Source: Haliotis rufescens | Taxonomy: Eukaryota | DNA: 64,000 bases | NCBI RefSeq assembly: GCF_023055435.1 | Contig: NW_025963779.1 | Span: 33,790,001-33,854,000 of the forward strand | Direction of reading: 5' to 3' | Part shown: positions 1-64,000 of the stretch, in pieces | How positions within the stretch are numbered: the first letter of the stretch is position 1 | Layout of the letters: every line of letters begins with the position of its first letter | Translations under genes and position numbers: made by a program | Notes under the pieces: model-generated | What the model was told of the DNA's origin: nothing | Database searches by the model: none | The model's input: the letters and a program-made list of their open reading frames with translations, nothing else

Positions 1-1790
1 AGATCACGTGACATTTCTGTAATTTTCCCAGTTATTACCCAGGTCACAATTTAATTAGATGTTGTTATGATAATTTCATAAAGACATATCTGGATCTAAA
101 AACATTTTTAAGGATATACAGTACTTGAATACAAACTTTAGACTTTCCTTATTTCGAGATTAATAAATCTGGGATCTTTCATTATGTAAATAATTCCTTA
201 AGTATTGTTTGACTATCGCATAATTAGGTGAAAGAAATAAGATGCTTCATGAATGCACACTTTCAATCTAATGCTTCATTATGTTTAACACAGTAACTAC
301 GGTAGCAGCCTTTCACACTTCAAGTAAATATATGCCCACAATAGAATGTGTGAATTATTTCAAAGAATTTATTTAACCAGCTGCAAAGAACCTGCAAACA
401 TTACAAATCCTTAAGAAATTCAAAGTTAAGTTTTCAAACAAGCTGGAAGATTTCCTTCAGAAGTGTGGCAGTACGCTGCCCCTGACCGAGAAGTTGTAAG
501 TATTTCCGCCGTTACAAGTCACTTCCCCGTTGTTGTCAAACTACAACATCCATGTCAGGGGTAAGTCATCACAACACTGTCACATCCATATCAATACATT
601 CTGGCATGTAAGGGCCGAGAATAACGTCGTTATAGATATGTGCAGGGATATGGTACAAGTCAAGTGAGTGGTTCATGAGACTGTTTGGGGGGAGTTTTTA
701 TCCTTGTTCATCTGTGACTGTTTACGGCTGTGTGTTTTCATGTAGGTTAGTCAGTAGTATGGGGGACAGTTGAAGTGATTATGAATACTATTTGATTTGA
801 TGTGGAAGGAATGACATTGAGTTTACTATTGGAAGGTCAGATGTTGTTATTATACCTTCGACCTGAAAGTATATATGCAGCCCAGTTCATGCATTCTTTC
901 AAATTTAGGGAAGTTTCCATACTGATAGAAGAGGTGCAGTGCAAGTTTGATTTTGATATGTGTATTTTACTGAAAACATTTATTATTTTGTTTCATGTTT
1001 TAAACTTCAAATATTTTTTACTTCAACATTTGTGCGACCTATAACTTAAAAACTACTTCTTTTCCAATTGGGGGTACAGTTTTTAAACCAATAGGATAGG
1101 TGCAGTGCAAAGTTCGATAAGTGGATTTATAATTTAAAATATTGCTTTTTTCATGTTTTGAACTAAGAAATATGTTGGGAGTCGAAGTCGGGGCAATTGG
1201 TGAGTTAGCTCACTTTTTGTCTTGTTGTGTTTGTCTTTACATTATTACTTTAGTACTTTGCTCGAACTTTCTCCCACTGGAGGCATATATTCAAAGCAGC
1301 ATGCTCACCAACCTAGCCTGCTTTCTGAAGGGACTTGCTCTGTCTCCTGAATCGTTTGGTGTTAGCGACCAAGTATGAAGAGCATTAAAGGGTGCATAAC
1401 CTGTTTCTCTGTACATAAGTGTGTGAGAGGAATTAACTTTCTGTCCGTTCAGAGTGAGATGTTTTGCGAGTGACCTGGGACATCTGAAGTCTGGGTGTGT
1501 GCACCTGAAGGAAACTCAACTCAGGTTACTTTTGTGTTGACATCTGGGTGTGTTTGAGTTCAGCCTTCTTTTCAGGGGCCACATTAAGACATTTGACTCT
1601 TTAGGTTATATCCATCTTGTGTGTGGACATGTTGACATGTTGCTGTGGTTTTTGATGTCTCATGTGGACCCTGTATAGTGTGCTGGTCAAAGCAGCCTAT
1701 TGAGATGGATGGTATTTCTTGGATGGATTGTGGGATCAGTGGGAAAAAGCAACTTCGTGACACTCACTGCATTGGTGGCAGGTCTTGGGT

Positions 1791-2270
1791 TAGTGTCAGT
1801 CCTCCCAATATTGACCTATAAACCAGCGGTTGATAGTAGGTGCAATTCCCTATAGTGTCAGTCCTCCCAATATTGACCTATAAACCAGCGGTTGATAGTA
1901 GGTGCAATTCCCTATAGTGTCAGTCCTCCCAATATTGACCTATAAACCAGCGGTTGATAGTAGGTGCAATTCCCTATAGTGTCAGTCCTCCCAATATTGA
2001 CCTATAAACCAGCGGTTGATAGTAGGTGCAATTCCCTATAGTGTCAGTCCTCCCAATATTGACCTATAAACCAGCGGTTGATAGTAGGTGCAATTCCCTA
2101 TAGTGTCAGTCCTCCCAATATTGACCTATAAACCAGCGGTTGATAGTAGGTGCAATTCCCTATAGTGTCAGTCCCCCCCAACATTGACCTATAAACCAGC
2201 GGTTGATAGTAGGTGCAATTCCCTATAGTGTCAGTCCCCCCCAACATTGACCTATAAACCAGCGGTTGAT
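1791..2270. repeat. minisatellite, 62-bp unit x ~8, CAP intron
   Basis: TAGTGTCAGTCCTCCCAATATTGACCTATAAACCAGCGGTTGATAGTAGGTGCAATTCCCTA head-to-tail, nearly identical copies. Confidence 0.97.
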
Positions 2271-3078
2271 AACAAGAGCAAATGACCCATACAGACCCAA
2301 TAAAGTTCCTGATTAAAGTATCAGTAATTCTTCGTATATGGATATACTTTTGTAATGAATTATATCATGAAGCATTATTCCCACTTCCCTTTAGTAGTGA
2401 TCAAGTTGGCACAGAGAAAACGTCTTGACGACTCTCTCCAAGTGGTGGCTATCCTGTGCCATGTTGACAGTCAGTGTTTGGGATATACTGTGTAACGACA
2501 TAGGCCAGCCGCCTGCTTTGTTTACATGGTGCTAATAGCAGAGCGTGTAACACCGAGCTGACAAGACAACGTGTTATATCAAATACAGTCAGGCCAGGAG
2601 ATGTGCTCCCACTCCTTGTGTGTGGATTGTCCTTAAGTCACATGCTACCAAACCTGGCCTGCTTTCACAGCTAGCCTTCTTCAGTTCCTTCCCTAATCAG
2701 TCTGTCTAAGCTGACAGCAGGGACCATACTAAGTCACTGGGATTGTACTTTCCATCGCAGCTGGGAGACACAGGTAATGTCACCGGAACCTTCAGATCCC
2801 CCTCAAGTATTTGTCATGTTTTGCCAGGCTTCTATATACTTTGTATGGATCTCGGATGCATTGAAAACAAGTGTTGTGCGAAAAGTGTATGTATTTAACA
2901 TAGATTTGATGTCCTGTTCTGTTCCATGTGAGTGCTTGTATTGTCAGCTGTGTAAAGTATTTTCTTTTTAGGGGAGCTTGTTTTGGGATTTCCGTGTCTA
3001 ACTTTCTTATTCCTCGTGTATCTGTGTCACAATGTTAGATCGTGAGCAAAGGTTTGTAAAGGATATGTTTTGTTTCAG

Positions 3079-3257
3079 GATTGAAGAAGGTCTCTGATGA
3101 TATGAAGACCCACAAGAACCCTGCCCTGAGACAGGGCCCCGCCCCCTTCAAGGCTGCTGGGCCTCCTAAGACAGCGCCCAAGCCTGAAGCCAAGGTCGCC
3201 CCTGCTGCTGTCTCCAGGCCACCTCTCACCCAACTCCAGGACAAGAAGTGGATTGTT
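3079..3257 (+). CDS. CAP: CAP internal exon (WH2 end, Pro-rich linker, start of CARP); upstream exons not found in window
   Basis: tttcAG|GA TTG AAG AAG...TGG ATT GTT|GTgagt; encodes GLKKVSDDMKTHKNPALRQ...KKWIV, the characteristic CAP/Srv2 motif. Confidence 0.95.
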
Positions 3258-3584
3258 GTGAGTACTCCTTGATCACTCATTATCACATGCTAATAAATGC
3301 TGCTCTCGTGGACGGGTCATCAGGACGCGACTTGATGGATCCAGTGGTCAAACTCAGTGACTTGGTTGATGTGGATCTTTGCTCACAATATCGATCACTG
3401 GATTGGCTGGTCCTGACTCGATTATTTACTGGCTACCACTGTCATATTGCTGAGTTTGGCAGTAAACAACAAATAACCAAACTTATTGTAATCCTACTAT
3501 GGGGGTAAGTGAGCTGTTCCCGGGTAGTTATTGTCTGTATTACACTGACATGCTGTGCAGCTAATTACTGCTCAAAGCTGCATT

Positions 3585-3850
3585 GGTGGCATGGGTGACC
3601 AAGTCGTCGAGGCTGCTGCTATTTGCTGTGCACAGTTGCGTCCCTTGGGCATGCCAGAGAACTACTATCATGGGTTCAACTCCTGGTTTGCTCCAGTTAT
3701 GTCTATAGGTTTGTCAGTACCATTTGGTCTTCACCAAAGTATAAGACTTCACTTCAGGCTTTCCTCCAAAATTAAGCTGAGATGCCGTGATATAACTGGA
3801 ATACTTTTAAAAGCGGCGTTAACCCCAACTGCATTACGCTCGCTCACTAT
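3585..3850 (+). mobile_element. SINE family A, degenerate copy
   Basis: aligns by eye with 5829-6107 (GTTGCGTCCCTTGGGCA...GATATAACTGGAATAC...AAAAGCGGCGTTAA). Confidence 0.8.
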
Positions 3851-3878
3851 TTGAAGTGGCGGTGATTGAGGAATCTCG

Positions 3879-4840
3879 GGCTAGACAGGGATGTGACCTC
3901 GATCAGCTCCAACCTACACACAGGGATACTGAACACTCAGGCTAGACAGGGATGTTACCTCCATCAGCCCCAACCTACACACAGGGGTACTGAACACTAA
4001 GGCTAGACAGGGATGTGACCTCGATCAGCTCCAACCTACACACAGGGGTACTGGACACTCAGGCTAGACAGGGATGTGACCTCCATCAGCCCCAACCTAC
4101 ACACAGGGATACTGAACACTCAGGCTAGACAGGGATGTGACCTCCATCAGCCCCAACCTACACACAGGGATACTGAACACTCAGGCTAGACAGGGATGTG
4201 ACCTCCATCAGCCCCAACCTACACAGGGATACTGAACACTCAGGCTAGACAGGGATGTGACCTCCATCAGCCCCAACCTACACACAGGGATACTGAACAC
4301 TCAGGCTAGACAGGGATGTGACCTCGATCAGCCCCAACCTACACACAGGGATACTGAACACTCAGGCTAGACAGGGATGTGACCTCCATCAGCCCCAACC
4401 TACACACAGGGATACTGAACACTCAGGCTAGACAGGGATGTGACCTCCATCAGCCCCAACCTACACACAGGGATACTGAACGCTCAGGCTAGACAGGGAT
4501 GTGACCTCGATCAGCCCCAACCTACACACAGGGATACTGAACACTCAGGCTAGACAGGGATGTGACCTCCATCAGCCCCAACCTACACACAGGGATACTG
4601 AACACTCAGGCTAGACAGGGATGTGACCTCGATCAGCCCCAACCTACACACAGGGATACTGAACACTCAGGCTAGACAGGGATGTGACCTCCATCAGCCC
4701 CAACCTACACAGGGATACTGAACACTCAGGCTAGACAGGGATGTGACCTCCATCAGCCCCAACCAACACAGGGATACTGAACACTAAGGCTAGACAGGGA
4801 TGTGATCTCGATCAGCCCCAACCTACACACAGGGATATTG
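3879..4840. repeat. minisatellite, ~61-bp unit x ~16, CAP intron
   Basis: GGCTAGACAGGGATGTGACCTCCATCAGCCCCAACCTACACACAGGGATACTGAACACTCA repeated. Confidence 0.97.
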
Positions 4841-4992
4841 CATATTCCCAACGTTAGCCAGTATGTAGGCATACCATTGTCTGACGGAAGGACATCTTGC
4901 ACATCGGGCAGACTGCTCCTGGATGGGACGTTGTTTTACTGCCCATGACTCCCTGTGTCCGAACCCTAGTCTATATTGTCAATGTGTTTCAG

Positions 4993-5116
4993 GAATACCA
5001 CAACAACAACAAGGACATCATCATCGACCAGACGGAGACCAAGCAGGTCGTGTATGTCTACAAATGTGTCGGCAGCACCATCACTGTCAAGGGCAAGGTC
5101 AACTCCATCCTGCTCG
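4993..5116 (+). CDS. CAP: CAP exon, CARP domain
   Basis: ttcAG|EYHNNNKDIIIDQTETKQVVYVYKCVGSTITVKGKVNSILL|GTaggt; phase 0 to 1 fits neighbours. Confidence 0.95.
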
Positions 5117-5350
5117 GTAGGTCGCTCTGGTATAAACCCTATAATGCACAATGAGTGAATTTAAACTATATTTGTCTTATTTCTGATTGTGAATTCTCTC
5201 TGGAACCATTTGCCAGAAACTTGATAACGTATGTCCTGATCGACAGTGTTGAGACAAACTCAGCAGGTGACTACTGACATCAGAGTATGGCTGGAATCGT
5301 TCATTGCATGTTTAGGACAGTTTGTACTGACATCTCTGTTTTTGTTTCAG

Positions 5351-5433
5351 ATGGATGCAAGAAGAGTGCTGTAGTGTTTGAGGACGTTGTGTCTTCTGTT
5401 GAATTCATCAACTGTCAGAGCGTTCAGGGTCAG
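5351..5433 (+). CDS. CAP: CAP exon, CARP domain
   Basis: ttcAG|(D)GCKKSAVVFEDVVSSVEFINCQSVQGQ|GTacgt; phase 1 to 0. Confidence 0.95.
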
Positions 5434-5828
5434 GTACGTCATTAATATCTTACGTGAAGAGTTTCATCCCTCAGCTGGGCCAGGATCCGAGGATCATAGG
5501 TTCAAAACTGAGATTCCCCATAATTATTATCACTGTTTTGTCAGCACCATGCTAGTGAGGTTCACCAAGATGGGACACATCCATGACATGTCACACTGAC
5601 CATGAGGTTCTATCCTACAACAGGCAGACATGAAGTTCTAGGAAGATTATCTTCTATTGTCCTCAAACCTCTGCCTTATTGGCTCTATATTATCCATTGA
5701 GATGATAACTGACGAGCTACAGTGAATTTTGGATTATCTGCCCACAACACTTTCTTGGTCGTTTCCTTGGGAGTTTCATAATTTCCACAAAATAGTGGCC
5801 TGCCATTGATCTCTTTTAAAACAAACTT

Positions 5829-6107
5829 GGGGCAGGGGTGGCCCAGTTGTCTAAGGCGCCGCGATTCGCTGTGCAGAGTTGCGTCCCTTGGGCACGCCAG
5901 AAACCTATGTTTGTGGGTTCGAATCCCGGTTCGCCCTCATTATGTTTCTAGGTTTGTCAGCCCCATACCCGTGCTCGTGGTTTCACCGAAGTGGTAAATG
6001 TCTTAGACCTGCATCACTTCGGGCTTTCCTCCCACATTAAGCTGACACGCCATGATATAACTGGAATACAGTTAAAAGCGGTGTTAAATCCAACTCACTC
6101 ACTCACT
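5829..6107 (+). mobile_element. tRNA-derived SINE family A
   Basis: box A-like GGTGGCCCAGTTGTCTAAGGCG, box B GGTTCGAATCCC, (ACTC)n tail; homologous copies at 3585, 31264 and 48793. Confidence 0.9.
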
Positions 6108-6143
6108 TAAAATAATCTGTTTTTCTAGTGAATGATGTGCCTT

Positions 6144-6382
6144 GACCCGTGAAGATCTGGGTTAGAAAAGGTCTTCAGCAACTCATGCTTACCTTAAGGG
6201 GTGACTATGCTTGTACTAAGAGGCGATTTATGGGATCAGGTGGTCAGGCTCGCTGACTTGGCTGATGCATGTCATCGTATCCCAATAGCGTGGATCGATG
6301 CTCATGATGTCAATCACTTGATTGTCTTGTCCAGACTTATCTATAGCTGGAATATGCCGAGTGCAGCGTTAAACAACAAACA
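6144..6382 (+). mobile_element. interspersed repeat family C (SINE-like, AAAC tail)
   Basis: GACCCGTGAAGATC...GGTCTTCAGCAAC...GATCAGGTGGTCAGGCTCGCTGACTTGG...AAACAACAAAC; shared with 7145, ~3305-3478 and 52746. Confidence 0.82.
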
Positions 6383-6487
6383 TAATGTGCTTAACGTTTT
6401 CTGTGTTTGTCCTCATGCGGCAGCACATGTGATAATGCCTATGACATCCATGATTGTGATGATGAATGTATCAACTGTTGGTTTCAG

Positions 6488-6631
6488 GTAACTGGCAAAA
6501 TGCCCACAGTTATTATAGACAAGACAGATGGCTGCATGATGTACCTGAGCAAGGACTCCATCCAAGCGGAGATTGTTACCGCCAAATCCTCCGAACTCAA
6601 CATCCTGGTTCCTCAAGCTGATGGAGAATAT
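6488..6631 (+). CDS. CAP: CAP exon, CARP domain
   Basis: ttcAG|VTGKMPTVIIDKTDGCMMYLSKDSIQAEIVTAKSSELNILVPQADGEY|GTaagc; 144 nt. Confidence 0.95.
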
Positions 6632-7144
6632 GTAAGCTACAGTTAGAGTTGTCAGGGTTTTTTAATAATAAACCACAAGACAATGAAACCAAAAATTAAA
6701 CTGAAACACTCAGTCACTCAGATAACAAATTCCTGCTGCTGAGATAATGCAGACAGCTTCTATCCGTCACTCAAGTCTCAGGAGCATCCAGGTGCTTTGA
6801 CTAACATGTTCTTGAAATACTGGAGATGACCTCACAAGGTCATCCTATAACACTCCCACTTCCTGGTTTACTGAAACTTGCAACACATACAGTTTCCCAT
6901 AATACCAAGTTGAAACAGAAAATTCATGATTCAGTGTAATGTTTCCTGTGTAAAAGTCCTATAAATAACACATTCATGCAATGTACAAAATACTGCATGA
7001 AAGTGAAGTGGTCATAATGCTGATGTTAAGAGCTACCAATCAGCAAGGTCCCTAAATTCAGGTAGTACAGCGCATACATCAAGGACCTCAGGGCACGCCT
7101 CAGTGTCTGTGGAGTAGGTTCATCCTGGGTTAGTAGATGTTGGA

Positions 7145-7403
7145 GACCCGTGAAGATCCGGGGTACAATAGGTCTTCAGCAACCCATGCTTGCTGTAAAA
7201 GGCGACTTTGCTTGTCGTAAGAGGCGACTAACGGGATCAAGTGGTCAAGTTCGCTGACTTGGTTGATGCATGTCATTGATCCCAATTATGTGGATCGATG
7301 CTCATGATGTCAATCATTGGATTGTCTGGCCCAGACTGGATTATTTACAGACCGTCGTCTTATAGCGGGAATGTTGCTGAGTGTGGTGTTCAAAAACAAA
7401 CAA
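7145..7403 (+). mobile_element. interspersed repeat family C
   Basis: near full-length homolog of 6144-6382. Confidence 0.82.
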
Positions 7404-7856
7404 TAATATAACAATATCGTAAAGTCAGAGTTGGGACTGAGTCCAAGGTGGAGATGGCAGTGTGTTTGTATCTAAGTGACCAGATTTATACATGTTTATA
7501 CATATAAGGATTGAGGCGGCTGTGAACGGAGGATAGGTTTGAGATAACAGTGTTTGGGATAACGAGGTTCAACTGTATTTTTGTCAGGCAAGTGTATGGC
7601 TGACCCTTGTCTAGCTCTAGGACTGAAACACTGAAAACTGAAACTGTTTTAGCCTAAGTAAACAGCTGAATAATTTTTTCTTTTTAGAAATAAAAAGAAC
7701 TTCAGATTGTTTGTGTTAACTAAAAAGGATGCTTGAAATTATTTTTCAAACATATCGTTGTTGCCTTTGTTCAAGCAATAAGTATATGGTAGTTGTTATA
7801 TTGCCATCATACAAACAAGCAAATCCAGTCCTGACCCTTCCCTTTGTGTGTTGCAG

Positions 7857-7937
7857 AAAGAGTTTGCTCTCCCAGAACAGTTCAAGTCGACATGGAACGG
7901 GTCCAAGTTTGTCACGATTGCGACTGAGAGTGTTTGA
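7857..7937 (+). CDS. CAP: CAP last coding exon
   Basis: ttgcAG|KEFALPEQFKSTWNGSKFVTIATESV* (TGA 7935-7937); typical CAP C-terminal PEQF motif. Confidence 0.93.
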   Translation, partial: KEFALPEQFKSTWNGSKFVTIATESV

Positions 7938-9895
7938 AGCAGCATTGGTGCCGAGGAAATGTCATGCTGTCAGCTTCGTGCTATGTGCTGCCTGAACAAA
8001 CATCAACCACAATATTCCTTCTGTCTTAACATTTGTACAGACCAACTTTTCTAACAATGTGCACTATTTTATGGAATCAGCAGCATTTTATAAATCTTAT
8101 GACTAATATGATTACTCAACAAATTCATAAGCTATCAAATGTAAGCCTAAGACTGTAATCGTTATTATTTTCTGTCTGAAGAAAAATATATTTTTCATGT
8201 TTTACTCTTTTTTTAAAAAAAAGCTTTCTTATACATTACACAAAGATGTGACGATCGTACTATAAGAATCTGACCAAATGCTGTAGTATGCTTCAGCTAA
8301 TTGCCTTGTATTAATTACCGGTAGATGCAAAATGGGCGGACCACATGTCCTCAATGCAATGCTAGTTCCAAATCTGCAGCAACTATGGTTCTAGATCAAA
8401 TATATCCTTAGGGGGAATGGTAGGTTTACTGGAATGGAGTAGAATGTATGTTACATGATGGAGACCGTGAAAGTGGCCTTTGCAAGGTGGAGTGAATGAT
8501 CAAGAAAGGCCTGTGGATATTGTGTATCTGTTTAGTACCCAAGAAGTAGTGGACTATCGATTGTTGTGTGTGTATTGTGGTACAAAGGCCCAACACTTGA
8601 GAATCAAGTAATCCATCTTTATGCCTGTCTGTATCAACTACATGTCTCACAATAATAGTTGTTTGAAAGTTCTTCAGAATGCAGTATTCACATTTGATCC
8701 TCATGGAAATCATGTTAGAAATTTTAGAAATACCTTCAGCCAGGCAGGATCTACAACAATCTGTAAACCTTGGGGCATTAAGCAATGGCGACAATCATGA
8801 AGAATATCAGAGGCCTTCCTTCACAACGTCTGCCTAATGAGCTTGTGTTGTAAGAAAATATATGCAAACTAAAGGAAGGTTTAGGAATACATAGATCCTA
8901 TTGATAGGGTGAGGATTATGATGTGTACCTTCAGTGCTTGAAGCGTAGTTGCCTGTATCTAGAGTCTAGTGTGGAGGGCGTGTGGCCCGCCCAGACCAGT
9001 CTTTCATGTAAGTACGTCAGTACAGTTACTACCACACATGAGCTACACCACTAGAGGCGAAGGAGACCATTATACCAGCTTGATCTTTGCTGTCCGGAAC
9101 ATTTTGTTGATTATATTTATGTATTGACATGGTAAAATAATGTGAAATAAATAGAATACCAAGGTGCTGTTTCAATTGATTTGTGTTATTTTCTTGCCCA
9201 GGACAAGAGGTGCCAAGATTCAATTGCTCACATAGTTTCAAATGGTCAAACCCATTCTTAATAATATTGCTGAAATAATTCAATGCTCCAAAACCATACT
9301 TTCTCATTGATGAATCAGACTCCTCAGAGATAAGGGGACAAATACTGTACATGGAGATTGGATGCAAACTATGACTGCTGTGGACAGACCACCTCGCATC
9401 TGACAGACTTGGTGGTCATCATAGTCAGACCATTGGCTATGTGTCCGAGGACATATTCCACTGATGTAGATGTGACGTAGGCCAAGGCAGCCTCAGGCAC
9501 AGTTTAAGAATATTGCCTTTCATCTCCAGGTGGTGATTTATCTATTTGTCTGCTCCATCAGCAATGATCAGTCTGCTTCTTGAGCTGTTCTGACTTCAGT
9601 GTTAATCCTTCATGATGACCCGGTGTCGTGTTAGAGAATACAAATGAGGTGAATGCATGATGAGATTTGCAGTGATTGTTATGACTGTTGGCACATGTAT
9701 ACACCATCCTGAAGCAAAGGGCATCTTGTTGAGACCCGTGGCACACCACCATGTCCTGGAGCCTGTATAGAAACCACAGCACAGATGTGCATCAGGTGTA
9801 CACAGTCACACGGTGTTAATCGCTCTTCAGTGCCTTATGGGGAGGAATATACAGACCCATTGCAGCTGTGCCAAGTATCTGAAGAACCTCAACCT

Positions 9896-10324
9896 CATTC
9901 GTGACCAACTCGTGTTATTCCAGGACAAGCCGAATAGCGACTCGTGCCACTCTCATGGCCATTTTTGCGACTAGGTTCCGTCTTAGCGCAAACGGGCATA
10001 CCTAAAACAATTGTCAACTCGTTGCGTAATGGTTCACATATATTTCCCCATATATTATATATATTCCAGATGCAATTTAAAGGACATCGGGACGTGCAGA
10101 ATTATTAAGTATGATTGAACATATTTAATTAACTGTATCTTGGGTATATTTTTAGATGCAAGACATATGTAAAATCAAAAATTATTTCTGAGGGATTATT
10201 TGACAAAGAACTCGAAATCATACCCGCACTCTGATTGGTTTGTCGTATTTTTGCACATAACATTCATCGAGAGGGGGGACGAGTCTTCTTGCAGGTTACA
10301 GAAAGGGGCGAGTCGTGACAAATG
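9896..10324. mobile_element. MITE family F
   Basis: CATTCGTGACCAACTCG...CGAGTCGTGACAAATG; TSD CCTCAACCT/CCTAAACCT; second copy at 35233. Confidence 0.85.
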
Positions 10325-10620
10325 CCTAAACCTTTGTGCATGGAGTTATGTCCCTTTACACACAAGTGGTGTTCATACTGTCCTCACCGATTTTAAAATT
10401 CATGTCAGCAGCAGTACAATACAGTAGGTTGATGTACAAATGTACCACATGTTCACAAACAACTAACACCTTTTTTCAGTATGTTTGTTGTGTTTCTGCA
10501 TGCTGTCCCAGAAAGAAATCAGTTTTTGTAATGGCAATAAGCTTTTATCTATCTTACAGAAGCCTGCCCAAAACTTGATCACAGAGTACTATATGTGAAT
10601 CAAAGATGTATCAAATACAA

Positions 10621-10626
10621 AATAAA
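10621..10626 (+). promoter_or_regulatory. candidate CAP polyadenylation signal
   Basis: AATAAA downstream of the CAP stop; other hexamers (e.g. ~9146, ~10874) are equally possible. Confidence 0.25.
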
Positions 10627-13606
10627 CACATTGCACTCCATATTCGCCCACAAGCACAATATTTCTTATCTTAAATCAGAAATACCAGTAGTTCATTACA
10701 TAATTTTGTGCAATAGAACAGAATGGGGACATCAAAAATAGGCTTCACACATTGAACCTATGGTTGGAATCAAACTCAGGTCTACAGTGTGACCGCACTC
10801 TAACAAGCCAAAACTGGGTGCAGAACAAATTATGGAAAAGTATACTTACTACATTTTTGCACTTTTCATTTTAAATAAAAATAAATATTAGGTGTTTGAC
10901 AGCATACTATTTCCATACAGACACTCTGAATATTCTCAACATAAGTTGAGCTGTATATTGACAAAATAATTATTTTGACATTGATGCACCCTTGTTTAAA
11001 AAAGATAACATCTCACTTACAAAGCAGTGTTTTGAGAACATGGTGTTGAAATGGATTTGTCCCCCTTTACATTACTAGGCCTGTAGGAATGACAGACTTT
11101 TATATTCATCATACCGGTACTATTATTAGACAGGTATGACACCCATTTTTCTTATTGATTTATAGTTTTTAATCTGACACTAGTTATGCATTATTTTACC
11201 TGGCAGTGAATGGGTACCCAGTAGACTGAATTGGTAATCACTTAATTTTCTAGCACCTCACAAGGAGCTTGTGTTGTACACACCCCATGAAGCTGAGAAT
11301 GGAAATCGAGTTCTACTGATCTATTGACCAAGGTAATAATGTAGCCATTTGAGGATGCCTTTAGGTGTGGACATGGCACACATTATTATCCCCTGCTTGT
11401 GTAGTAGCAGGTGTGGGGTAGATGTTGGTGGGGCACACATTGCGAAGCTACTTGTAACTATGTTTATTATGAGTGAATGATAATAATGATAATAATAAGT
11501 CCTGAAAAAATAATGTTTGTATACATGGAGGGACCAGAAACAACATCGTCAATACTTCCCAGTTCCCACGTTTGTATACACAACACGACTATCATTGTGG
11601 AAGATGTGTACAAACCTGTGAAGTGATGGTGATGCAGAAACACTAGATGCACTTTCAACATCATGTTTGCAGTATAACAAAAGCAGCATTTGTTGACAAT
11701 ACGTTTATTCTCCATGTTGTCTTCACCTAAAGTAACAATAAGGTTTATCACAGAAAGAGCAGTTTTCCCTTGACCAATGAGCAATCTCTAAAACTACAAG
11801 GCACCAGATTCTAGGTTGACAAAGAGGTTTGGGCAATAACAGTAATATATATATACAGCGCCATATCAATACCTACCAAACTTAAGTTACAAACAAGTTA
11901 ATACTAGTCTACACACAACAGTCCTACAAGATGAGATATTTAGATATTATCATACAAAATATTGTCACTGTCGACACGAAATAATGTCAACCTATCACAA
12001 AAAAGTTCACAGAATTGAAAAAAAGATCAAGGAATAAAATATAACTGGTTTAGCTAAAGTCTACCCGTCCAGTAAAACCAGCATTAGTAATTCTCGAGAA
12101 TCAACATTAATTCTTGAAATCTGACACTACACTACCAAAAGGGTAATAGTGTGTCACAACAATAATAAGTTAATTCTATTTAAAAAAATGTCATGTTTAC
12201 ACTTTTCTATGAGTGACTTTGGCAGGATGTAGATGTGTATTATTCCATCCAATGTCCACACCAGTCAAACCAGTGCCATCAGATATATGTGCAGTTCAGT
12301 CAGTCTGTTGTCGGAACTACATCACAGGATAAAAATGTCTGTGATGTCAGGAACAAAGGATGACATCATCTTCAATTATTTGTTACATATTTAGGATTGC
12401 TTCACAGACAATGAAGACAATGAACAATTGAACTAGCCAATCAGCATGAAGCAAAGTTCTAATGCTCCGTGAGATCACTCCATGCTGCGGTACTATGTAC
12501 GTGTTCTGCATAATATGTGTAAAGATGGCATACATTGCGACACAACAATGTCTTATCACAGTCAGCTCTGTAAGTAAATGTCTTTAACAGGACAACCAGA
12601 TGTGAGCAAAAGTTCTTCAAAAACACACCCAACATCTCACAATGGATTCCGCCATTATTGTTTCATTTGTTGGATCAGATTTTCCTGCAAAGGGCAAAAG
12701 TCGGAGGAATGAAAGAAAATATGAAATGTCATCAGTGTCAACCAAGGTACCTTGATTTTCGAACTTTATTAGATTTTGGTTGGTCTTGGAAGACCAAGGG
12801 AGATAATTTGAGCAAAGTCTGCATCAAGGACAAGGGACACAACTCTAGACTTATTACATACTCCATCACAATGTAAATGTTAACTTTAGCATCCAACCAG
12901 CATATTAATTACAATGAATAACAGGCAAACATTTTTGTAAGCGAAATATATGCAAATCTGGAAGATGAAAAAATATTTTTTTTATGAAAAAGGGGTAAAA
13001 AAAATTGTGATCCAACAAATACAACACAAATGGCCTAACAAATACATTTATAATGTCCCCAAATACTGTGACACACAATCAGCTCTGTACTCTTGGTTAA
13101 ATACCATTCTGGGCAGTGAGCCCAATGTAGAATTCTTGAATACCTGGTAATCTATATCACATCAACTTTCTCCTGTTTCGTTTACATCGTTGCCTGGTAA
13201 CATCAAAATATACACAGTAAAAGACACTTGTAAACAATTAACAAGTACACATTAAAGAAAGATACCATCCATTCACTCTGTAAGAGATAAAACACGACAG
13301 ATACATATTCATCTGTGTACTGCTCCCACTGACGCCATCATACACCCTCAAGCAACGGCACATAACAAAGTTACTCATAGGACTTTGACCAAAGTTGAAT
13401 CAATTTGAGATACATAGATAATAAATAATAATGAGATACATATCCTGCAAGTTCTGTTGAACACCATGTATATAACACTAGCCTTCGAAATGAATGACCA
13501 GACTAATATTAAATGTTGAAATATAGATAAAAATAATTTAAATAGCATATCTGAAAACAGATAACCACAAGATTTCCTCTTTAAACGTTAAAACATATAT
13601 TTCTGC

Positions 13607-13853
13607 ACCAGGGATGATCAAAAGGGATAGTCGTCAACACACTAGGGTTGATCAAAAGGGATAGTTGTCAACACACTAGGGTTGATCAAAAGGTATAGTT
13701 TTCAACACGCCAGGGTTGATCAAAAGGGATAGTTGTCAACACACTAGGGTTGACCAAAAGGGATAGTTGTCAACACACTAGGGTTGATCAAAAGGGATAG
13801 TTGTCAACACACTAGGGTTGATCAAAAGGGATAGTTGTCAACACACCAGGGAT
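13607..13853. repeat. minisatellite, 34-bp unit x ~7
   Basis: CACTAGGGTTGATCAAAAGGGATAGTTGTCAACA repeated. Confidence 0.95.
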
Positions 13854-15192
13854 AACTGGTCCTATTGGAGCGGAGTGCTTAATACAGCAACTATGATGAT
13901 AAACATCTACAATCATAAATCATAAAATATCTAAAATCTGATATATCATATCGCTTCTGATCCTTAAATAAAAGTTGAAATCTGAAAAGCACTTTCATAT
14001 TCTAATGAAAGCATATTTACTTGTTGCTCCTATTCAAATAGATATATACATATATACATTTTAAGTAAAATAAATTCATAGACAATGTCTACTTTTAATT
14101 CAATTAAATACAAAGACTTTGTCTACATTTTGACTAAGCCACAGAATAGGAAAGTAGATTTGGAAATGAGACAGGAATTTAATAGTGTGCTAATAAAGAG
14201 GCATACCAATAAATATTACATTGATCATATTTCATACTATAAAAAATACAGCTTAATATATAATGAAATGATTTGAATAAGGTTAAAGCTTTACAATCAT
14301 CTAATCATGAAGCCATGACTCAGTGTGGGGCACGTTTCACCCTGTACAGCGTGTGTAGGATATACTGATATCCTGTCTTTCACATCTAAAACACTTCTGG
14401 ATATCATGAGAAGTGCAATAAAGACACTTCAAAATGTTTCAAAATGTTCTAAAATGCTTCAAAATTGATCAGTCCATATGGCAGATGCAAGCACTACATG
14501 CAGGAAGCTTTTTGGTCAAGCATACTCAGAAGCTTACAAATGAGCCCAAGGGCACTTTGAGACATGATACAAAAATCAATAGGAAAACATGTGTTAGCAT
14601 TATAGGGGTACTGAGGGCCATTGCCCATGTTCAGAACAGGTCGGGACATTGTTGTTCGTGTGAAACTGAGACATTATCTCTAGATCATTAGGGCAATCAG
14701 TAACTGTCTATGCTGATATACAGATAAAGTCTGAGTCAGAAGACAATGTGGTGTTCAAACTTGAATCAAATGTGCTAGGACAGAACAATTTACTTGAAGC
14801 TAACCCCCCTTTAAATTAGTCAAGTTGAAACCAGTTCCACGAGCACTGTAGAAGGCTACTTACTCAATCCTGTGTAGAAGCCGAAGACAAGCACATTTGA
14901 AGGAGACAATAACAGACAATTAACAATTAGGTACATGGGTAGTCAACAAATATCGATCACCTATATTCATTTGTTGCTATTCCATCAGGCCAAGAAAACA
15001 TAAGTGAGCTTCAGGTTACCTGATGGACCCTAATCTGGACCCCCTGTTTTTCTCAAGTTGCACCATAGTATTTATTATCATCCTGTGTCCGTATATAATG
15101 TGATCCTATTTTTGGATGGGCTGATGTAGGTGACAGCTAATTCTTGTTTTGGCCCCAGCACCTGAATGACCTAATATCACGCTTGAAGCATA

Positions 15193-15790
15193 TCAGTGTA
15201 ATGATGATGGACTGGATTGATTCAAAGCCAGGTATCTATTAATCTCGTCTTGTGTCTTCTGAGGAATGTCGTTGCCTGGCAACAGGGTCAAATACTTGAC
15301 AGTGGTGTTGCGCTTTAGGAGGTCAATAAGGGCACGACCTCCTGCCTCCCCGATTCCTGCATTGGCCACCTCCAGGGTCGACAGTGACGTGTTGCTCTTC
15401 AGCCCTTCAACAAGTATCTGAACACCCTCATCACCGACTTTGTTGTTCTGTATCGTCAAGGTCTTCAGGTTCTTGTTCTTTGCTAAGGCTGTTGCCAATT
15501 TGGACCATCCTGGCTTGGTGATGTCCGGACAGCTGCTGAGACTCAAAGTGTGAAGGTCAAGGTTACTCTCAAGAAGCAGTGCCACGTCCACCATGCCGTC
15601 GTCGGTGATGCTGGCCTCACTGAGGTCCAGTTCCTGCAGCTGACAGAAGCGGCCTTTGATGGACAAGATTGGTACTCCCCCCATCCGCTCCGACTCTCTC
15701 TTCTTGTACTCCTGGGCCTCGAACTCTATGTCCAACAGCCCATCCACAAGAGTCTGCAGACCCTCATTGCCTATGGGGTTGCCTTGTAAC
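15193..15790 (-). CDS. last exon, RI-like leucine-rich repeats (LRRC73-like)
   Basis: LQGNPIGNEG...LQELDLSEASITDDG...LSLSSCPDITKPGWSKLATAL...LTIQNNKVGDEG; LxxLxLxxNxI pattern; DITKPGWSKLA resembles recalled LRRC73 GITPKGWSRLA. Confidence 0.9.
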
Positions 15791-15972
15791 CTGCAACAAT
15801 GTATACACACATTACTGATACTCAAGTGACACCGTTCAACAAGGCTGAACTACTTCACTATCAAACATCAGCAGTGTTTTAAAAAGATGATTTGGGGGAA
15901 CAGTTGCGCTTGCTCAGTGGCAAATCAAGGTACAGGGCGGAAAGTGAACACTTATGCAATATAAATTATAGA

Positions 15973-16411
15973 TGTTTGGAGGACAAAACCGCCACAGTTG
16001 ATGATTGTTTGGAGGACAAAACCACTACAGTTCATGATTGTTTGGAGGACAAAACTGCTATAGTTGATGATTGTTCTGAGGTCAAAAGCACTACAGTTGA
16101 TGATTGTTTGGAGGACAAAACCGCCACAGTTGACGATTGTTTAGAGGACAAAAGTGCAACAGTTGATGATTGTTTGGAGGACAAAACCGCCACAGTTGAC
16201 GATTGTTTAGAGGACAAAAGCACTACAGTTGATGATTGTTTGGAGGACAAAACCGCCACAGTTGATGATTGTTTGGAGGACAAAACCGCCACAGTTAATG
16301 AATGTTTGGAGGACAAAACCGCCACAGTTGATGATTGTTTGGAGGACAAAACCGCCACAGTTAATGAATGTTTGGAGGACAGTACTGCCACAGTTGATGA
16401 ATGTTGAGGAC
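15973..16411. repeat. minisatellite, 33-bp unit x ~13, in LRR-gene intron
   Basis: TGTTTGGAGGACAAAACCGCCACAGTTGATGAT repeated. Confidence 0.95.
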
Positions 16412-16679
16412 AACAACACTACAAATGGATGACTCCTGAAACTACTTCGTAGGCTATAGGAAACACCGGACTTTCGGTGCAAATATTTGTGGGTGTATAC
16501 AAACATGCAGAATCTGCTGAAACTAGAGTCAACACAATATGGCTAATTTAAATTAATCTTGAAGTTTTTTTATATTTTTTTCCAACTAACTTCAGTGATA
16601 ATCAGTCAATAGACTTCAAAAGCACTTGTACGTTGTATGTATGTACTAGGAATTATTGCTGTCTCAACACAACACTTAC

Positions 16680-16771
16680 AGCAGCATGTCAATGGAGGGT
16701 TTGATCTTGAGCATCTCAACGAGTGGCACCACGCTGCGGGGACCGAGGATGTTATTGTTGAGGTTCAAGAT
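16680..16771 (-). CDS. LRR exon
   Basis: ttcAG|ILNLNNNILGPRSVVPLVEMLKIKPSIDML(L)|GTaagt; phase 0 to 2. Confidence 0.88.
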
Positions 16772-17375
16772 CTGAAACAGAATAAGATCACCTTCATTTG
16801 TACACTTCCCCAATGCTTTTGTCCCACATTGTATATCAATTTCTGTTTAAATGATAGCACTGAAATCATGTCATACCAGTAAGACAGTCCTGGTGGAGAT
16901 ATGGTAAGACCCGTGTTCAATTCCACACAATGGTACAATGAGAATTATCTCAACCGTGGTACAATCAGGACGTACCCCGGGTACATTTTGACCTATAGGG
17001 AAGTATGTTTATATTGTTATGTACCACTGTTCCAAAGGTTTGTACCTGGGGTTTCTCTGCGATAGTTTCTCATTCATTTCAGAGACATTCAACACTTTGC
17101 GTCAACATTGCCGCTCCCACTAAGCAATAAAAGGCCAACAGCTACCACACAACACCATGTCCTGCACGTGAATTGTTGATGTGACATGATTGTGGGAGCA
17201 GCCATGTTGAGGCTAGGTGGTGAATGTCACAACTATTCCTTGTGAACATAAATACATTGAAGTGTACATGATATCATTGTTGTGGTAGACAGTTAGCCAT
17301 GATACGTCTGGAATAATGCTACACAATTTTCATCTTAATCGCTATTCAGTCCTGCATTTAACATTGTATGCCTAG

Positions 17376-17794
17376 TACAATGACGAGTCCAAATTTACTA
17401 CCCGGGTACCCACCCCCCTATTACCCGACCCTACCTGGGTACCCGCTGTAGGTCTCAAGAGGTAGGTACAAACTGTCAGATTGGGAAAAGTTTGACTGTA
17501 GCCCTGGCAAAATGTGTTTAGATACATGTATAAAACGATCTGGTCACCCTTCACTGAAGTTGACTGAAGTTTTGTTTTTATTCAAACATAAAAATTTCAG
17601 AAGGAATGGGTGTAGTAGTCAGGAAGAACTGCTTAAAATTAGTGACTTGTAGTTTAAACATAGAGTTGTAGATATTTTTTGTCATTAAACAATATATCAC
17701 GTAACTAACCACAAGGCTGGGTAGTCCTGTGGGTACCCGGGTCCTACTCATTACCCACCCGACCCGAGTACCTGAGTTACCCGTCCCAGCCCTA
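17376..17794. mobile_element. hAT-like MITE family H
   Basis: homologous to the 62205 copy; perfect 8-bp TSD ATGCCTAG at 17368-17375 and 17795-17802. Confidence 0.87.
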
Positions 17795-18164
17795 ATGCCT
17801 AGATTCATATTTTACATGTGGTTAATGGTATAAAAGGGACAAGATGACAGACTGGTGTATTGCACTTGTATCAAAGTACATGCAGTATTAAAGGTATTGA
17901 TGGAGATCAGTTTTTTGTGACACTGGTTTATTAGAAACTTTTAGATGTGGATAACAGTGTAGAGATGCCTTCATTATGTGATATCATAACTGAACTAGAA
18001 CCTGGTGGTAGTATCTAGACTAGACATAGACAACACATGTATTATCAGTGCCCCAATCAATCAACAATCAAACAGGTGAAAATCCCTTTGCCAGACAGAA
18101 ATGCTGCATCGCTAATGCAGACTGCCCAGGGTATGCAGAGGGTGTGGTTAGAGGGCTGCCTCAC

Positions 18165-18296
18165 CCTGGGGTTGGAGGGGGACTTGGCCAGGGACTGGAG
18201 CAGCTTGTTCATGTCGTCCACCCCGAGGCTGCAGTTGGAGATGGTGACAGCTTGGAGGTTGTCCTTGATCTCAATTGTCTGCATTATCTCCACAAT
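18165..18296 (-). CDS. LRR exon
   Basis: ttcAG|IVEIMQTIEIKDNLQAVTISNCSLGVDDMNKLLQSLAKSPSNPR|GTgagg; 132 nt. Confidence 0.87.
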
Positions 18297-19038
18297 CTGA
18301 AGTCAACACACGGGGTAAGTATGCATCATCGCAAACACACTTCCTTTATTCATCAACTAACGACAAGCACAATCCAGCAACCAAGACAACATAACTTCAA
18401 AATATATTTGCCCATCCGGTCTTAATTCTGATCAATTTATGGATAATAAAATGATACAACTGCAAAATGTATGAGAGCAACCATTTTCAGGTGTAGGAGG
18501 GGAGATTTTATTCCTTGAAAATTGAGAATCTAATTTTTTACCAACATGGACAGGTGCTAATTGTGTTTTTAAATAACAATAACAAACTGTATTCTTTGGA
18601 AACTTGTCCACAAGAAAAGGGCACATTTTTTGTTTTCTAACAATGTATGTAACAAGCTGTGTAAAAAAGTTCAGTATACAGGGTTCATTATATTGTTTGA
18701 AAAAATCCTGCCTCCCTCCCCAGGAAAAGTAAATGGTTGCTCCCTAACAAAAGGCAACTTATGTTTTTGTAAGTAATCAACTGCAGAGCACATGTTTTTT
18801 ACCCTACACATAAAGCATTTGTTCCACTACAGATGTATGCATCAAGATGTTCCAGTGACATCGTGGCATGTTTCCATCAGGAAAGAACAGAGTAAGTTTA
18901 CTTCTCCACGTAGTGGTGAGTTATTTCGACCAGTCTTATAACATGACAATCTGTGTGGGTCCAGGGTACATATATGTAATAACACTGGGTTGAGATACAA
19001 TACCCTGGACAATAGAGGATGAGAAGAAAGTTGACTAC

Positions 19039-19202
19039 CTGTGGTTTAGTGAGGTTGATGTTGTGTATGTCGATGGCATTCTGGTCTTCCAGCAGCGGGG
19101 TGAGACTTCCTGAGTGCATCGTCTGTGGCGGCGGCTGCACAAACTCCAGTATAGACTGCCACTTGGCGCTGTCGTCATCGGCTACTCTGTCAGGGTCGTT
19201 AC
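19039..19202 (-). CDS. exon leading into LRR domain
   Basis: ttcAG|(G)NDPDRVADDSAKWQSILEFV...AIDIHNINLTKPQ|GTagtc; phase 1 to 0. Confidence 0.82.
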
Positions 19203-19384
19203 CTGAAGCATCAAGGTAAATAAATCATGACATAGTCACAAAATAACATAATCATCAAGTATACTATGATCATTATTTTGTCACCATGATAATGAATAAT
19301 TCATCAACATAATCATACCTTTTTTAATATCACTATCAACAATATCTCAGATATTCATAAGAAATTTTTCTGTCATCATCACCA

Positions 19385-19772
19385 CATCTTCCTGAGGCAA
19401 GGGAGTTAACTGATCATTAAAGTCCTGTTTCCACTCTTGTCAAAATTGTCTGCAATTATGGAGTTTCATTTTGGCTGGAATCCAATCAAAATCATTTAAT
19501 GAAATCAACATCCGGTTTGTAAACAGATTTGGGTCAATTGCAGGATTTGCAAAGCATGTGAACCGTCAACTGGGTGTCAACAAATATTTTCTAAATCTCT
19601 TCATGTTTTTAAATCAAGATGCTCACGTAATCTGATGCACTGCGAGAGGTACGACCCTTTTTATTACAATATAGATTTTGATTATCAATCAGATCATCTT
19701 GATATGAGAGATGGAATGTGATTGGTCAACAGGCAGGACATAGAAGTGACATAACTCGTAATAGCCACTGGT
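19385..19772. mobile_element. MITE family E, right-truncated copy
   Basis: CATCTTCCTGAGGCAAGGGAGTTAACTG start; interior homologous to the 53013 copy. Confidence 0.78.
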
Positions 19773-20193
19773 GACATCATCTCTTTCTTGGTGATAATAT
19801 ACTGAACCGCAAAAGAAACATCACCCCAAGTAACATTGCATGAAAAGTTGTCATTTAAATATCTGGGTAATTTTTGTCAAAGTTTCAAAAATTTTACATT
19901 GCCCTGTCCGGAAAAATGAAATTTGATGATAAAAATACAAAGCAGTTGACAATAAAACCGATGGCCCAAACGCATGACAGCAACAGCCATGGTAACCCGA
20001 TGCACGTGAGTTCTGTGCAAATTGAAATGCACATGCGTTCCCAAAAATTTCTTGCCCTATAAAAATCCGCCCAGATCAGATAAGATTATTGAATTGCTGC
20101 CACATGCCAAAATTGACAATAAATCAGCGACACCAAGCCCTTGGACGATTGCAAGCTGGACAAACCACCCGGCAAGTAGCCAATGCATTTCAG

Positions 20194-20490
20194 GTGAGGT
20201 GAGGTGAAATGGGGTTTAACGTCGCGTCAAAGATTATTGCACTTATAGCGACGTGCATGTAAGTGTGTGTGTTTGTGTGGCTGCTTGTACTAGTCCGGAC
20301 TGATGCCTATTTATAGTGCTAGCTCACTGAGATACCATGCCGCAGTTTAACATGAATACCCCACTCAGACACAGTATACTGACTCTGAGGCTACCAGTCC
20401 TTCATTTAGCCCCTTAATGCCGAGGGCCAGACAGGGTAACAACAAGTACCAGCTTTTAACGTCTTTTGGTATGATGCGCTCTACCACTAG
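20194..20490 (-). mobile_element. SINE family D nested inside the Tc1 element
   Basis: reverse complement of 25212-25535 (GGGTAACAACAAGTACC...TTAACGTCTTTTGGTAT). Confidence 0.78.
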
Positions 20491-20499
20491 ACCACGGAG

Positions 20500-21195
20500 G
20501 CATTTCAAGTCCACATTAGTACCATATACAGTCTCCAGTAACGGTACCAGACCACCAACACAACAGATGACCGACCACGTAGTGGAAGACCAAGGGTCAC
20601 CACCCGATGTCAGGATCGTCATATTGTGCGACAGCATCTTCAAGATCACTTTGTTACTGCGACGGAAACTCCTCGAGAGACCATGGGGACACACCAGCAC
20701 ATTAGTGCGGAAACCGTGCGTCTACGATTGACAAGTAAACACCTCCACTGTCACAGGCCACACCGAGGACCCATTCTGACACCACCTCATTCCCGGGACC
20801 GTCTTCAGTGGGCAACACAGCACCAGCATTGGCAACACCAGCAATGGAGAAGAGTCCTCTTCTCAGACGAGACCCGTTACTGTATCTCAACAGCAGACGA
20901 CAGAGAGAGAGTCTGGCGACGCCATGGGGAACATTATTCGGATGCTTGTGTTGAGAGAGACTCGTGGGGTGGTCCGAGCATCATGGTGTGGGGTGGAATT
21001 GGTCTTGCACAGAGGGTCGGCACTGTGGTCTTTCAGAACATTGTTTCAGGGAGAGCAATGGTGTCACAGCAGCTCGGTACATTGATCAAGTCTTGAGACC
21101 ACACGGCATACCTCATTTGGCATGTCGCCCCAACCACAACGTTGTATCGACGTTGCACGGCAGTCATCAATGATGATGGCGGACACACAAGATAC
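20500..21195 (+). pseudogene. Tc1-family DDE transposase pseudogene
   Basis: RLQWA...WRRVLFSDETRY...RVWRR...GGPSIMVWGGI motifs; frameshifted into NGVTAARYIDQVLRPH and then truncated. Confidence 0.88.
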
Positions 21196-21384
21196 TGACT
21201 TGTGATGCCTTTCTTAGAGACTAGTGTTGTGTTTCACTTTAAGAACATTGGACACTTTAATTTCAACCTTGATGATCAGTTTTGCCAAGTTTCATCTTTT
21301 TAATATGTCTCAAAGTATGTTTACAGTGTTTGGACAAAAAAGGTTTCTCATATATCTATCCTAGGTGACATTTCTTTTGCGGTC

Positions 21385-21497
21385 CTGGGCCCTGTTCCAC
21401 AAAGCCATCTTAGCGCTAAGGTGATTGTATATCCCATACTTTAACACTGGCTTACGATAGTTGTAGTGCTAAGATCGGTTTGTGGAACGGTGCCCAG
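21385..21497. mobile_element. short palindromic MITE (PIF/Harbinger-like) inserted in the Tc1 right TIR
   Basis: GGGCCCTGTTCCACAAAGCCATCTTAGCGCTA...TAGTGCTAAGATCGGTTTGTGGAACGGTGCCC, flanked by CTG/CAG; related sequence at ~32060-32155 and ~33410-33500. Confidence 0.7.
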
Positions 21498-21582
21498 AAT
21501 ATTATGAATACTAATGACTATTGCATAAGTATGATTATTATTACTGTTATTGTTATTATTTCATGTATTTTTATTATTTTAC

Positions 21583-21645
21583 CTCCATGCATGTTCTCAG
21601 TCTCAGTCTCACTCTCACTGGTCGGTCTGGTTTGACCATTTTCAC
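21583..21645 (-). CDS. small exon
   Basis: aacAG|(G)ENGQTRPTSESETETENMHG G|GTaaaa; 63 nt, phase 1-1. Confidence 0.68.
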
Positions 21646-22452
21646 CTGTTGAAACAATACAAGTCTTGTGAGAAAGTATTAGTTGCTTACATCACCTCAC
21701 CTCTCACAACAAACTGACATATATAGCACCGTTGCCCTTCAGTTTTTAATTACTTGATTCACAGATTAGAAACTTTAAAAAAATTAAATTCATTTCTTTA
21801 AATTTAGGTCACTGAGGAGATATAAAAAAAATCATTGTTTCTTTGAATGACAAGTCCAAGAGTTTCTTCTCTTCATTTTTTCTTCATGAAACCAAATCAG
21901 TGCAATGAAAACAAATTAATGATCTTGAAATTCTGATCTTATTCCACATCATGTAACCAAGTAATAAAAAAGTGATATACACGTAAGAGTACAACTCATG
22001 TATAAATTATTACAAATAGGGCTCCGATGGGTACTTGAGTTCTCAAGCACAGGTCAGGTGCTACGTCAAGGACTTAAGGACCTGACTAGGGGAGATAACT
22101 CCAATCTTCACTTCTCTAACAAATGTGTTGCAGACATGGAAGAGAAACTTTACAGTGTCTGTATGCATTTTGACTTAGAAGAAAAGACAATGTCAGTGGA
22201 AATCAGGTATTTGAGTCCATGTTCATTTAGGGTCCAATCATGCTTCATATTGTTGCAAAAGAAAAGAAATTGTCTGCTATAAAAATTGCATTGTTGCAAT
22301 GTAATTATTTTTTTTAATATTTTGACTCATAGTTTAAGTAAAAAGCTTTATCTAGCCCCCAAGCCTAGAATATCAAATGGTCAGTCCCTTACACGGGTAC
22401 TCGAGTCCATTTTTTTTACTTGTCAGAGCCCTACGTACAAACACCCACCAAC

Positions 22453-22647
22453 CTGACACAGTCTTGTCATCAGATTCTGCTGAATGTTTTGGCTGATACT
22501 CAAACTCAGCTGGCAGTCCACCAGGCTGTCGGGGGCCCTGTACGGGTGTCGCAACCCGATCCTGCCACTCCCCACTGCCCTGGGCCTCTCTTAGATCAGG
22601 CGTGGTTGGGATGACCACAACAGTCGGGACCGGAGGGGGCACTTGCT
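22453..22647 (-). CDS. Pro-rich exon
   Basis: ctcAG|(E)QVPPPVPTVVVIPTTPDLREAQ...DDKTVS G|GTtggt; 195 nt, phase 1-1. Confidence 0.72.
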
Positions 22648-23000
22648 CTGAGCAACGACAGTCCAGTATCACAAACTATGTACCTATATTATTTCGGTGC
22701 CATTACTTGTAAATGTTTAACAGTTCTTGAAATTGTCATGTATTTCTCATTTCAACTGATATAAATAAAATTATGTTTTTTACCCCCTTTAATTTAATCG
22801 TTTCTGCTTGTTATGTTTTGACTTTTCCAGCAACTTTTGTTGGATTGGAATGTATGTGTAACAGATTGCTTAGAAATTATATATGTGTGTAAAAGGATTT
22901 CTTATAGATGTGCAATTTTAGCTTGAATAACATAATCATGGCCACCCAAGCACAATCATAAAGTGTTTGGCAGTAACATGGGAACTGGGGATTTTGTGTA

Positions 23001-23259
23001 CCGTATATGACCACGTATAAGCCGAATTTTGAGGGACCAGAAAAAAGATTCTGTAGAAAGGGGTCGGCTTATCCACGGGATACAATTTCATGATAGTATT
23101 TTTCAGATCGTGATCTTGCAGTCCGACTTCTCAGTGTTTTTGGCCTTTCACTTCCTGGTTTGGCTTATCTGTGAGTCATATCATTTTCTTTCGCATTTCA
23201 ATGGTCAAGTTAACACCTCGGCTTATTTACGGGGTCGGCTTATCCGCGGTCATATACTG
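23001..23259. mobile_element. Tc1/mariner-type MITE (TA TSD)
   Basis: TA|CCGTATATGACCACGTATAAGCCG...CGGCTTATCCGCGGTCATATACTG|TA; similar architecture at ~41145-41497. Confidence 0.72.
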
Positions 23260-24109
23260 TACCACAGCGTTCACTAGACCATGACCTAGTTCATACACCT
23301 ACGCCTCCAGCTCATGGTTTAAAATGTATAAAATACCATGTACCACAAGTGATCCTGCTACAACGATATTATCTTACCGACATGTATTACTATGACATTG
23401 TAATTAAATTTTTAAAAATTCAAAATAGAAAACAGCTGTCTGGTTGAGCGGATGTTGCGTTTGCTATGTCACTGACTTTCACTGAGTTGGAAGAAGTGTG
23501 AGCCTTTTTGCATCAAGGCAGGGTATAAGGGATGTATTCTGCCTCTCAGAAATCCACATGCAGTCTGTCTTACTCATGGCGGGGTATAAGGGATTTATTA
23601 TCCTGCCTAAAAATTATATTTTCCACCAAGGCGGAATATACATAGTATTTTATCAAGATCACGTGGACCAATCAGATCTATCATTCTGACATGGAGGTAT
23701 GATAATGTGATTTATCAAGTGAAGCTCAGGTGTAATTCTCATTATCTCGGAGGAATGGGTGCCATGGTCATTTTCGTTGCCAAATTTGTTGTGCAGGGTT
23801 GCGTCATTTAGGCATGTTAGAATCCTTTGATCAAGGGTTCCAACAGATGTGCCCTGATTATTATTCTTGGTTTGTCAGCATGATATCCATGCTTTTGGGC
23901 TTCACCAACTACAAGGCTGGCATGATCAGCTTCATCATCACTGCACACATGGCAACAAATTCAGGATACATCTTGAAAAACAAGAATAAACCTGAATTGT
24001 CATCATTATTTTTAATGTTATTTCCCACCTACCAATCAGGATTTGAAACATAATATCTGTAAATGAAGAAATGAACATGGTGTAGCCTTAGAGATAGGGA
24101 AACATGTCT

Positions 24110-24403
24110 AATGTGATGTATCAGATTATATTCTAAACTAGACAGGGTCACAATGTGATGTATTGGGTAATATTCTAAACTAGACAGGGTCACAATGTGA
24201 TGTATCAGATTATATTCTAAACTAGACAGGGTCACAATGTGATGTATTGGGTAATATTCTAAACTAGACAGGGTCTCAATGTGATGTATTGGGTTATATT
24301 CTAAACTAGACAGGGTCACAATGTGATGTATTGGGTTATATTCTAAACTAGACAGGGTCACAATGTGATGTATCGGGTTATATTCTAAACTAGACAGGGT
24401 CAC
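24110..24403. repeat. minisatellite, 42-bp unit x 7
   Basis: AATGTGATGTATTGGGTTATATTCTAAACTAGACAGGGTCAC repeated. Confidence 0.95.
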
Positions 24404-24455
24404 AGGGTCACCACATATCATGTGTTTGTAGCTGAAAAGTTTCTCTATACATTAC

Positions 24456-24833
24456 CTGTCTGTTTGTCTAGCAGAGATTTTGAAGGCGATCTGGGTGGCG
24501 ACGGAAATGTCGTCTGCTCTGGTTGCGGTGTGGCATGTGGAGCAGGAAGCTTTGTCTGCTGTGGTTCATTTGTGTCCGAATCTTCAGGTTTGGCTTCATC
24601 ACCAACACTTGCATCAGTCGACACCACAGTCGGAGTGGCACCATCTGCAGTTTTGGGAGCGGCATCCTCCTTAGAAGCAGTGTCATCTGCCTGGAGGGTG
24701 GGGTCCTTACTTCCCCGGGGGGTTTCTTCCTGCACAATAAGCTCCCCCTCACTCTCCGACTCCAACTCCGAGGATGAGCCGGAGGAGTTGCTGCTGTCAC
24801 TGCTGGAGTCCACACTGGACGACCCGGATTCTG
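24456..24833 (-). CDS. Ser/Glu/Pro-rich exon
   Basis: tttaCAG CAG acceptor, ESGSSSVDSSSDSS...LLDKQT G|GTaatg; 378 nt, phase 1-1. Confidence 0.82.
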
Positions 24834-25211
24834 CTGTAAAGTGTACAATGTGTTACAAGACGTACATGGTGCTCTCAGGACAACTGGTCACATAACTCAC
24901 GCAACTTACAGCATCCCGGGAGAAAGGAATACTTTACATCTACCTGCACTGGAGGCTGAATCAGCTTCAGAACACAGTCAGGAATATACACTTGTATGAC
25001 TGTGGCCTTCATCCAACCCAGGTCATTTTCCAACAAAATACTTTAACTGCTAGACTATCCCCCAACCTCATTCATCAGCATGTCAGTCAGTGAACACTGT
25101 CACTGGGATATCAAACTAGTGTACCCATCATTGCTGAACAACAGTCTGCTAAGTACAGCATTAAAATCACCCTTTCACTCCCAGCGCCATATAATCCTTC
25201 ATATTTGATCC

Positions 25212-25535
25212 ACCTCCATGGTTTAGTGGAAGAGTGTCTGCATGGAGAATGGAAGGTTGGGGGTTCGACATGCGTTATACCAAAAGACGTTAAAGATGGT
25301 ACTTGTTGTTACCCTGCCTGGTGCTAAGGGGTTAAAAGAGGATGGGTTTGCTAAGAGGCAGTATACTGTGTCTGTGTGGGGTATTCATGTTAAACTGTGG
25401 GAAGGTACCTCATTTGGCTAGCACTATAAAATCAGCTTTAGGCCAGACAAGAATAAGCAGCCACACATGCACGCACACACACACACGTCGCTGTATAAGT
25501 GCAATAATCTTGAACGTGACGTTAAACTCACCCAT
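25212..25535 (+). mobile_element. tRNA-derived SINE family D (Nin/Deu-domain-like)
   Basis: tRNA-like head with GGTTCGA, then CCAAAAGACGTTAAAGATGGTACTTGTTGTTACCCTGCCTGG, resembling the recalled Nin/Deu central domain; second copy at 20194. Confidence 0.75.
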
Positions 25536-25978
25536 CTCATATTTGGTCCGATTTGGTCACCTTAATAATATACCATACCTTAACTGTGACTTGATTATAG
25601 AGTAACCAAACCTTATTTGACATTCAGCAGCATGGATATCATATTACACTACATGTATCTTTCTTGAAGGACAAGAATATGTTCCATCCACTGTATTAGG
25701 TACATAAGATGAAATCATGTTTGCATACAAATCTCTGTTTTCTGTATTTTGTTACAAGTAAAAGATGTTTGGCACCACAAAGAACAGACAAATCTGTACA
25801 ATGACATTTAGCAATGGGCAATTAACATGCATGCACATAGACAACTATAGCTACAGAAAAAATGACAAGATCAGAGGAAAGATCTGTCAAAAAGTACAAA
25901 AACAAAGCAAAAACAAATATCATCTACCATTATAAAACTGTAGCCCCTGTCTTCACATCTAAGGTGTCAAAGCCTTAC

Positions 25979-27238
25979 CAGATTTCTTCCCATCACCATC
26001 AGCAGAGTCCTTCCTCTCACTTCTATCAGCAGCAGCCATGAGACTTTCCCTGTCCATGTCAGGAGGGACAGCTGGCGCCATTATTGCCGCCGCCGCCACG
26101 ATAGTGCTGGACAGGACCGCCTGTCTCTCACTCACTACAGTATTGCCCTTGTCTGCGTTCTGCTGTACGTCCTTGTCATTGGCAGAGTCAGCTAGTGCTG
26201 CAGCACCTTCTACAGGGACGGGGCTTGTCACTGGTTTACTCGGGTATTTATCTTGACTAGATTTATCTGATTCCTCATCACTTAAGGTTTGACTCCTGAC
26301 TTTCTCTTTCCTTGATGGGAATGGTGTGATTGGCCGGGCTGATCTTTCACTTTCAGATCCTGAGCCAGAGCCAGAAATAGAACTGGAACTTTCTGAATCC
26401 TCTACTTGATTGGAAATGGCTTCGGGCTTAGTTTTCTGCACTGGAGTTCTTTCTTTGACAGGGCTTGATTTTGAGTCATCAGTTTCAGAATCAGATGATG
26501 AGTAAGAACTGGAGTCCTCTGAGGAACTGCTGGACTCTCTGACACTCTCAGACTCTCCCCCTCGAGTAGCTGTGGATTCTGGTTCAGACCTAGCAGAGTC
26601 CATCATGGGAGGGAGAGTTATCTGTTTCGAGACCAAGGATTCCTCTTCTAGTGTCTCCTTCCTCGGTTCTTCTTCCCCCTTCTTGCTTAGTGATAATTTA
26701 TTGTTTTCTTCTTTCATCTCCTCTTCCTTCCTCTCCTCTTTCTCCTCCTGAATCAGTGTCTCTGCTACGGGAGACTTGGGTCGTTCTGGCAAACTAGTTG
26801 GCCTACTCTCAGTATCAGAAGCTGAGGACGAGGAAGTAGAACTCTTGTAAGAGTATGATCCATCACTCATCATGTTAGCCTCTGCAATACGAGATGGTGC
26901 TCGATCTGCCTCAGAAACAACCCCCAAAGCTTTGGTTGGAGTAACTAATCTACTCTCAGTCACTTCTCTGGGGGTACTTTTCTCTGACGGCGTTGAGGAG
27001 GATGAGGAGGAGGAGGAGAAAGAAGATTCTGATGATGAGTAATCACCATCTCGGTCCTCATCCCTTCCTGGAGGTTTCAGCTGTGTCACTGGAGGAGAGG
27101 ATCTGTTGCTTGCAGCAGCATCCTTAACCTGGACTACCTCAGGTTTAGCAGTGTCCTCTTTCTGAGACACTGTAAAGAATAACGTCCTTGCTTTACTGGA
27201 CCTTTCATTATCATTCTTAGAGGCTTCCCTTGGGGCAT
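25979..27238 (-). CDS. large Ser/Glu-rich exon (alternative in-frame acceptors at 27238 and 27169)
   Basis: 403-aa ORF 25959-27170; donor TCT G|GTaagg at 25979; phase 1-1. Confidence 0.85.
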
Positions 27239-27329
27239 CTAATGAAGAAATTACAAAATGAGCCTAACTATCAGTTTCTACTTTGTCAAATGAAGTTTTG
27301 AAGTTCAACATGCAAAGCATCTACATATA

Positions 27330-29550
27330 GGTAATGCAAAAACAGGTAATATAAGATACAGGTAATGCATGTAAGACATAGGTAATGCAAGATACAGGTA
27401 ATGCATGCACGATACAGGTAATGCAAGATACAGGTAACAGAACAAACAGGTAATGCATATACCATACAGGTAATGCGAGCTACAGAAAATGCATGCAAGA
27501 TACAGATAATGCATTCAAGATACAGATAATGAATGCAAGATAGAGGTAATGCAAGATGCAGGTAAGGCATGCAAGATACAAATAAGGCAAGATACAGGTA
27601 AGGCATGCAAGATACAGGTAATGCAAGATACAGGTAAGGCATGCAAGATACAGGTAATGCTAGATACAGGTAATGCCAGATGCAGGTAAGGCATGCACGA
27701 TACAGGTAATGCAAGATACAGGTAAGGCATGCAAGATACAGATAAGGCAAGATACAGGTAAGGCATGCAAGATACAGGTAATGCAAGATACAGGTAAGGC
27801 ATGCAAGATACAGGTAATGCTAGATGCAGATAAGGCATGCAAGATACAGGTAAGGCAAGATACAGGTAAGGCATGCAAGATGCAGGTAATGCTAGATACA
27901 GGTAAGGCATGCAAGATACAGGTAATGCTAGATACAGGTAAGGCATGCAAGATACAGGTAAGGCATGAAGATACAGGTAAGGCATGCAAGATACAGGTAA
28001 ATGCAGGTAATGCAAGATACAGGTTATGAATATACGATAAAGGTAATGCCAGATACAGATAATGCATGCAAGATACAGGTAATGCCAGATACAGGTAATG
28101 CAAGAACCAGGTAATGCAAGATACAGGTAAGTCATGCAAGATACAGGTAAGGCATGCAAGATACAGGTTAGGCAAGATACAGATAATGCATATATGATAC
28201 AGGTAATGCATATACGATACAGGTAATGCAAGATACAGGTGATGCAAGATACAGGTAATGCAAGATACAGGTAAGGCATGCAAGATACAGGTTAGGCAAG
28301 ATACAGGTAATGCAAGATACAGGTTAGGCAAGATACAGGTAAGGCATGCAATATATTGGTAACGCAAGATACATGTAAGGCATGCAAGATACAGGTAAGG
28401 CATGCAAGATACAGGTAAAGCATGCAAGATAAAGGTAATGCAAGATACAGGTAAGGCATGCAAGATACAGGTAATACAAGATACAGATAATGCAAGATAC
28501 AGGAAATGCCAGATACCGGTAATGCAAGATACAGATAATGCAAGATACAGATAATGCATGCAAGATACGGGTAAGGCATGCAAGAAACAGGTAAGGCATG
28601 CAAGATACAGGTAATGCAAGATACAGGTAAGGCAAGATACGGGTAATGCAAGATACAGGTAATGCATGCAAGATACGGGTAATGCAAGATACAGATAATG
28701 CAAGATACAGATAATGCATGCAAGATACAGGTAAGGCATGCAAGATACGGGTAAGGCATGCAAGAAACAGGTAAGGCATGCAAGATACGGGTAAGGCATG
28801 CAAGATACGGGTAAGGCATGCAAGAAACAGGTAAGGCATGCAAGATACAGATAATGCAAGATACAGATAATGCATGCAAGATACAGGTAAGGCATGCAAG
28901 ATACGGGTAAGGCATGCAAGAAACAGGTAAGGCATGCAAGATACAGATAATGCAAGATACAGATAATGCATGCAAGATACAGGTAATGCACGATACAGGT
29001 AAGGCATGCAAGATACAGGTAATGCAAGATACAGGTAAGGCATGCACGATACAGGTAATGCAAGATACAGATAATGTATGCAAGATACAGGTAATGCAAG
29101 ATACAGGTAAGGCATGCAAGATACAAATAAGGCAAGATACAGGTAAGGCATGCAAGATACAGGTAATGCAAGATACAGATAATGCATGCAAGATACAGGT
29201 AATGCAGGATACAGGTAAGGCATGCAAGATACAGGTAATGCACGATACAGGTAAGGCATGCAAGATACAGGTAATGCAAGATAGGGCATGCAAGATACAG
29301 GTAATGCAAGACACAGGTAAGGCATGCAAGGTACAGGTAATGCAAGATACAGATAATGCATGTAAGATACAGGTAATGCAAGATACAGGTAAGCCATGCA
29401 AGATACAGGTTATGCAAGATAAGGTAATATAAGATAAAGATAATACAGGAAATAGATAATGCATGCAAGATACAGGTAAGGACACATACAGGTAATGCAT
29501 GCAATGAAAGGACACACACTGATAATGCAAGAGTCAGATAATGCAACATG
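27330..29550. repeat. composite minisatellite of 16- and 20-bp units (~2.2 kb)
   Basis: interspersed GATACAGGTAATGCAA and GATACAGGTAAGGCATGCAA units. Confidence 0.97.
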
Positions 29551-30071
29551 CACATATTCAGTTACTTGAAAATAGAATAAATACCAGTGTAATTTATTGG
29601 AATTAAAAATTGAGTGATAGAAACTGCAATTACAGCCAACTGGTTTGATCAGAATGGGTTTTTCAAGTATGGCACATTTACATTTTGTTTGATACAGATG
29701 GAAGGTGTTACCACATTATGCAAGAACATTTCCCCCACAACTGATACAGTGTGCATGACGCTGACAGAGGGTACGCATGCTACATGTGCTACATACATAC
29801 AGCTGAAGGGCTGAAGGGCTGAAGGGCCCCTGTAGGTGTGTTTGAGAAAGGGGAAGAGTTTGAGGTAGCTGAGTTGGTTGTATGGAGTAGTACCTCATGC
29901 CCACTAAGAATTATGGGGAGGAAAATCCCATTTTGTGTGGTCAAAAGGTCACAGTTGAGAGAAAAGCATAGAACAGACAAATAACATGAAGAGTATGGAC
30001 AAGAAGAATGTGCAGGATTGTTGTAGACCAAGAAGAACGTGCAGGATTGTTCTAGACCAAGATGGACCCAC

Positions 30072-30147
30072 CTGATTTCTTCTCAACCACAATGGTTTTG
30101 TCTTTCTTGCCATCTAAATCTTCCTCCTCTGATGAGTATCCCTCCAC
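30072..30147 (-). CDS. acidic exon
   Basis: tttAG|VEGYSSEEEDLDGKKDKTIVVEKKS G|GTgggt; phase 0 to 1. Confidence 0.78.
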
Positions 30148-30424
30148 CTAAACAACAAATGTGGGATTCAAACCTATGTCCGCCGTGCTACCTCACTTCC
30201 CTAAACAACAAATGCAGGATTCAAACCTATGTCCGCTGTGCTACCTCACTTCCCAAATGGAACATGGGTATAAATGATAAATTCTTTAATTTATAGCAAG
30301 TTTTCCTCACCTCAGGTACACGACATGTTCCCATCACATTTGAGGGGACAGAGACTTTAGATTTGTTAGTGAGTGAGTGAACATTTGTGAGTGAGTAGGT
30401 TAGGTAAATGACACTTTTAACAAT

Positions 30425-30573
30425 GGACAGTGGGGTAGGCTAGTGGTTAAGGTTTGCTCGTCACGAATTCCCGGGTTTGATTCTCCACATGGGAACAATG
30501 TGTGAAGCCCATTTGTGTTGTCCCTGACTGTGATATTGTTGGATATTGCTAAAAGGCATCATCACCACTCACT
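30425..30573 (+). mobile_element. SINE family B, degenerate
   Basis: GGGGTAGGCTAGTGGTTAA...ACAATGTGTGAAGCCCATTT...GATATTGCTAAAAG...CACTCACT. Confidence 0.8.
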
Positions 30574-30715
30574 TTTAAACACTGTTTCGGTTATCTCACA
30601 ATATGCAGCTGTTAACAATGTCATTGAGTCTGGTAATAATCTACAGAAAGGTATAAGGATAAACGTCAAGTCTGAACTTGTGACACTGTTGAATTTGACC
30701 TTGACCCATACTGAC

Positions 30716-30933
30716 CTTTCTCATAGTGTCGTCTTCAAAATCCCCCACCACATCAGGATTAGCAGATTTTTCAGCTGAAACAAATGCATTCTTTTCATCT
30801 TCTTTCTCATCGTCCGCAAAGTCAGCGGCAAGTCCTCTTATCTGACGTTTGTCCTCATCTGGTTCCTCAGCAATTGGCTCCTCGGTTACGTCCTGTTTGT
30901 TCCCTTTGTTGTCCCAGTCCTTGTGGAAGAGCA
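30716..30933 (-). CDS. acidic exon (ERICH3 long isoform or LRR gene)
   Basis: ctgcAG|(V)LFHKDWDNKGNKQDVTEEPIAEE...DFEDDTMRK|GTcagt; phase 1 to 0. Confidence 0.8.
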
Positions 30934-31263
30934 CTGCAGTGACAAGATCACATGATGAATACAGCCGAGATACATCATAAGAAGAATATAACAACACATC
31001 ATTCCTGTATGATCACAACCCAAGAACATTTACCGGTAATAAGAAATAGTAAACAGTGAAACCACGTTAATCTGAACTTCTTCAACTGAATATAACCAAA
31101 TGGAACTTCAGGATGGCAGCTGAATCCTTTGACGGCACTATGGTCAAATATCAGCACTCCACTTATCTCAATCTATGGAGAGCTATATTTATACCACTCA
31201 AAATGAAATAAAGGACACCCAATTCTTTTATATGCCATAGATTTCCTCATACGAGGGGGGGTG

Positions 31264-31517
31264 GGGGGGCATGGGTGGCCAAGTCGTCTAAGGCGCTGCA
31301 TTTCGCTGTGCAGAGTTGCGTCCCTTGGGCACGCCAGAAACCTATGATTGTTGGTTCGAATCCCGGTTCGCCCCGATTATGTTTCTAGGTTTGTCAGCAC
31401 CATACCAGTGTATACGTCTGAGACCTGCATCACTTCTGGCTTTCCTCCCACATTAAGCTGACACGCAGCGATATAACTGGAATACTGATAAAAGCGGCGT
31501 TAAACCCAACTCACTCA
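31264..31517 (+). mobile_element. SINE family A
   Basis: same head, body and ACTC tail as the 5829 copy, with a short internal deletion. Confidence 0.9.
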
Positions 31518-31979
31518 TAGGAGGGATTAAAAATGCAATCATATGCTGGATTTGATGGGATAGATTTTAATTTTGTGATATATTCTAATGCAAGTTTTTA
31601 TTAGCTACATGTATAGTCAAATGAAACATCGGGTGTTCTTTAACGTCTTTTGAGTAGTATATTTTCAATAGTCCCTGGAACATCAATCAACAAGGTTTCA
31701 CAGGTCACAAACAGTTCATATTTAGGGTCATTTCTTCATCTCCGACTCTACCACACAAGTAGAACTCAAACTGGAACTTTCTGCGTGATGCACAATCAAG
31801 AATGTTGCCAGTGTAATCTAGCATGGTTAAACAGTAGTACATGTGGTTGTATGTCTGCCAGGGATGTATAAAAGCTGTGGATATTACATCCACCTTCCTT
31901 CACTCCCACCTCTGACCTTGTCACCAGTCACCTCTTACAACACAAATTTGACAAGGTGTATTTAGTCCATGTAAATTGT

Positions 31980-31993
31980 GTTTCCATGGCAAC
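31980..31993. promoter_or_regulatory. RFX X-box motif
   Basis: GTTTCCATGGCAAC matches the palindromic X-box consensus GTTNCC-AT-GGNAAC; function not shown. Confidence 0.5.
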
Positions 31994-33762
31994 TGGTAAA
32001 CCTGTGAAACATTTCATCCCTATCTGGTCTCAATGAGTATGCACAAGAAGAGATAAATGGAACCCGTTCCTTAAAGAGACTTAGCGCTAAGATCATAACC
32101 TGAACATTGACATAAGACAGTCACAGTGCTAAGATCACTTCATGAAATGCAGTCCAATCACAACTACGTCTCTTACTAATGGCCATGTATTGTGATCCTG
32201 TATTTGATGTATTAAGCACCTATGGTGCCATCCCTATATCACCATCTACAAAGTGACCCCGTACAAGCCTTCAAAATCGAACCTAATGTGTAACCCCGTC
32301 TGTAAAGCGAATCAGAATAAAGCACATCACCAGTGCATACACAATCCCTACATTTGCAATAGAAACGTGTTTATCTTCCACAGAAAAAATTACATCATTT
32401 TCCTTCAGCGAATTCAGGGAAAAACACAGATCATAACAATTAAACTTGGTCAATACAAAAATAGTTAACAAGGCGGTCCCTTGTCACCAACTTTGTTTTC
32501 CTCAGGTTTACAAGCTTTTGTATACTTCATATAACATAAATGGTATATAAACTGCAGGAAAGAAATTTGTTATATAATGGACTGTGTTATCGATTTGAAA
32601 AACCAATCCAATAAATATGCAAATGATGTCACCTTGAAGGAACTACTTGGAAGCTTCATACATCAATGCAATGTCTGATGATCACCAAAATATCATCTGA
32701 AGTTCCCATTAAGTTTAGATAGGGGTTCCCATTGTGATGATGTTTCCGTTGACAAACATGGCTTTAAATCATTCGGCACTATATGATAAATGGGGCGTTT
32801 CACTCAAACATTGTATTCATACGCCATTTCAAATACACTTCACTGAGTTAAAATACATTTTAATCATTTTAAGAGTGACATTACATGACAAAGAGATTAC
32901 TACCCTTGTGTGTTTCCATAATCATAAATATCATAATATTGGGAATAAAAATGTACATTAAGCCCACGATAATTTATGAATTATGGATTTTGCTAGCCAC
33001 TTTTCATGGATAGGTCTAAATAAATATATTATTGTGCAGCTCAATATGGGTTTTATTATATTTGTCACATAAAAGTCATTTGTAGTTGGTTCACTTGGAA
33101 AACCTGAAGGGTAGTTCTGTGGTCAGTGTCAGTTGTTACCATACGCTCAGCAGTATGTATGAGAAGGCAGTGGCCAGAGCTTACATACAATACCTCTGAT
33201 CAAGTATTTGTGGAATAGTTGACAGTTCCTTCTGTGTTCTATTTGTGTAGTTTGCATATATTTTTCTAATTCACCAAGGACAGATCAGTCTGACAAAACA
33301 AGCTTAAAGATACGTTTTTTCTGTTTGTGTTTTTGGCTCCGGTCTTTCAAACTTATAAAATTAAAAACTGTTAAAGTTTCGTCTTAGATGACATACCAGA
33401 TGTAAGATCTCGGACCCATTGCACAAGGAGATCTTAGCGCTAAGGTGACTATAACTCGCATACTTTAACATAGGCTAACGATCATCGTAGCATTGAAATC
33501 TCTTTGTCTCCTTGCTTGACAAAGCCTTGCTGTATCTTGAACTGTTCCACTGTTTCTTCTAGCAGCTTTGTATTTGCAGGAATCGTGCAAGAATGGTCCT
33601 GATAGTGCACTGTCCATGTATATCTTCAGTACAATTAAAACACATGTGCACAGACAGGTACTTTCAAACAATGCTTGTTCTTCTGTTTGCAAGTGGGTCA
33701 AGTTAGTATCTACATTATACTTCTCATGATGTTTTTTTAATTTTGTCTACACATTGGTTATT

Positions 33763-34335
33763 CTCTCATTGAAATCAGATCTAAGTTCTCGCTGCCACTA
33801 AACAAAGAGCTGAGGACATCCCATTACAGGTCACATTAGAATGTCTTTTCGCGAACTAAAACAACTGACAAGAAATTAACATCAGCCATTTAGAAAGCAG
33901 CTTTCTCGAGCTTTACGGCTCTCGTTTCAACCTTGAGACTTCCATTTTAGACTATGCTTATAAAATAAGTTGTCAAAGTTCTCGATTAAAATTTTGAAAA
34001 CTGAACAAAGAAACATTCCGGAATGTGATATATGGTTGAGATTGTATGGCAGTGCTTCTGACGTACTGTGCAACGCCTCCTCGTTCATACGTTTATCCCA
34101 AGGAAGCGAGTGATAGACGATAATTTTGACGGAATCAGTCGTACTGGCTGTAACTGTCCTTCGGCATCGAGGTTGCATGATTATAGAAAACACATTCCAA
34201 CTGTCACTTTCATGATCTGGTAAGCGATGCTTTGACTGGTCAGATGAAAGGTCGTTCTGATGTGACCCATAATGGGATATCCTCAGATCTTTGTTTAGCG
34301 ATAGCAAGAACTAAGATCTGACTTTAATGAGATTG
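33763..34335. mobile_element. MITE family G
   Basis: TCTCATTGAAATCAGATCT...GAGGACATCCCATTAC...AGATCTGACTTTAATGAGATTG. Confidence 0.82.
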
Positions 34336-34798
34336 ATTTGAAGGCATTTTACAAATGACATGGCGTATGTGGATTGGGGTACAGTCATTCAGGGGGGGGG
34401 GGCGTCCAGGAGACCTGCGCTATTGTGGGGGGTGACTGTACTTTAATCTTGAGTACATCTATTTACACCCAGTTAGTAAATCATTGAACCCGACTCAGGT
34501 GCCTGGTATTATCCACCCTTAATTAGTAATCCCTAGCATTGTAACCCATTCTAGCCACCATAGCAAGTGGTTTCAAAGACAAATCTCTGCAGCATAACCT
34601 TCTTCTCATAAAAACAACTGGCAAAGAATTTTTGATGTTAAAATCACAGCTCAAAATAAATCTGATAGATCTGCAGTTATATGTCAGAATGTTTTCAGCT
34701 ATGGCATTCACCCAATAATGAAGAACAATAACCATTACAAACTGCTGAACTCTTTCTCAAGAGAAAACAAATAACTCGTTACTTCATGGCAAAATTAG

Positions 34799-34804
34799 TT
34801 TATT
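34799..34804 (-). promoter_or_regulatory. candidate polyadenylation signal of the short ERICH3 isoform
   Basis: AATAAA on the minus strand ~3 kb downstream of the stop at 37771, in U-rich UTR-like sequence. Confidence 0.3.
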
Positions 34805-35232
34805 TCAACATTCATATAAGTTAAGTGTATTTGTACAATAACAAACAAATAAATATATGATAATATACAAGCAGAAAGTTATTAAAATATAATAAGGGAA
34901 TGTTTTAGACCAGTACCTTGGAATTAAAGTTATGACATTTAATCTCTCTACATGTCATATTCATGTTTCAGATTTACCACATTTACAGAAAGGATACTGT
35001 CATTTCATAAAAAGAGGAATACCCCCGGTAAGCAGTCATGTTTTGTATTCCAAATGAGAGTATTAATAATAATAAAAATGTGAAAAAACAACTATAATAA
35101 ATATGACAAGCTAAAAATTGTCCCGTTATACAATTTCTGTAACAAATGCCTTGTAAAGAGTACTTGTATTTCACCAATAAGATTACCAATAAAGATAAAA
35201 AGATAAAAAGATAAAAAGGTTTAGTTTGAAGC

Positions 35233-35603
35233 CATTCGTGACCAACTCTTGTTATTCTGGGACAAGCTGAATAGCAACTTATGCCCCTCTCATGGCCATT
35301 CTTGCGACTAGCTAAAAGAAATGTTAACTCGTTGTGTCATGATAAACGTATATTTGCCCCATATATCATTTACGTTCCAAATGGTATTGGTGACACATCA
35401 GGACTTACAGTACTATAGTGTATGATTGAACAAATTAAACTGTATCTTGGGTATATTTTTAAATGCAAAAATTATTCCTGACGGATTCTTTGACCTTTCC
35501 TACACGAATTCTGATTGGTTTGTCGTATTTTCACACATAACATTCATCGATAGGGGGACGAGTCTTCTTGCAAGTTACGGAAAGGGTCGAGTGGTGACGA
35601 ATG
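35233..35603. mobile_element. MITE family F
   Basis: homologous to 9896-10324 along its length. Confidence 0.85.
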
Positions 35604-35612
35604 AGTTGGAAG

Positions 35613-36106
35613 CATGTTCCCAAGGAAAGGGAGTTACCTGACTATAAAAGTCGAACTACTCTGGAATTATGGAGTTATATTTTGGCTGGACTAATGAGTC
35701 TATGCATAGTCCAATCAAAATGGTGTAATGAAAACAACAAACAACATGATGATTTTGGTCAATTGCAGGATTTGCAGAGCTTGTGTACCCTGACCTGAGC
35801 AAAAAGCTCTTCATGTTACTTGTTTTAATCAAGGTGCTAAATGATTTCAAGTACTTCATGAGTTAAGACCCATTTTGTTACAATAAAGATTTTGAATATT
35901 GTCTCTACATGGTGCCACCATTTTGCTTGAAGCAAATACAAGTGCTATGAGAGGTAGAATGTGATTGGTCAATAGGAGGGACATAGAAGGGAAATAACTT
36001 GTAATCGCTGGTGGGGCTACGATCGAGCCACAAAATTACAGCATAGTTCGGAAAGGGCGGAAACTGGACTTTTACAGTCAGGTAACTCCCTTGCCTTGGG
36101 AAGATG
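35613..36106. mobile_element. MITE family E, older copy
   Basis: CATGTTCCCAAGGAAAGGGAGTTACCTGAC...GTCAGGTAACTCCCTTGCCTTGGGAAGATG. Confidence 0.85.
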
Positions 36107-36215
36107 AATTTGAAGCAATGGTATAATACCACTAAGTAATGCTTTTATCACAATTTGGTTGCCACAGGCATGTAGTTCAAACCCAAGATAAATCCTTTAC
36201 TATGGACATGATGAT

Positions 36216-36595
36216 GATCTGTGGTCATGTTTCCTTCCTATCTGTGGTCATGTTGCCTGCCTATCTGTGGCTATCTTTCCTGCCTATCTGTGGTCATGTT
36301 TCCTGCCTATCTGTGGCTTTCTTTCCTGCCTATCTGTGGTCATGTTTCCTGCCTATCTGTGGCTATCTTTCCTGCCTATCTGTGGTCATGTTTCCTGCCT
36401 ATCTGTGGTCATGTTGCCTGCCTATCTATGGTCATGTTGCCTGCCTATCTGTGGCTATCTTTCCTGCCTATCTGTGGTCATGTTTCCTGCCTCTCTGGTC
36501 ATAATTCCTGCCTATCTGTGGCTATCTTTCCCTCCAAGCTACAGTAATGTTTCCTGACTATCTATGGTAATGTTAATTGACTATCCATGGTCATG
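36216..36595. repeat. minisatellite, ~23-bp unit
   Basis: CTGCCTATCTGTGGTCATGTTTC / CTGCCTATCTGTGGCTATCTTTC variants. Confidence 0.93.
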
Positions 36596-37144
36596 TTCTA
36601 AGATCCAGGCCAACAATGGTTAGTAAATTATATTGTATTCAACATCTGAACTTTAGACTGATATAACATCAAGGCACAAGTGATTTAACAGTGACTTAGC
36701 AGATCTGATAATTTAGTTCTGGACGAACATTGAACGATGACTAGTATTACCACACTGTGATGTCCTCCAGCTCAGAAACAACCCTCAGATATTAAAGTAC
36801 ATTTGTACCATATCCTCATAAAGTCTATAGAGTGAAACAAAACTGTATTAAGGATTACATCCTAACAATAATACCAAATGAAATAAATATTTTTACTTTT
36901 ACAAGTCGAAATCCGACTATCAATTAAATCACAGCAGGATACACACTGAGACAAAAATATTTCATCAGAATCCATCTACAAACAACTTGTAGCAGTCAAT
37001 ATCAAGTATGAGCAGTAACATCTTTCAGCGATATTTCATAAACAACAAGTAAACAACAAGTAAATAGCTAGTAAAGACCATTTCTCCCAAGTCACCCTGC
37101 TGCAGTTGTAGTGAAACCTGTTGCTGTATTGCTTGAACTGTCTT

Positions 37145-37640
37145 ATGGAGATCATGTCATGAAGATCAAATCATGGTCATATGAAGATCATATGAAGGTA
37201 ACACGAAGAGTGAGTGAGTGAGTATGGTTTTACGCCGCTTTTAGCAATATTCCAGCAATATCACGGCGGGGGACACCAGAAATGGGCTTCACACATTGTA
37301 CCCATGTCGGGAATCGAACCCGGGTCTTCGCCGTGACGAGGGAACGCTTTAACCACTAGGCTACCCGACCGCCCCGTAACACGAAGAATCATGAAGGTCA
37401 TATGATCATATGGAGATCATATGATATCACAAAGGTCATATGATCATATCATGAAGATCATATGATATAAAGGTCATATGATAATTCATGTAGATCATAT
37501 GATAATTCATGTAGATCATATGATATCATTAAGGTGATATGATCCTATCATTAAGATCATATGATATCATAAAGGTCATATGATAACTTCATGAAGATCA
37601 TATGAAAGTTTTATCATGAAGGTTATATCATTAAGAAGGT
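37145..37640. repeat. degenerate GATCATATGA-type repeat interrupted by a SINE
   Basis: recurrent GATCATATGAT / GGTCATATGA motifs on both sides of the SINE at 37210. Confidence 0.75.
37210..37375 (-). mobile_element. short tRNA(Asp)-like SINE family B with perfect 12-bp TSD
   Basis: head GGGGCGGTCGGGTAGCCTAGTGGTTAAAGCG...GTCACG...GGTTCGATTCCC, (ACTC)n tail; TSD GTAACACGAAGA at 37198-37209 and 37376-37387. Confidence 0.93.
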
Positions 37641-37770
37641 CATATAGGCAAAGTAAAGATGAGATCAGAAAGTTGACACTGAAACATCCCTGAAGCATAA
37701 TCCGTGTCTTGACATAGAGTTGGAGACAGACTTTTCCAGCAGTGCAACATTTATATATACATTCCAATGT

Positions 37771-39839
37771 TCAGTCCACATGTTCAGTGATGATAGTGGG
37801 CAGACTCTGGCTCTCTTCCCTCATCAACCCTACACTAGACTTGTTCTCTGTGTGGTTGTTGCACTCCGTGTACAGCCCTGTGTCCTCTGAGGTCAATGTC
37901 CTATCGGGAACAGACCCAGCAGCAGCCTCCGCAGAAGAATTCCTTTCTGATTCAGTGTCAGAAGACATAATCCTGTCATGTCTGGTAAGAACAGGAGTCC
38001 TGTATTGTTTGTCTTGGGAAGAAGGAAGCTTATACTGTCTTGTGTCAGGAATTCTTTCAGGAGACAAAGTCCTTCCTGGACTACCATCATTGCTATCTGG
38101 AGACTGGGTCCTAGCGAGTCTTGTCTTCGCTTCATCCTGAGACAGGACCTTGTCCTGTGAAGGGTGACACCCTCCCTCCACCAGTATGATCGGAATCTGC
38201 TGCTGCATATCAGCATCTCTTGTTGAGTCTAAACTTGGCCTCCTCTTGGTATCACACTGTCTTGGACTGATGACTTCATCCTCAGGCTGCTCCTGGTTAG
38301 CATGGGAACCTCCTGTCCACACAACACAATCCTTCTCAACAACGCCACTACAAGGTACTGATAGGAGACTTTCCCCACCAACACTGACTCGTCTTGGAAC
38401 ACCACCAGGGTTCTTTGCATTGATATCAGCCAGTGTGACCTCCACATTGTTGAACTGCTCGTCTGATGATGTCAGCATGTTTCTTGGGTCATCTTTAGCT
38501 TCAGATAACCTTCTCTCCTGACTAATCTGTCCTGATGCAGCCATGTGAGCTTCTGAGCTGTCAATCAGAATTTTGGGCAAGTCAGCTGAAGGACCAACTT
38601 CTTGTCCGTTTCCTGCTGCAGGATGACTTTCTTTAACATCATGCAATTCTGTAGTCATATTCTCTCTGGAACCATTTTGAACGTCATTATGAGATGTCTC
38701 TGCATGGTTCAAAACCTTGTGGGACAGTCCCTGACTATCTTCAGTCCCAGCTCGTTCATCCAGTTCTGTAAGCCGAGCAGCATATTGAGCCACCATGTCT
38801 TCCGATGTTTCACTCCCTGAGGTTCCCCGGTCCCCACCACCAACTTCTACTGATTTCCCCTCTCCTTCCACATCTGACTCTGTGCCTCTTTCATCCATCT
38901 CCTCCTCATAACCAACAGTGACATGTTCCCGGCAAGGCTCCACATCATCCACCCGATCGGAAAACAATGTCACTCCTGATTTGTTCACCGAAATTTCCGG
39001 AATGTCCGATGTCTGATCATCATCTTTCTTTCTGTCGGCTGCATCAGATGCTCGAAGACCCAAGGGTTCATCCTTTTCTTGTTCCACTCCTTCTTCATAG
39101 GCTACAATTCCAATCTCATAATTCTTGTCCTTGCTGATGTTGCTACGCCTCTTCTTCTTTATCTTCTCCTTCCCTGAACCATCATCTTCCTTATCTCTAT
39201 GAACAACAACATTAACATCCGATTTCTCATCCTCTTCATCATCCATTTTAAAAGATGTCCTTTTCTTTTGGCCATTATTTTTCTGCTTTTTAGGCGATAA
39301 AATCCCTTGAATCTTTTTAGAAGGTTTCTGTGGTTTTGGGGGTAAGGCATCATTAACTCTCTGTTTTGGACCGGCATTAATCTCTTCCTCTGACTTCCGA
39401 GGCCACTCAACATCTGTCTCAATGTCTGACACATCATCTGCAGTGTCAGCGTCAGCATCATCAACTTCCTTCTGGGATGAAACCACTTTGTTTGAGGTGT
39501 GGGTGGATTTGCTGGAGGAGCTAGACTTTGCCTCATATTCTTCTTCACTGGAAGAGCTGGAGCTACTCGAGCTGTCCCTCCCAGAGTTCTCCTTGTACTT
39601 ATCTCTCATTCTTTTAACTAAATCTTCTGAACCTGAGCTATCAGCTTCACTGTCATCTGTTTCTTCCTGAACATTATCCTCAACAGCAGTTATCTCCATT
39701 TTTTCTGCATTTCGAAAACTGAAATTAGTTGCAGGTTGTTGAGATTCTCCTTGGTGATTGTCTTTGTTGGAATGGTCCGACTGATCTGCTTCTTGACCTT
39801 CGATCTCTACATCAGTGCGAGCTGTAACAGCACCTCCCC
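37771..39839 (-). CDS. ERICH3: large Glu/Asp/Ser-rich terminal exon of ERICH3 (short isoform)
   Basis: ttgtAG|GG GGA GGT phase-1 acceptor in frame with the 642-aa ORF 37771-39699; ends TEHVD*; acidic low-complexity sequence as expected for an ERICH3 C-terminus. Confidence 0.85.
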
Positions 39840-42030
39840 CTACAACACAGCAAACATCAACGTGTTGGCTCTAATAAACATACATACACATTTCTGTACA
39901 TAGAAACAGCTCAATAATTACTGAATAAGCTATTTACAAATTGTTTATAAAAACTTTAACCATTGGATTTAAATATTTACATCAAGAAAATGTCAAGCAT
40001 TAATTGTGTACATGCTTAGTGAATAATTGTGAATGTAATAAATAAAAATTACCATGCATTTAAATCACTTATATAAGCATCTTAAAACTTCAAATTCATA
40101 AAATTACCCAATGAGAACATTTTCTGATGATGCTGATCAAACTTATATAAGATTTATATGCCACACAGCAACAGATTGCATGCATTACTTTAAAGCAACT
40201 TATCACTCACACATTTTGACTAAACTAGAAAATTAGAAATAATCTTTCATTTAAATTTATGGTCAAAAAGATCCTTCATAACACATATAAGCAATGTAGC
40301 TTAATGGCTTTCAGAAACACAGGTATCAATTTTTTAATGCAAACACTGCAGGCAATTCACAGCAAAGTGTAATTTGAAACTCACTTTCTTCATTCCTAGA
40401 TAAAACGGCATGTGATTATATTTTACATCAGTCAGACAATGTTCTCAAAATACAGTGCATTCTGTATATCATCACCTAACAAGATTCATGCAGATTTTGT
40501 TGTTCAAAGCAATTACAAATGTCAATACTTTATAGTCCGTTGTATTTTCAAAGAGAGAAAGGATTTGATTGAAGACTCCTTGTGGAGAAGTAATGGAACC
40601 AAAAGGTGTTGACCTTGAGACGTGAAATCAAAGTAATTATGCTTCCTCTAGGAGGAGATGGATACAGAAAGCACCATAGGATATTTCTGTTGAACAAACC
40701 TGTTAGTGTTTTGTGCACGAGTCTGGCATCATGGACGGAAACGGACAAACATGGCGGTGGTTGTGAGTGATTTATAAACATCATGCTTGGTGGAACGGAT
40801 AAATGCTTTTATCAGACTAATGTTAGTCTAACTGAAGGAGTGGAAAGTAAGCTGCAGGTCCTATTGAGGCATTGCTGGACTTCAGATGAGAAAATGCTCA
40901 TTATGTCAACAGAACAGTTAGCACCACTGGTACACTTAAACACATCTGAAAATGAAGAATCTTCATCCACTGATGTTACCTTACCCAATATATTCAGGAA
41001 AGATTCAAGAATTTGATAATTAATCATAAACAGTAACATTACTTATGGTTATGACAATATACGATCATTAACACATTCACAAACTAACAGCTGGCTTCAT
41101 GGAATTGATCCATATTTGACAAATATTCCCTACAATTAATTTACTGTATTCTACATAATAAGTGCCCAGGGCGCTCTCAAAATTAAAAATAAGAGGCTCT
41201 TATTAGAATATTATTTTGGTGAAAAAAGATCAGTTGAAAGATCGTTAATTTCATGGTTTATGCTGACAGCCTGAACTGTTTATATACGACAGATATATTT
41301 TTCCAGAATTTAATTGCCCATAATTAAGGGTGCATATAACACATGATCGAGTGCGTATTACACACGAATAAATTCAAGTCTTGTGTACATTGATCAATTG
41401 GAAGGGGTGCTAATTGGGATTGTTCACTTGCCAATATATTAGCAAATATCGCCGTGGGCGCTTATTAGAGCGGGGCGCTTATTATGTCGAATATGGTAAT
41501 CTCATCAAAATCAGATCTTTTTACGCTGATGTACCTCTCAGTGCTAAGCTCTAAAACACATCCATGGATCACATCAAATGAGCCCTGAGCGAACTTTGAC
41601 CGCCCAATCTAAAGGCTGTCAAGTTTATAAAATGATTTGCTTGATTTTGAACTGAAAACTCACATGGAACACAACAATATGATGTAGCTGCTATACATTC
41701 TACATTGAACTAGTTGTTGTAGTTCATTTTCAGGACACAGAAATCATACATTTCAATGCGACGCTGACACTAGAATCTAGAAGCCTTGACACTGATTGGC
41801 TGATGAGAAAGTTCACCTGACGCGACCTCCTATAGAAGTGACCTCAGATCTTCACAAAGACAGTAATCTATTGGAATAAAAGATCTGACTTTGATGAGAC
41901 TGAAAAATAAAACGTTCAGAAATCCAAGATGATACTTTGTAACACGTGTTATTTGTTAGTCAGTGTTCCAAGTCAACGTGCCACGTGTGAGAAGTAACGG
42001 TCACACACAAACGTGATGTACGGTAATCAC

Positions 42031-42099
42031 CAGTGAGGGGTTTTGGGGCATCTGTTTCATCAGCAACAGGGATGCCAGGCTGTACCTTACTGACTCCAT
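42031..42099 (-). CDS. ERICH3: candidate small ERICH3 exon
   Basis: cacAG|(D)GVSKVQPGIPVADETDAPKPLT G|GTgatt; 69 nt, phase 1-1. Confidence 0.5.
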
Positions 42100-45000
42100 C
42101 TGTGGTTAACATCAACGTACCATCATACCAACACTGAGTCATCATACCGTATCAGTCATATCATGTCACACATTTACTTTATTGGATGGTGGATAAAATG
42201 TCTTTGGACATTGCATATTGGTTTTGAGAATAACATTTTCTTGTTATCCGTCTTTTACAAATGGTGTTATTTTAATTTCTTGTCGAAGCAAAAACAATTA
42301 CCCTTTGCCAATGTACTCTCCTTTGTTTCTTGTCAGTCACATTTGTTAGGTCAGTTAACATTTGTTTCCTTTTTAACTAGTTATGCTTTTTCTCTCAACT
42401 GATTAACATGACTATTTGGTGTAGTTAACCTTCATTATTGAAGAGAATTTTAATAAAACAAGGCAAGACAGGTGGCTTATTTATGAACTAGTCATTGAAA
42501 TATCAAAATGTATTTACCTATTGCCATAAAATATTTCAGTATGCCTTTAACATGTGTGAAGCATGAAATTACCTGTCTGTGTATATACATAATGAAATTT
42601 GTCGAGTCATTTCAAAAGCAGAGAACAAAATCAATGGTTAGCAATGGATTTTGCTAGTGCTAGACATCATTTATTAATATTATTATTATTGTTGTTGTTG
42701 TTGACCTACACAATACAAAGGTCAAATTCAAACAATACCATCACCAACTATAGGAGTATATATAGCTAATTGAAAAACAAACATTTCAAAAAATACATTC
42801 TACATCTTTCCCTAGTCCATTTTTGTAAGAGTGCATCCATGTAACTAGAAATATTAAAGTTAACGTAAGACAGCTTCATGCCTACATTCTCTAAAAAAGA
42901 ATTTGTCTTAAAACAATTCCAGGCCTTATTTATAGTGACTGTGGGGGGTCTCTTGAGAAAATAATGAAAACTCCCCAAAATGTAAATAAATCCAGTTTCA
43001 AAATCTTAACTTTGAATCAAAAGTTCACAAAACACCATTTCCTTGGAAAGCTTTAATACTTGCATACAATACAATAAAAAAGAATTCACATTGTAAGATC
43101 TATGATTACAGGTAATTATATCAAGAAAGCAAGAAGAAAAGAGCAAAGTAGCCAAAGCCCCACATCATCCTAAAGCAGCCTCCGTACCTCGATACATAAC
43201 AGTTTTCAGGCACCATTTTGTGTACATAGAAATGTAGGTACTAGAACAGCATATCGAACTTCACAGTATGATATATAACCACAACAACATTCTCACTAGT
43301 GAAGCATCTTCATCTTAATACATAAACATATGATAATTTATTCTGTCAAATATATGATAATTTATTCTGTCAAAATGAAATAACTCGGAGAGAATACATG
43401 AATAAAATGTAATCTGTAATATGCTGCTTCTTTAACTAGCAAAAGAAAACAATTACCTTCACTAATAATATAAGTATACATAATTAATAACAATAACTGT
43501 GAGACCACCAAACGTAAGCTTCCATCATGTGGTCTGTAATTGATGAAATTAGCACCCATTGCTTAATGATGAACCCTTCCCTAACCTATCTTTACATAAA
43601 TATTTGTCAGAAACTATGACTACTGAATTATAAATTGGAATCCAAAGAATTAGTGTTATTATTCAACATGTTGTTATAATAAAACATCCCTTGATTTTTC
43701 TTTAACTTATAATTTTGGATTGACAACTTGACTCTCAAAAGTCAACAATGTGGTAACACAAGTACAAACTAAACTTGACATTAAAGTAATACCAAGAGTC
43801 CTAGCACATGTCCTAGCAGGTATCATACTGAGTCCTAGCAATACCAATAGGTGCCTCCTTTGATCCCTAATTAGAAACAGGGTGCAAGCAACAATATTAC
43901 AGTAATTAATCACAAATTAAATGAGCACACCCTATCATATCATAATCAATAAGCACTACATTTCTATGCAATATCAATGAGAATAAGAATATTATAATTA
44001 ATAAAATCCATCTACTGAAAATATATAGTTTTTATTTTTATAGAAATCTTGTTTCTCTCAGAAGAAACTATCTTTATCACGTGTAGCAGAATAGGCTGTT
44101 AAGCATTGTGCTAGATAAGCTAAAGATAAATCTAGTCTATATTGCGAGAACTACAAATTTCATCCCTGGTGTATGGATCTTCTAGCCCTCTGGAATAGAC
44201 ACATGAGTTGCGTTGAGAATGGGACCAGGGAGCCAGCATTAACACATCCTCTATTTTCAGGAATTTGTATCACCATTATGTTGACCATACAATTGACATT
44301 ATTTGGTAATGTCTTCCAAACTGCAATTTCTAATTCAGAAAAGCATGATGGTTTTAATCAGCTATCTAGAGATGGGTCACAACCTCTCTCAAAGCTGATT
44401 AAATTCATAGCAAATATTGCTCTTCTATAGTCAAACTGTGACATAAATTAATTCCTTTTAACTCCTGCTTTAACCAGATGATGTATGGACTTATAAACCT
44501 AAGTGATGTCATCCCATTGTCCTGTCATTGTCTCTATACATCATAAAATCTTCAACTTGCGCAGTACCCAGAAATCTTAGGCATAAAATCCTGGGTGTTT
44601 AATTTATAAAATCCACACAAATACAATCGATTTTACACACAGATACAATTGATTTTATATTTCAGTGGATCAAACTTGAGCCTGTGAGTGTCCCACTAGG
44701 CTACAGAGGCGCTGATAATCCACAATACTTTTAAGTAGTACTGGTTCATGGAAAATGTGTTTGAAACATAAAATTGTTAATAAATGTTGCTTCAGATTTT
44801 TCATTTGGTTTATAAGACAGATAAAACACTCCTCCTCAGGATGTTATGAGATTGAAAACCTTGGATGTGTTTTTCCTGCACGTATAGTACCTGTCTGTGT
44901 GACAGGTCTGTCAGTATAGATACTGCATGAGTTGTGAAATACCAGCTATATCAAGACAGCCATCAAGTGGCAGCTTTTGTAACAAAACCACAGGGCACTA

Positions 45001-45399
45001 TACAAAGTTAGCTCAATTTATTTGACATTTGCAAAATAAATTGATGTTCTGCTAATGTGTGCAGAAAGACTGTGATGTACTAAGGTCACATGTTAATTTA
45101 GGTCTTCCAGCCATTTTGAATGACTTGCTGACTATCTTTAACTGTCCTGACTGTGATTGTTCCCAGTGTGTCCTGGCGTGTGATACTGATGCAGACATTC
45201 TTGATTGTGCAAGGACTAAAGTGAGTAGCATGCTGCATTCCTTGATCATTCTGTGTCGTCAGTGAGACATCAGAAGAAGACATTGAGAGAAGCAAATATT
45301 CCTTTAGTTCATTAAACTAATCATGGCAACAGGCTCGTTCCTCCAAATACTGATAATTTCCAGGGAAAGATACTTTTATATGATATATGGCCTCATCAT

Positions 45400-45973
45400 C
45401 TACCTATTTCCCTCTACACTATCTGCTCTTGTCCCATTTTGTATGTCCCCCTCGCCATACAATCTACTCTCTACTCTCCTTGTATCTTTCTCCCCCCATA
45501 CAATAAGCTTTCATCACTTTTTGTACCTGTTTTCCAAAAAATCAGGGTTTTTTCCCATGTTGTACCTGTTTTCCTGACCACTGTCTGCACTCTGGTCCAC
45601 CTTGTACTGTTTTTGCCCAACAGCATTTGGTTTTTTCCCTCTTTGTCCCACCTTCCCCTACACTATCTGCATTTTTCGCATTTATTACCTGATCTCCCTC
45701 TATAGTATTGGAACTTTTCCCACTTCTTGCCTGTTTTCTTCAGTATTATCTTCTCTTTTCCATTTTTTTCCCCATTTTCCTGACTACTATCTGCCCTTTT
45801 ACCCCATTTTCCCAACTACTACTTTTCCCATTTTTCCCCCATTTTCCCCACTACTATATCTGCCCCTTTCCCACTTTTTACCTGTTTTCCCGCTATACTA
45901 TCTGCACGTTTCCCGCTTTGTTACCCATTTTCCCCTAATACCACTTTTCCCCTCCCATATTCTTCCTATTTTC

Positions 45974-46016
<43 letters not shown>
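45400..46016. repeat. degenerate pyrimidine-rich repeat ending in (TA)n microsatellite
   Basis: recurrent ACTACTATCTGC/TTTTCCC motifs; about 20 TA units at ~45976-46016. Confidence 0.75.
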
Positions 46017-46019
<3 letters not shown>

Positions 46020-46078
46020 CACCCCAGCACACAGTATACAGCGCCTAGCAAATGTACTACCACACTAGATGTCCCTAC

Positions 46079-46147
46079 CTTCATCGGGCTGCTGGCTCCT
46101 CCCGGAGGGGCTGTCATCTTCATCCTCAAAGTCAGACTCATAAGCAT
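46079..46147 (-). CDS. ERICH3: ERICH3 exon
   Basis: ttccAG|(D)AYESDFEDEDDSPSGRSQQPDE G|GTaggg; 69 nt, phase 1-1; acidic YESDFE motif. Confidence 0.8.
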
Positions 46148-47402
46148 CTGGAATTAAGGGCAACAGGTCAATCAATCACCTTACAACATGGCCACATGAA
46201 CAACTATTGATGTCCAGAGTCCTAGTTTCAAACAACATTCTCTACACAGTGAAAGCCCCTTAGTTCAGACCCTGGGAGTTGAGAAACCTGTCTTCTAGAC
46301 AATTACTCTAGGAAACATCTATATGGTAACAGACATACTACTGAAAATAAGTAAAGAATACCCAATTTTTTCATATTACTTTAATTAATCTGAATGTCAT
46401 GACAGATTAACTATAGTCAAACCAAAAAATTGGGTGTTCATTAATTGTCATGTAATGACATATTAACTATAATAATATGAAAGAATCGGATGTTCTTTAA
46501 CTTCTTTTGAGTAGTATATAATATAAATACCAAATGCCCACAATTCACATATCTGGAAATTCAAAATCATTTGAAACTGGGTTTCTCTGTTCATGGTTTG
46601 TTTGTGGGTAATATAATTGTTTTCAAAAGAAAAAAACATTGTTGTCAAAGGAATAAAATGTCATTTGTTTTTCCAAGAAGCTGATCAGTGCTCACAGTCT
46701 AGAATAGCATTGCAACAAACGGATGCTGTATAGGATGAAGCATTGAAAAGTAATGACATAATATATGAATATGACATAAATAAATTAACACTTATGACAG
46801 GTATTATAAGGAAAATAATCAGGTATCAAGTTTGCACATCATTGCTACTTATCATTTCTTTCACAAAAAGAGTGTATAAAACTTTCACTAAAACAGTGGT
46901 ATAAAACATTCACCAACATATTTCCTTGTAATAACAAGCTAACAAATTTACCACTGTCATTTTCACACACAACTTGTCACTCAAAAGGCTGTTAGGACCC
47001 AGATGGAGAATGATACAACTGTACTTTCCCACCTTCGGTATGTTTAGTCCATTATAAACAAGTTCCAACACATCATATCTTGTCATGACAGTATAAGGGA
47101 TAATAATGGTTTTGCATTTCACACATTTGACTATACCCATGGTAACAAGCAGAACTTCAAATCATATATTGTTAACACAAACTCATAATTTCTTCATGCG
47201 GATTGTTAAATGTTTATCTAATTATTCATGCATTCCTGTGCTACCTAGAGTGATGTGCCTTTATTTGTGCGCATGAGTGTGCAGTTTTTAACTTTTTGGG
47301 GTGCATATTTGTGTGCACTGGAAGTGCATGCCAGTGCATGTATTAGTTGCGGAGTCAACATGTCACTCATGTGTTTAACCACCAACACATCAAGAGTTAA
47401 CT

Positions 47403-47555
47403 GTGAGTGAGTGAGTTGGGTTTTCTGCCACTAATAGCAATATTCCAGCAATATCACAATGAGGGACACCAGAAATGGGTTTTATATTTTGTATAAACCA
47501 TGTTAGGAATGGAACCTGACAAGTGAACACTTTAACCACTTGGCTACCCCACTGC
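47403..47555 (-). mobile_element. SINE family B, degenerate
   Basis: GTGAGTGAGTGAG...GCAATATTCCAGCAATATCAC...GGGACACCAGAAATGGG...TTTAACCACTTGGCTACCCC. Confidence 0.8.
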
Positions 47556-47644
47556 TCTCAACAGTTAAATGTATCCTGACTAGAGTAAGTGAGTTGGGGT
47601 CAATGCCTCTTTGTATTTCAGAATTACCCTGCCCAACATAATAA

Positions 47645-48152
47645 CAATCACATTAAATTCAGATCTTAATGCTCATGACCACTACACATAGATCTGAAGA
47701 CATCCCATTACAGATCATGTCAGAACGACCTTTCATCCGACCAATCAGAGCGTCGCTTAAGGGATCGTAAAAGTGAAGTCTGAATGCGTTAATCATACAA
47801 ACTTGAAAAGATGAATTCAAAGCATTACAAACAACAGTTCCGTCCTGTATGACTGATTCCATCAAAGGCATTGTCTATCTCTCACGTCAAATGGATAAAC
47901 ATTTGAAATGAAAGAGACTTTCCATTGCCCATGGGAAGTACTACCATACAATCTCAGCCATCTATTGGACATTTCTGTTTGTTCAGTGTTTGCTGTAAAG
48001 CTCAAGAAGGCTGCTTCTGATTGACTAACGTTGACTTCCTGTTCTTCATTTCATTGGTCAAGGTTTTTGAACGTAGTTCTGATGTGAACTGGGATTTGTT
48101 AAGATCTTTGTGTAGCAGCAGCAAGCACTAAGTTCTGATTTTGATGAGATTG
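47645..48152. mobile_element. MITE family G
   Basis: CAATCACATTAAATTCAGATCT...CAGAACGACCTTTCATCC...TCTGATTTTGATGAGATTG; a further decayed copy lies at ~41498-41901. Confidence 0.8.
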
Positions 48153-48792
48153 AATATAATGATATAGTTATAAAGTGACTTTGGGGCTGTTGATACTTGT
48201 CAATTTAACTCAAAGCAAAAATAATAAAACTATATTAAAACTGAAGGAACAGTCTATTTGTAAGCTTCACTATGCAACTATGGAAGGAATGCCTTCAGTA
48301 GTATTAAATAATGCTTTCAAAGCTGGAAATGCCTGAGCCTGGAAAACTATACCTATTAATATTTATATCATCATAAAGAAAGAACAGGGACATATGGTTC
48401 AATAAAATCACTGATTCTCCATTCAAAAAGCATCTCATATTACATATAAGCTGCATGACTGATACAGTGATTAAAATCATTACTGATTAATGTAAAATTA
48501 TCATATCTTGTGTAAATGCATGAAGTTTGTGTCTTGTGGATGTAAGGGAGTCTAAATACCCAAGCCTTATTACATTTAAACCTTAGTTGTAAAACCCTCT
48601 TATTAAGTTCATAAAAGGCTTGCCTAAAACTTTATAAGCAAAATAAAAAATGCATGTTAACAATAATGCTGGAGCCATATGACAATTTAATAAATGCACT
48701 TGTTACAAAAGAATTAAGGAACAAGCTAAAAGAAGCCTGAATTGAAAACATGTGTTGGTCTTTGTGCTGTACATCTCGCATTGTCTATTGTT

Positions 48793-49069
48793 AGTGAGTG
48801 AGTTGGGTTTAACGCCGCTTTTAACATTAATCCAGTTATATCACTGCGTGTCAGCTTAATGTGGGAGGAAAGCCCGAAGTGATGCAGGTCTCAGACGTTT
48901 ACCACTTCGGTGAAACCCACAAGCACGGGTTTGGTGCTGACAAACCTAGAAACATAATCGGGGCGAACCAGGATTCGAACCCACAATCATAGGTTTCTGG
49001 CTTGCCCAAGGGATGCAACTGTGCACAGCGAATCGCGGCGCCTTAGACGACTGGGCCACCCGTGCCCCC
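48793..49069 (-). mobile_element. SINE family A with TSD
   Basis: reverse complement of the 5829 copy; flanked by CTATTGTT at 48785-48792 and 49070-49077. Confidence 0.92.
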
Positions 49070-49488
49070 CTATTGTTGGATATATAGTGTAACTGTGGAA
49101 ACACAGAAATAACCTGGGACTCTTTCTATCCTATACATGTTTATATATGATGATGACAATGATGAGATAAACTTTCATGCTATTCAAGAATCTTTTTGTA
49201 ATTTGCGAAGGGCTTTTTTAAAGTCTTTTTCTACTTCATTAAAAATCATTTTAATCATAAAAATAATGTAATTTCTACAAAGAATACTAAGCGTTACTGT
49301 TGTTGATATGTATATTAATGTATATATTGAGCAGGTGTATGAGTGAGGCCGAGTGGCCCCCAAGGATGGGGATATGTAACCAGAAAAAAACAGTCACAGC
49401 ATGCTGGAGTTACAGGGACACTGAGAACATAACCCAGGAACACAATGTGAGAAAACAGCACACCAACACACAGCAAGCTGAGTTATAC

Positions 49489-49551
49489 CCTCGTTATTGT
49501 CCCGTGCGTCAGCGCCATCTACCTCCACGGGAACCAAGATTTGGTCGTGGG
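49489..49551 (-). CDS. ERICH3: candidate small ERICH3 exon
   Basis: ttcAG|(A)HDQILVPVEVDGADARDNNE G|GTataa; 63 nt, symmetric phase 1-1. Confidence 0.5.
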
Positions 49552-49789
49552 CTGAAACGGCCACAACATCAACATTGCACAATATATAAAGCTGTTCCAA
49601 CTCTTGTCACACTGAAATACAGACAGTCTGACAAGCATGGTCTACTCTCTCACTTATTGTACTGAAAGAAGCTGTTTCCAAGTGACGAGGTTATTTGTGA
49701 AATGTATAAACACCCCATACTCTGACACATAACAAGTCACGACCCCCACATTCTTGATCCCAGATCCTCACACGATATGAACAGACCAA

Positions 49790-52172
49790 ACATATGACAT
49801 GCCTAGACCCTACACCCCACACATGACATGCCTAGACCCCACACCTCACACATGACATGCCCAGACCCCACACCTCACACATGACATGTCATGACCCCAC
49901 ATCTCACACATGACATGCCTAGACCCCACACCTCACACATGACATGCCTAGACCCCACACCCCACACATAACATGCCTAGACCCCACACCTCACACATCA
50001 CATGCCTAGACCCCACACCCCACACATAACATGCCTAGACTCCACACCTCACACATAACATGCCTAGACCCCACACCTCACACATAACATGCCTAGACCC
50101 CGAACCTCACACATCACATGTCATGACCCCACACCCCACACATGACATGCCTAGACCCCACACCTCACTCATGACATGCCTAGACCCCACACCACACACA
50201 CGACATGTCATGACCCCACACCTCACACATCACATGTCATGACCCCACACCTCACACATCACATACCTAGACCCCACACCGCACACATCACATGCCAAGA
50301 CCCCACACCCCACACGTGACATGCCTAGACCCCACACCTCACACATCACATGCCTAGACCCCGATTCTCACACCACATGCCTAGACCCCTCACCTCACAC
50401 ATGACATGACATGATCCCACACCCCACACATGACATGCCCAGACCCCACACCCCACACATGACATGACATGACCCCACACATGACATGCCTAGACCCCAC
50501 ACCTCACACATGACATGCCTAGACCCCACACCCCACACATGACATGCCTAGACCCCACACCCCACACATGACATGCCTAGACCCCACACCCCACACATGA
50601 CATGCCTAGACCCCACACCCCACACATGACATGCCTAGACCCCACACCTCACACATGACATGCCTAGACCCCACACCCCACACATGACATGCCTAGACCC
50701 CACACCCCACACATGACATGCCTAGACCCCACACCCCACACATGACATGCCTAGACCCCGATTCTCACACATGACATGACATGACCCCACACCCCACACA
50801 TGACATGCCTAGACCCCACACCCCACACATGACATGCCTAGACTCCTCACCTCACACATGACATGACATGACCCCACACCCCACACATGACATGCCTAGA
50901 CCCCACACCTCACACATGACATGCCTAGACCCCACACCTCACACATGACATGCCTAGACCCTGATTCTCACACATGACATGCCTAGACTCCTCACCTCAG
51001 ACATGACATGCCTAGACCCCACACCTCACACATAACATGCCTAGACCCCACACCCCACACATGACATGCCTAGACCCCAACCCTCACTCATGACATGCCT
51101 AGACCCCACACCACACACACGACATGTCATGACCCCTCACCTCACACATGACATGACATGACATGACCCCACACATGACATGCCCAGACCCCACACCCCA
51201 CACATGACATGACATGACCCCACACATGACGTGCCTAGACCCCACACCCCACACATGACATGCCTAGACCCCACACCTCACACATGACATGCCTAGACCC
51301 CACACCCCACACATGACATGCCTTGACCCCACACCCCACACATGACATGCCTAGACCCTGATTCTCACACATGACATGACATGACCCCACACCCCACACA
51401 TGACATGCCTAGACCCCACACCCCACACATGACATGCCTAGACCCTGATTCTCACACATGACATGACATGACCCCACACCCCACACATGACATGCCTAGA
51501 CCCCACACCCCACACATGACATGCCTAGACTCCTCACCTCACACATGACATGACATGACCCCACACCCCACACATGACATGCCTAGACCCCACACCTCAC
51601 ACATGACATGCCTAGACCCCACACCTCACACATGACATGCCTAGACCCCACACCTCACACATGACATGCCTAGACTCCTCACCTCAGACATGACATGCCT
51701 AGACCCCACACCTCACACATCACATGTCATGACCCCACACCCCACACATGACATGCCTAGACCCCACACCTCACTCATGACATGCCTAGACCCCACACCA
51801 CACACACATGTCATGACCCCTCACCTCACACATGACATGACATGACATGACCCCACACATGACATGCCCAGACCCCACACCCCACACATGACATGACATG
51901 ACCCCACACATGACATGCCTAGACCCCACACCTCACACATGACATGCCTAGACCCAAAACCCTCACACATGACATACCCGGACCCCGAACCTCACACATG
52001 ACATGCCTAGACCCCACACCTCACACATGACATGCCAAGACCCCACACCTCACCCATGACATGCCTAGACCCCACACCTCACACATTACATGCCTAGACC
52101 CCACACCTCACACATGACATGCCAAGACCCCACACCTCACCCATGAAATGTCACGACCCCACACCCTCACAT
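49790..52172. repeat. minisatellite, 29-bp unit x ~80
   Basis: CATGACATGCCTAGACCCCACACC(T/C)CACA repeated, ending ~40 bp from the donor of exon 52212-52369. Confidence 0.97.
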
Positions 52173-52211
52173 CAAACATCAAGAACCAGATCCAGCCAAC
52201 CAATAACCTAC

Positions 52212-52369
52212 CAGACTCTTCCTCATCTGATTGTTTTGCTTTCTCCGTCTCCTTGGGGGATGGTTCAGAGACTTGCACAACAATCACCTCCTCCCCTGGG
52301 TTGCTTGAGGGCTGCTGCATCTTCTTGGGAGGGGCCTTGCCGCCAACCATCCCCTTCTGAACCTGGCAC
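52212..52369 (-). CDS. ERICH3: ERICH3 exon
   Basis: ctcAG|G TGC CAG (completes PCYKC)...QSDEEES G|GTaggt; phase 2 to 1. Confidence 0.88.
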
Positions 52370-52745
52370 CTGAGAAAAAGAAGTCTTAGTGAGAGAATGT
52401 CGCAGTCAGCACAAGGGTGTAGGAGAGATCACAACAGCCTTCAACCACGGACACCCTGAACTAGACTGTATTTCATTCCAGAGCAGATATGTGGGTTATA
52501 TGTAAATGCAATCTACGATGTTGATCAGCTTAATGATTCAAACAGCCACACTCTTTCGCATCCAAGGGACTAAAAAATATAAAATATTGTCAAAGAGTTC
52601 TTGTTCTAGGGAATTATTCCTATTGAACAGTTTTTACTAGGAACTTTTTTCTGTCATACATTTACACTGACAATATTTGTTCATGTGGAACTAAACATTG
52701 TTGACAATATTTGCCTCCATTTTTAATCTGTACGGCTATAGGATT

Positions 52746-52929
52746 CGTTTGTTTGTATATTTGTTGTTTAACGCTGTACTCAGCAGTATTCTAGCTATAT
52801 GGTGGCGGTCTGCAAATAGTCAAGTCTGGAAAAGACAATCCAGTGATTGACATCCTGAGCATCAGCGAGTCTGACCACCTGATCGCCTTTTACAGCAAGC
52901 ATGGGTACCTATTCTATCCCGGATCTTCA
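52746..52929 (-). mobile_element. interspersed repeat family C, internally deleted
   Basis: reverse complement of family C ends (GTTTGTTTG...GACCACCTGATCGCCTTTTACAGCAAGCATGGG...GGATCTTCA). Confidence 0.72.
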
Positions 52930-53012
52930 TGGGTCATGCATATAGGAAGCAACATTTTGTGTCCATCAAAAGCCGTGACAGGTCTCATTACATGTTCAGG
53001 GTTTGTAGAGAC

Positions 53013-53565
53013 CATCTTCCCGAGGCAAGTGGGTTAACTGACTATAAAAGTCCAGTTTCAGCCCTTGCCGAACTAGGCTGGTATTATGGAGTTACATTTT
53101 GGCTGGACAAACGAGTCTATGCATAGTCCAATCAAAATCGCACACCGAAATCGAAATCCGGTTCGTAAAGTGTCATGCAGATTTCGGTTGACTGCAGCAT
53201 TTGCAAAGCATTTGCAAAGCATTTGCACCGCAAACTCGTCAACAGATAGTTTCTAAATCTATTCATGTTTTTAATCAAGGTGCTCACGTGATTTGATGCA
53301 CTTCGCGATGTAAGACTTGTTTTATCACAATATAGATCTTGATTATCGATCATATTGTCTTGACTTGGCGCCACCGTTTTGTTTGAAACAAATGCAAGTG
53401 ATACGAGAGGTTGAATCTGATTGGTCAGTAGGAGAGGCATAGAAAGGACATAACTCGCAATAGCCACTGGTGGCGCTACGATCGAGCCCAGGAATTCCAG
53501 CCTAGTTCGGCAAGGGTGGAAACTGGACTTTTAAAGTCAGTTAACTCTCTTGCCTCGGGAAGATG
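53013..53565. mobile_element. MITE family E, opposite orientation to the 58398 copy, 9-bp TSD
   Basis: same TIRs; TSD TGTAGAGAC at 53004-53012 and 53566-53574. Confidence 0.95.
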
Positions 53566-53780
53566 TGTAGAGACACGCTCTGTCGCAATACTCCATGGAG
53601 GACTAACAGGATAGATCTCCATTTAATGTGTCAGCTTTTACAGGGTGACCTCGGCCTTCAAAATACTTATTACTGTCTTTTTGATATAGGTAGATTTATA
53701 GTCAAGAAATGCTCTCACTAAAGAATCCTTCTTTGAGGAACTGTCACCTGCATTTTAAAAAAATGGCAAGCAAGACTCAC

Positions 53781-53967
53781 TTGTAGCAGGGATTCATGCC
53801 TTTGATGACAACAAAGCTGAAGTGACCTTGCTTGGCCCCGAGTCGGACTTTCTTGGAGTGGCCGAACTCACAACACGTGCTGACCCTTGCATCTTGCCGG
53901 CCATCTACGTACAACGTCAGACTGAATGGGTAGCCCCGGTGACGCTTTGATGTGAAGCTGAACTTGC
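53781..53967 (-). CDS. ERICH3: ERICH3 exon, DUF4590 core
   Basis: KFSFTSKRHRGYPFSLTLYVDGRQDARVSTCCEFGHSKKVRLGAKQGHFSFVVIKGMNPCYK; AG/GT, phase 1 to 2. Confidence 0.93.
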
Positions 53968-54067
53968 CTGGAGACAATGAATGCAAGGCTGGACATGTTT
54001 GTATAAACTTATTGTCACCTTATACTACATGTGCTCTCAGTGAAGCCTCTTAACACTGTCAGAGACA

Positions 54068-55085
54068 CCTTTATACTCACTTCCTGACTCAATAAGACCC
54101 ATATACTCACTTCCTGGCTCAATGAGACCCATATACTCATTTCCTGGCTCAATGAGACCCTTATACTCACTCCCTGACTCAATAAGACCCATATACTCAC
54201 TACCTGGCTCAATGAGACCCTTATGCTCATTTCCTGGCTCAATGAGACCCTTATAATCACTTCCTGGCTCAATGAGACCCTCATACTCACTACCTGGCTC
54301 AATGAGACCCTCATACTCACTTCCTGGCTCAATGAGACCCTTATACTCATTTCTGGCTCAATGAGACCCTCATACTCACTTCCTGGCTTAATGAGACCCT
54401 TATACTCACTCCCTGGCTCAATGAGACCCTCATACTCACTTCCTGGCTCAATGAGACCCTTATACTCACTACCTGGATCAATGAGACCCTCATACTCACT
54501 TCCAGGCTCAATGAGACCCTCATACTCACTTCCTGGCTTAATGAGACCCTTTTACTCACTCCCTGGCTCAATGAGACCCTCATACTCACTTCCTGGCTCA
54601 ATGAGACCCTTATACTCATTTCTGGCTCAATGAGACCCTCATACTCACTTCCTGGCTTAATGAGACCCTTATACTCACTCCCTGGCTCAATGAGACCCTC
54701 ATACTCACTTCCTGGCTCAATGAGACCCTTATACTCACTACCTGGATCAATGAGACCCTCATACTCACTTCCAGGCTCAATGAGACCCTCATACTCACTT
54801 CCTGGCTTAATGAGACCCTTATACTCACTCCCTGGCTCAATGAGACCCTCATACTCACTTCCTGGCTCAATGAGACCCTTATACTCACTACCTGGCTCAA
54901 TGAGACCCTCATACTCACTTCCTGGCTCAATGAGACCCTTATACTCACTACCTGGCTCAATGAGACCCTCATACTCACTTCCTGGCTCAATGAGACCCTT
55001 ATACTCACTTCCTGGATCAATGAGACCCTCATACTCACTTCCAGGCTCAATGAGACCCTCATACTCACTTCCAGGCTCAATGAGG
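54068..55085. repeat. minisatellite, 30-bp unit x ~34, derived from exon end + 5' splice site
   Basis: minus-strand unit GGGTCTCATTGAGCCAGGAA|GTGAGTAT(G/A)A; first unit overlaps the real exon end at 55069. Confidence 0.97.
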
Positions 55086-55273
55086 CCCTTGAACACAGTC
55101 AGGGTGTTGCCCCCACAATGTTGCTGCTCCACGCTGACATCGTGCCGGTTGTCGGTTCTCTCTCGAGCAAGTTTGAGAGCCCAGCCATGGAACTTCATGG
55201 TCACCTCACAGTTCGAGTGGATGTCCCCCTGGTGTCTCATTGCCGGCTCTCTCCGGTGCAGGTCAACCCCAGG
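55069..55273 (-). CDS. ERICH3: ERICH3 exon, start of DUF4590
   Basis: ttgcAG|PGVDLHRR...CEVTMKFHG...VSVEQQHCGGNTLTVFKGLIEPG A|GTgagt; QQHCGG motif of DUF4590; phase 0 to 1. Confidence 0.92.
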
Positions 55274-55413
55274 CTGCAAGAAGTGACATCATCAGCAAAA
55301 CCATCACCAACATCAGCAAAAACATTCTTCTACATCATCACCAAATTCTTAAAACAAACCTTCAGGACAATCAGCCAATGAGAAAATGAACCGATCTAAA
55401 ATCCTGATAAAAC

Positions 55414-55884
55414 CAATCTCATTAAAATCAGATCTTAGTACTCACTATCGCTGAACAAAGATCTGAGGACATCCCATTACGGGTCACCTCAGAACGACCT
55501 TTCATCCAACCAATCAGAGTGTCACTTACCAGATCAGGAAAGTGACAGACAGAATGTGTTTTCTAATCATGCAACCTCGAAATATTTAACAGAGGGTATT
55601 CCGAACGACAGTTACGGGTTTTATGATTATATCCATACAATCTAGGCCATCTGTAAGCCATTCCAGAATGTTCTTTTTATCAGTTTTAAAAATTTTAACC
55701 GGGAATACGTCAAAATATGTTTTGAAGCGTAGTCGCCAGTTTGAAACTAGTGTCGTAAAGATCGAGAAAGCTGCCTTCTGATTTGCTAATGTCGATTTCT
55801 TGTCAGTCATTTCATTGATCGGTCAAAGTTCGCGAGAAATCTTTCTGACGTGACCCGTAATGAGATCTGATTTTAATGAGATTG
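55414..55884. mobile_element. MITE family G, 9-bp TSD
   Basis: TIR CAATCTCATTAAAATCAGATCT / AGATCTGATTTTAATGAGATTG; TSD TGATAAAAC at 55405-55413 and 55885-55893. Confidence 0.92.
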
Positions 55885-56027
55885 TGATAAAACAACACAA
55901 CCAATCTAACACATTTTTTAAATTATTAAATTTGCTTGAATACAAAGCTCATCCCAGTATTTAACATAATATTTTCTTTCATTTAACGTAATTGTAAGTA
56001 TTAAGTATAACTAAATGAAAAACATAC

Positions 56028-56219
56028 ACTCCGTTTGGGTGACTTATCGCTGCTGGTAGAGCGCCCCCTGTTTCCAGCGCTGCGATGTCGGGCAGGGCCA
56101 GTGCGGGGGGAGGAGGGGGGGATGGGTATCTGTGGAATCAGATATGGGGAGGCCAAGGTGTTTGTCTGCTCCATCTTCGCCAGAGCAGTCGCATAACGCC
56201 GCAGGGCAAGTGGGTTCAG
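56028..56219 (-). CDS. ERICH3: ERICH3 exon
   Basis: ttcAG|LNPLALRRYATALAKMEQ...SPKRS|GTatgt; 192 nt, phase 0-0. Confidence 0.82.
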
Positions 56220-56847
56220 CTGAAACACGAAGTGGATGATGATTACGTCACATCCTATCAGGCCATCTGCAGTCATTTCACACCACAGCAATAGTCCATA
56301 TCACGGTCCATGAAATCTGCAATTTCTCCTGTTGCTAGTCACAGGACAGGATACGCCATCCTTACAAAATGACCTCCATTCTGTAGCAGACGTGGGAAAA
56401 GATCCAATCTATCTGCATAGCACTTGACTCTGTCAATACCCAGCTGATCATCAGGGTGATGTCAACTTTGCAATTTACCAATGTGTCATTGTTATACCCG
56501 ACACTGAATTTGACAGTAGCCATTTTATCCTCAAGTGTGTCCTTTGTCACATGATCACCGAACGGATGAGAAAATACAATACAGCACCGCAATTAAGGGA
56601 ATAACAATTGATAGGAATATTAACCAACTAAAAACATTGTAATTCATTTAGTTTTCCAAAATTACACCTTGTTTGAAAAGCCACATGGATATAGGCTTTA
56701 TTTTTTAAATTAATATCCAACAAGGGTCTTCCCTTGAATCACTAACACCTTCCCAAGCAATCTATTGTTGAATCTAGGAATCTTTGTCATCTGTTATCAT
56801 AATACTTATTCTAAGGTTGGATGAACCCAGCACAGCAAGTTCCTTAC

Positions 56848-56973
56848 AGAGTAGAGGTGTCTGGCATCAATCTCCTCCCTGCTGCGTGGAGTTCTGCTAC
56901 GTCCAGATCTTACAAGGGGCTGCTCACAGTCCGACATGTCGATCGTGTTGCCATCGTCATCAACATAGATGAC
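56848..56973 (-). CDS. ERICH3: ERICH3 exon
   Basis: atgtAG|VIYVDDDGNTIDMSDCEQPLVRSGRSRTPRSREEIDARHLYS|GTaagg; 126 nt, phase 0-0. Confidence 0.8.
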
Positions 56974-57534
56974 CTACATAGAGGATGTCATAAATTTGCA
57001 GAATGTCTTTGACAAAAGTATTTATCAATGAAATGCTTCTGTTATCATAATATTAATTTATTTTGTGTGTGTCTAGTAAAGGGTTATCTAAGAAATAAAT
57101 TACTGGATCCTTATTTCTGGGCCAATAAATTAAAATTTTACAATCACAAATCTAAATTATTATAAATGTAACAGACCCTGTTTTAGCTGCCTTCTTTCAA
57201 AAAATAGAATTTTTCCTGCAGAACTTTCATAACAATATTCTGCAAAATTCATAAGATTTATTTGTATGATTACATTTTAATAGTTGACATTTTCTTACAA
57301 TAATAAAGATATGCTGAACATCTAGCCTCATATAAAATGACAATTGCCATGGCAATAGCATCCATATTTAACATCACATATTACAATTGATCTATTTCAA
57401 ACTATTGATCTAAATTCAAACAATAAATCAATAAGATCCAATAAGCATTTAGCTAGCTAAATTAGCAGTAACTAACTCAGTGAATAACACAGCATGGCAA
57501 AATGTGAAAATGTTATGATGTTATGAAAACTCAC

Positions 57535-57723
57535 ATCAGCATCCTCATCATTGGATTCATACACTGACGAGTTAGTATCAGGCATATTAGAGGGTGCACT
57601 GATGGGGCGGTACTTCCCCGAGCGGTGGCGGTGGGGGCGTGGCGAGGGCCCTGACTGGGGCCGACTAGAGCGAGGGGATAGGAAAGGCAAGATATCCTCA
57701 TCGCTCCTCCGAACACGCTGTGT
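57535..57723 (-). CDS. ERICH3: ERICH3 exon
   Basis: ttgtAG|TQRVRRSDEDILPFLSPRSSRPQSGP...NDEDAD|GTgagt; 189 nt, phase 0-0. Confidence 0.85.
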
Positions 57724-58397
57724 CTACAAGGATAGCATGGATAGTGCATGATAGTGATGATGATGATGATGACTACGTATGGTGACGGCTTGTGAGGCCA
57801 TAATGGCGGTCCGATCTGTGATGAGAGCTGTTGGTGTTTGTTGAGTGCTACAGAAAAACTTCATTAGAATGGTACATGTACTGTTCAGCCAAGGATTATA
57901 CATCTGGAAATAGCTTAAGCACCACCCACTCCATATTTCCATATAAAATAGCCAAAATGTTTAAATCATGTCCTGTATTAATTGTCTTGACAAATCAAAC
58001 TTCTTTTTGATTATAAAGTAACATACTCATTCGGAAAAATTGCAATTAATTATGTAATGACAGGTTTTTAAATTTTCCATGGTGATTGTTACTTGACTGC
58101 ATTTCAACTGTTTCCCCTGCTTCTCTGCATCATAGGATACGACTCAGTGTGGACGACCCTCTGGGGAAACATACAGTGATCTTGTACCAACTGTTCCAAG
58201 GTATTGGTGGCATCTTAGACATTGATCAAAGCCAAATAAATGTTATATGCAGATATTCCCTAACAATGAATGGAAGTTCTTGATGAATATGGAAGGGGTG
58301 GTGCTTAACTTATTTTCAGGTGTATATTTCCACATACTGCTCCAGCCCTACACCTCTGCTGTCAGTGTGTCAAAACACTTTCCATTCACATATTTCT

Positions 58398-58904
58398 CAT
58401 CTTCCCGAGGCAAGAGAGTTAACTGACTTTAAAAGTCCAGTTTCCACCTTTGCCGAACTAGGCTGGAATTCCTGGGCTCCATCGTAGCGCCACCAGTATT
58501 TATTACTAGTTATGTCCCTTCTAAACCTTTCCCATGGACCAATCAGATTCCACCGCTCGTATCACTTGTATCTGATTGATAATGAAGATCATTATTGTGA
58601 TAAAACGGGTTTTACATCGCAAAGTGCATCAAATCACGTGAGCACCTTGATTAAAAACATGAAATGATTTGAAAAATATCTGTTGACAACAAGTTGGCGG
58701 TGCACATGCTTTGCAAATCCTGCAATCGACCGAAATCTGCACGACAGTTTACGAACCAGTTTTCAATTTCATTGCACGATTTTGATTGGACTATGCATTG
58801 ACTCGTTACCCCAGCCAAAATGTAACTCCATAATACCAGCCTAGTTCGGCAAGGGTGGAAACTGGACTTTTATAGTCAGTTAACTCTCTTGCCTCGGGAA
58901 GATG
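58398..58904. mobile_element. MITE family E, long TIRs, 9-bp TSD
   Basis: ~68-bp TIR CATCTTCCCGAGGCAAGAGAGTTAACTGAC...; TSD CATATTTCT at 58389-58397 and 58905-58913. Confidence 0.95.
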
Positions 58905-61762
58905 CATATTTCTATACCCAAACTGAATACAGTTGGGATGGAGATCGATATGGGGTGAAACGATAGAGCAAGGTCACACAACATAGGTCACGGTATGATA
59001 CGTATTGCGATATATACGCATGTAATTATCAAACTGCAGGGACATTTCGCGGCCATACAAATTTCAGAGCAGGTTCCCAAGGAAAGGTTAGCTGTAGACA
59101 CATGTTCGTAGCAGCTATTTTAAGTAGTGAACTTGAAACACTATTTACAACACATCTTGTGATATTTGACTGACAAAAACACTGGGGTCATTAAACGAGT
59201 AGAAAGTTAGTATTTTATTTTAGCAAGTGATTTGTCTTGTATGAATACTCAAAGAAACGTATCACGTGTCGCATTGTCGTATTAAAACTCACAATGCAAC
59301 GGAGAACCGATGTGTCGTTTCACTCTTAAAGATACCTAACACTGGAAACAATCCAGTCAAATATGTGTGTAATTTCCATGTTCCCTGACTAAAACACATG
59401 TGAAGTGTGATCCATTCAAGGCCTACTACACCGGCAAAGTGCTATTTCTTTCCATGTCACTGTAGAGTGATCTGCCTTGATGTGCACCTGCTTCACACAA
59501 ATTGCTCCAAGTATCAAATACTTTGAAATAATGCCAAGGCACATGGAGGTGATTTAATACCCAATCATCTGCTCAAACATGATGACAGTGCATCCGTAAA
59601 AGCAAGTATGATCTTAAATTTTGTTACACTGAAATAACATAGAAAGCTATGGTGTTTTGCAGCCCTTGGGCACCCCAATGGTCCCTGGTGACAGTATCAC
59701 AGTACATAGACTCAATATGCCCCGAAGAAAGGGAAAACAATAGGTATTTTTAGAAGAAGTGGACCTTGTTATAAATCTGAAGTTCTTTATCATTGTTGTT
59801 TTGAAGGTACAAAAAAAAAGAAACAAAGGATTTTTTTTCTTGGCCTAAAACATTGATACCTGCCTGTCTGTCATACATTGTGTATTTCCTAACAACCTAA
59901 GATATAGGCTGGTACACTAGCTGTGGCATCTACGTATCATGATACACACTGTATCAAGGTTCACGTTCTCTGGACTGCTGATACATATCTGTAATGATGT
60001 TGATCACTGATGATGACATGACATGAGAGATAAAGGACATGGAATATCTCAACTGCTCTACCTTCTACAGTGTCTACTAGGATGCTAACATTTGTAGGAA
60101 TGTTGTTAGGTTGATGCTAGTGCATGGGTCAAATTACTAATTGCTTGTCTAACCTACAAGATTGTAAAGCAAACTCTACCTAATGATCTATACTTTTAAA
60201 GGAACAACATTTACTATCAAGTTGGGGAAGGGTGAAGATAACAATTCAGTAAAATTAATAACACATGGCTATTGTTTTATTTCCTTAAATCTTGACTTGT
60301 TAACAAGTAGGGGATGATATAAGCAGAATTCCAACAGTAGACAATATTAATATTATTATATTATTTCTCAAAATCTGCAGCAGAAGAAAACTTGTTCTGC
60401 CCTAAACTCTACAGAATAATATAATGTTGAACGATTGTAATAGACCAATTCCACCAGGTAATTGCTTTAGTCAAATAGACATGTCAACATGGAGATCAGC
60501 CTCTCTTACAAACCCAAGAGTATATATTTATTAAAACATTCACTTCCATCCCACCCCTCATCCCATTCACAGTCAGTTTTTTCTTCAGTTTTTTATATGA
60601 CAATACACCATTGGCAACATTCTGCTATTTCTTGAATAACCTTATGTCAGATCCGATTAGAATAATATAACTGTTTCTTAGACAATCAGCCCATTTAAAA
60701 CGAGGCGATACATACATCAGAATACACATACCTGATTCAATATTTTATTGATAGCTAAGAATATATTTTTGCCTTAACCAAGTATGTGAACAGAAATGGA
60801 TTTACCTATTCTAAATGGATTTGAAAAGATCTTTAGTAAACAATCTAACGAGTGATGAGATGGCTTATCATTGATATTGAATGCATTCATGTATAGCAAA
60901 TATATGGCAGCTGGCTGCGTCTATAGCTGTCTATCAACTCCACAATGTGAAAAGTAGCTCACTGCAAAAAGGCAAACTGTCACGTTAATTTCACAACATC
61001 AACACAGCAGCTATCGTCCTTCTTGAATACCATACCATCAGAATATACAGCAATCACTCAACTACAACATCTCTTATCAACTCTCTTGAGATAAATAAGA
61101 TTTCATAAGTACATAAAAAGTATGAGGTATGATATGCACCTGTTTTGGGGGACAAGAAGCGCCAACATCAAGAAATAATGAAAACCTTTTGACATAGTTA
61201 TCAATATCAACAGAATTGTTCATATGACCTCAAATGACATTTTGTTTCATGTTCTGGACTTTCAACAACAGCAGTTGAAAGGTAATGCTAAAATATATGT
61301 CAAAAAGGCACATTTTGTGGGCATTTTTATGAGGGCTTTTCCAATACTTGGACATGAGCAAGTCTTTGACTTCCTAAAAGATGAAAGCAAAGTTGGTATA
61401 ATATGGTGAAAAATTCATCTTTAACCACAGACTTACTCCTATTAATATATTTTCCAATAATTTGAAAAATTGCCTTTTTTGTTCATCTTGGCCTTTGTTC
61501 TGATATGAACATGTCAAAAGTAAAAATCTTGCAAGTGATTGAAAGAAAAAAAAGTTAGTTTTCAACCTTATTAACACTTCCCATTATTTTCAAAACAAAA
61601 TGTTAAAGATTTTATCAACTTAAAAAAAAAAAAATTCAAGTAGGCTTCTATCATAACTGAACCATGAAAAAATATTTGATGGCCTGGTCTAGCAAGACTA
61701 TAGCTGCTATGAAGAGGTGCTAGGTTAATTGCATGCTACACAAGTTAGGTATGTGTGTGTAC

Positions 61763-61972
61763 CCGCTCTTCAATAAGCAGTTCGTTCTCAGCATACCCCC
61801 CAGAACGGGGGGTGGGGGTTCGATGGCCTTGGGAACGAGGAGAATCACTCCTGTCCCTTTTACCCTCAGATCGAGATCGGGTATGGCGCTTATAGGGGGC
61901 ATCCTTCTCCCGCGGACTCCCTGTGATCAGGGGCAGGAGAGCTTCGTCTACTGCATGGCAATTCCTTTCACC
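61763..61972 (-). CDS. ERICH3: ERICH3 candidate alternative exon (paralog of 57535-57723)
   Basis: caccAG|GERNCHAVDEALLPLITGSPR...LLIEER|GTacac; 210 nt, phase 0-0, GC-rich island in an AT-rich intron. Confidence 0.6.
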
Positions 61973-62204
61973 CTGGTGTCCCACAATACTCAGTTATTTT
62001 GTGAAATATGTACATTGAACAAAAGGTTAGAACATATATCATACATTTAGAAACATATGGATTGGTTTCAAGTTACTTGTATCGCATGTCATTGGTTTTC
62101 ATCCTCGACTAGCGAGAGTAGTATTCCTCCAAAACATAAACTGCCAGGCAAAAGAAAGTAAACACCCATGTTAGATGGTAGCAAAAATGAAACAATCAAG
62201 AAAC

Positions 62205-62623
62205 TAGGGCTGGGATGAGTCCAAATTAAATACCCAGGTACCCGACCCCTATTACCTGACCCTACCTGGGTACCCACTTTAGGTCTCAAGAGTTGGTACA
62301 AAATGTCTGATTGGGAATTGTTTTACCGCAGCCCTGGTAATAACTATTTACATGCTCGTATCAAACAATCAGATCATGTGTACACTGAAGATGACTGAAG
62401 CGTTATCTTTACTCAAACATATACAAGTTAAAAGGAATGTGTGCATCATCAGAAAGAAATGTGAACATTAGCGACTTGTAATGTTACCACTGAGCTATTG
62501 TGATTTTTTGTCATTAAACAATTTATCACGTGACTAACCATGGGTCTGGGTAGTAGTGTGTGTACCCGGGTCCTTCTCAGGACCCACCCGACCCGAGTAC
62601 CCGAGTTACCCGTCCCAGCCCTA
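62205..62623. mobile_element. hAT-like MITE family H
   Basis: TAGGGCTGGGA...TCCCAGCCCTA termini, subterminal TACCCG motifs; imperfect 8-bp TSD CAAGAAAC/CAAGAAGT. Confidence 0.87.
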
Positions 62624-63004
62624 CAAGAAGTGGTTATTCAGTGGAGTATAATTGATACGGGTATCATCGTTGTGTCTTGGTGTTTCTTCCATTTGTCCAG
62701 TGTATTGGCAAACTGTTTTCAGTCTAGCAACATTTTTAATAACATTTGTAAGGTTTTGTTCAAATCTTAATTTCAAGTATATGCTTTCTTTTGCCTGGCA
62801 TTTTATGAATCATAAATACATATTCACTGCCATAGCATCCTTTGGGAAGCGCATCGCTTCTAGTACATGTCCCTTGTGACACCTATTGCAAGACACATTT
62901 CATGACACATATTTCAAACATTAGCATGATACATATTGTCAGACATTATTATGGATACATGTTTTAGGACACCTATTTTGCAACACCTCTCCTGCGACAC
63001 CTAC

Positions 63005-63202
63005 CCTGACTCTCTGCACCAGCTCAATCTTGGCTATCTCCTCCAGTTTCTGTCTGATAGCCACTTGGCGATGTCGCTCCAGGTCCAGGGTCTTGTGGAC
63101 AATGGCCTGAGCCAGAAGATCCTTCACATGCTTCTTGTGTTCTTTGCGTGCTATGTTTAAGCGGTAGCTCGTCTCCGTAACAATCTGCCCGCGTCGGGTG
63201 AT
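63005..63202 (-). CDS. ERICH3: ERICH3 exon
   Basis: ITRRGQIVTETSYRLNIARKEHKKHVKDLLAQAIVHKTLDLERHRQVAIRQKLEEIAKIELVQRVR; AG/GT, 198 nt, phase 0-0. Confidence 0.92.
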
Positions 63203-63609
63203 CTGGAGGAAAAAATACATTCAATTATTGTGACAAAGTCACTCTGGTAAAATTTGTTCATCACCCAGAAACCTTATTAAACCAAACCCAGTTTTATCTG
63301 GAAACTACTTTTTTCATTTATTCGAAAGTATATTTTCCTCGGAACAATATCATCAATATTAATTGAATTGCACTGCATTTAAAATTTTGACGAGATGGAC
63401 ATTTCTGAAAGATCATATCAAAATGTGTCACTTGAACAGAAAAAAACATTCTGTTATACATATTTTAAACTTCAATTTCTTTGACCATGTTTACAAAATT
63501 CCCTCAGCATTTATATCAACACAGCAATGATTCTAATTATAGGAAGTAATATGATATTAACGATGAAAATGATGTTGAATGTCTCAAAGTAAAAAAAAGG
63601 ACTACGAAC

Positions 63610-63703
63610 CAGCCCCGATTTCCGCAGATGTCCGCGCATCTTGGTGTTGGCGAAGTAGCCAGCCAGGTGCTTGTCACTTAGGCTGTTGTAAGCCGAGAGT
63701 TGA
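63610..63703 (-). CDS. ERICH3: ERICH3 N-terminal exon (start-codon exon lies beyond the window)
   Basis: QLSAYNSLSDKHLAGYFANTKMRGHLRKSGL resembles the recalled vertebrate ERICH3 N-terminus (AYNSLxDKHLAGYF); ttcAG / GTtcgt, phase 2 to 0. Confidence 0.9.
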
Positions 63704-64000
63704 CTGAAACACAATGTCATGCACACTTTAAATGATGACAGTAGGACATGGACACACTTAAATTTAAATGTTGAATGATAAGTCTTTGTAGTGTTTTACA
63801 TTCTTAATATAAACAGATGAAGACAACAATATTGTTGCACTAAAATTTCAATTTGAAAAAAAGTAGAAAAACATACTTTTCTGATTAAAATATAAAATAA
63901 CTCCCCTTTGTCAAGGTAAAGATTAAGACTTGCACTGCATGTGTGTGGCTCTTGTACAATTTCCACCCAAATATTGTTTTGAAATGTCAGAACCTTTTTT

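Follow-up and report, generated by a model that had tools for sequence, protein, structure and literature searches.

Introduction

Work on ERICH3 has dealt solely with the vertebrate protein, both as a factor in ciliary trafficking and as an antidepressant-response gene. Human ERICH3 is described, in the accessible text of PMC6848114, as a ciliary protein of 1,530 aa that acts on retrograde IFT. Loss of ERICH3 brings a build-up of IFT at the tip. The accessible text of PMC8141066 reports that its N-terminal part is required for the pull-down of CLTC, AP2A2 and PIK3C2A, that the gene has alternative ends and starts as does the abalone gene presented here and, unlike the abalone gene, that exon 14 alone encodes half of the frame. 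LRRC73, which consists of a leucine-rich repeat (LRR) domain of about 260 residues followed by a tail, stains motile cilia and rootlets according to the accessible part of a preprint (bioRxiv 2025.03.18.643967). Automatic models named "glutamate-rich protein 3-like" are present in RefSeq for abalones (e.g. XP_046362443.2) and for other invertebrates; the LRR isoform described below is identical to such abalone models, whose names omit the LRR. In a literature search covering main texts only, largely of papers outside subscription, no paper was found on an invertebrate ERICH3-LRR protein or on ERICH3 paired with LRRC73, and DUF4590 was named in a single paper.

Gene model and shared N-terminal head

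The window, a 64,000 nucleotide stretch of Haliotis rufescens DNA, contains a single ERICH3 gene on the minus strand (Table 1). The chain that begins at 63703 and ends with the stop codon at 15193 is made up of 20 exons, every end being AG/GT, in a single open frame of 1,554 codons with exon 42099-42031 and about 1,531 without it, which bears out the continuous frame of about 1,530 codons given in the preliminary description. The spliced window sequence matched two RefSeq proteins with 0 mismatches. A coding exon of 20 nt, situated approximately 2.3 kb past the window end, holds the start codon (L013 position 2278), and the complete proteins are 1,565/1,558 aa (LRR form), 1,219/1,212 aa (acidic-tail form) and 509/502 aa (head-only form). 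The first two of these forms had been proposed earlier at about 1,530 and 1,190 aa, lengths which are corrected here, and exons 61972-61763, 49551-49489 and the terminal exon from 44189 are new relative to that description. One H. rubra model joins exons 4a and 4b.

DUF4590 (PF15257) scored 130.5 bits against a gathering cut-off of 27, and Pfam analysis of P0054 found DUF4590 (E 3e-38) and LRR_6 (E 4e-10) in the same protein. The N-terminal region is conserved and orthologous to that of vertebrate ERICH3 (C1orf173), with 36-38% identity over approximately 410 residues to the best vertebrate rows. The Y-x-x-DFE motif after DUF4590 and the long acidic tail are likewise common to both, and the human protein is of similar overall length. 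DUF4590 contains invariant Cys and His residues. The second DUF4590 exon had one match in the genome, indicating a single copy. A sequence search for solved-structure relatives of the head returned none, and fold searches were filled by LRR matches.

Table 1. Features of the H. rufescens ERICH3 gene (window coordinates)
Feature	Position	Strand	Remarks
Coding exon 2, conserved YNSLxDKHL N-terminal region	63610..63703	-	
Exon 3, long N-terminal helix predicted (residues 48-111)	63005..63202	-	
Exon 4a, alternative to exon 4b	61763..61972	-	
Exon 4b	57535..57723	-	
Exon 5	56848..56973	-	
Exon 6	56028..56219	-	
Exon 7, DUF4590 first half	55069..55273	-	
Exon 8, DUF4590 second half	53781..53967	-	
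Exon 9	52212..52369	-	
Cassette exon 10, 63 nt	49489..49551	-	in runs X1, X12; skipped in run X4
Branch exon 11, YESDFEDE motif	46079..46147	-	donor 46079 to three acceptors
Terminal exon A	41436..44189	-	stop 44184-44182 after two codons
Branch B exon, 69 nt, between 46079 and 39839	42031..42099	-	
Terminal exon B, coding part, 688 codons, acidic/Ser-rich	37771..39839	-	
Conserved acidic motif, branch B	39382..39459	-	common to LRR-less isoforms, other gastropods and bivalves
Branch C (LRR branch), first exon	30716..30933	-	
Branch C linker exon	30072..30147	-	
Branch C Ser/Glu-rich linker exon, 1,260 nt	25979..27238	-	skipped in RefSeq isoforms X7, X8
Branch C linker exon	24456..24833	-	
Branch C linker exon	22453..22647	-	skipped in RefSeq isoform X6
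Branch C exon, beginning of conserved MHGGxDPD motif ahead of LRR	21583..21645	-	
LRR exon 1, cap and first repeat	19039..19202	-	
LRR exon 2	18165..18296	-	
LRR exon 3	16680..16771	-	
Terminal exon C, coding part: last 6 of 9 ribonuclease-inhibitor-class repeats and stop	15193..15790	-	

One donor and three acceptors

Junctions were collected from contigs of four short-read sequencing runs, from up to four studies, which were tentatively classed as RNA-like from the spliced junctions in their contigs, none being on record as RNA; a bridge was counted in the junction table when the short side had at least 31 letters. Donor 46079 was joined to 44189 by a GT-AG joint in runs X12 (short side 70 letters) and X4, and to 42099 by a GT-AG joint in runs X8 and X1, where a loose end also led from 42031 to 39839 (30/30 letters, among the matches listed). 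Loose ends leading from 46079 to the LRR branch at 30933 were present in runs X1 and X4, among the matches listed, with 29 of 30 letters matching the start of that exon; the short side of these contigs measures about 30 letters, one under the 31-letter rule, and the junction was found in two studies. A junction from 42031 to 30933 was not seen among the matches listed for the four runs, where absence from contigs is not probative, and exon 42099-42031 was found there only en route to 39839.

One donor therefore leads to different terminal exons in RNA-like contigs. The earlier proposal of one locus with an alternative last exon is supported by these junctions and by the RefSeq models, although the two-way switch it envisaged has a third arm from 44189, and of the two donors it had considered for 30933 only 46079 was observed. 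In RefSeq the 46079 to 30933 junction and the LRR were present in all 13 full-length Haliotis records (14 listed, four species), and exons 44189, 42099 and 39839 were used by none of the 14 records listed. The LRR form is thus already in the RefSeq models of four abalones, unremarked, and the other two forms are new to the Haliotis records listed. The branch point after the Y-x-DDFE exon was also found in Crassostrea virginica, Magallana and Mytilus, and oysters have additional early ends at other places.

Branch A gives the head-only protein and has a 3' UTR of at least 2.7 kb, position 41436 being the contig end and not a mapped 3' end. In branch B the exon entered through the phase-1 acceptor at 39839 reads open for 2,069 nt up to a stop of its own at 37771, as previously described, and its 3' UTR extends to about 34,870. 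Contigs of run X1 stop at 34,869 and those of run X12 at 34,867, a weak hint as contigs cannot show 3' ends; polyadenylation hexamers are present, some of them between the gene parts. Terminal exon B is of low complexity with no Pfam match, and BLAST of branch B and the linker against the homologues gave no significant match beyond short motifs. Branches B and C both have the composition of an ERICH3-type acidic region (Glu+Asp 21-22%, Ser 13-17%).

The acidic motif of branch B was found in 10/17 LRR-less compared with 1/21 LRR-bearing mollusc rows, which include isoforms and so are not independent, and in none of the vertebrate rows. The score of the abalone motif was reached by 0 of 500 shuffles. 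Since the motif is common to the acidic exon and the LRR-less mollusc isoforms, the switch between tails is likely mollusc-wide. Within the acidic tail, the motif picks out the one short segment that likely has a function. The 688-codon frame, the motif shared by gastropods and bivalves and the kept branch point together argue for selection on branch B. That argument says nothing about branch A.

The LRR domain and its relation to LRRC73

In the predicted structure pLDDT was <50 across almost all of residues 421-836 and >90 over most of the LRR. The model of the LRR contains nine strand-helix repeats of about 28 residues in a horseshoe, as in the ribonuclease inhibitor class, and superimposed on ribonuclease inhibitor 4PER with Z 27.2 and rmsd 3.0 over 272 aligned residues. 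The axonemal LRR proteins DRC5/TCTE1, LRRC34 and RSP15 have the same fold class, and DRC5 chains were at the top of the Foldseek list and tied near the top of the VIA list, although at 20-26% identity these proteins were no better matched than the repeats of NLR or RanGAP proteins. Sharing a fold with axonemal LRR proteins does not show a function.

LRRC73 has a colinear nine-repeat domain of the same class, with one intron at the same codon and phase as the ERICH3 LRR, a position that is common in the ribonuclease-inhibitor LRR class. In reciprocal profiles LRRC73 and the ERICH3 LRR were the mutual best non-self family among the proteins compared, a set without LRRC34, DRC5 and LRRC71, with 128-186 bits end to end for full-length rows. 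In Atlas, LRRC73 was at rank 3, tied at 0.95, in one list and was not listed in another. The two are nevertheless different genes. A search of the H. rufescens genome with the LRR of P0118 located a stand-alone LRRC73 on another contig (G000 C223, 43.10 Mb), which the same search with the abalone LRR exon had missed. The abalone ERICH3 LRR was 25% identical to abalone LRRC73, and abalone LRRC73 was 41% identical to fish LRRC73. In LRRC73 the LRR begins at residue 1 and DUF4590 is absent, unlike the abalone ERICH3 protein, in which the LRR is C-terminal within 1,144-1,565 aa. Haliotis, Antedon and Anneissia each have both genes.

A careful tree split LRRC73 from the ERICH3 LRR at 100/100 and grouped vertebrate LRRC73 with the stand-alone invertebrate genes, also at 100/100; the abalone member of that clade is the stand-alone gene, with the ERICH3 LRR outside it. 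In AU tests a recent fusion was rejected at p 2e-7, and a split-off in vertebrates at p 5e-6. A quick tree of 51 rows, whose outgroups did not include LRRC34 or DRC5, gave a joint LRRC73 and ERICH3 LRR branch with SH-aLRT 90, and in it the ERICH3 LRRs failed to form a single group (2 changes, long branches). Because the abalone keeps a separate LRRC73 that is only 25% identical, the LRR is not LRRC73 fused to ERICH3; by sequence comparison it is probably an ancient sister paralogue, nearest to LRRC73 among the families compared. The preliminary description of a fusion with an LRRC73-like domain was therefore right as to the closest relative, as judged by reciprocal profiles, but not as to the fusion, given the separate gene, the own clade and the rejected trees.

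Distribution among animals

A homologue search limited to proteins of 837-2,664 aa and to shared words returned 83 homologues, of which 43 have both DUF4590 and the LRR (43/68 non-vertebrate and 0/15 vertebrate rows). The architecture is not confined to the abalone, since 23 named genera from five named phyla of invertebrates have it, and the vertebrate rows are without the LRR, as had been stated earlier for vertebrate ERICH3. In five records head and LRR were found together on a contig whose length leaves no room for sizeable introns: P0072 (1,544 aa on 4,898 nt), P0118 (1,407 aa on 5,033 nt), P0127 (1,290 aa on 4,053 nt), P0112 (965 aa on 3,870 nt) and P0107 (897 aa on 5,654 nt). In the head tree five LRR-bearing rows were sister to the vertebrates (SH-aLRT 87). 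Shorter proteins, searched with the P0118 LRR, gave 9 matches with no full stand-alone copy and no LRRC73 in this word-limited search.

The LRR was absent from ctenophore (4 rows), Limulus and two cestode rows, and within the same size and word limits the homologue search returned no amphioxus, lamprey, shark, named cnidarian or tunicate. Both the LRR-less rows and the missing groups leave the dates of gain and loss loose. Judging from this distribution, the DUF4590 and LRR form was likely already present in ancestral bilaterians and later lost by vertebrates, and human ERICH3 would then likely be a shortened version of a longer ancestral form. A fusion derived within abalones is ruled out, the form being widespread in invertebrates and missing from the vertebrate homologues.

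Discussion

We consider it probable that one ERICH3 gene with a shared head and one donor feeds three tails, the longest of which leads to an LRR that is ancestral and was lost by vertebrates. A single mRNA likely holds this longest tail whole, with an acidic spacer that is predicted to be disordered leading to the nine-repeat LRR. As inferred from human ERICH3, the head (N-terminal helix and DUF4590) would bring the protein to the cilium and bind trafficking partners, and its fate would be set by which acceptor is used, in step with which 3' end is taken. The head would act alone in form A, would carry an acidic tail with one short conserved and putative binding motif in form B, and in form C would be tethered to a predicted protein-binding LRR horseshoe. 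The likely purpose would be to equip the various types of ciliated cell with distinct versions of a single ciliary scaffold.

The same locus could be read as two adjacent genes, with ERICH3 ending at 44189 or 39839, a separate LRR gene from 30933 or further down, and the joined form an annotation artefact or rare read-through. The contigs are short-read, the short side of the key junction spans 30 letters, 13 in-frame ATGs lie between 30933 and 18165, polyadenylation hexamers lie between the parts, and human ERICH3 has internal first exons according to the accessible text of PMC8141066. We regard this arrangement as very improbable, however, as the 46079 to 30933 junction was found in two studies, the same architecture recurs across the 23 genera, five phyla and five intron-free contigs, and the nine matches of the word-limited search of shorter proteins held no full stand-alone LRR copy. 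It is scarcely credible that ERICH3 captured LRRC73 in this lineage or that vertebrate LRRC73 arose when the end of an ancestral ERICH3-LRR split off. End-to-end colinearity, the best reciprocal profile scores and the ciliary location of both proteins in humans would suit such a history, but three genera hold both genes, vertebrate LRRC73 belongs with the stand-alone invertebrate genes and the rejection of both constrained trees refutes it under the model used.

It is also unlikely that, with structure and history as described, A and B are simply early 3' ends, free of regulation, whose one effect is to reduce how much of the LRR form is made. Branch A adds just two codons, branch B is of low complexity without a domain, oysters have further early ends elsewhere and contig depth cannot show regulation; against this stand the 688-codon open frame of branch B, its motif conserved from gastropods to bivalves and the conserved branch point.

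A bolder extension, which we hold to be rather doubtful, is that an ancient ciliary module consists of the ERICH3 head together with an LRRC73-type LRR, and that vertebrate LRRC73 acts in it in trans. Invertebrates would toggle the LRR by last-exon choice, and in vertebrates, having lost the built-in LRR, free LRRC73, a ciliary protein of no known function, would bind ERICH3 or a partner of ERICH3. If true, two orphan proteins would gain a shared pathway.

The finding is one of domain architecture and splicing and not a new biochemical system. If most invertebrate copies carry a folded LRR that vertebrates lack, the human ERICH3 on which present work is based would be the derived, shortened form, and the kinship of the LRR with LRRC73 would make it possible to test two little-understood ciliary proteins in a concrete way.

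Structure and three-way splicing of the ERICH3 gene

The ERICH3 exons were read by eye and then verified by a coordinate check, with GT-AG ends found at every intron. On the minus strand, the reading frame was uninterrupted between 63703 and its stop at 15193, as had been proposed in the preliminary description. The start codon lies in a small exon 2.3 kb beyond the window end, and the chain including this exon matched the H. rufescens RefSeq proteins XP_046362443.2 (1,565 aa) and XP_048251046.1 (1,558 aa) with 0 mismatches. The exon opening at 39839, described earlier as having its own stop, does so after 688 open codons (2,069 nt), and the earlier counts of approximately 1,530 and 1,190 codons fit chains lacking the cassette exon 49551-49489.

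Contigs of public sequencing runs were placed on positions 41950-46400; the RNA status of these runs was guessed, but the contigs were plainly spliced. Contigs of runs X1 and X4 continued past the donor at 46079 into the start of exon 30933 (29/30 letters equal), which is the junction predicted earlier. The short side of this junction was approximately 30 letters, one under the bridge threshold of the tool, and is the overlap expected at a contig break on a branch. The same donor was joined to 42099 in X8 and X1, where 42031 was in turn joined to exon 39839 (30/30 letters equal), and to a third acceptor at 44189 in X12 and X4, with a stop two codons in (branch A). The donor therefore has three partners, giving forms of 1,565 aa (30933), 1,219 aa (42099/39839, branch B) and 509 aa (44189). 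The alternative last exon suggested from the sequence was thus seen in spliced contigs, with three arms including 44189 instead of two. X12 contigs also crossed exons 42099 and 39839 unspliced at lower depth (37613-44189), and represent either unspliced RNA or transcripts reading through terminal exon A.

The proposal of a single locus was supported by these junction contigs and by database records. DUF4590 and the LRR occur in a single chain in automatic models of four Haliotis species, and exon 46079 is followed directly by exon 30933 in all 13 full-length Haliotis records (a 14th record is a 184-aa LRR piece). Head and LRR were also found together in five records from other animals on contigs hardly longer than the coding sequence, which supports their presence on one mRNA; our contig splice evidence covers 41950-46400.

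A 30-bp tandem array of 34 copies (54067-55090) duplicates the donor of the first DUF4590 exon and contains 29 GTGAGT sites, the first 15 sharing one phase. RefSeq models splice from the first of these donors; if a later one were used, DUF4590 would gain inserted 10-residue repeats. H. rufescens, H. cracherodii and H. asinina models each include only one exon of the alternative pair; a single H. rubra model contains both. The pair may have arisen by duplication and be nearly mutually exclusive. The N-terminal YNSLxDxHLxxYF motif (63610-63703), which we take to be reminiscent of the FSIP2 start, lies in a region with no match in a Pfam search.

The CAP_C gene and ERICH3 are convergent, tail to tail. 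The repeat at 37208-37375 sits within the branch B 3' UTR and by eye looks like a tRNA-derived SINE. Both minisatellites produce spurious long open frames.

Coordinates of features in the window and of the stand-alone LRRC73 gene
Feature	Position	Strand	Remarks
Cyclase-associated protein exon (CAP_C)	4993-5112	+	E 3e-11
Tc1/mariner transposase remnant (HTH_Tnp_Tc3_2)	20542-21093	+	Intronic; E 1e-11
Long intronic minisatellites	27334-29504; 49790-52171		36-bp units; 29-bp units
53-bp duplication	30147-30254		Carries second copy of acceptor of exon 30147-30072
Very high-copy transcribed repeats	31300-31517; 37208-37375; 41231-41500		Contig depths add up to tens to hundreds of thousands
Alternative exon pair	61763-61972; 57535-57723		Phase 0; loosely similar starts
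Stand-alone abalone LRRC73 gene	L009:510-782; L009:1522-1681; L012:1521-1743; L012:2644-3086		Four coding exons, 366 aa; outside the window

Conservation of the switch and spread of the LRR form

Oyster and mussel proteins exist in forms with and without the LRR, which diverge directly behind the same Y-x-DDFE exon, and share a 26-residue acidic motif with abalone branch B. With a profile of three bivalve segments, the abalone exon scored 28.5 bits, whereas none of 500 shuffles exceeded 9.5, and Lottia, Nucella, Elysia and Solemya were detected too. Among 38 mollusc rows, which include isoforms and are not independent, the motif was present in 10/17 without the LRR versus 1/21 with it; the one LRR-bearing row with the motif, P0075, seems to combine the two branches. 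Judged from these proteins, the switch between the acidic and LRR tails is probably conserved in molluscs. Four oyster-type proteins (P0069-P0071, P0089) have additional alternative ends shortly upstream of the LRR, and bivalves therefore have more than one switch point.

A head-based homologue search returned 83 proteins (837-2,664 aa), and the LRR profile matched 43 of them, from 23 genera of molluscs, nemerteans, an annelid, a flatworm and echinoderms, together with further rows. This profile matched none of the vertebrate rows (0/15), in line with the earlier description of vertebrate ERICH3 as lacking an LRR, and the four ctenophore, single Limulus and two cestode rows also gave no match. 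A head tree of 35 of the 83 rows placed five LRR-bearing rows, possibly tunicates, as sister to vertebrates (SH-aLRT 87) and grouped LRR-bearing P0118 and P0127, possibly cnidarians, with each other at a provisional position outside the named clades. The simplest reading of these sequences is that the ERICH3-LRR form was present in the bilaterian ancestor and lost in vertebrates. In addition to DUF4590 and the LRR, scallop, Tubulanus and Macrostomum models (P0090-P0093, P0095, P0097, P0113) contain a PLAT domain (PF01477).

Relationship of the LRR to LRRC73

The predicted model comprised an N-terminal helix, a beta-rich DUF4590, approximately 400 disordered residues and nine strand-helix repeats, which a structure model comparison placed in the ribonuclease-inhibitor class. 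A genome search identified a second H. rufescens LRR gene on contig C223, the first exon of which retrieved a stand-alone family named LRRC73 in fish, a ray, monotremes, a hemichordate, bivalves and Haliotis. The fusion to an LRRC73-like domain proposed earlier was correct in likeness, the ERICH3 LRR and LRRC73 profiles being mutual best non-self matches among the proteins compared, but not in origin, given the separate abalone LRRC73 and the outcome of the constrained trees. The tree placing the abalone ERICH3 LRR beside abalone LRRC73, as a recent fusion would, was rejected, as was that placing vertebrate LRRC73 among deuterostome ERICH3 LRRs, as a split-off would. A careful 20-row tree separated the two groups at 100/100, and both genes are kept in Haliotis, Antedon and Anneissia. 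Together, the tree split, the rejected constraints and the retention of both genes in three genera argue that the ERICH3 LRR is a paralogue of LRRC73, from a duplication predating the protostome-deuterostome split. That the two are sisters is only likely, because LRRC34 and DRC5 were left out of the LRR trees and Atlas scores gave no separation between LRRC73 and other repeats.

Discussion

The ERICH3 family is already known and the long LRR form is already present in automatic annotations; our literature search found DUF4590 in a single paper and no work pairing ERICH3 with LRRC73. According to PMC6848114, human ERICH3 is found along cilia and is required for clearing IFT and Hedgehog proteins, and PMC8141066 reports that its N-terminal part, and not the tail alone, binds clathrin-pathway proteins. 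For LRRC73, bioRxiv 2025.03.18.643967 reports staining of motile cilia and rootlets and gives no known function. We infer that abalone ERICH3 may be a scaffold whose head would fix location and partners, with splicing selecting the tail: none (A), an acidic tail containing a single short motif (B), or a spacer and LRR binding surface (C).

We regard the three-tailed ERICH3 as a real observation. What is new is the two unannotated abalone branches, the switch and motif apparently conserved in molluscs, and the putative paralogy of the ERICH3 LRR with LRRC73, together with its likely loss in vertebrates.
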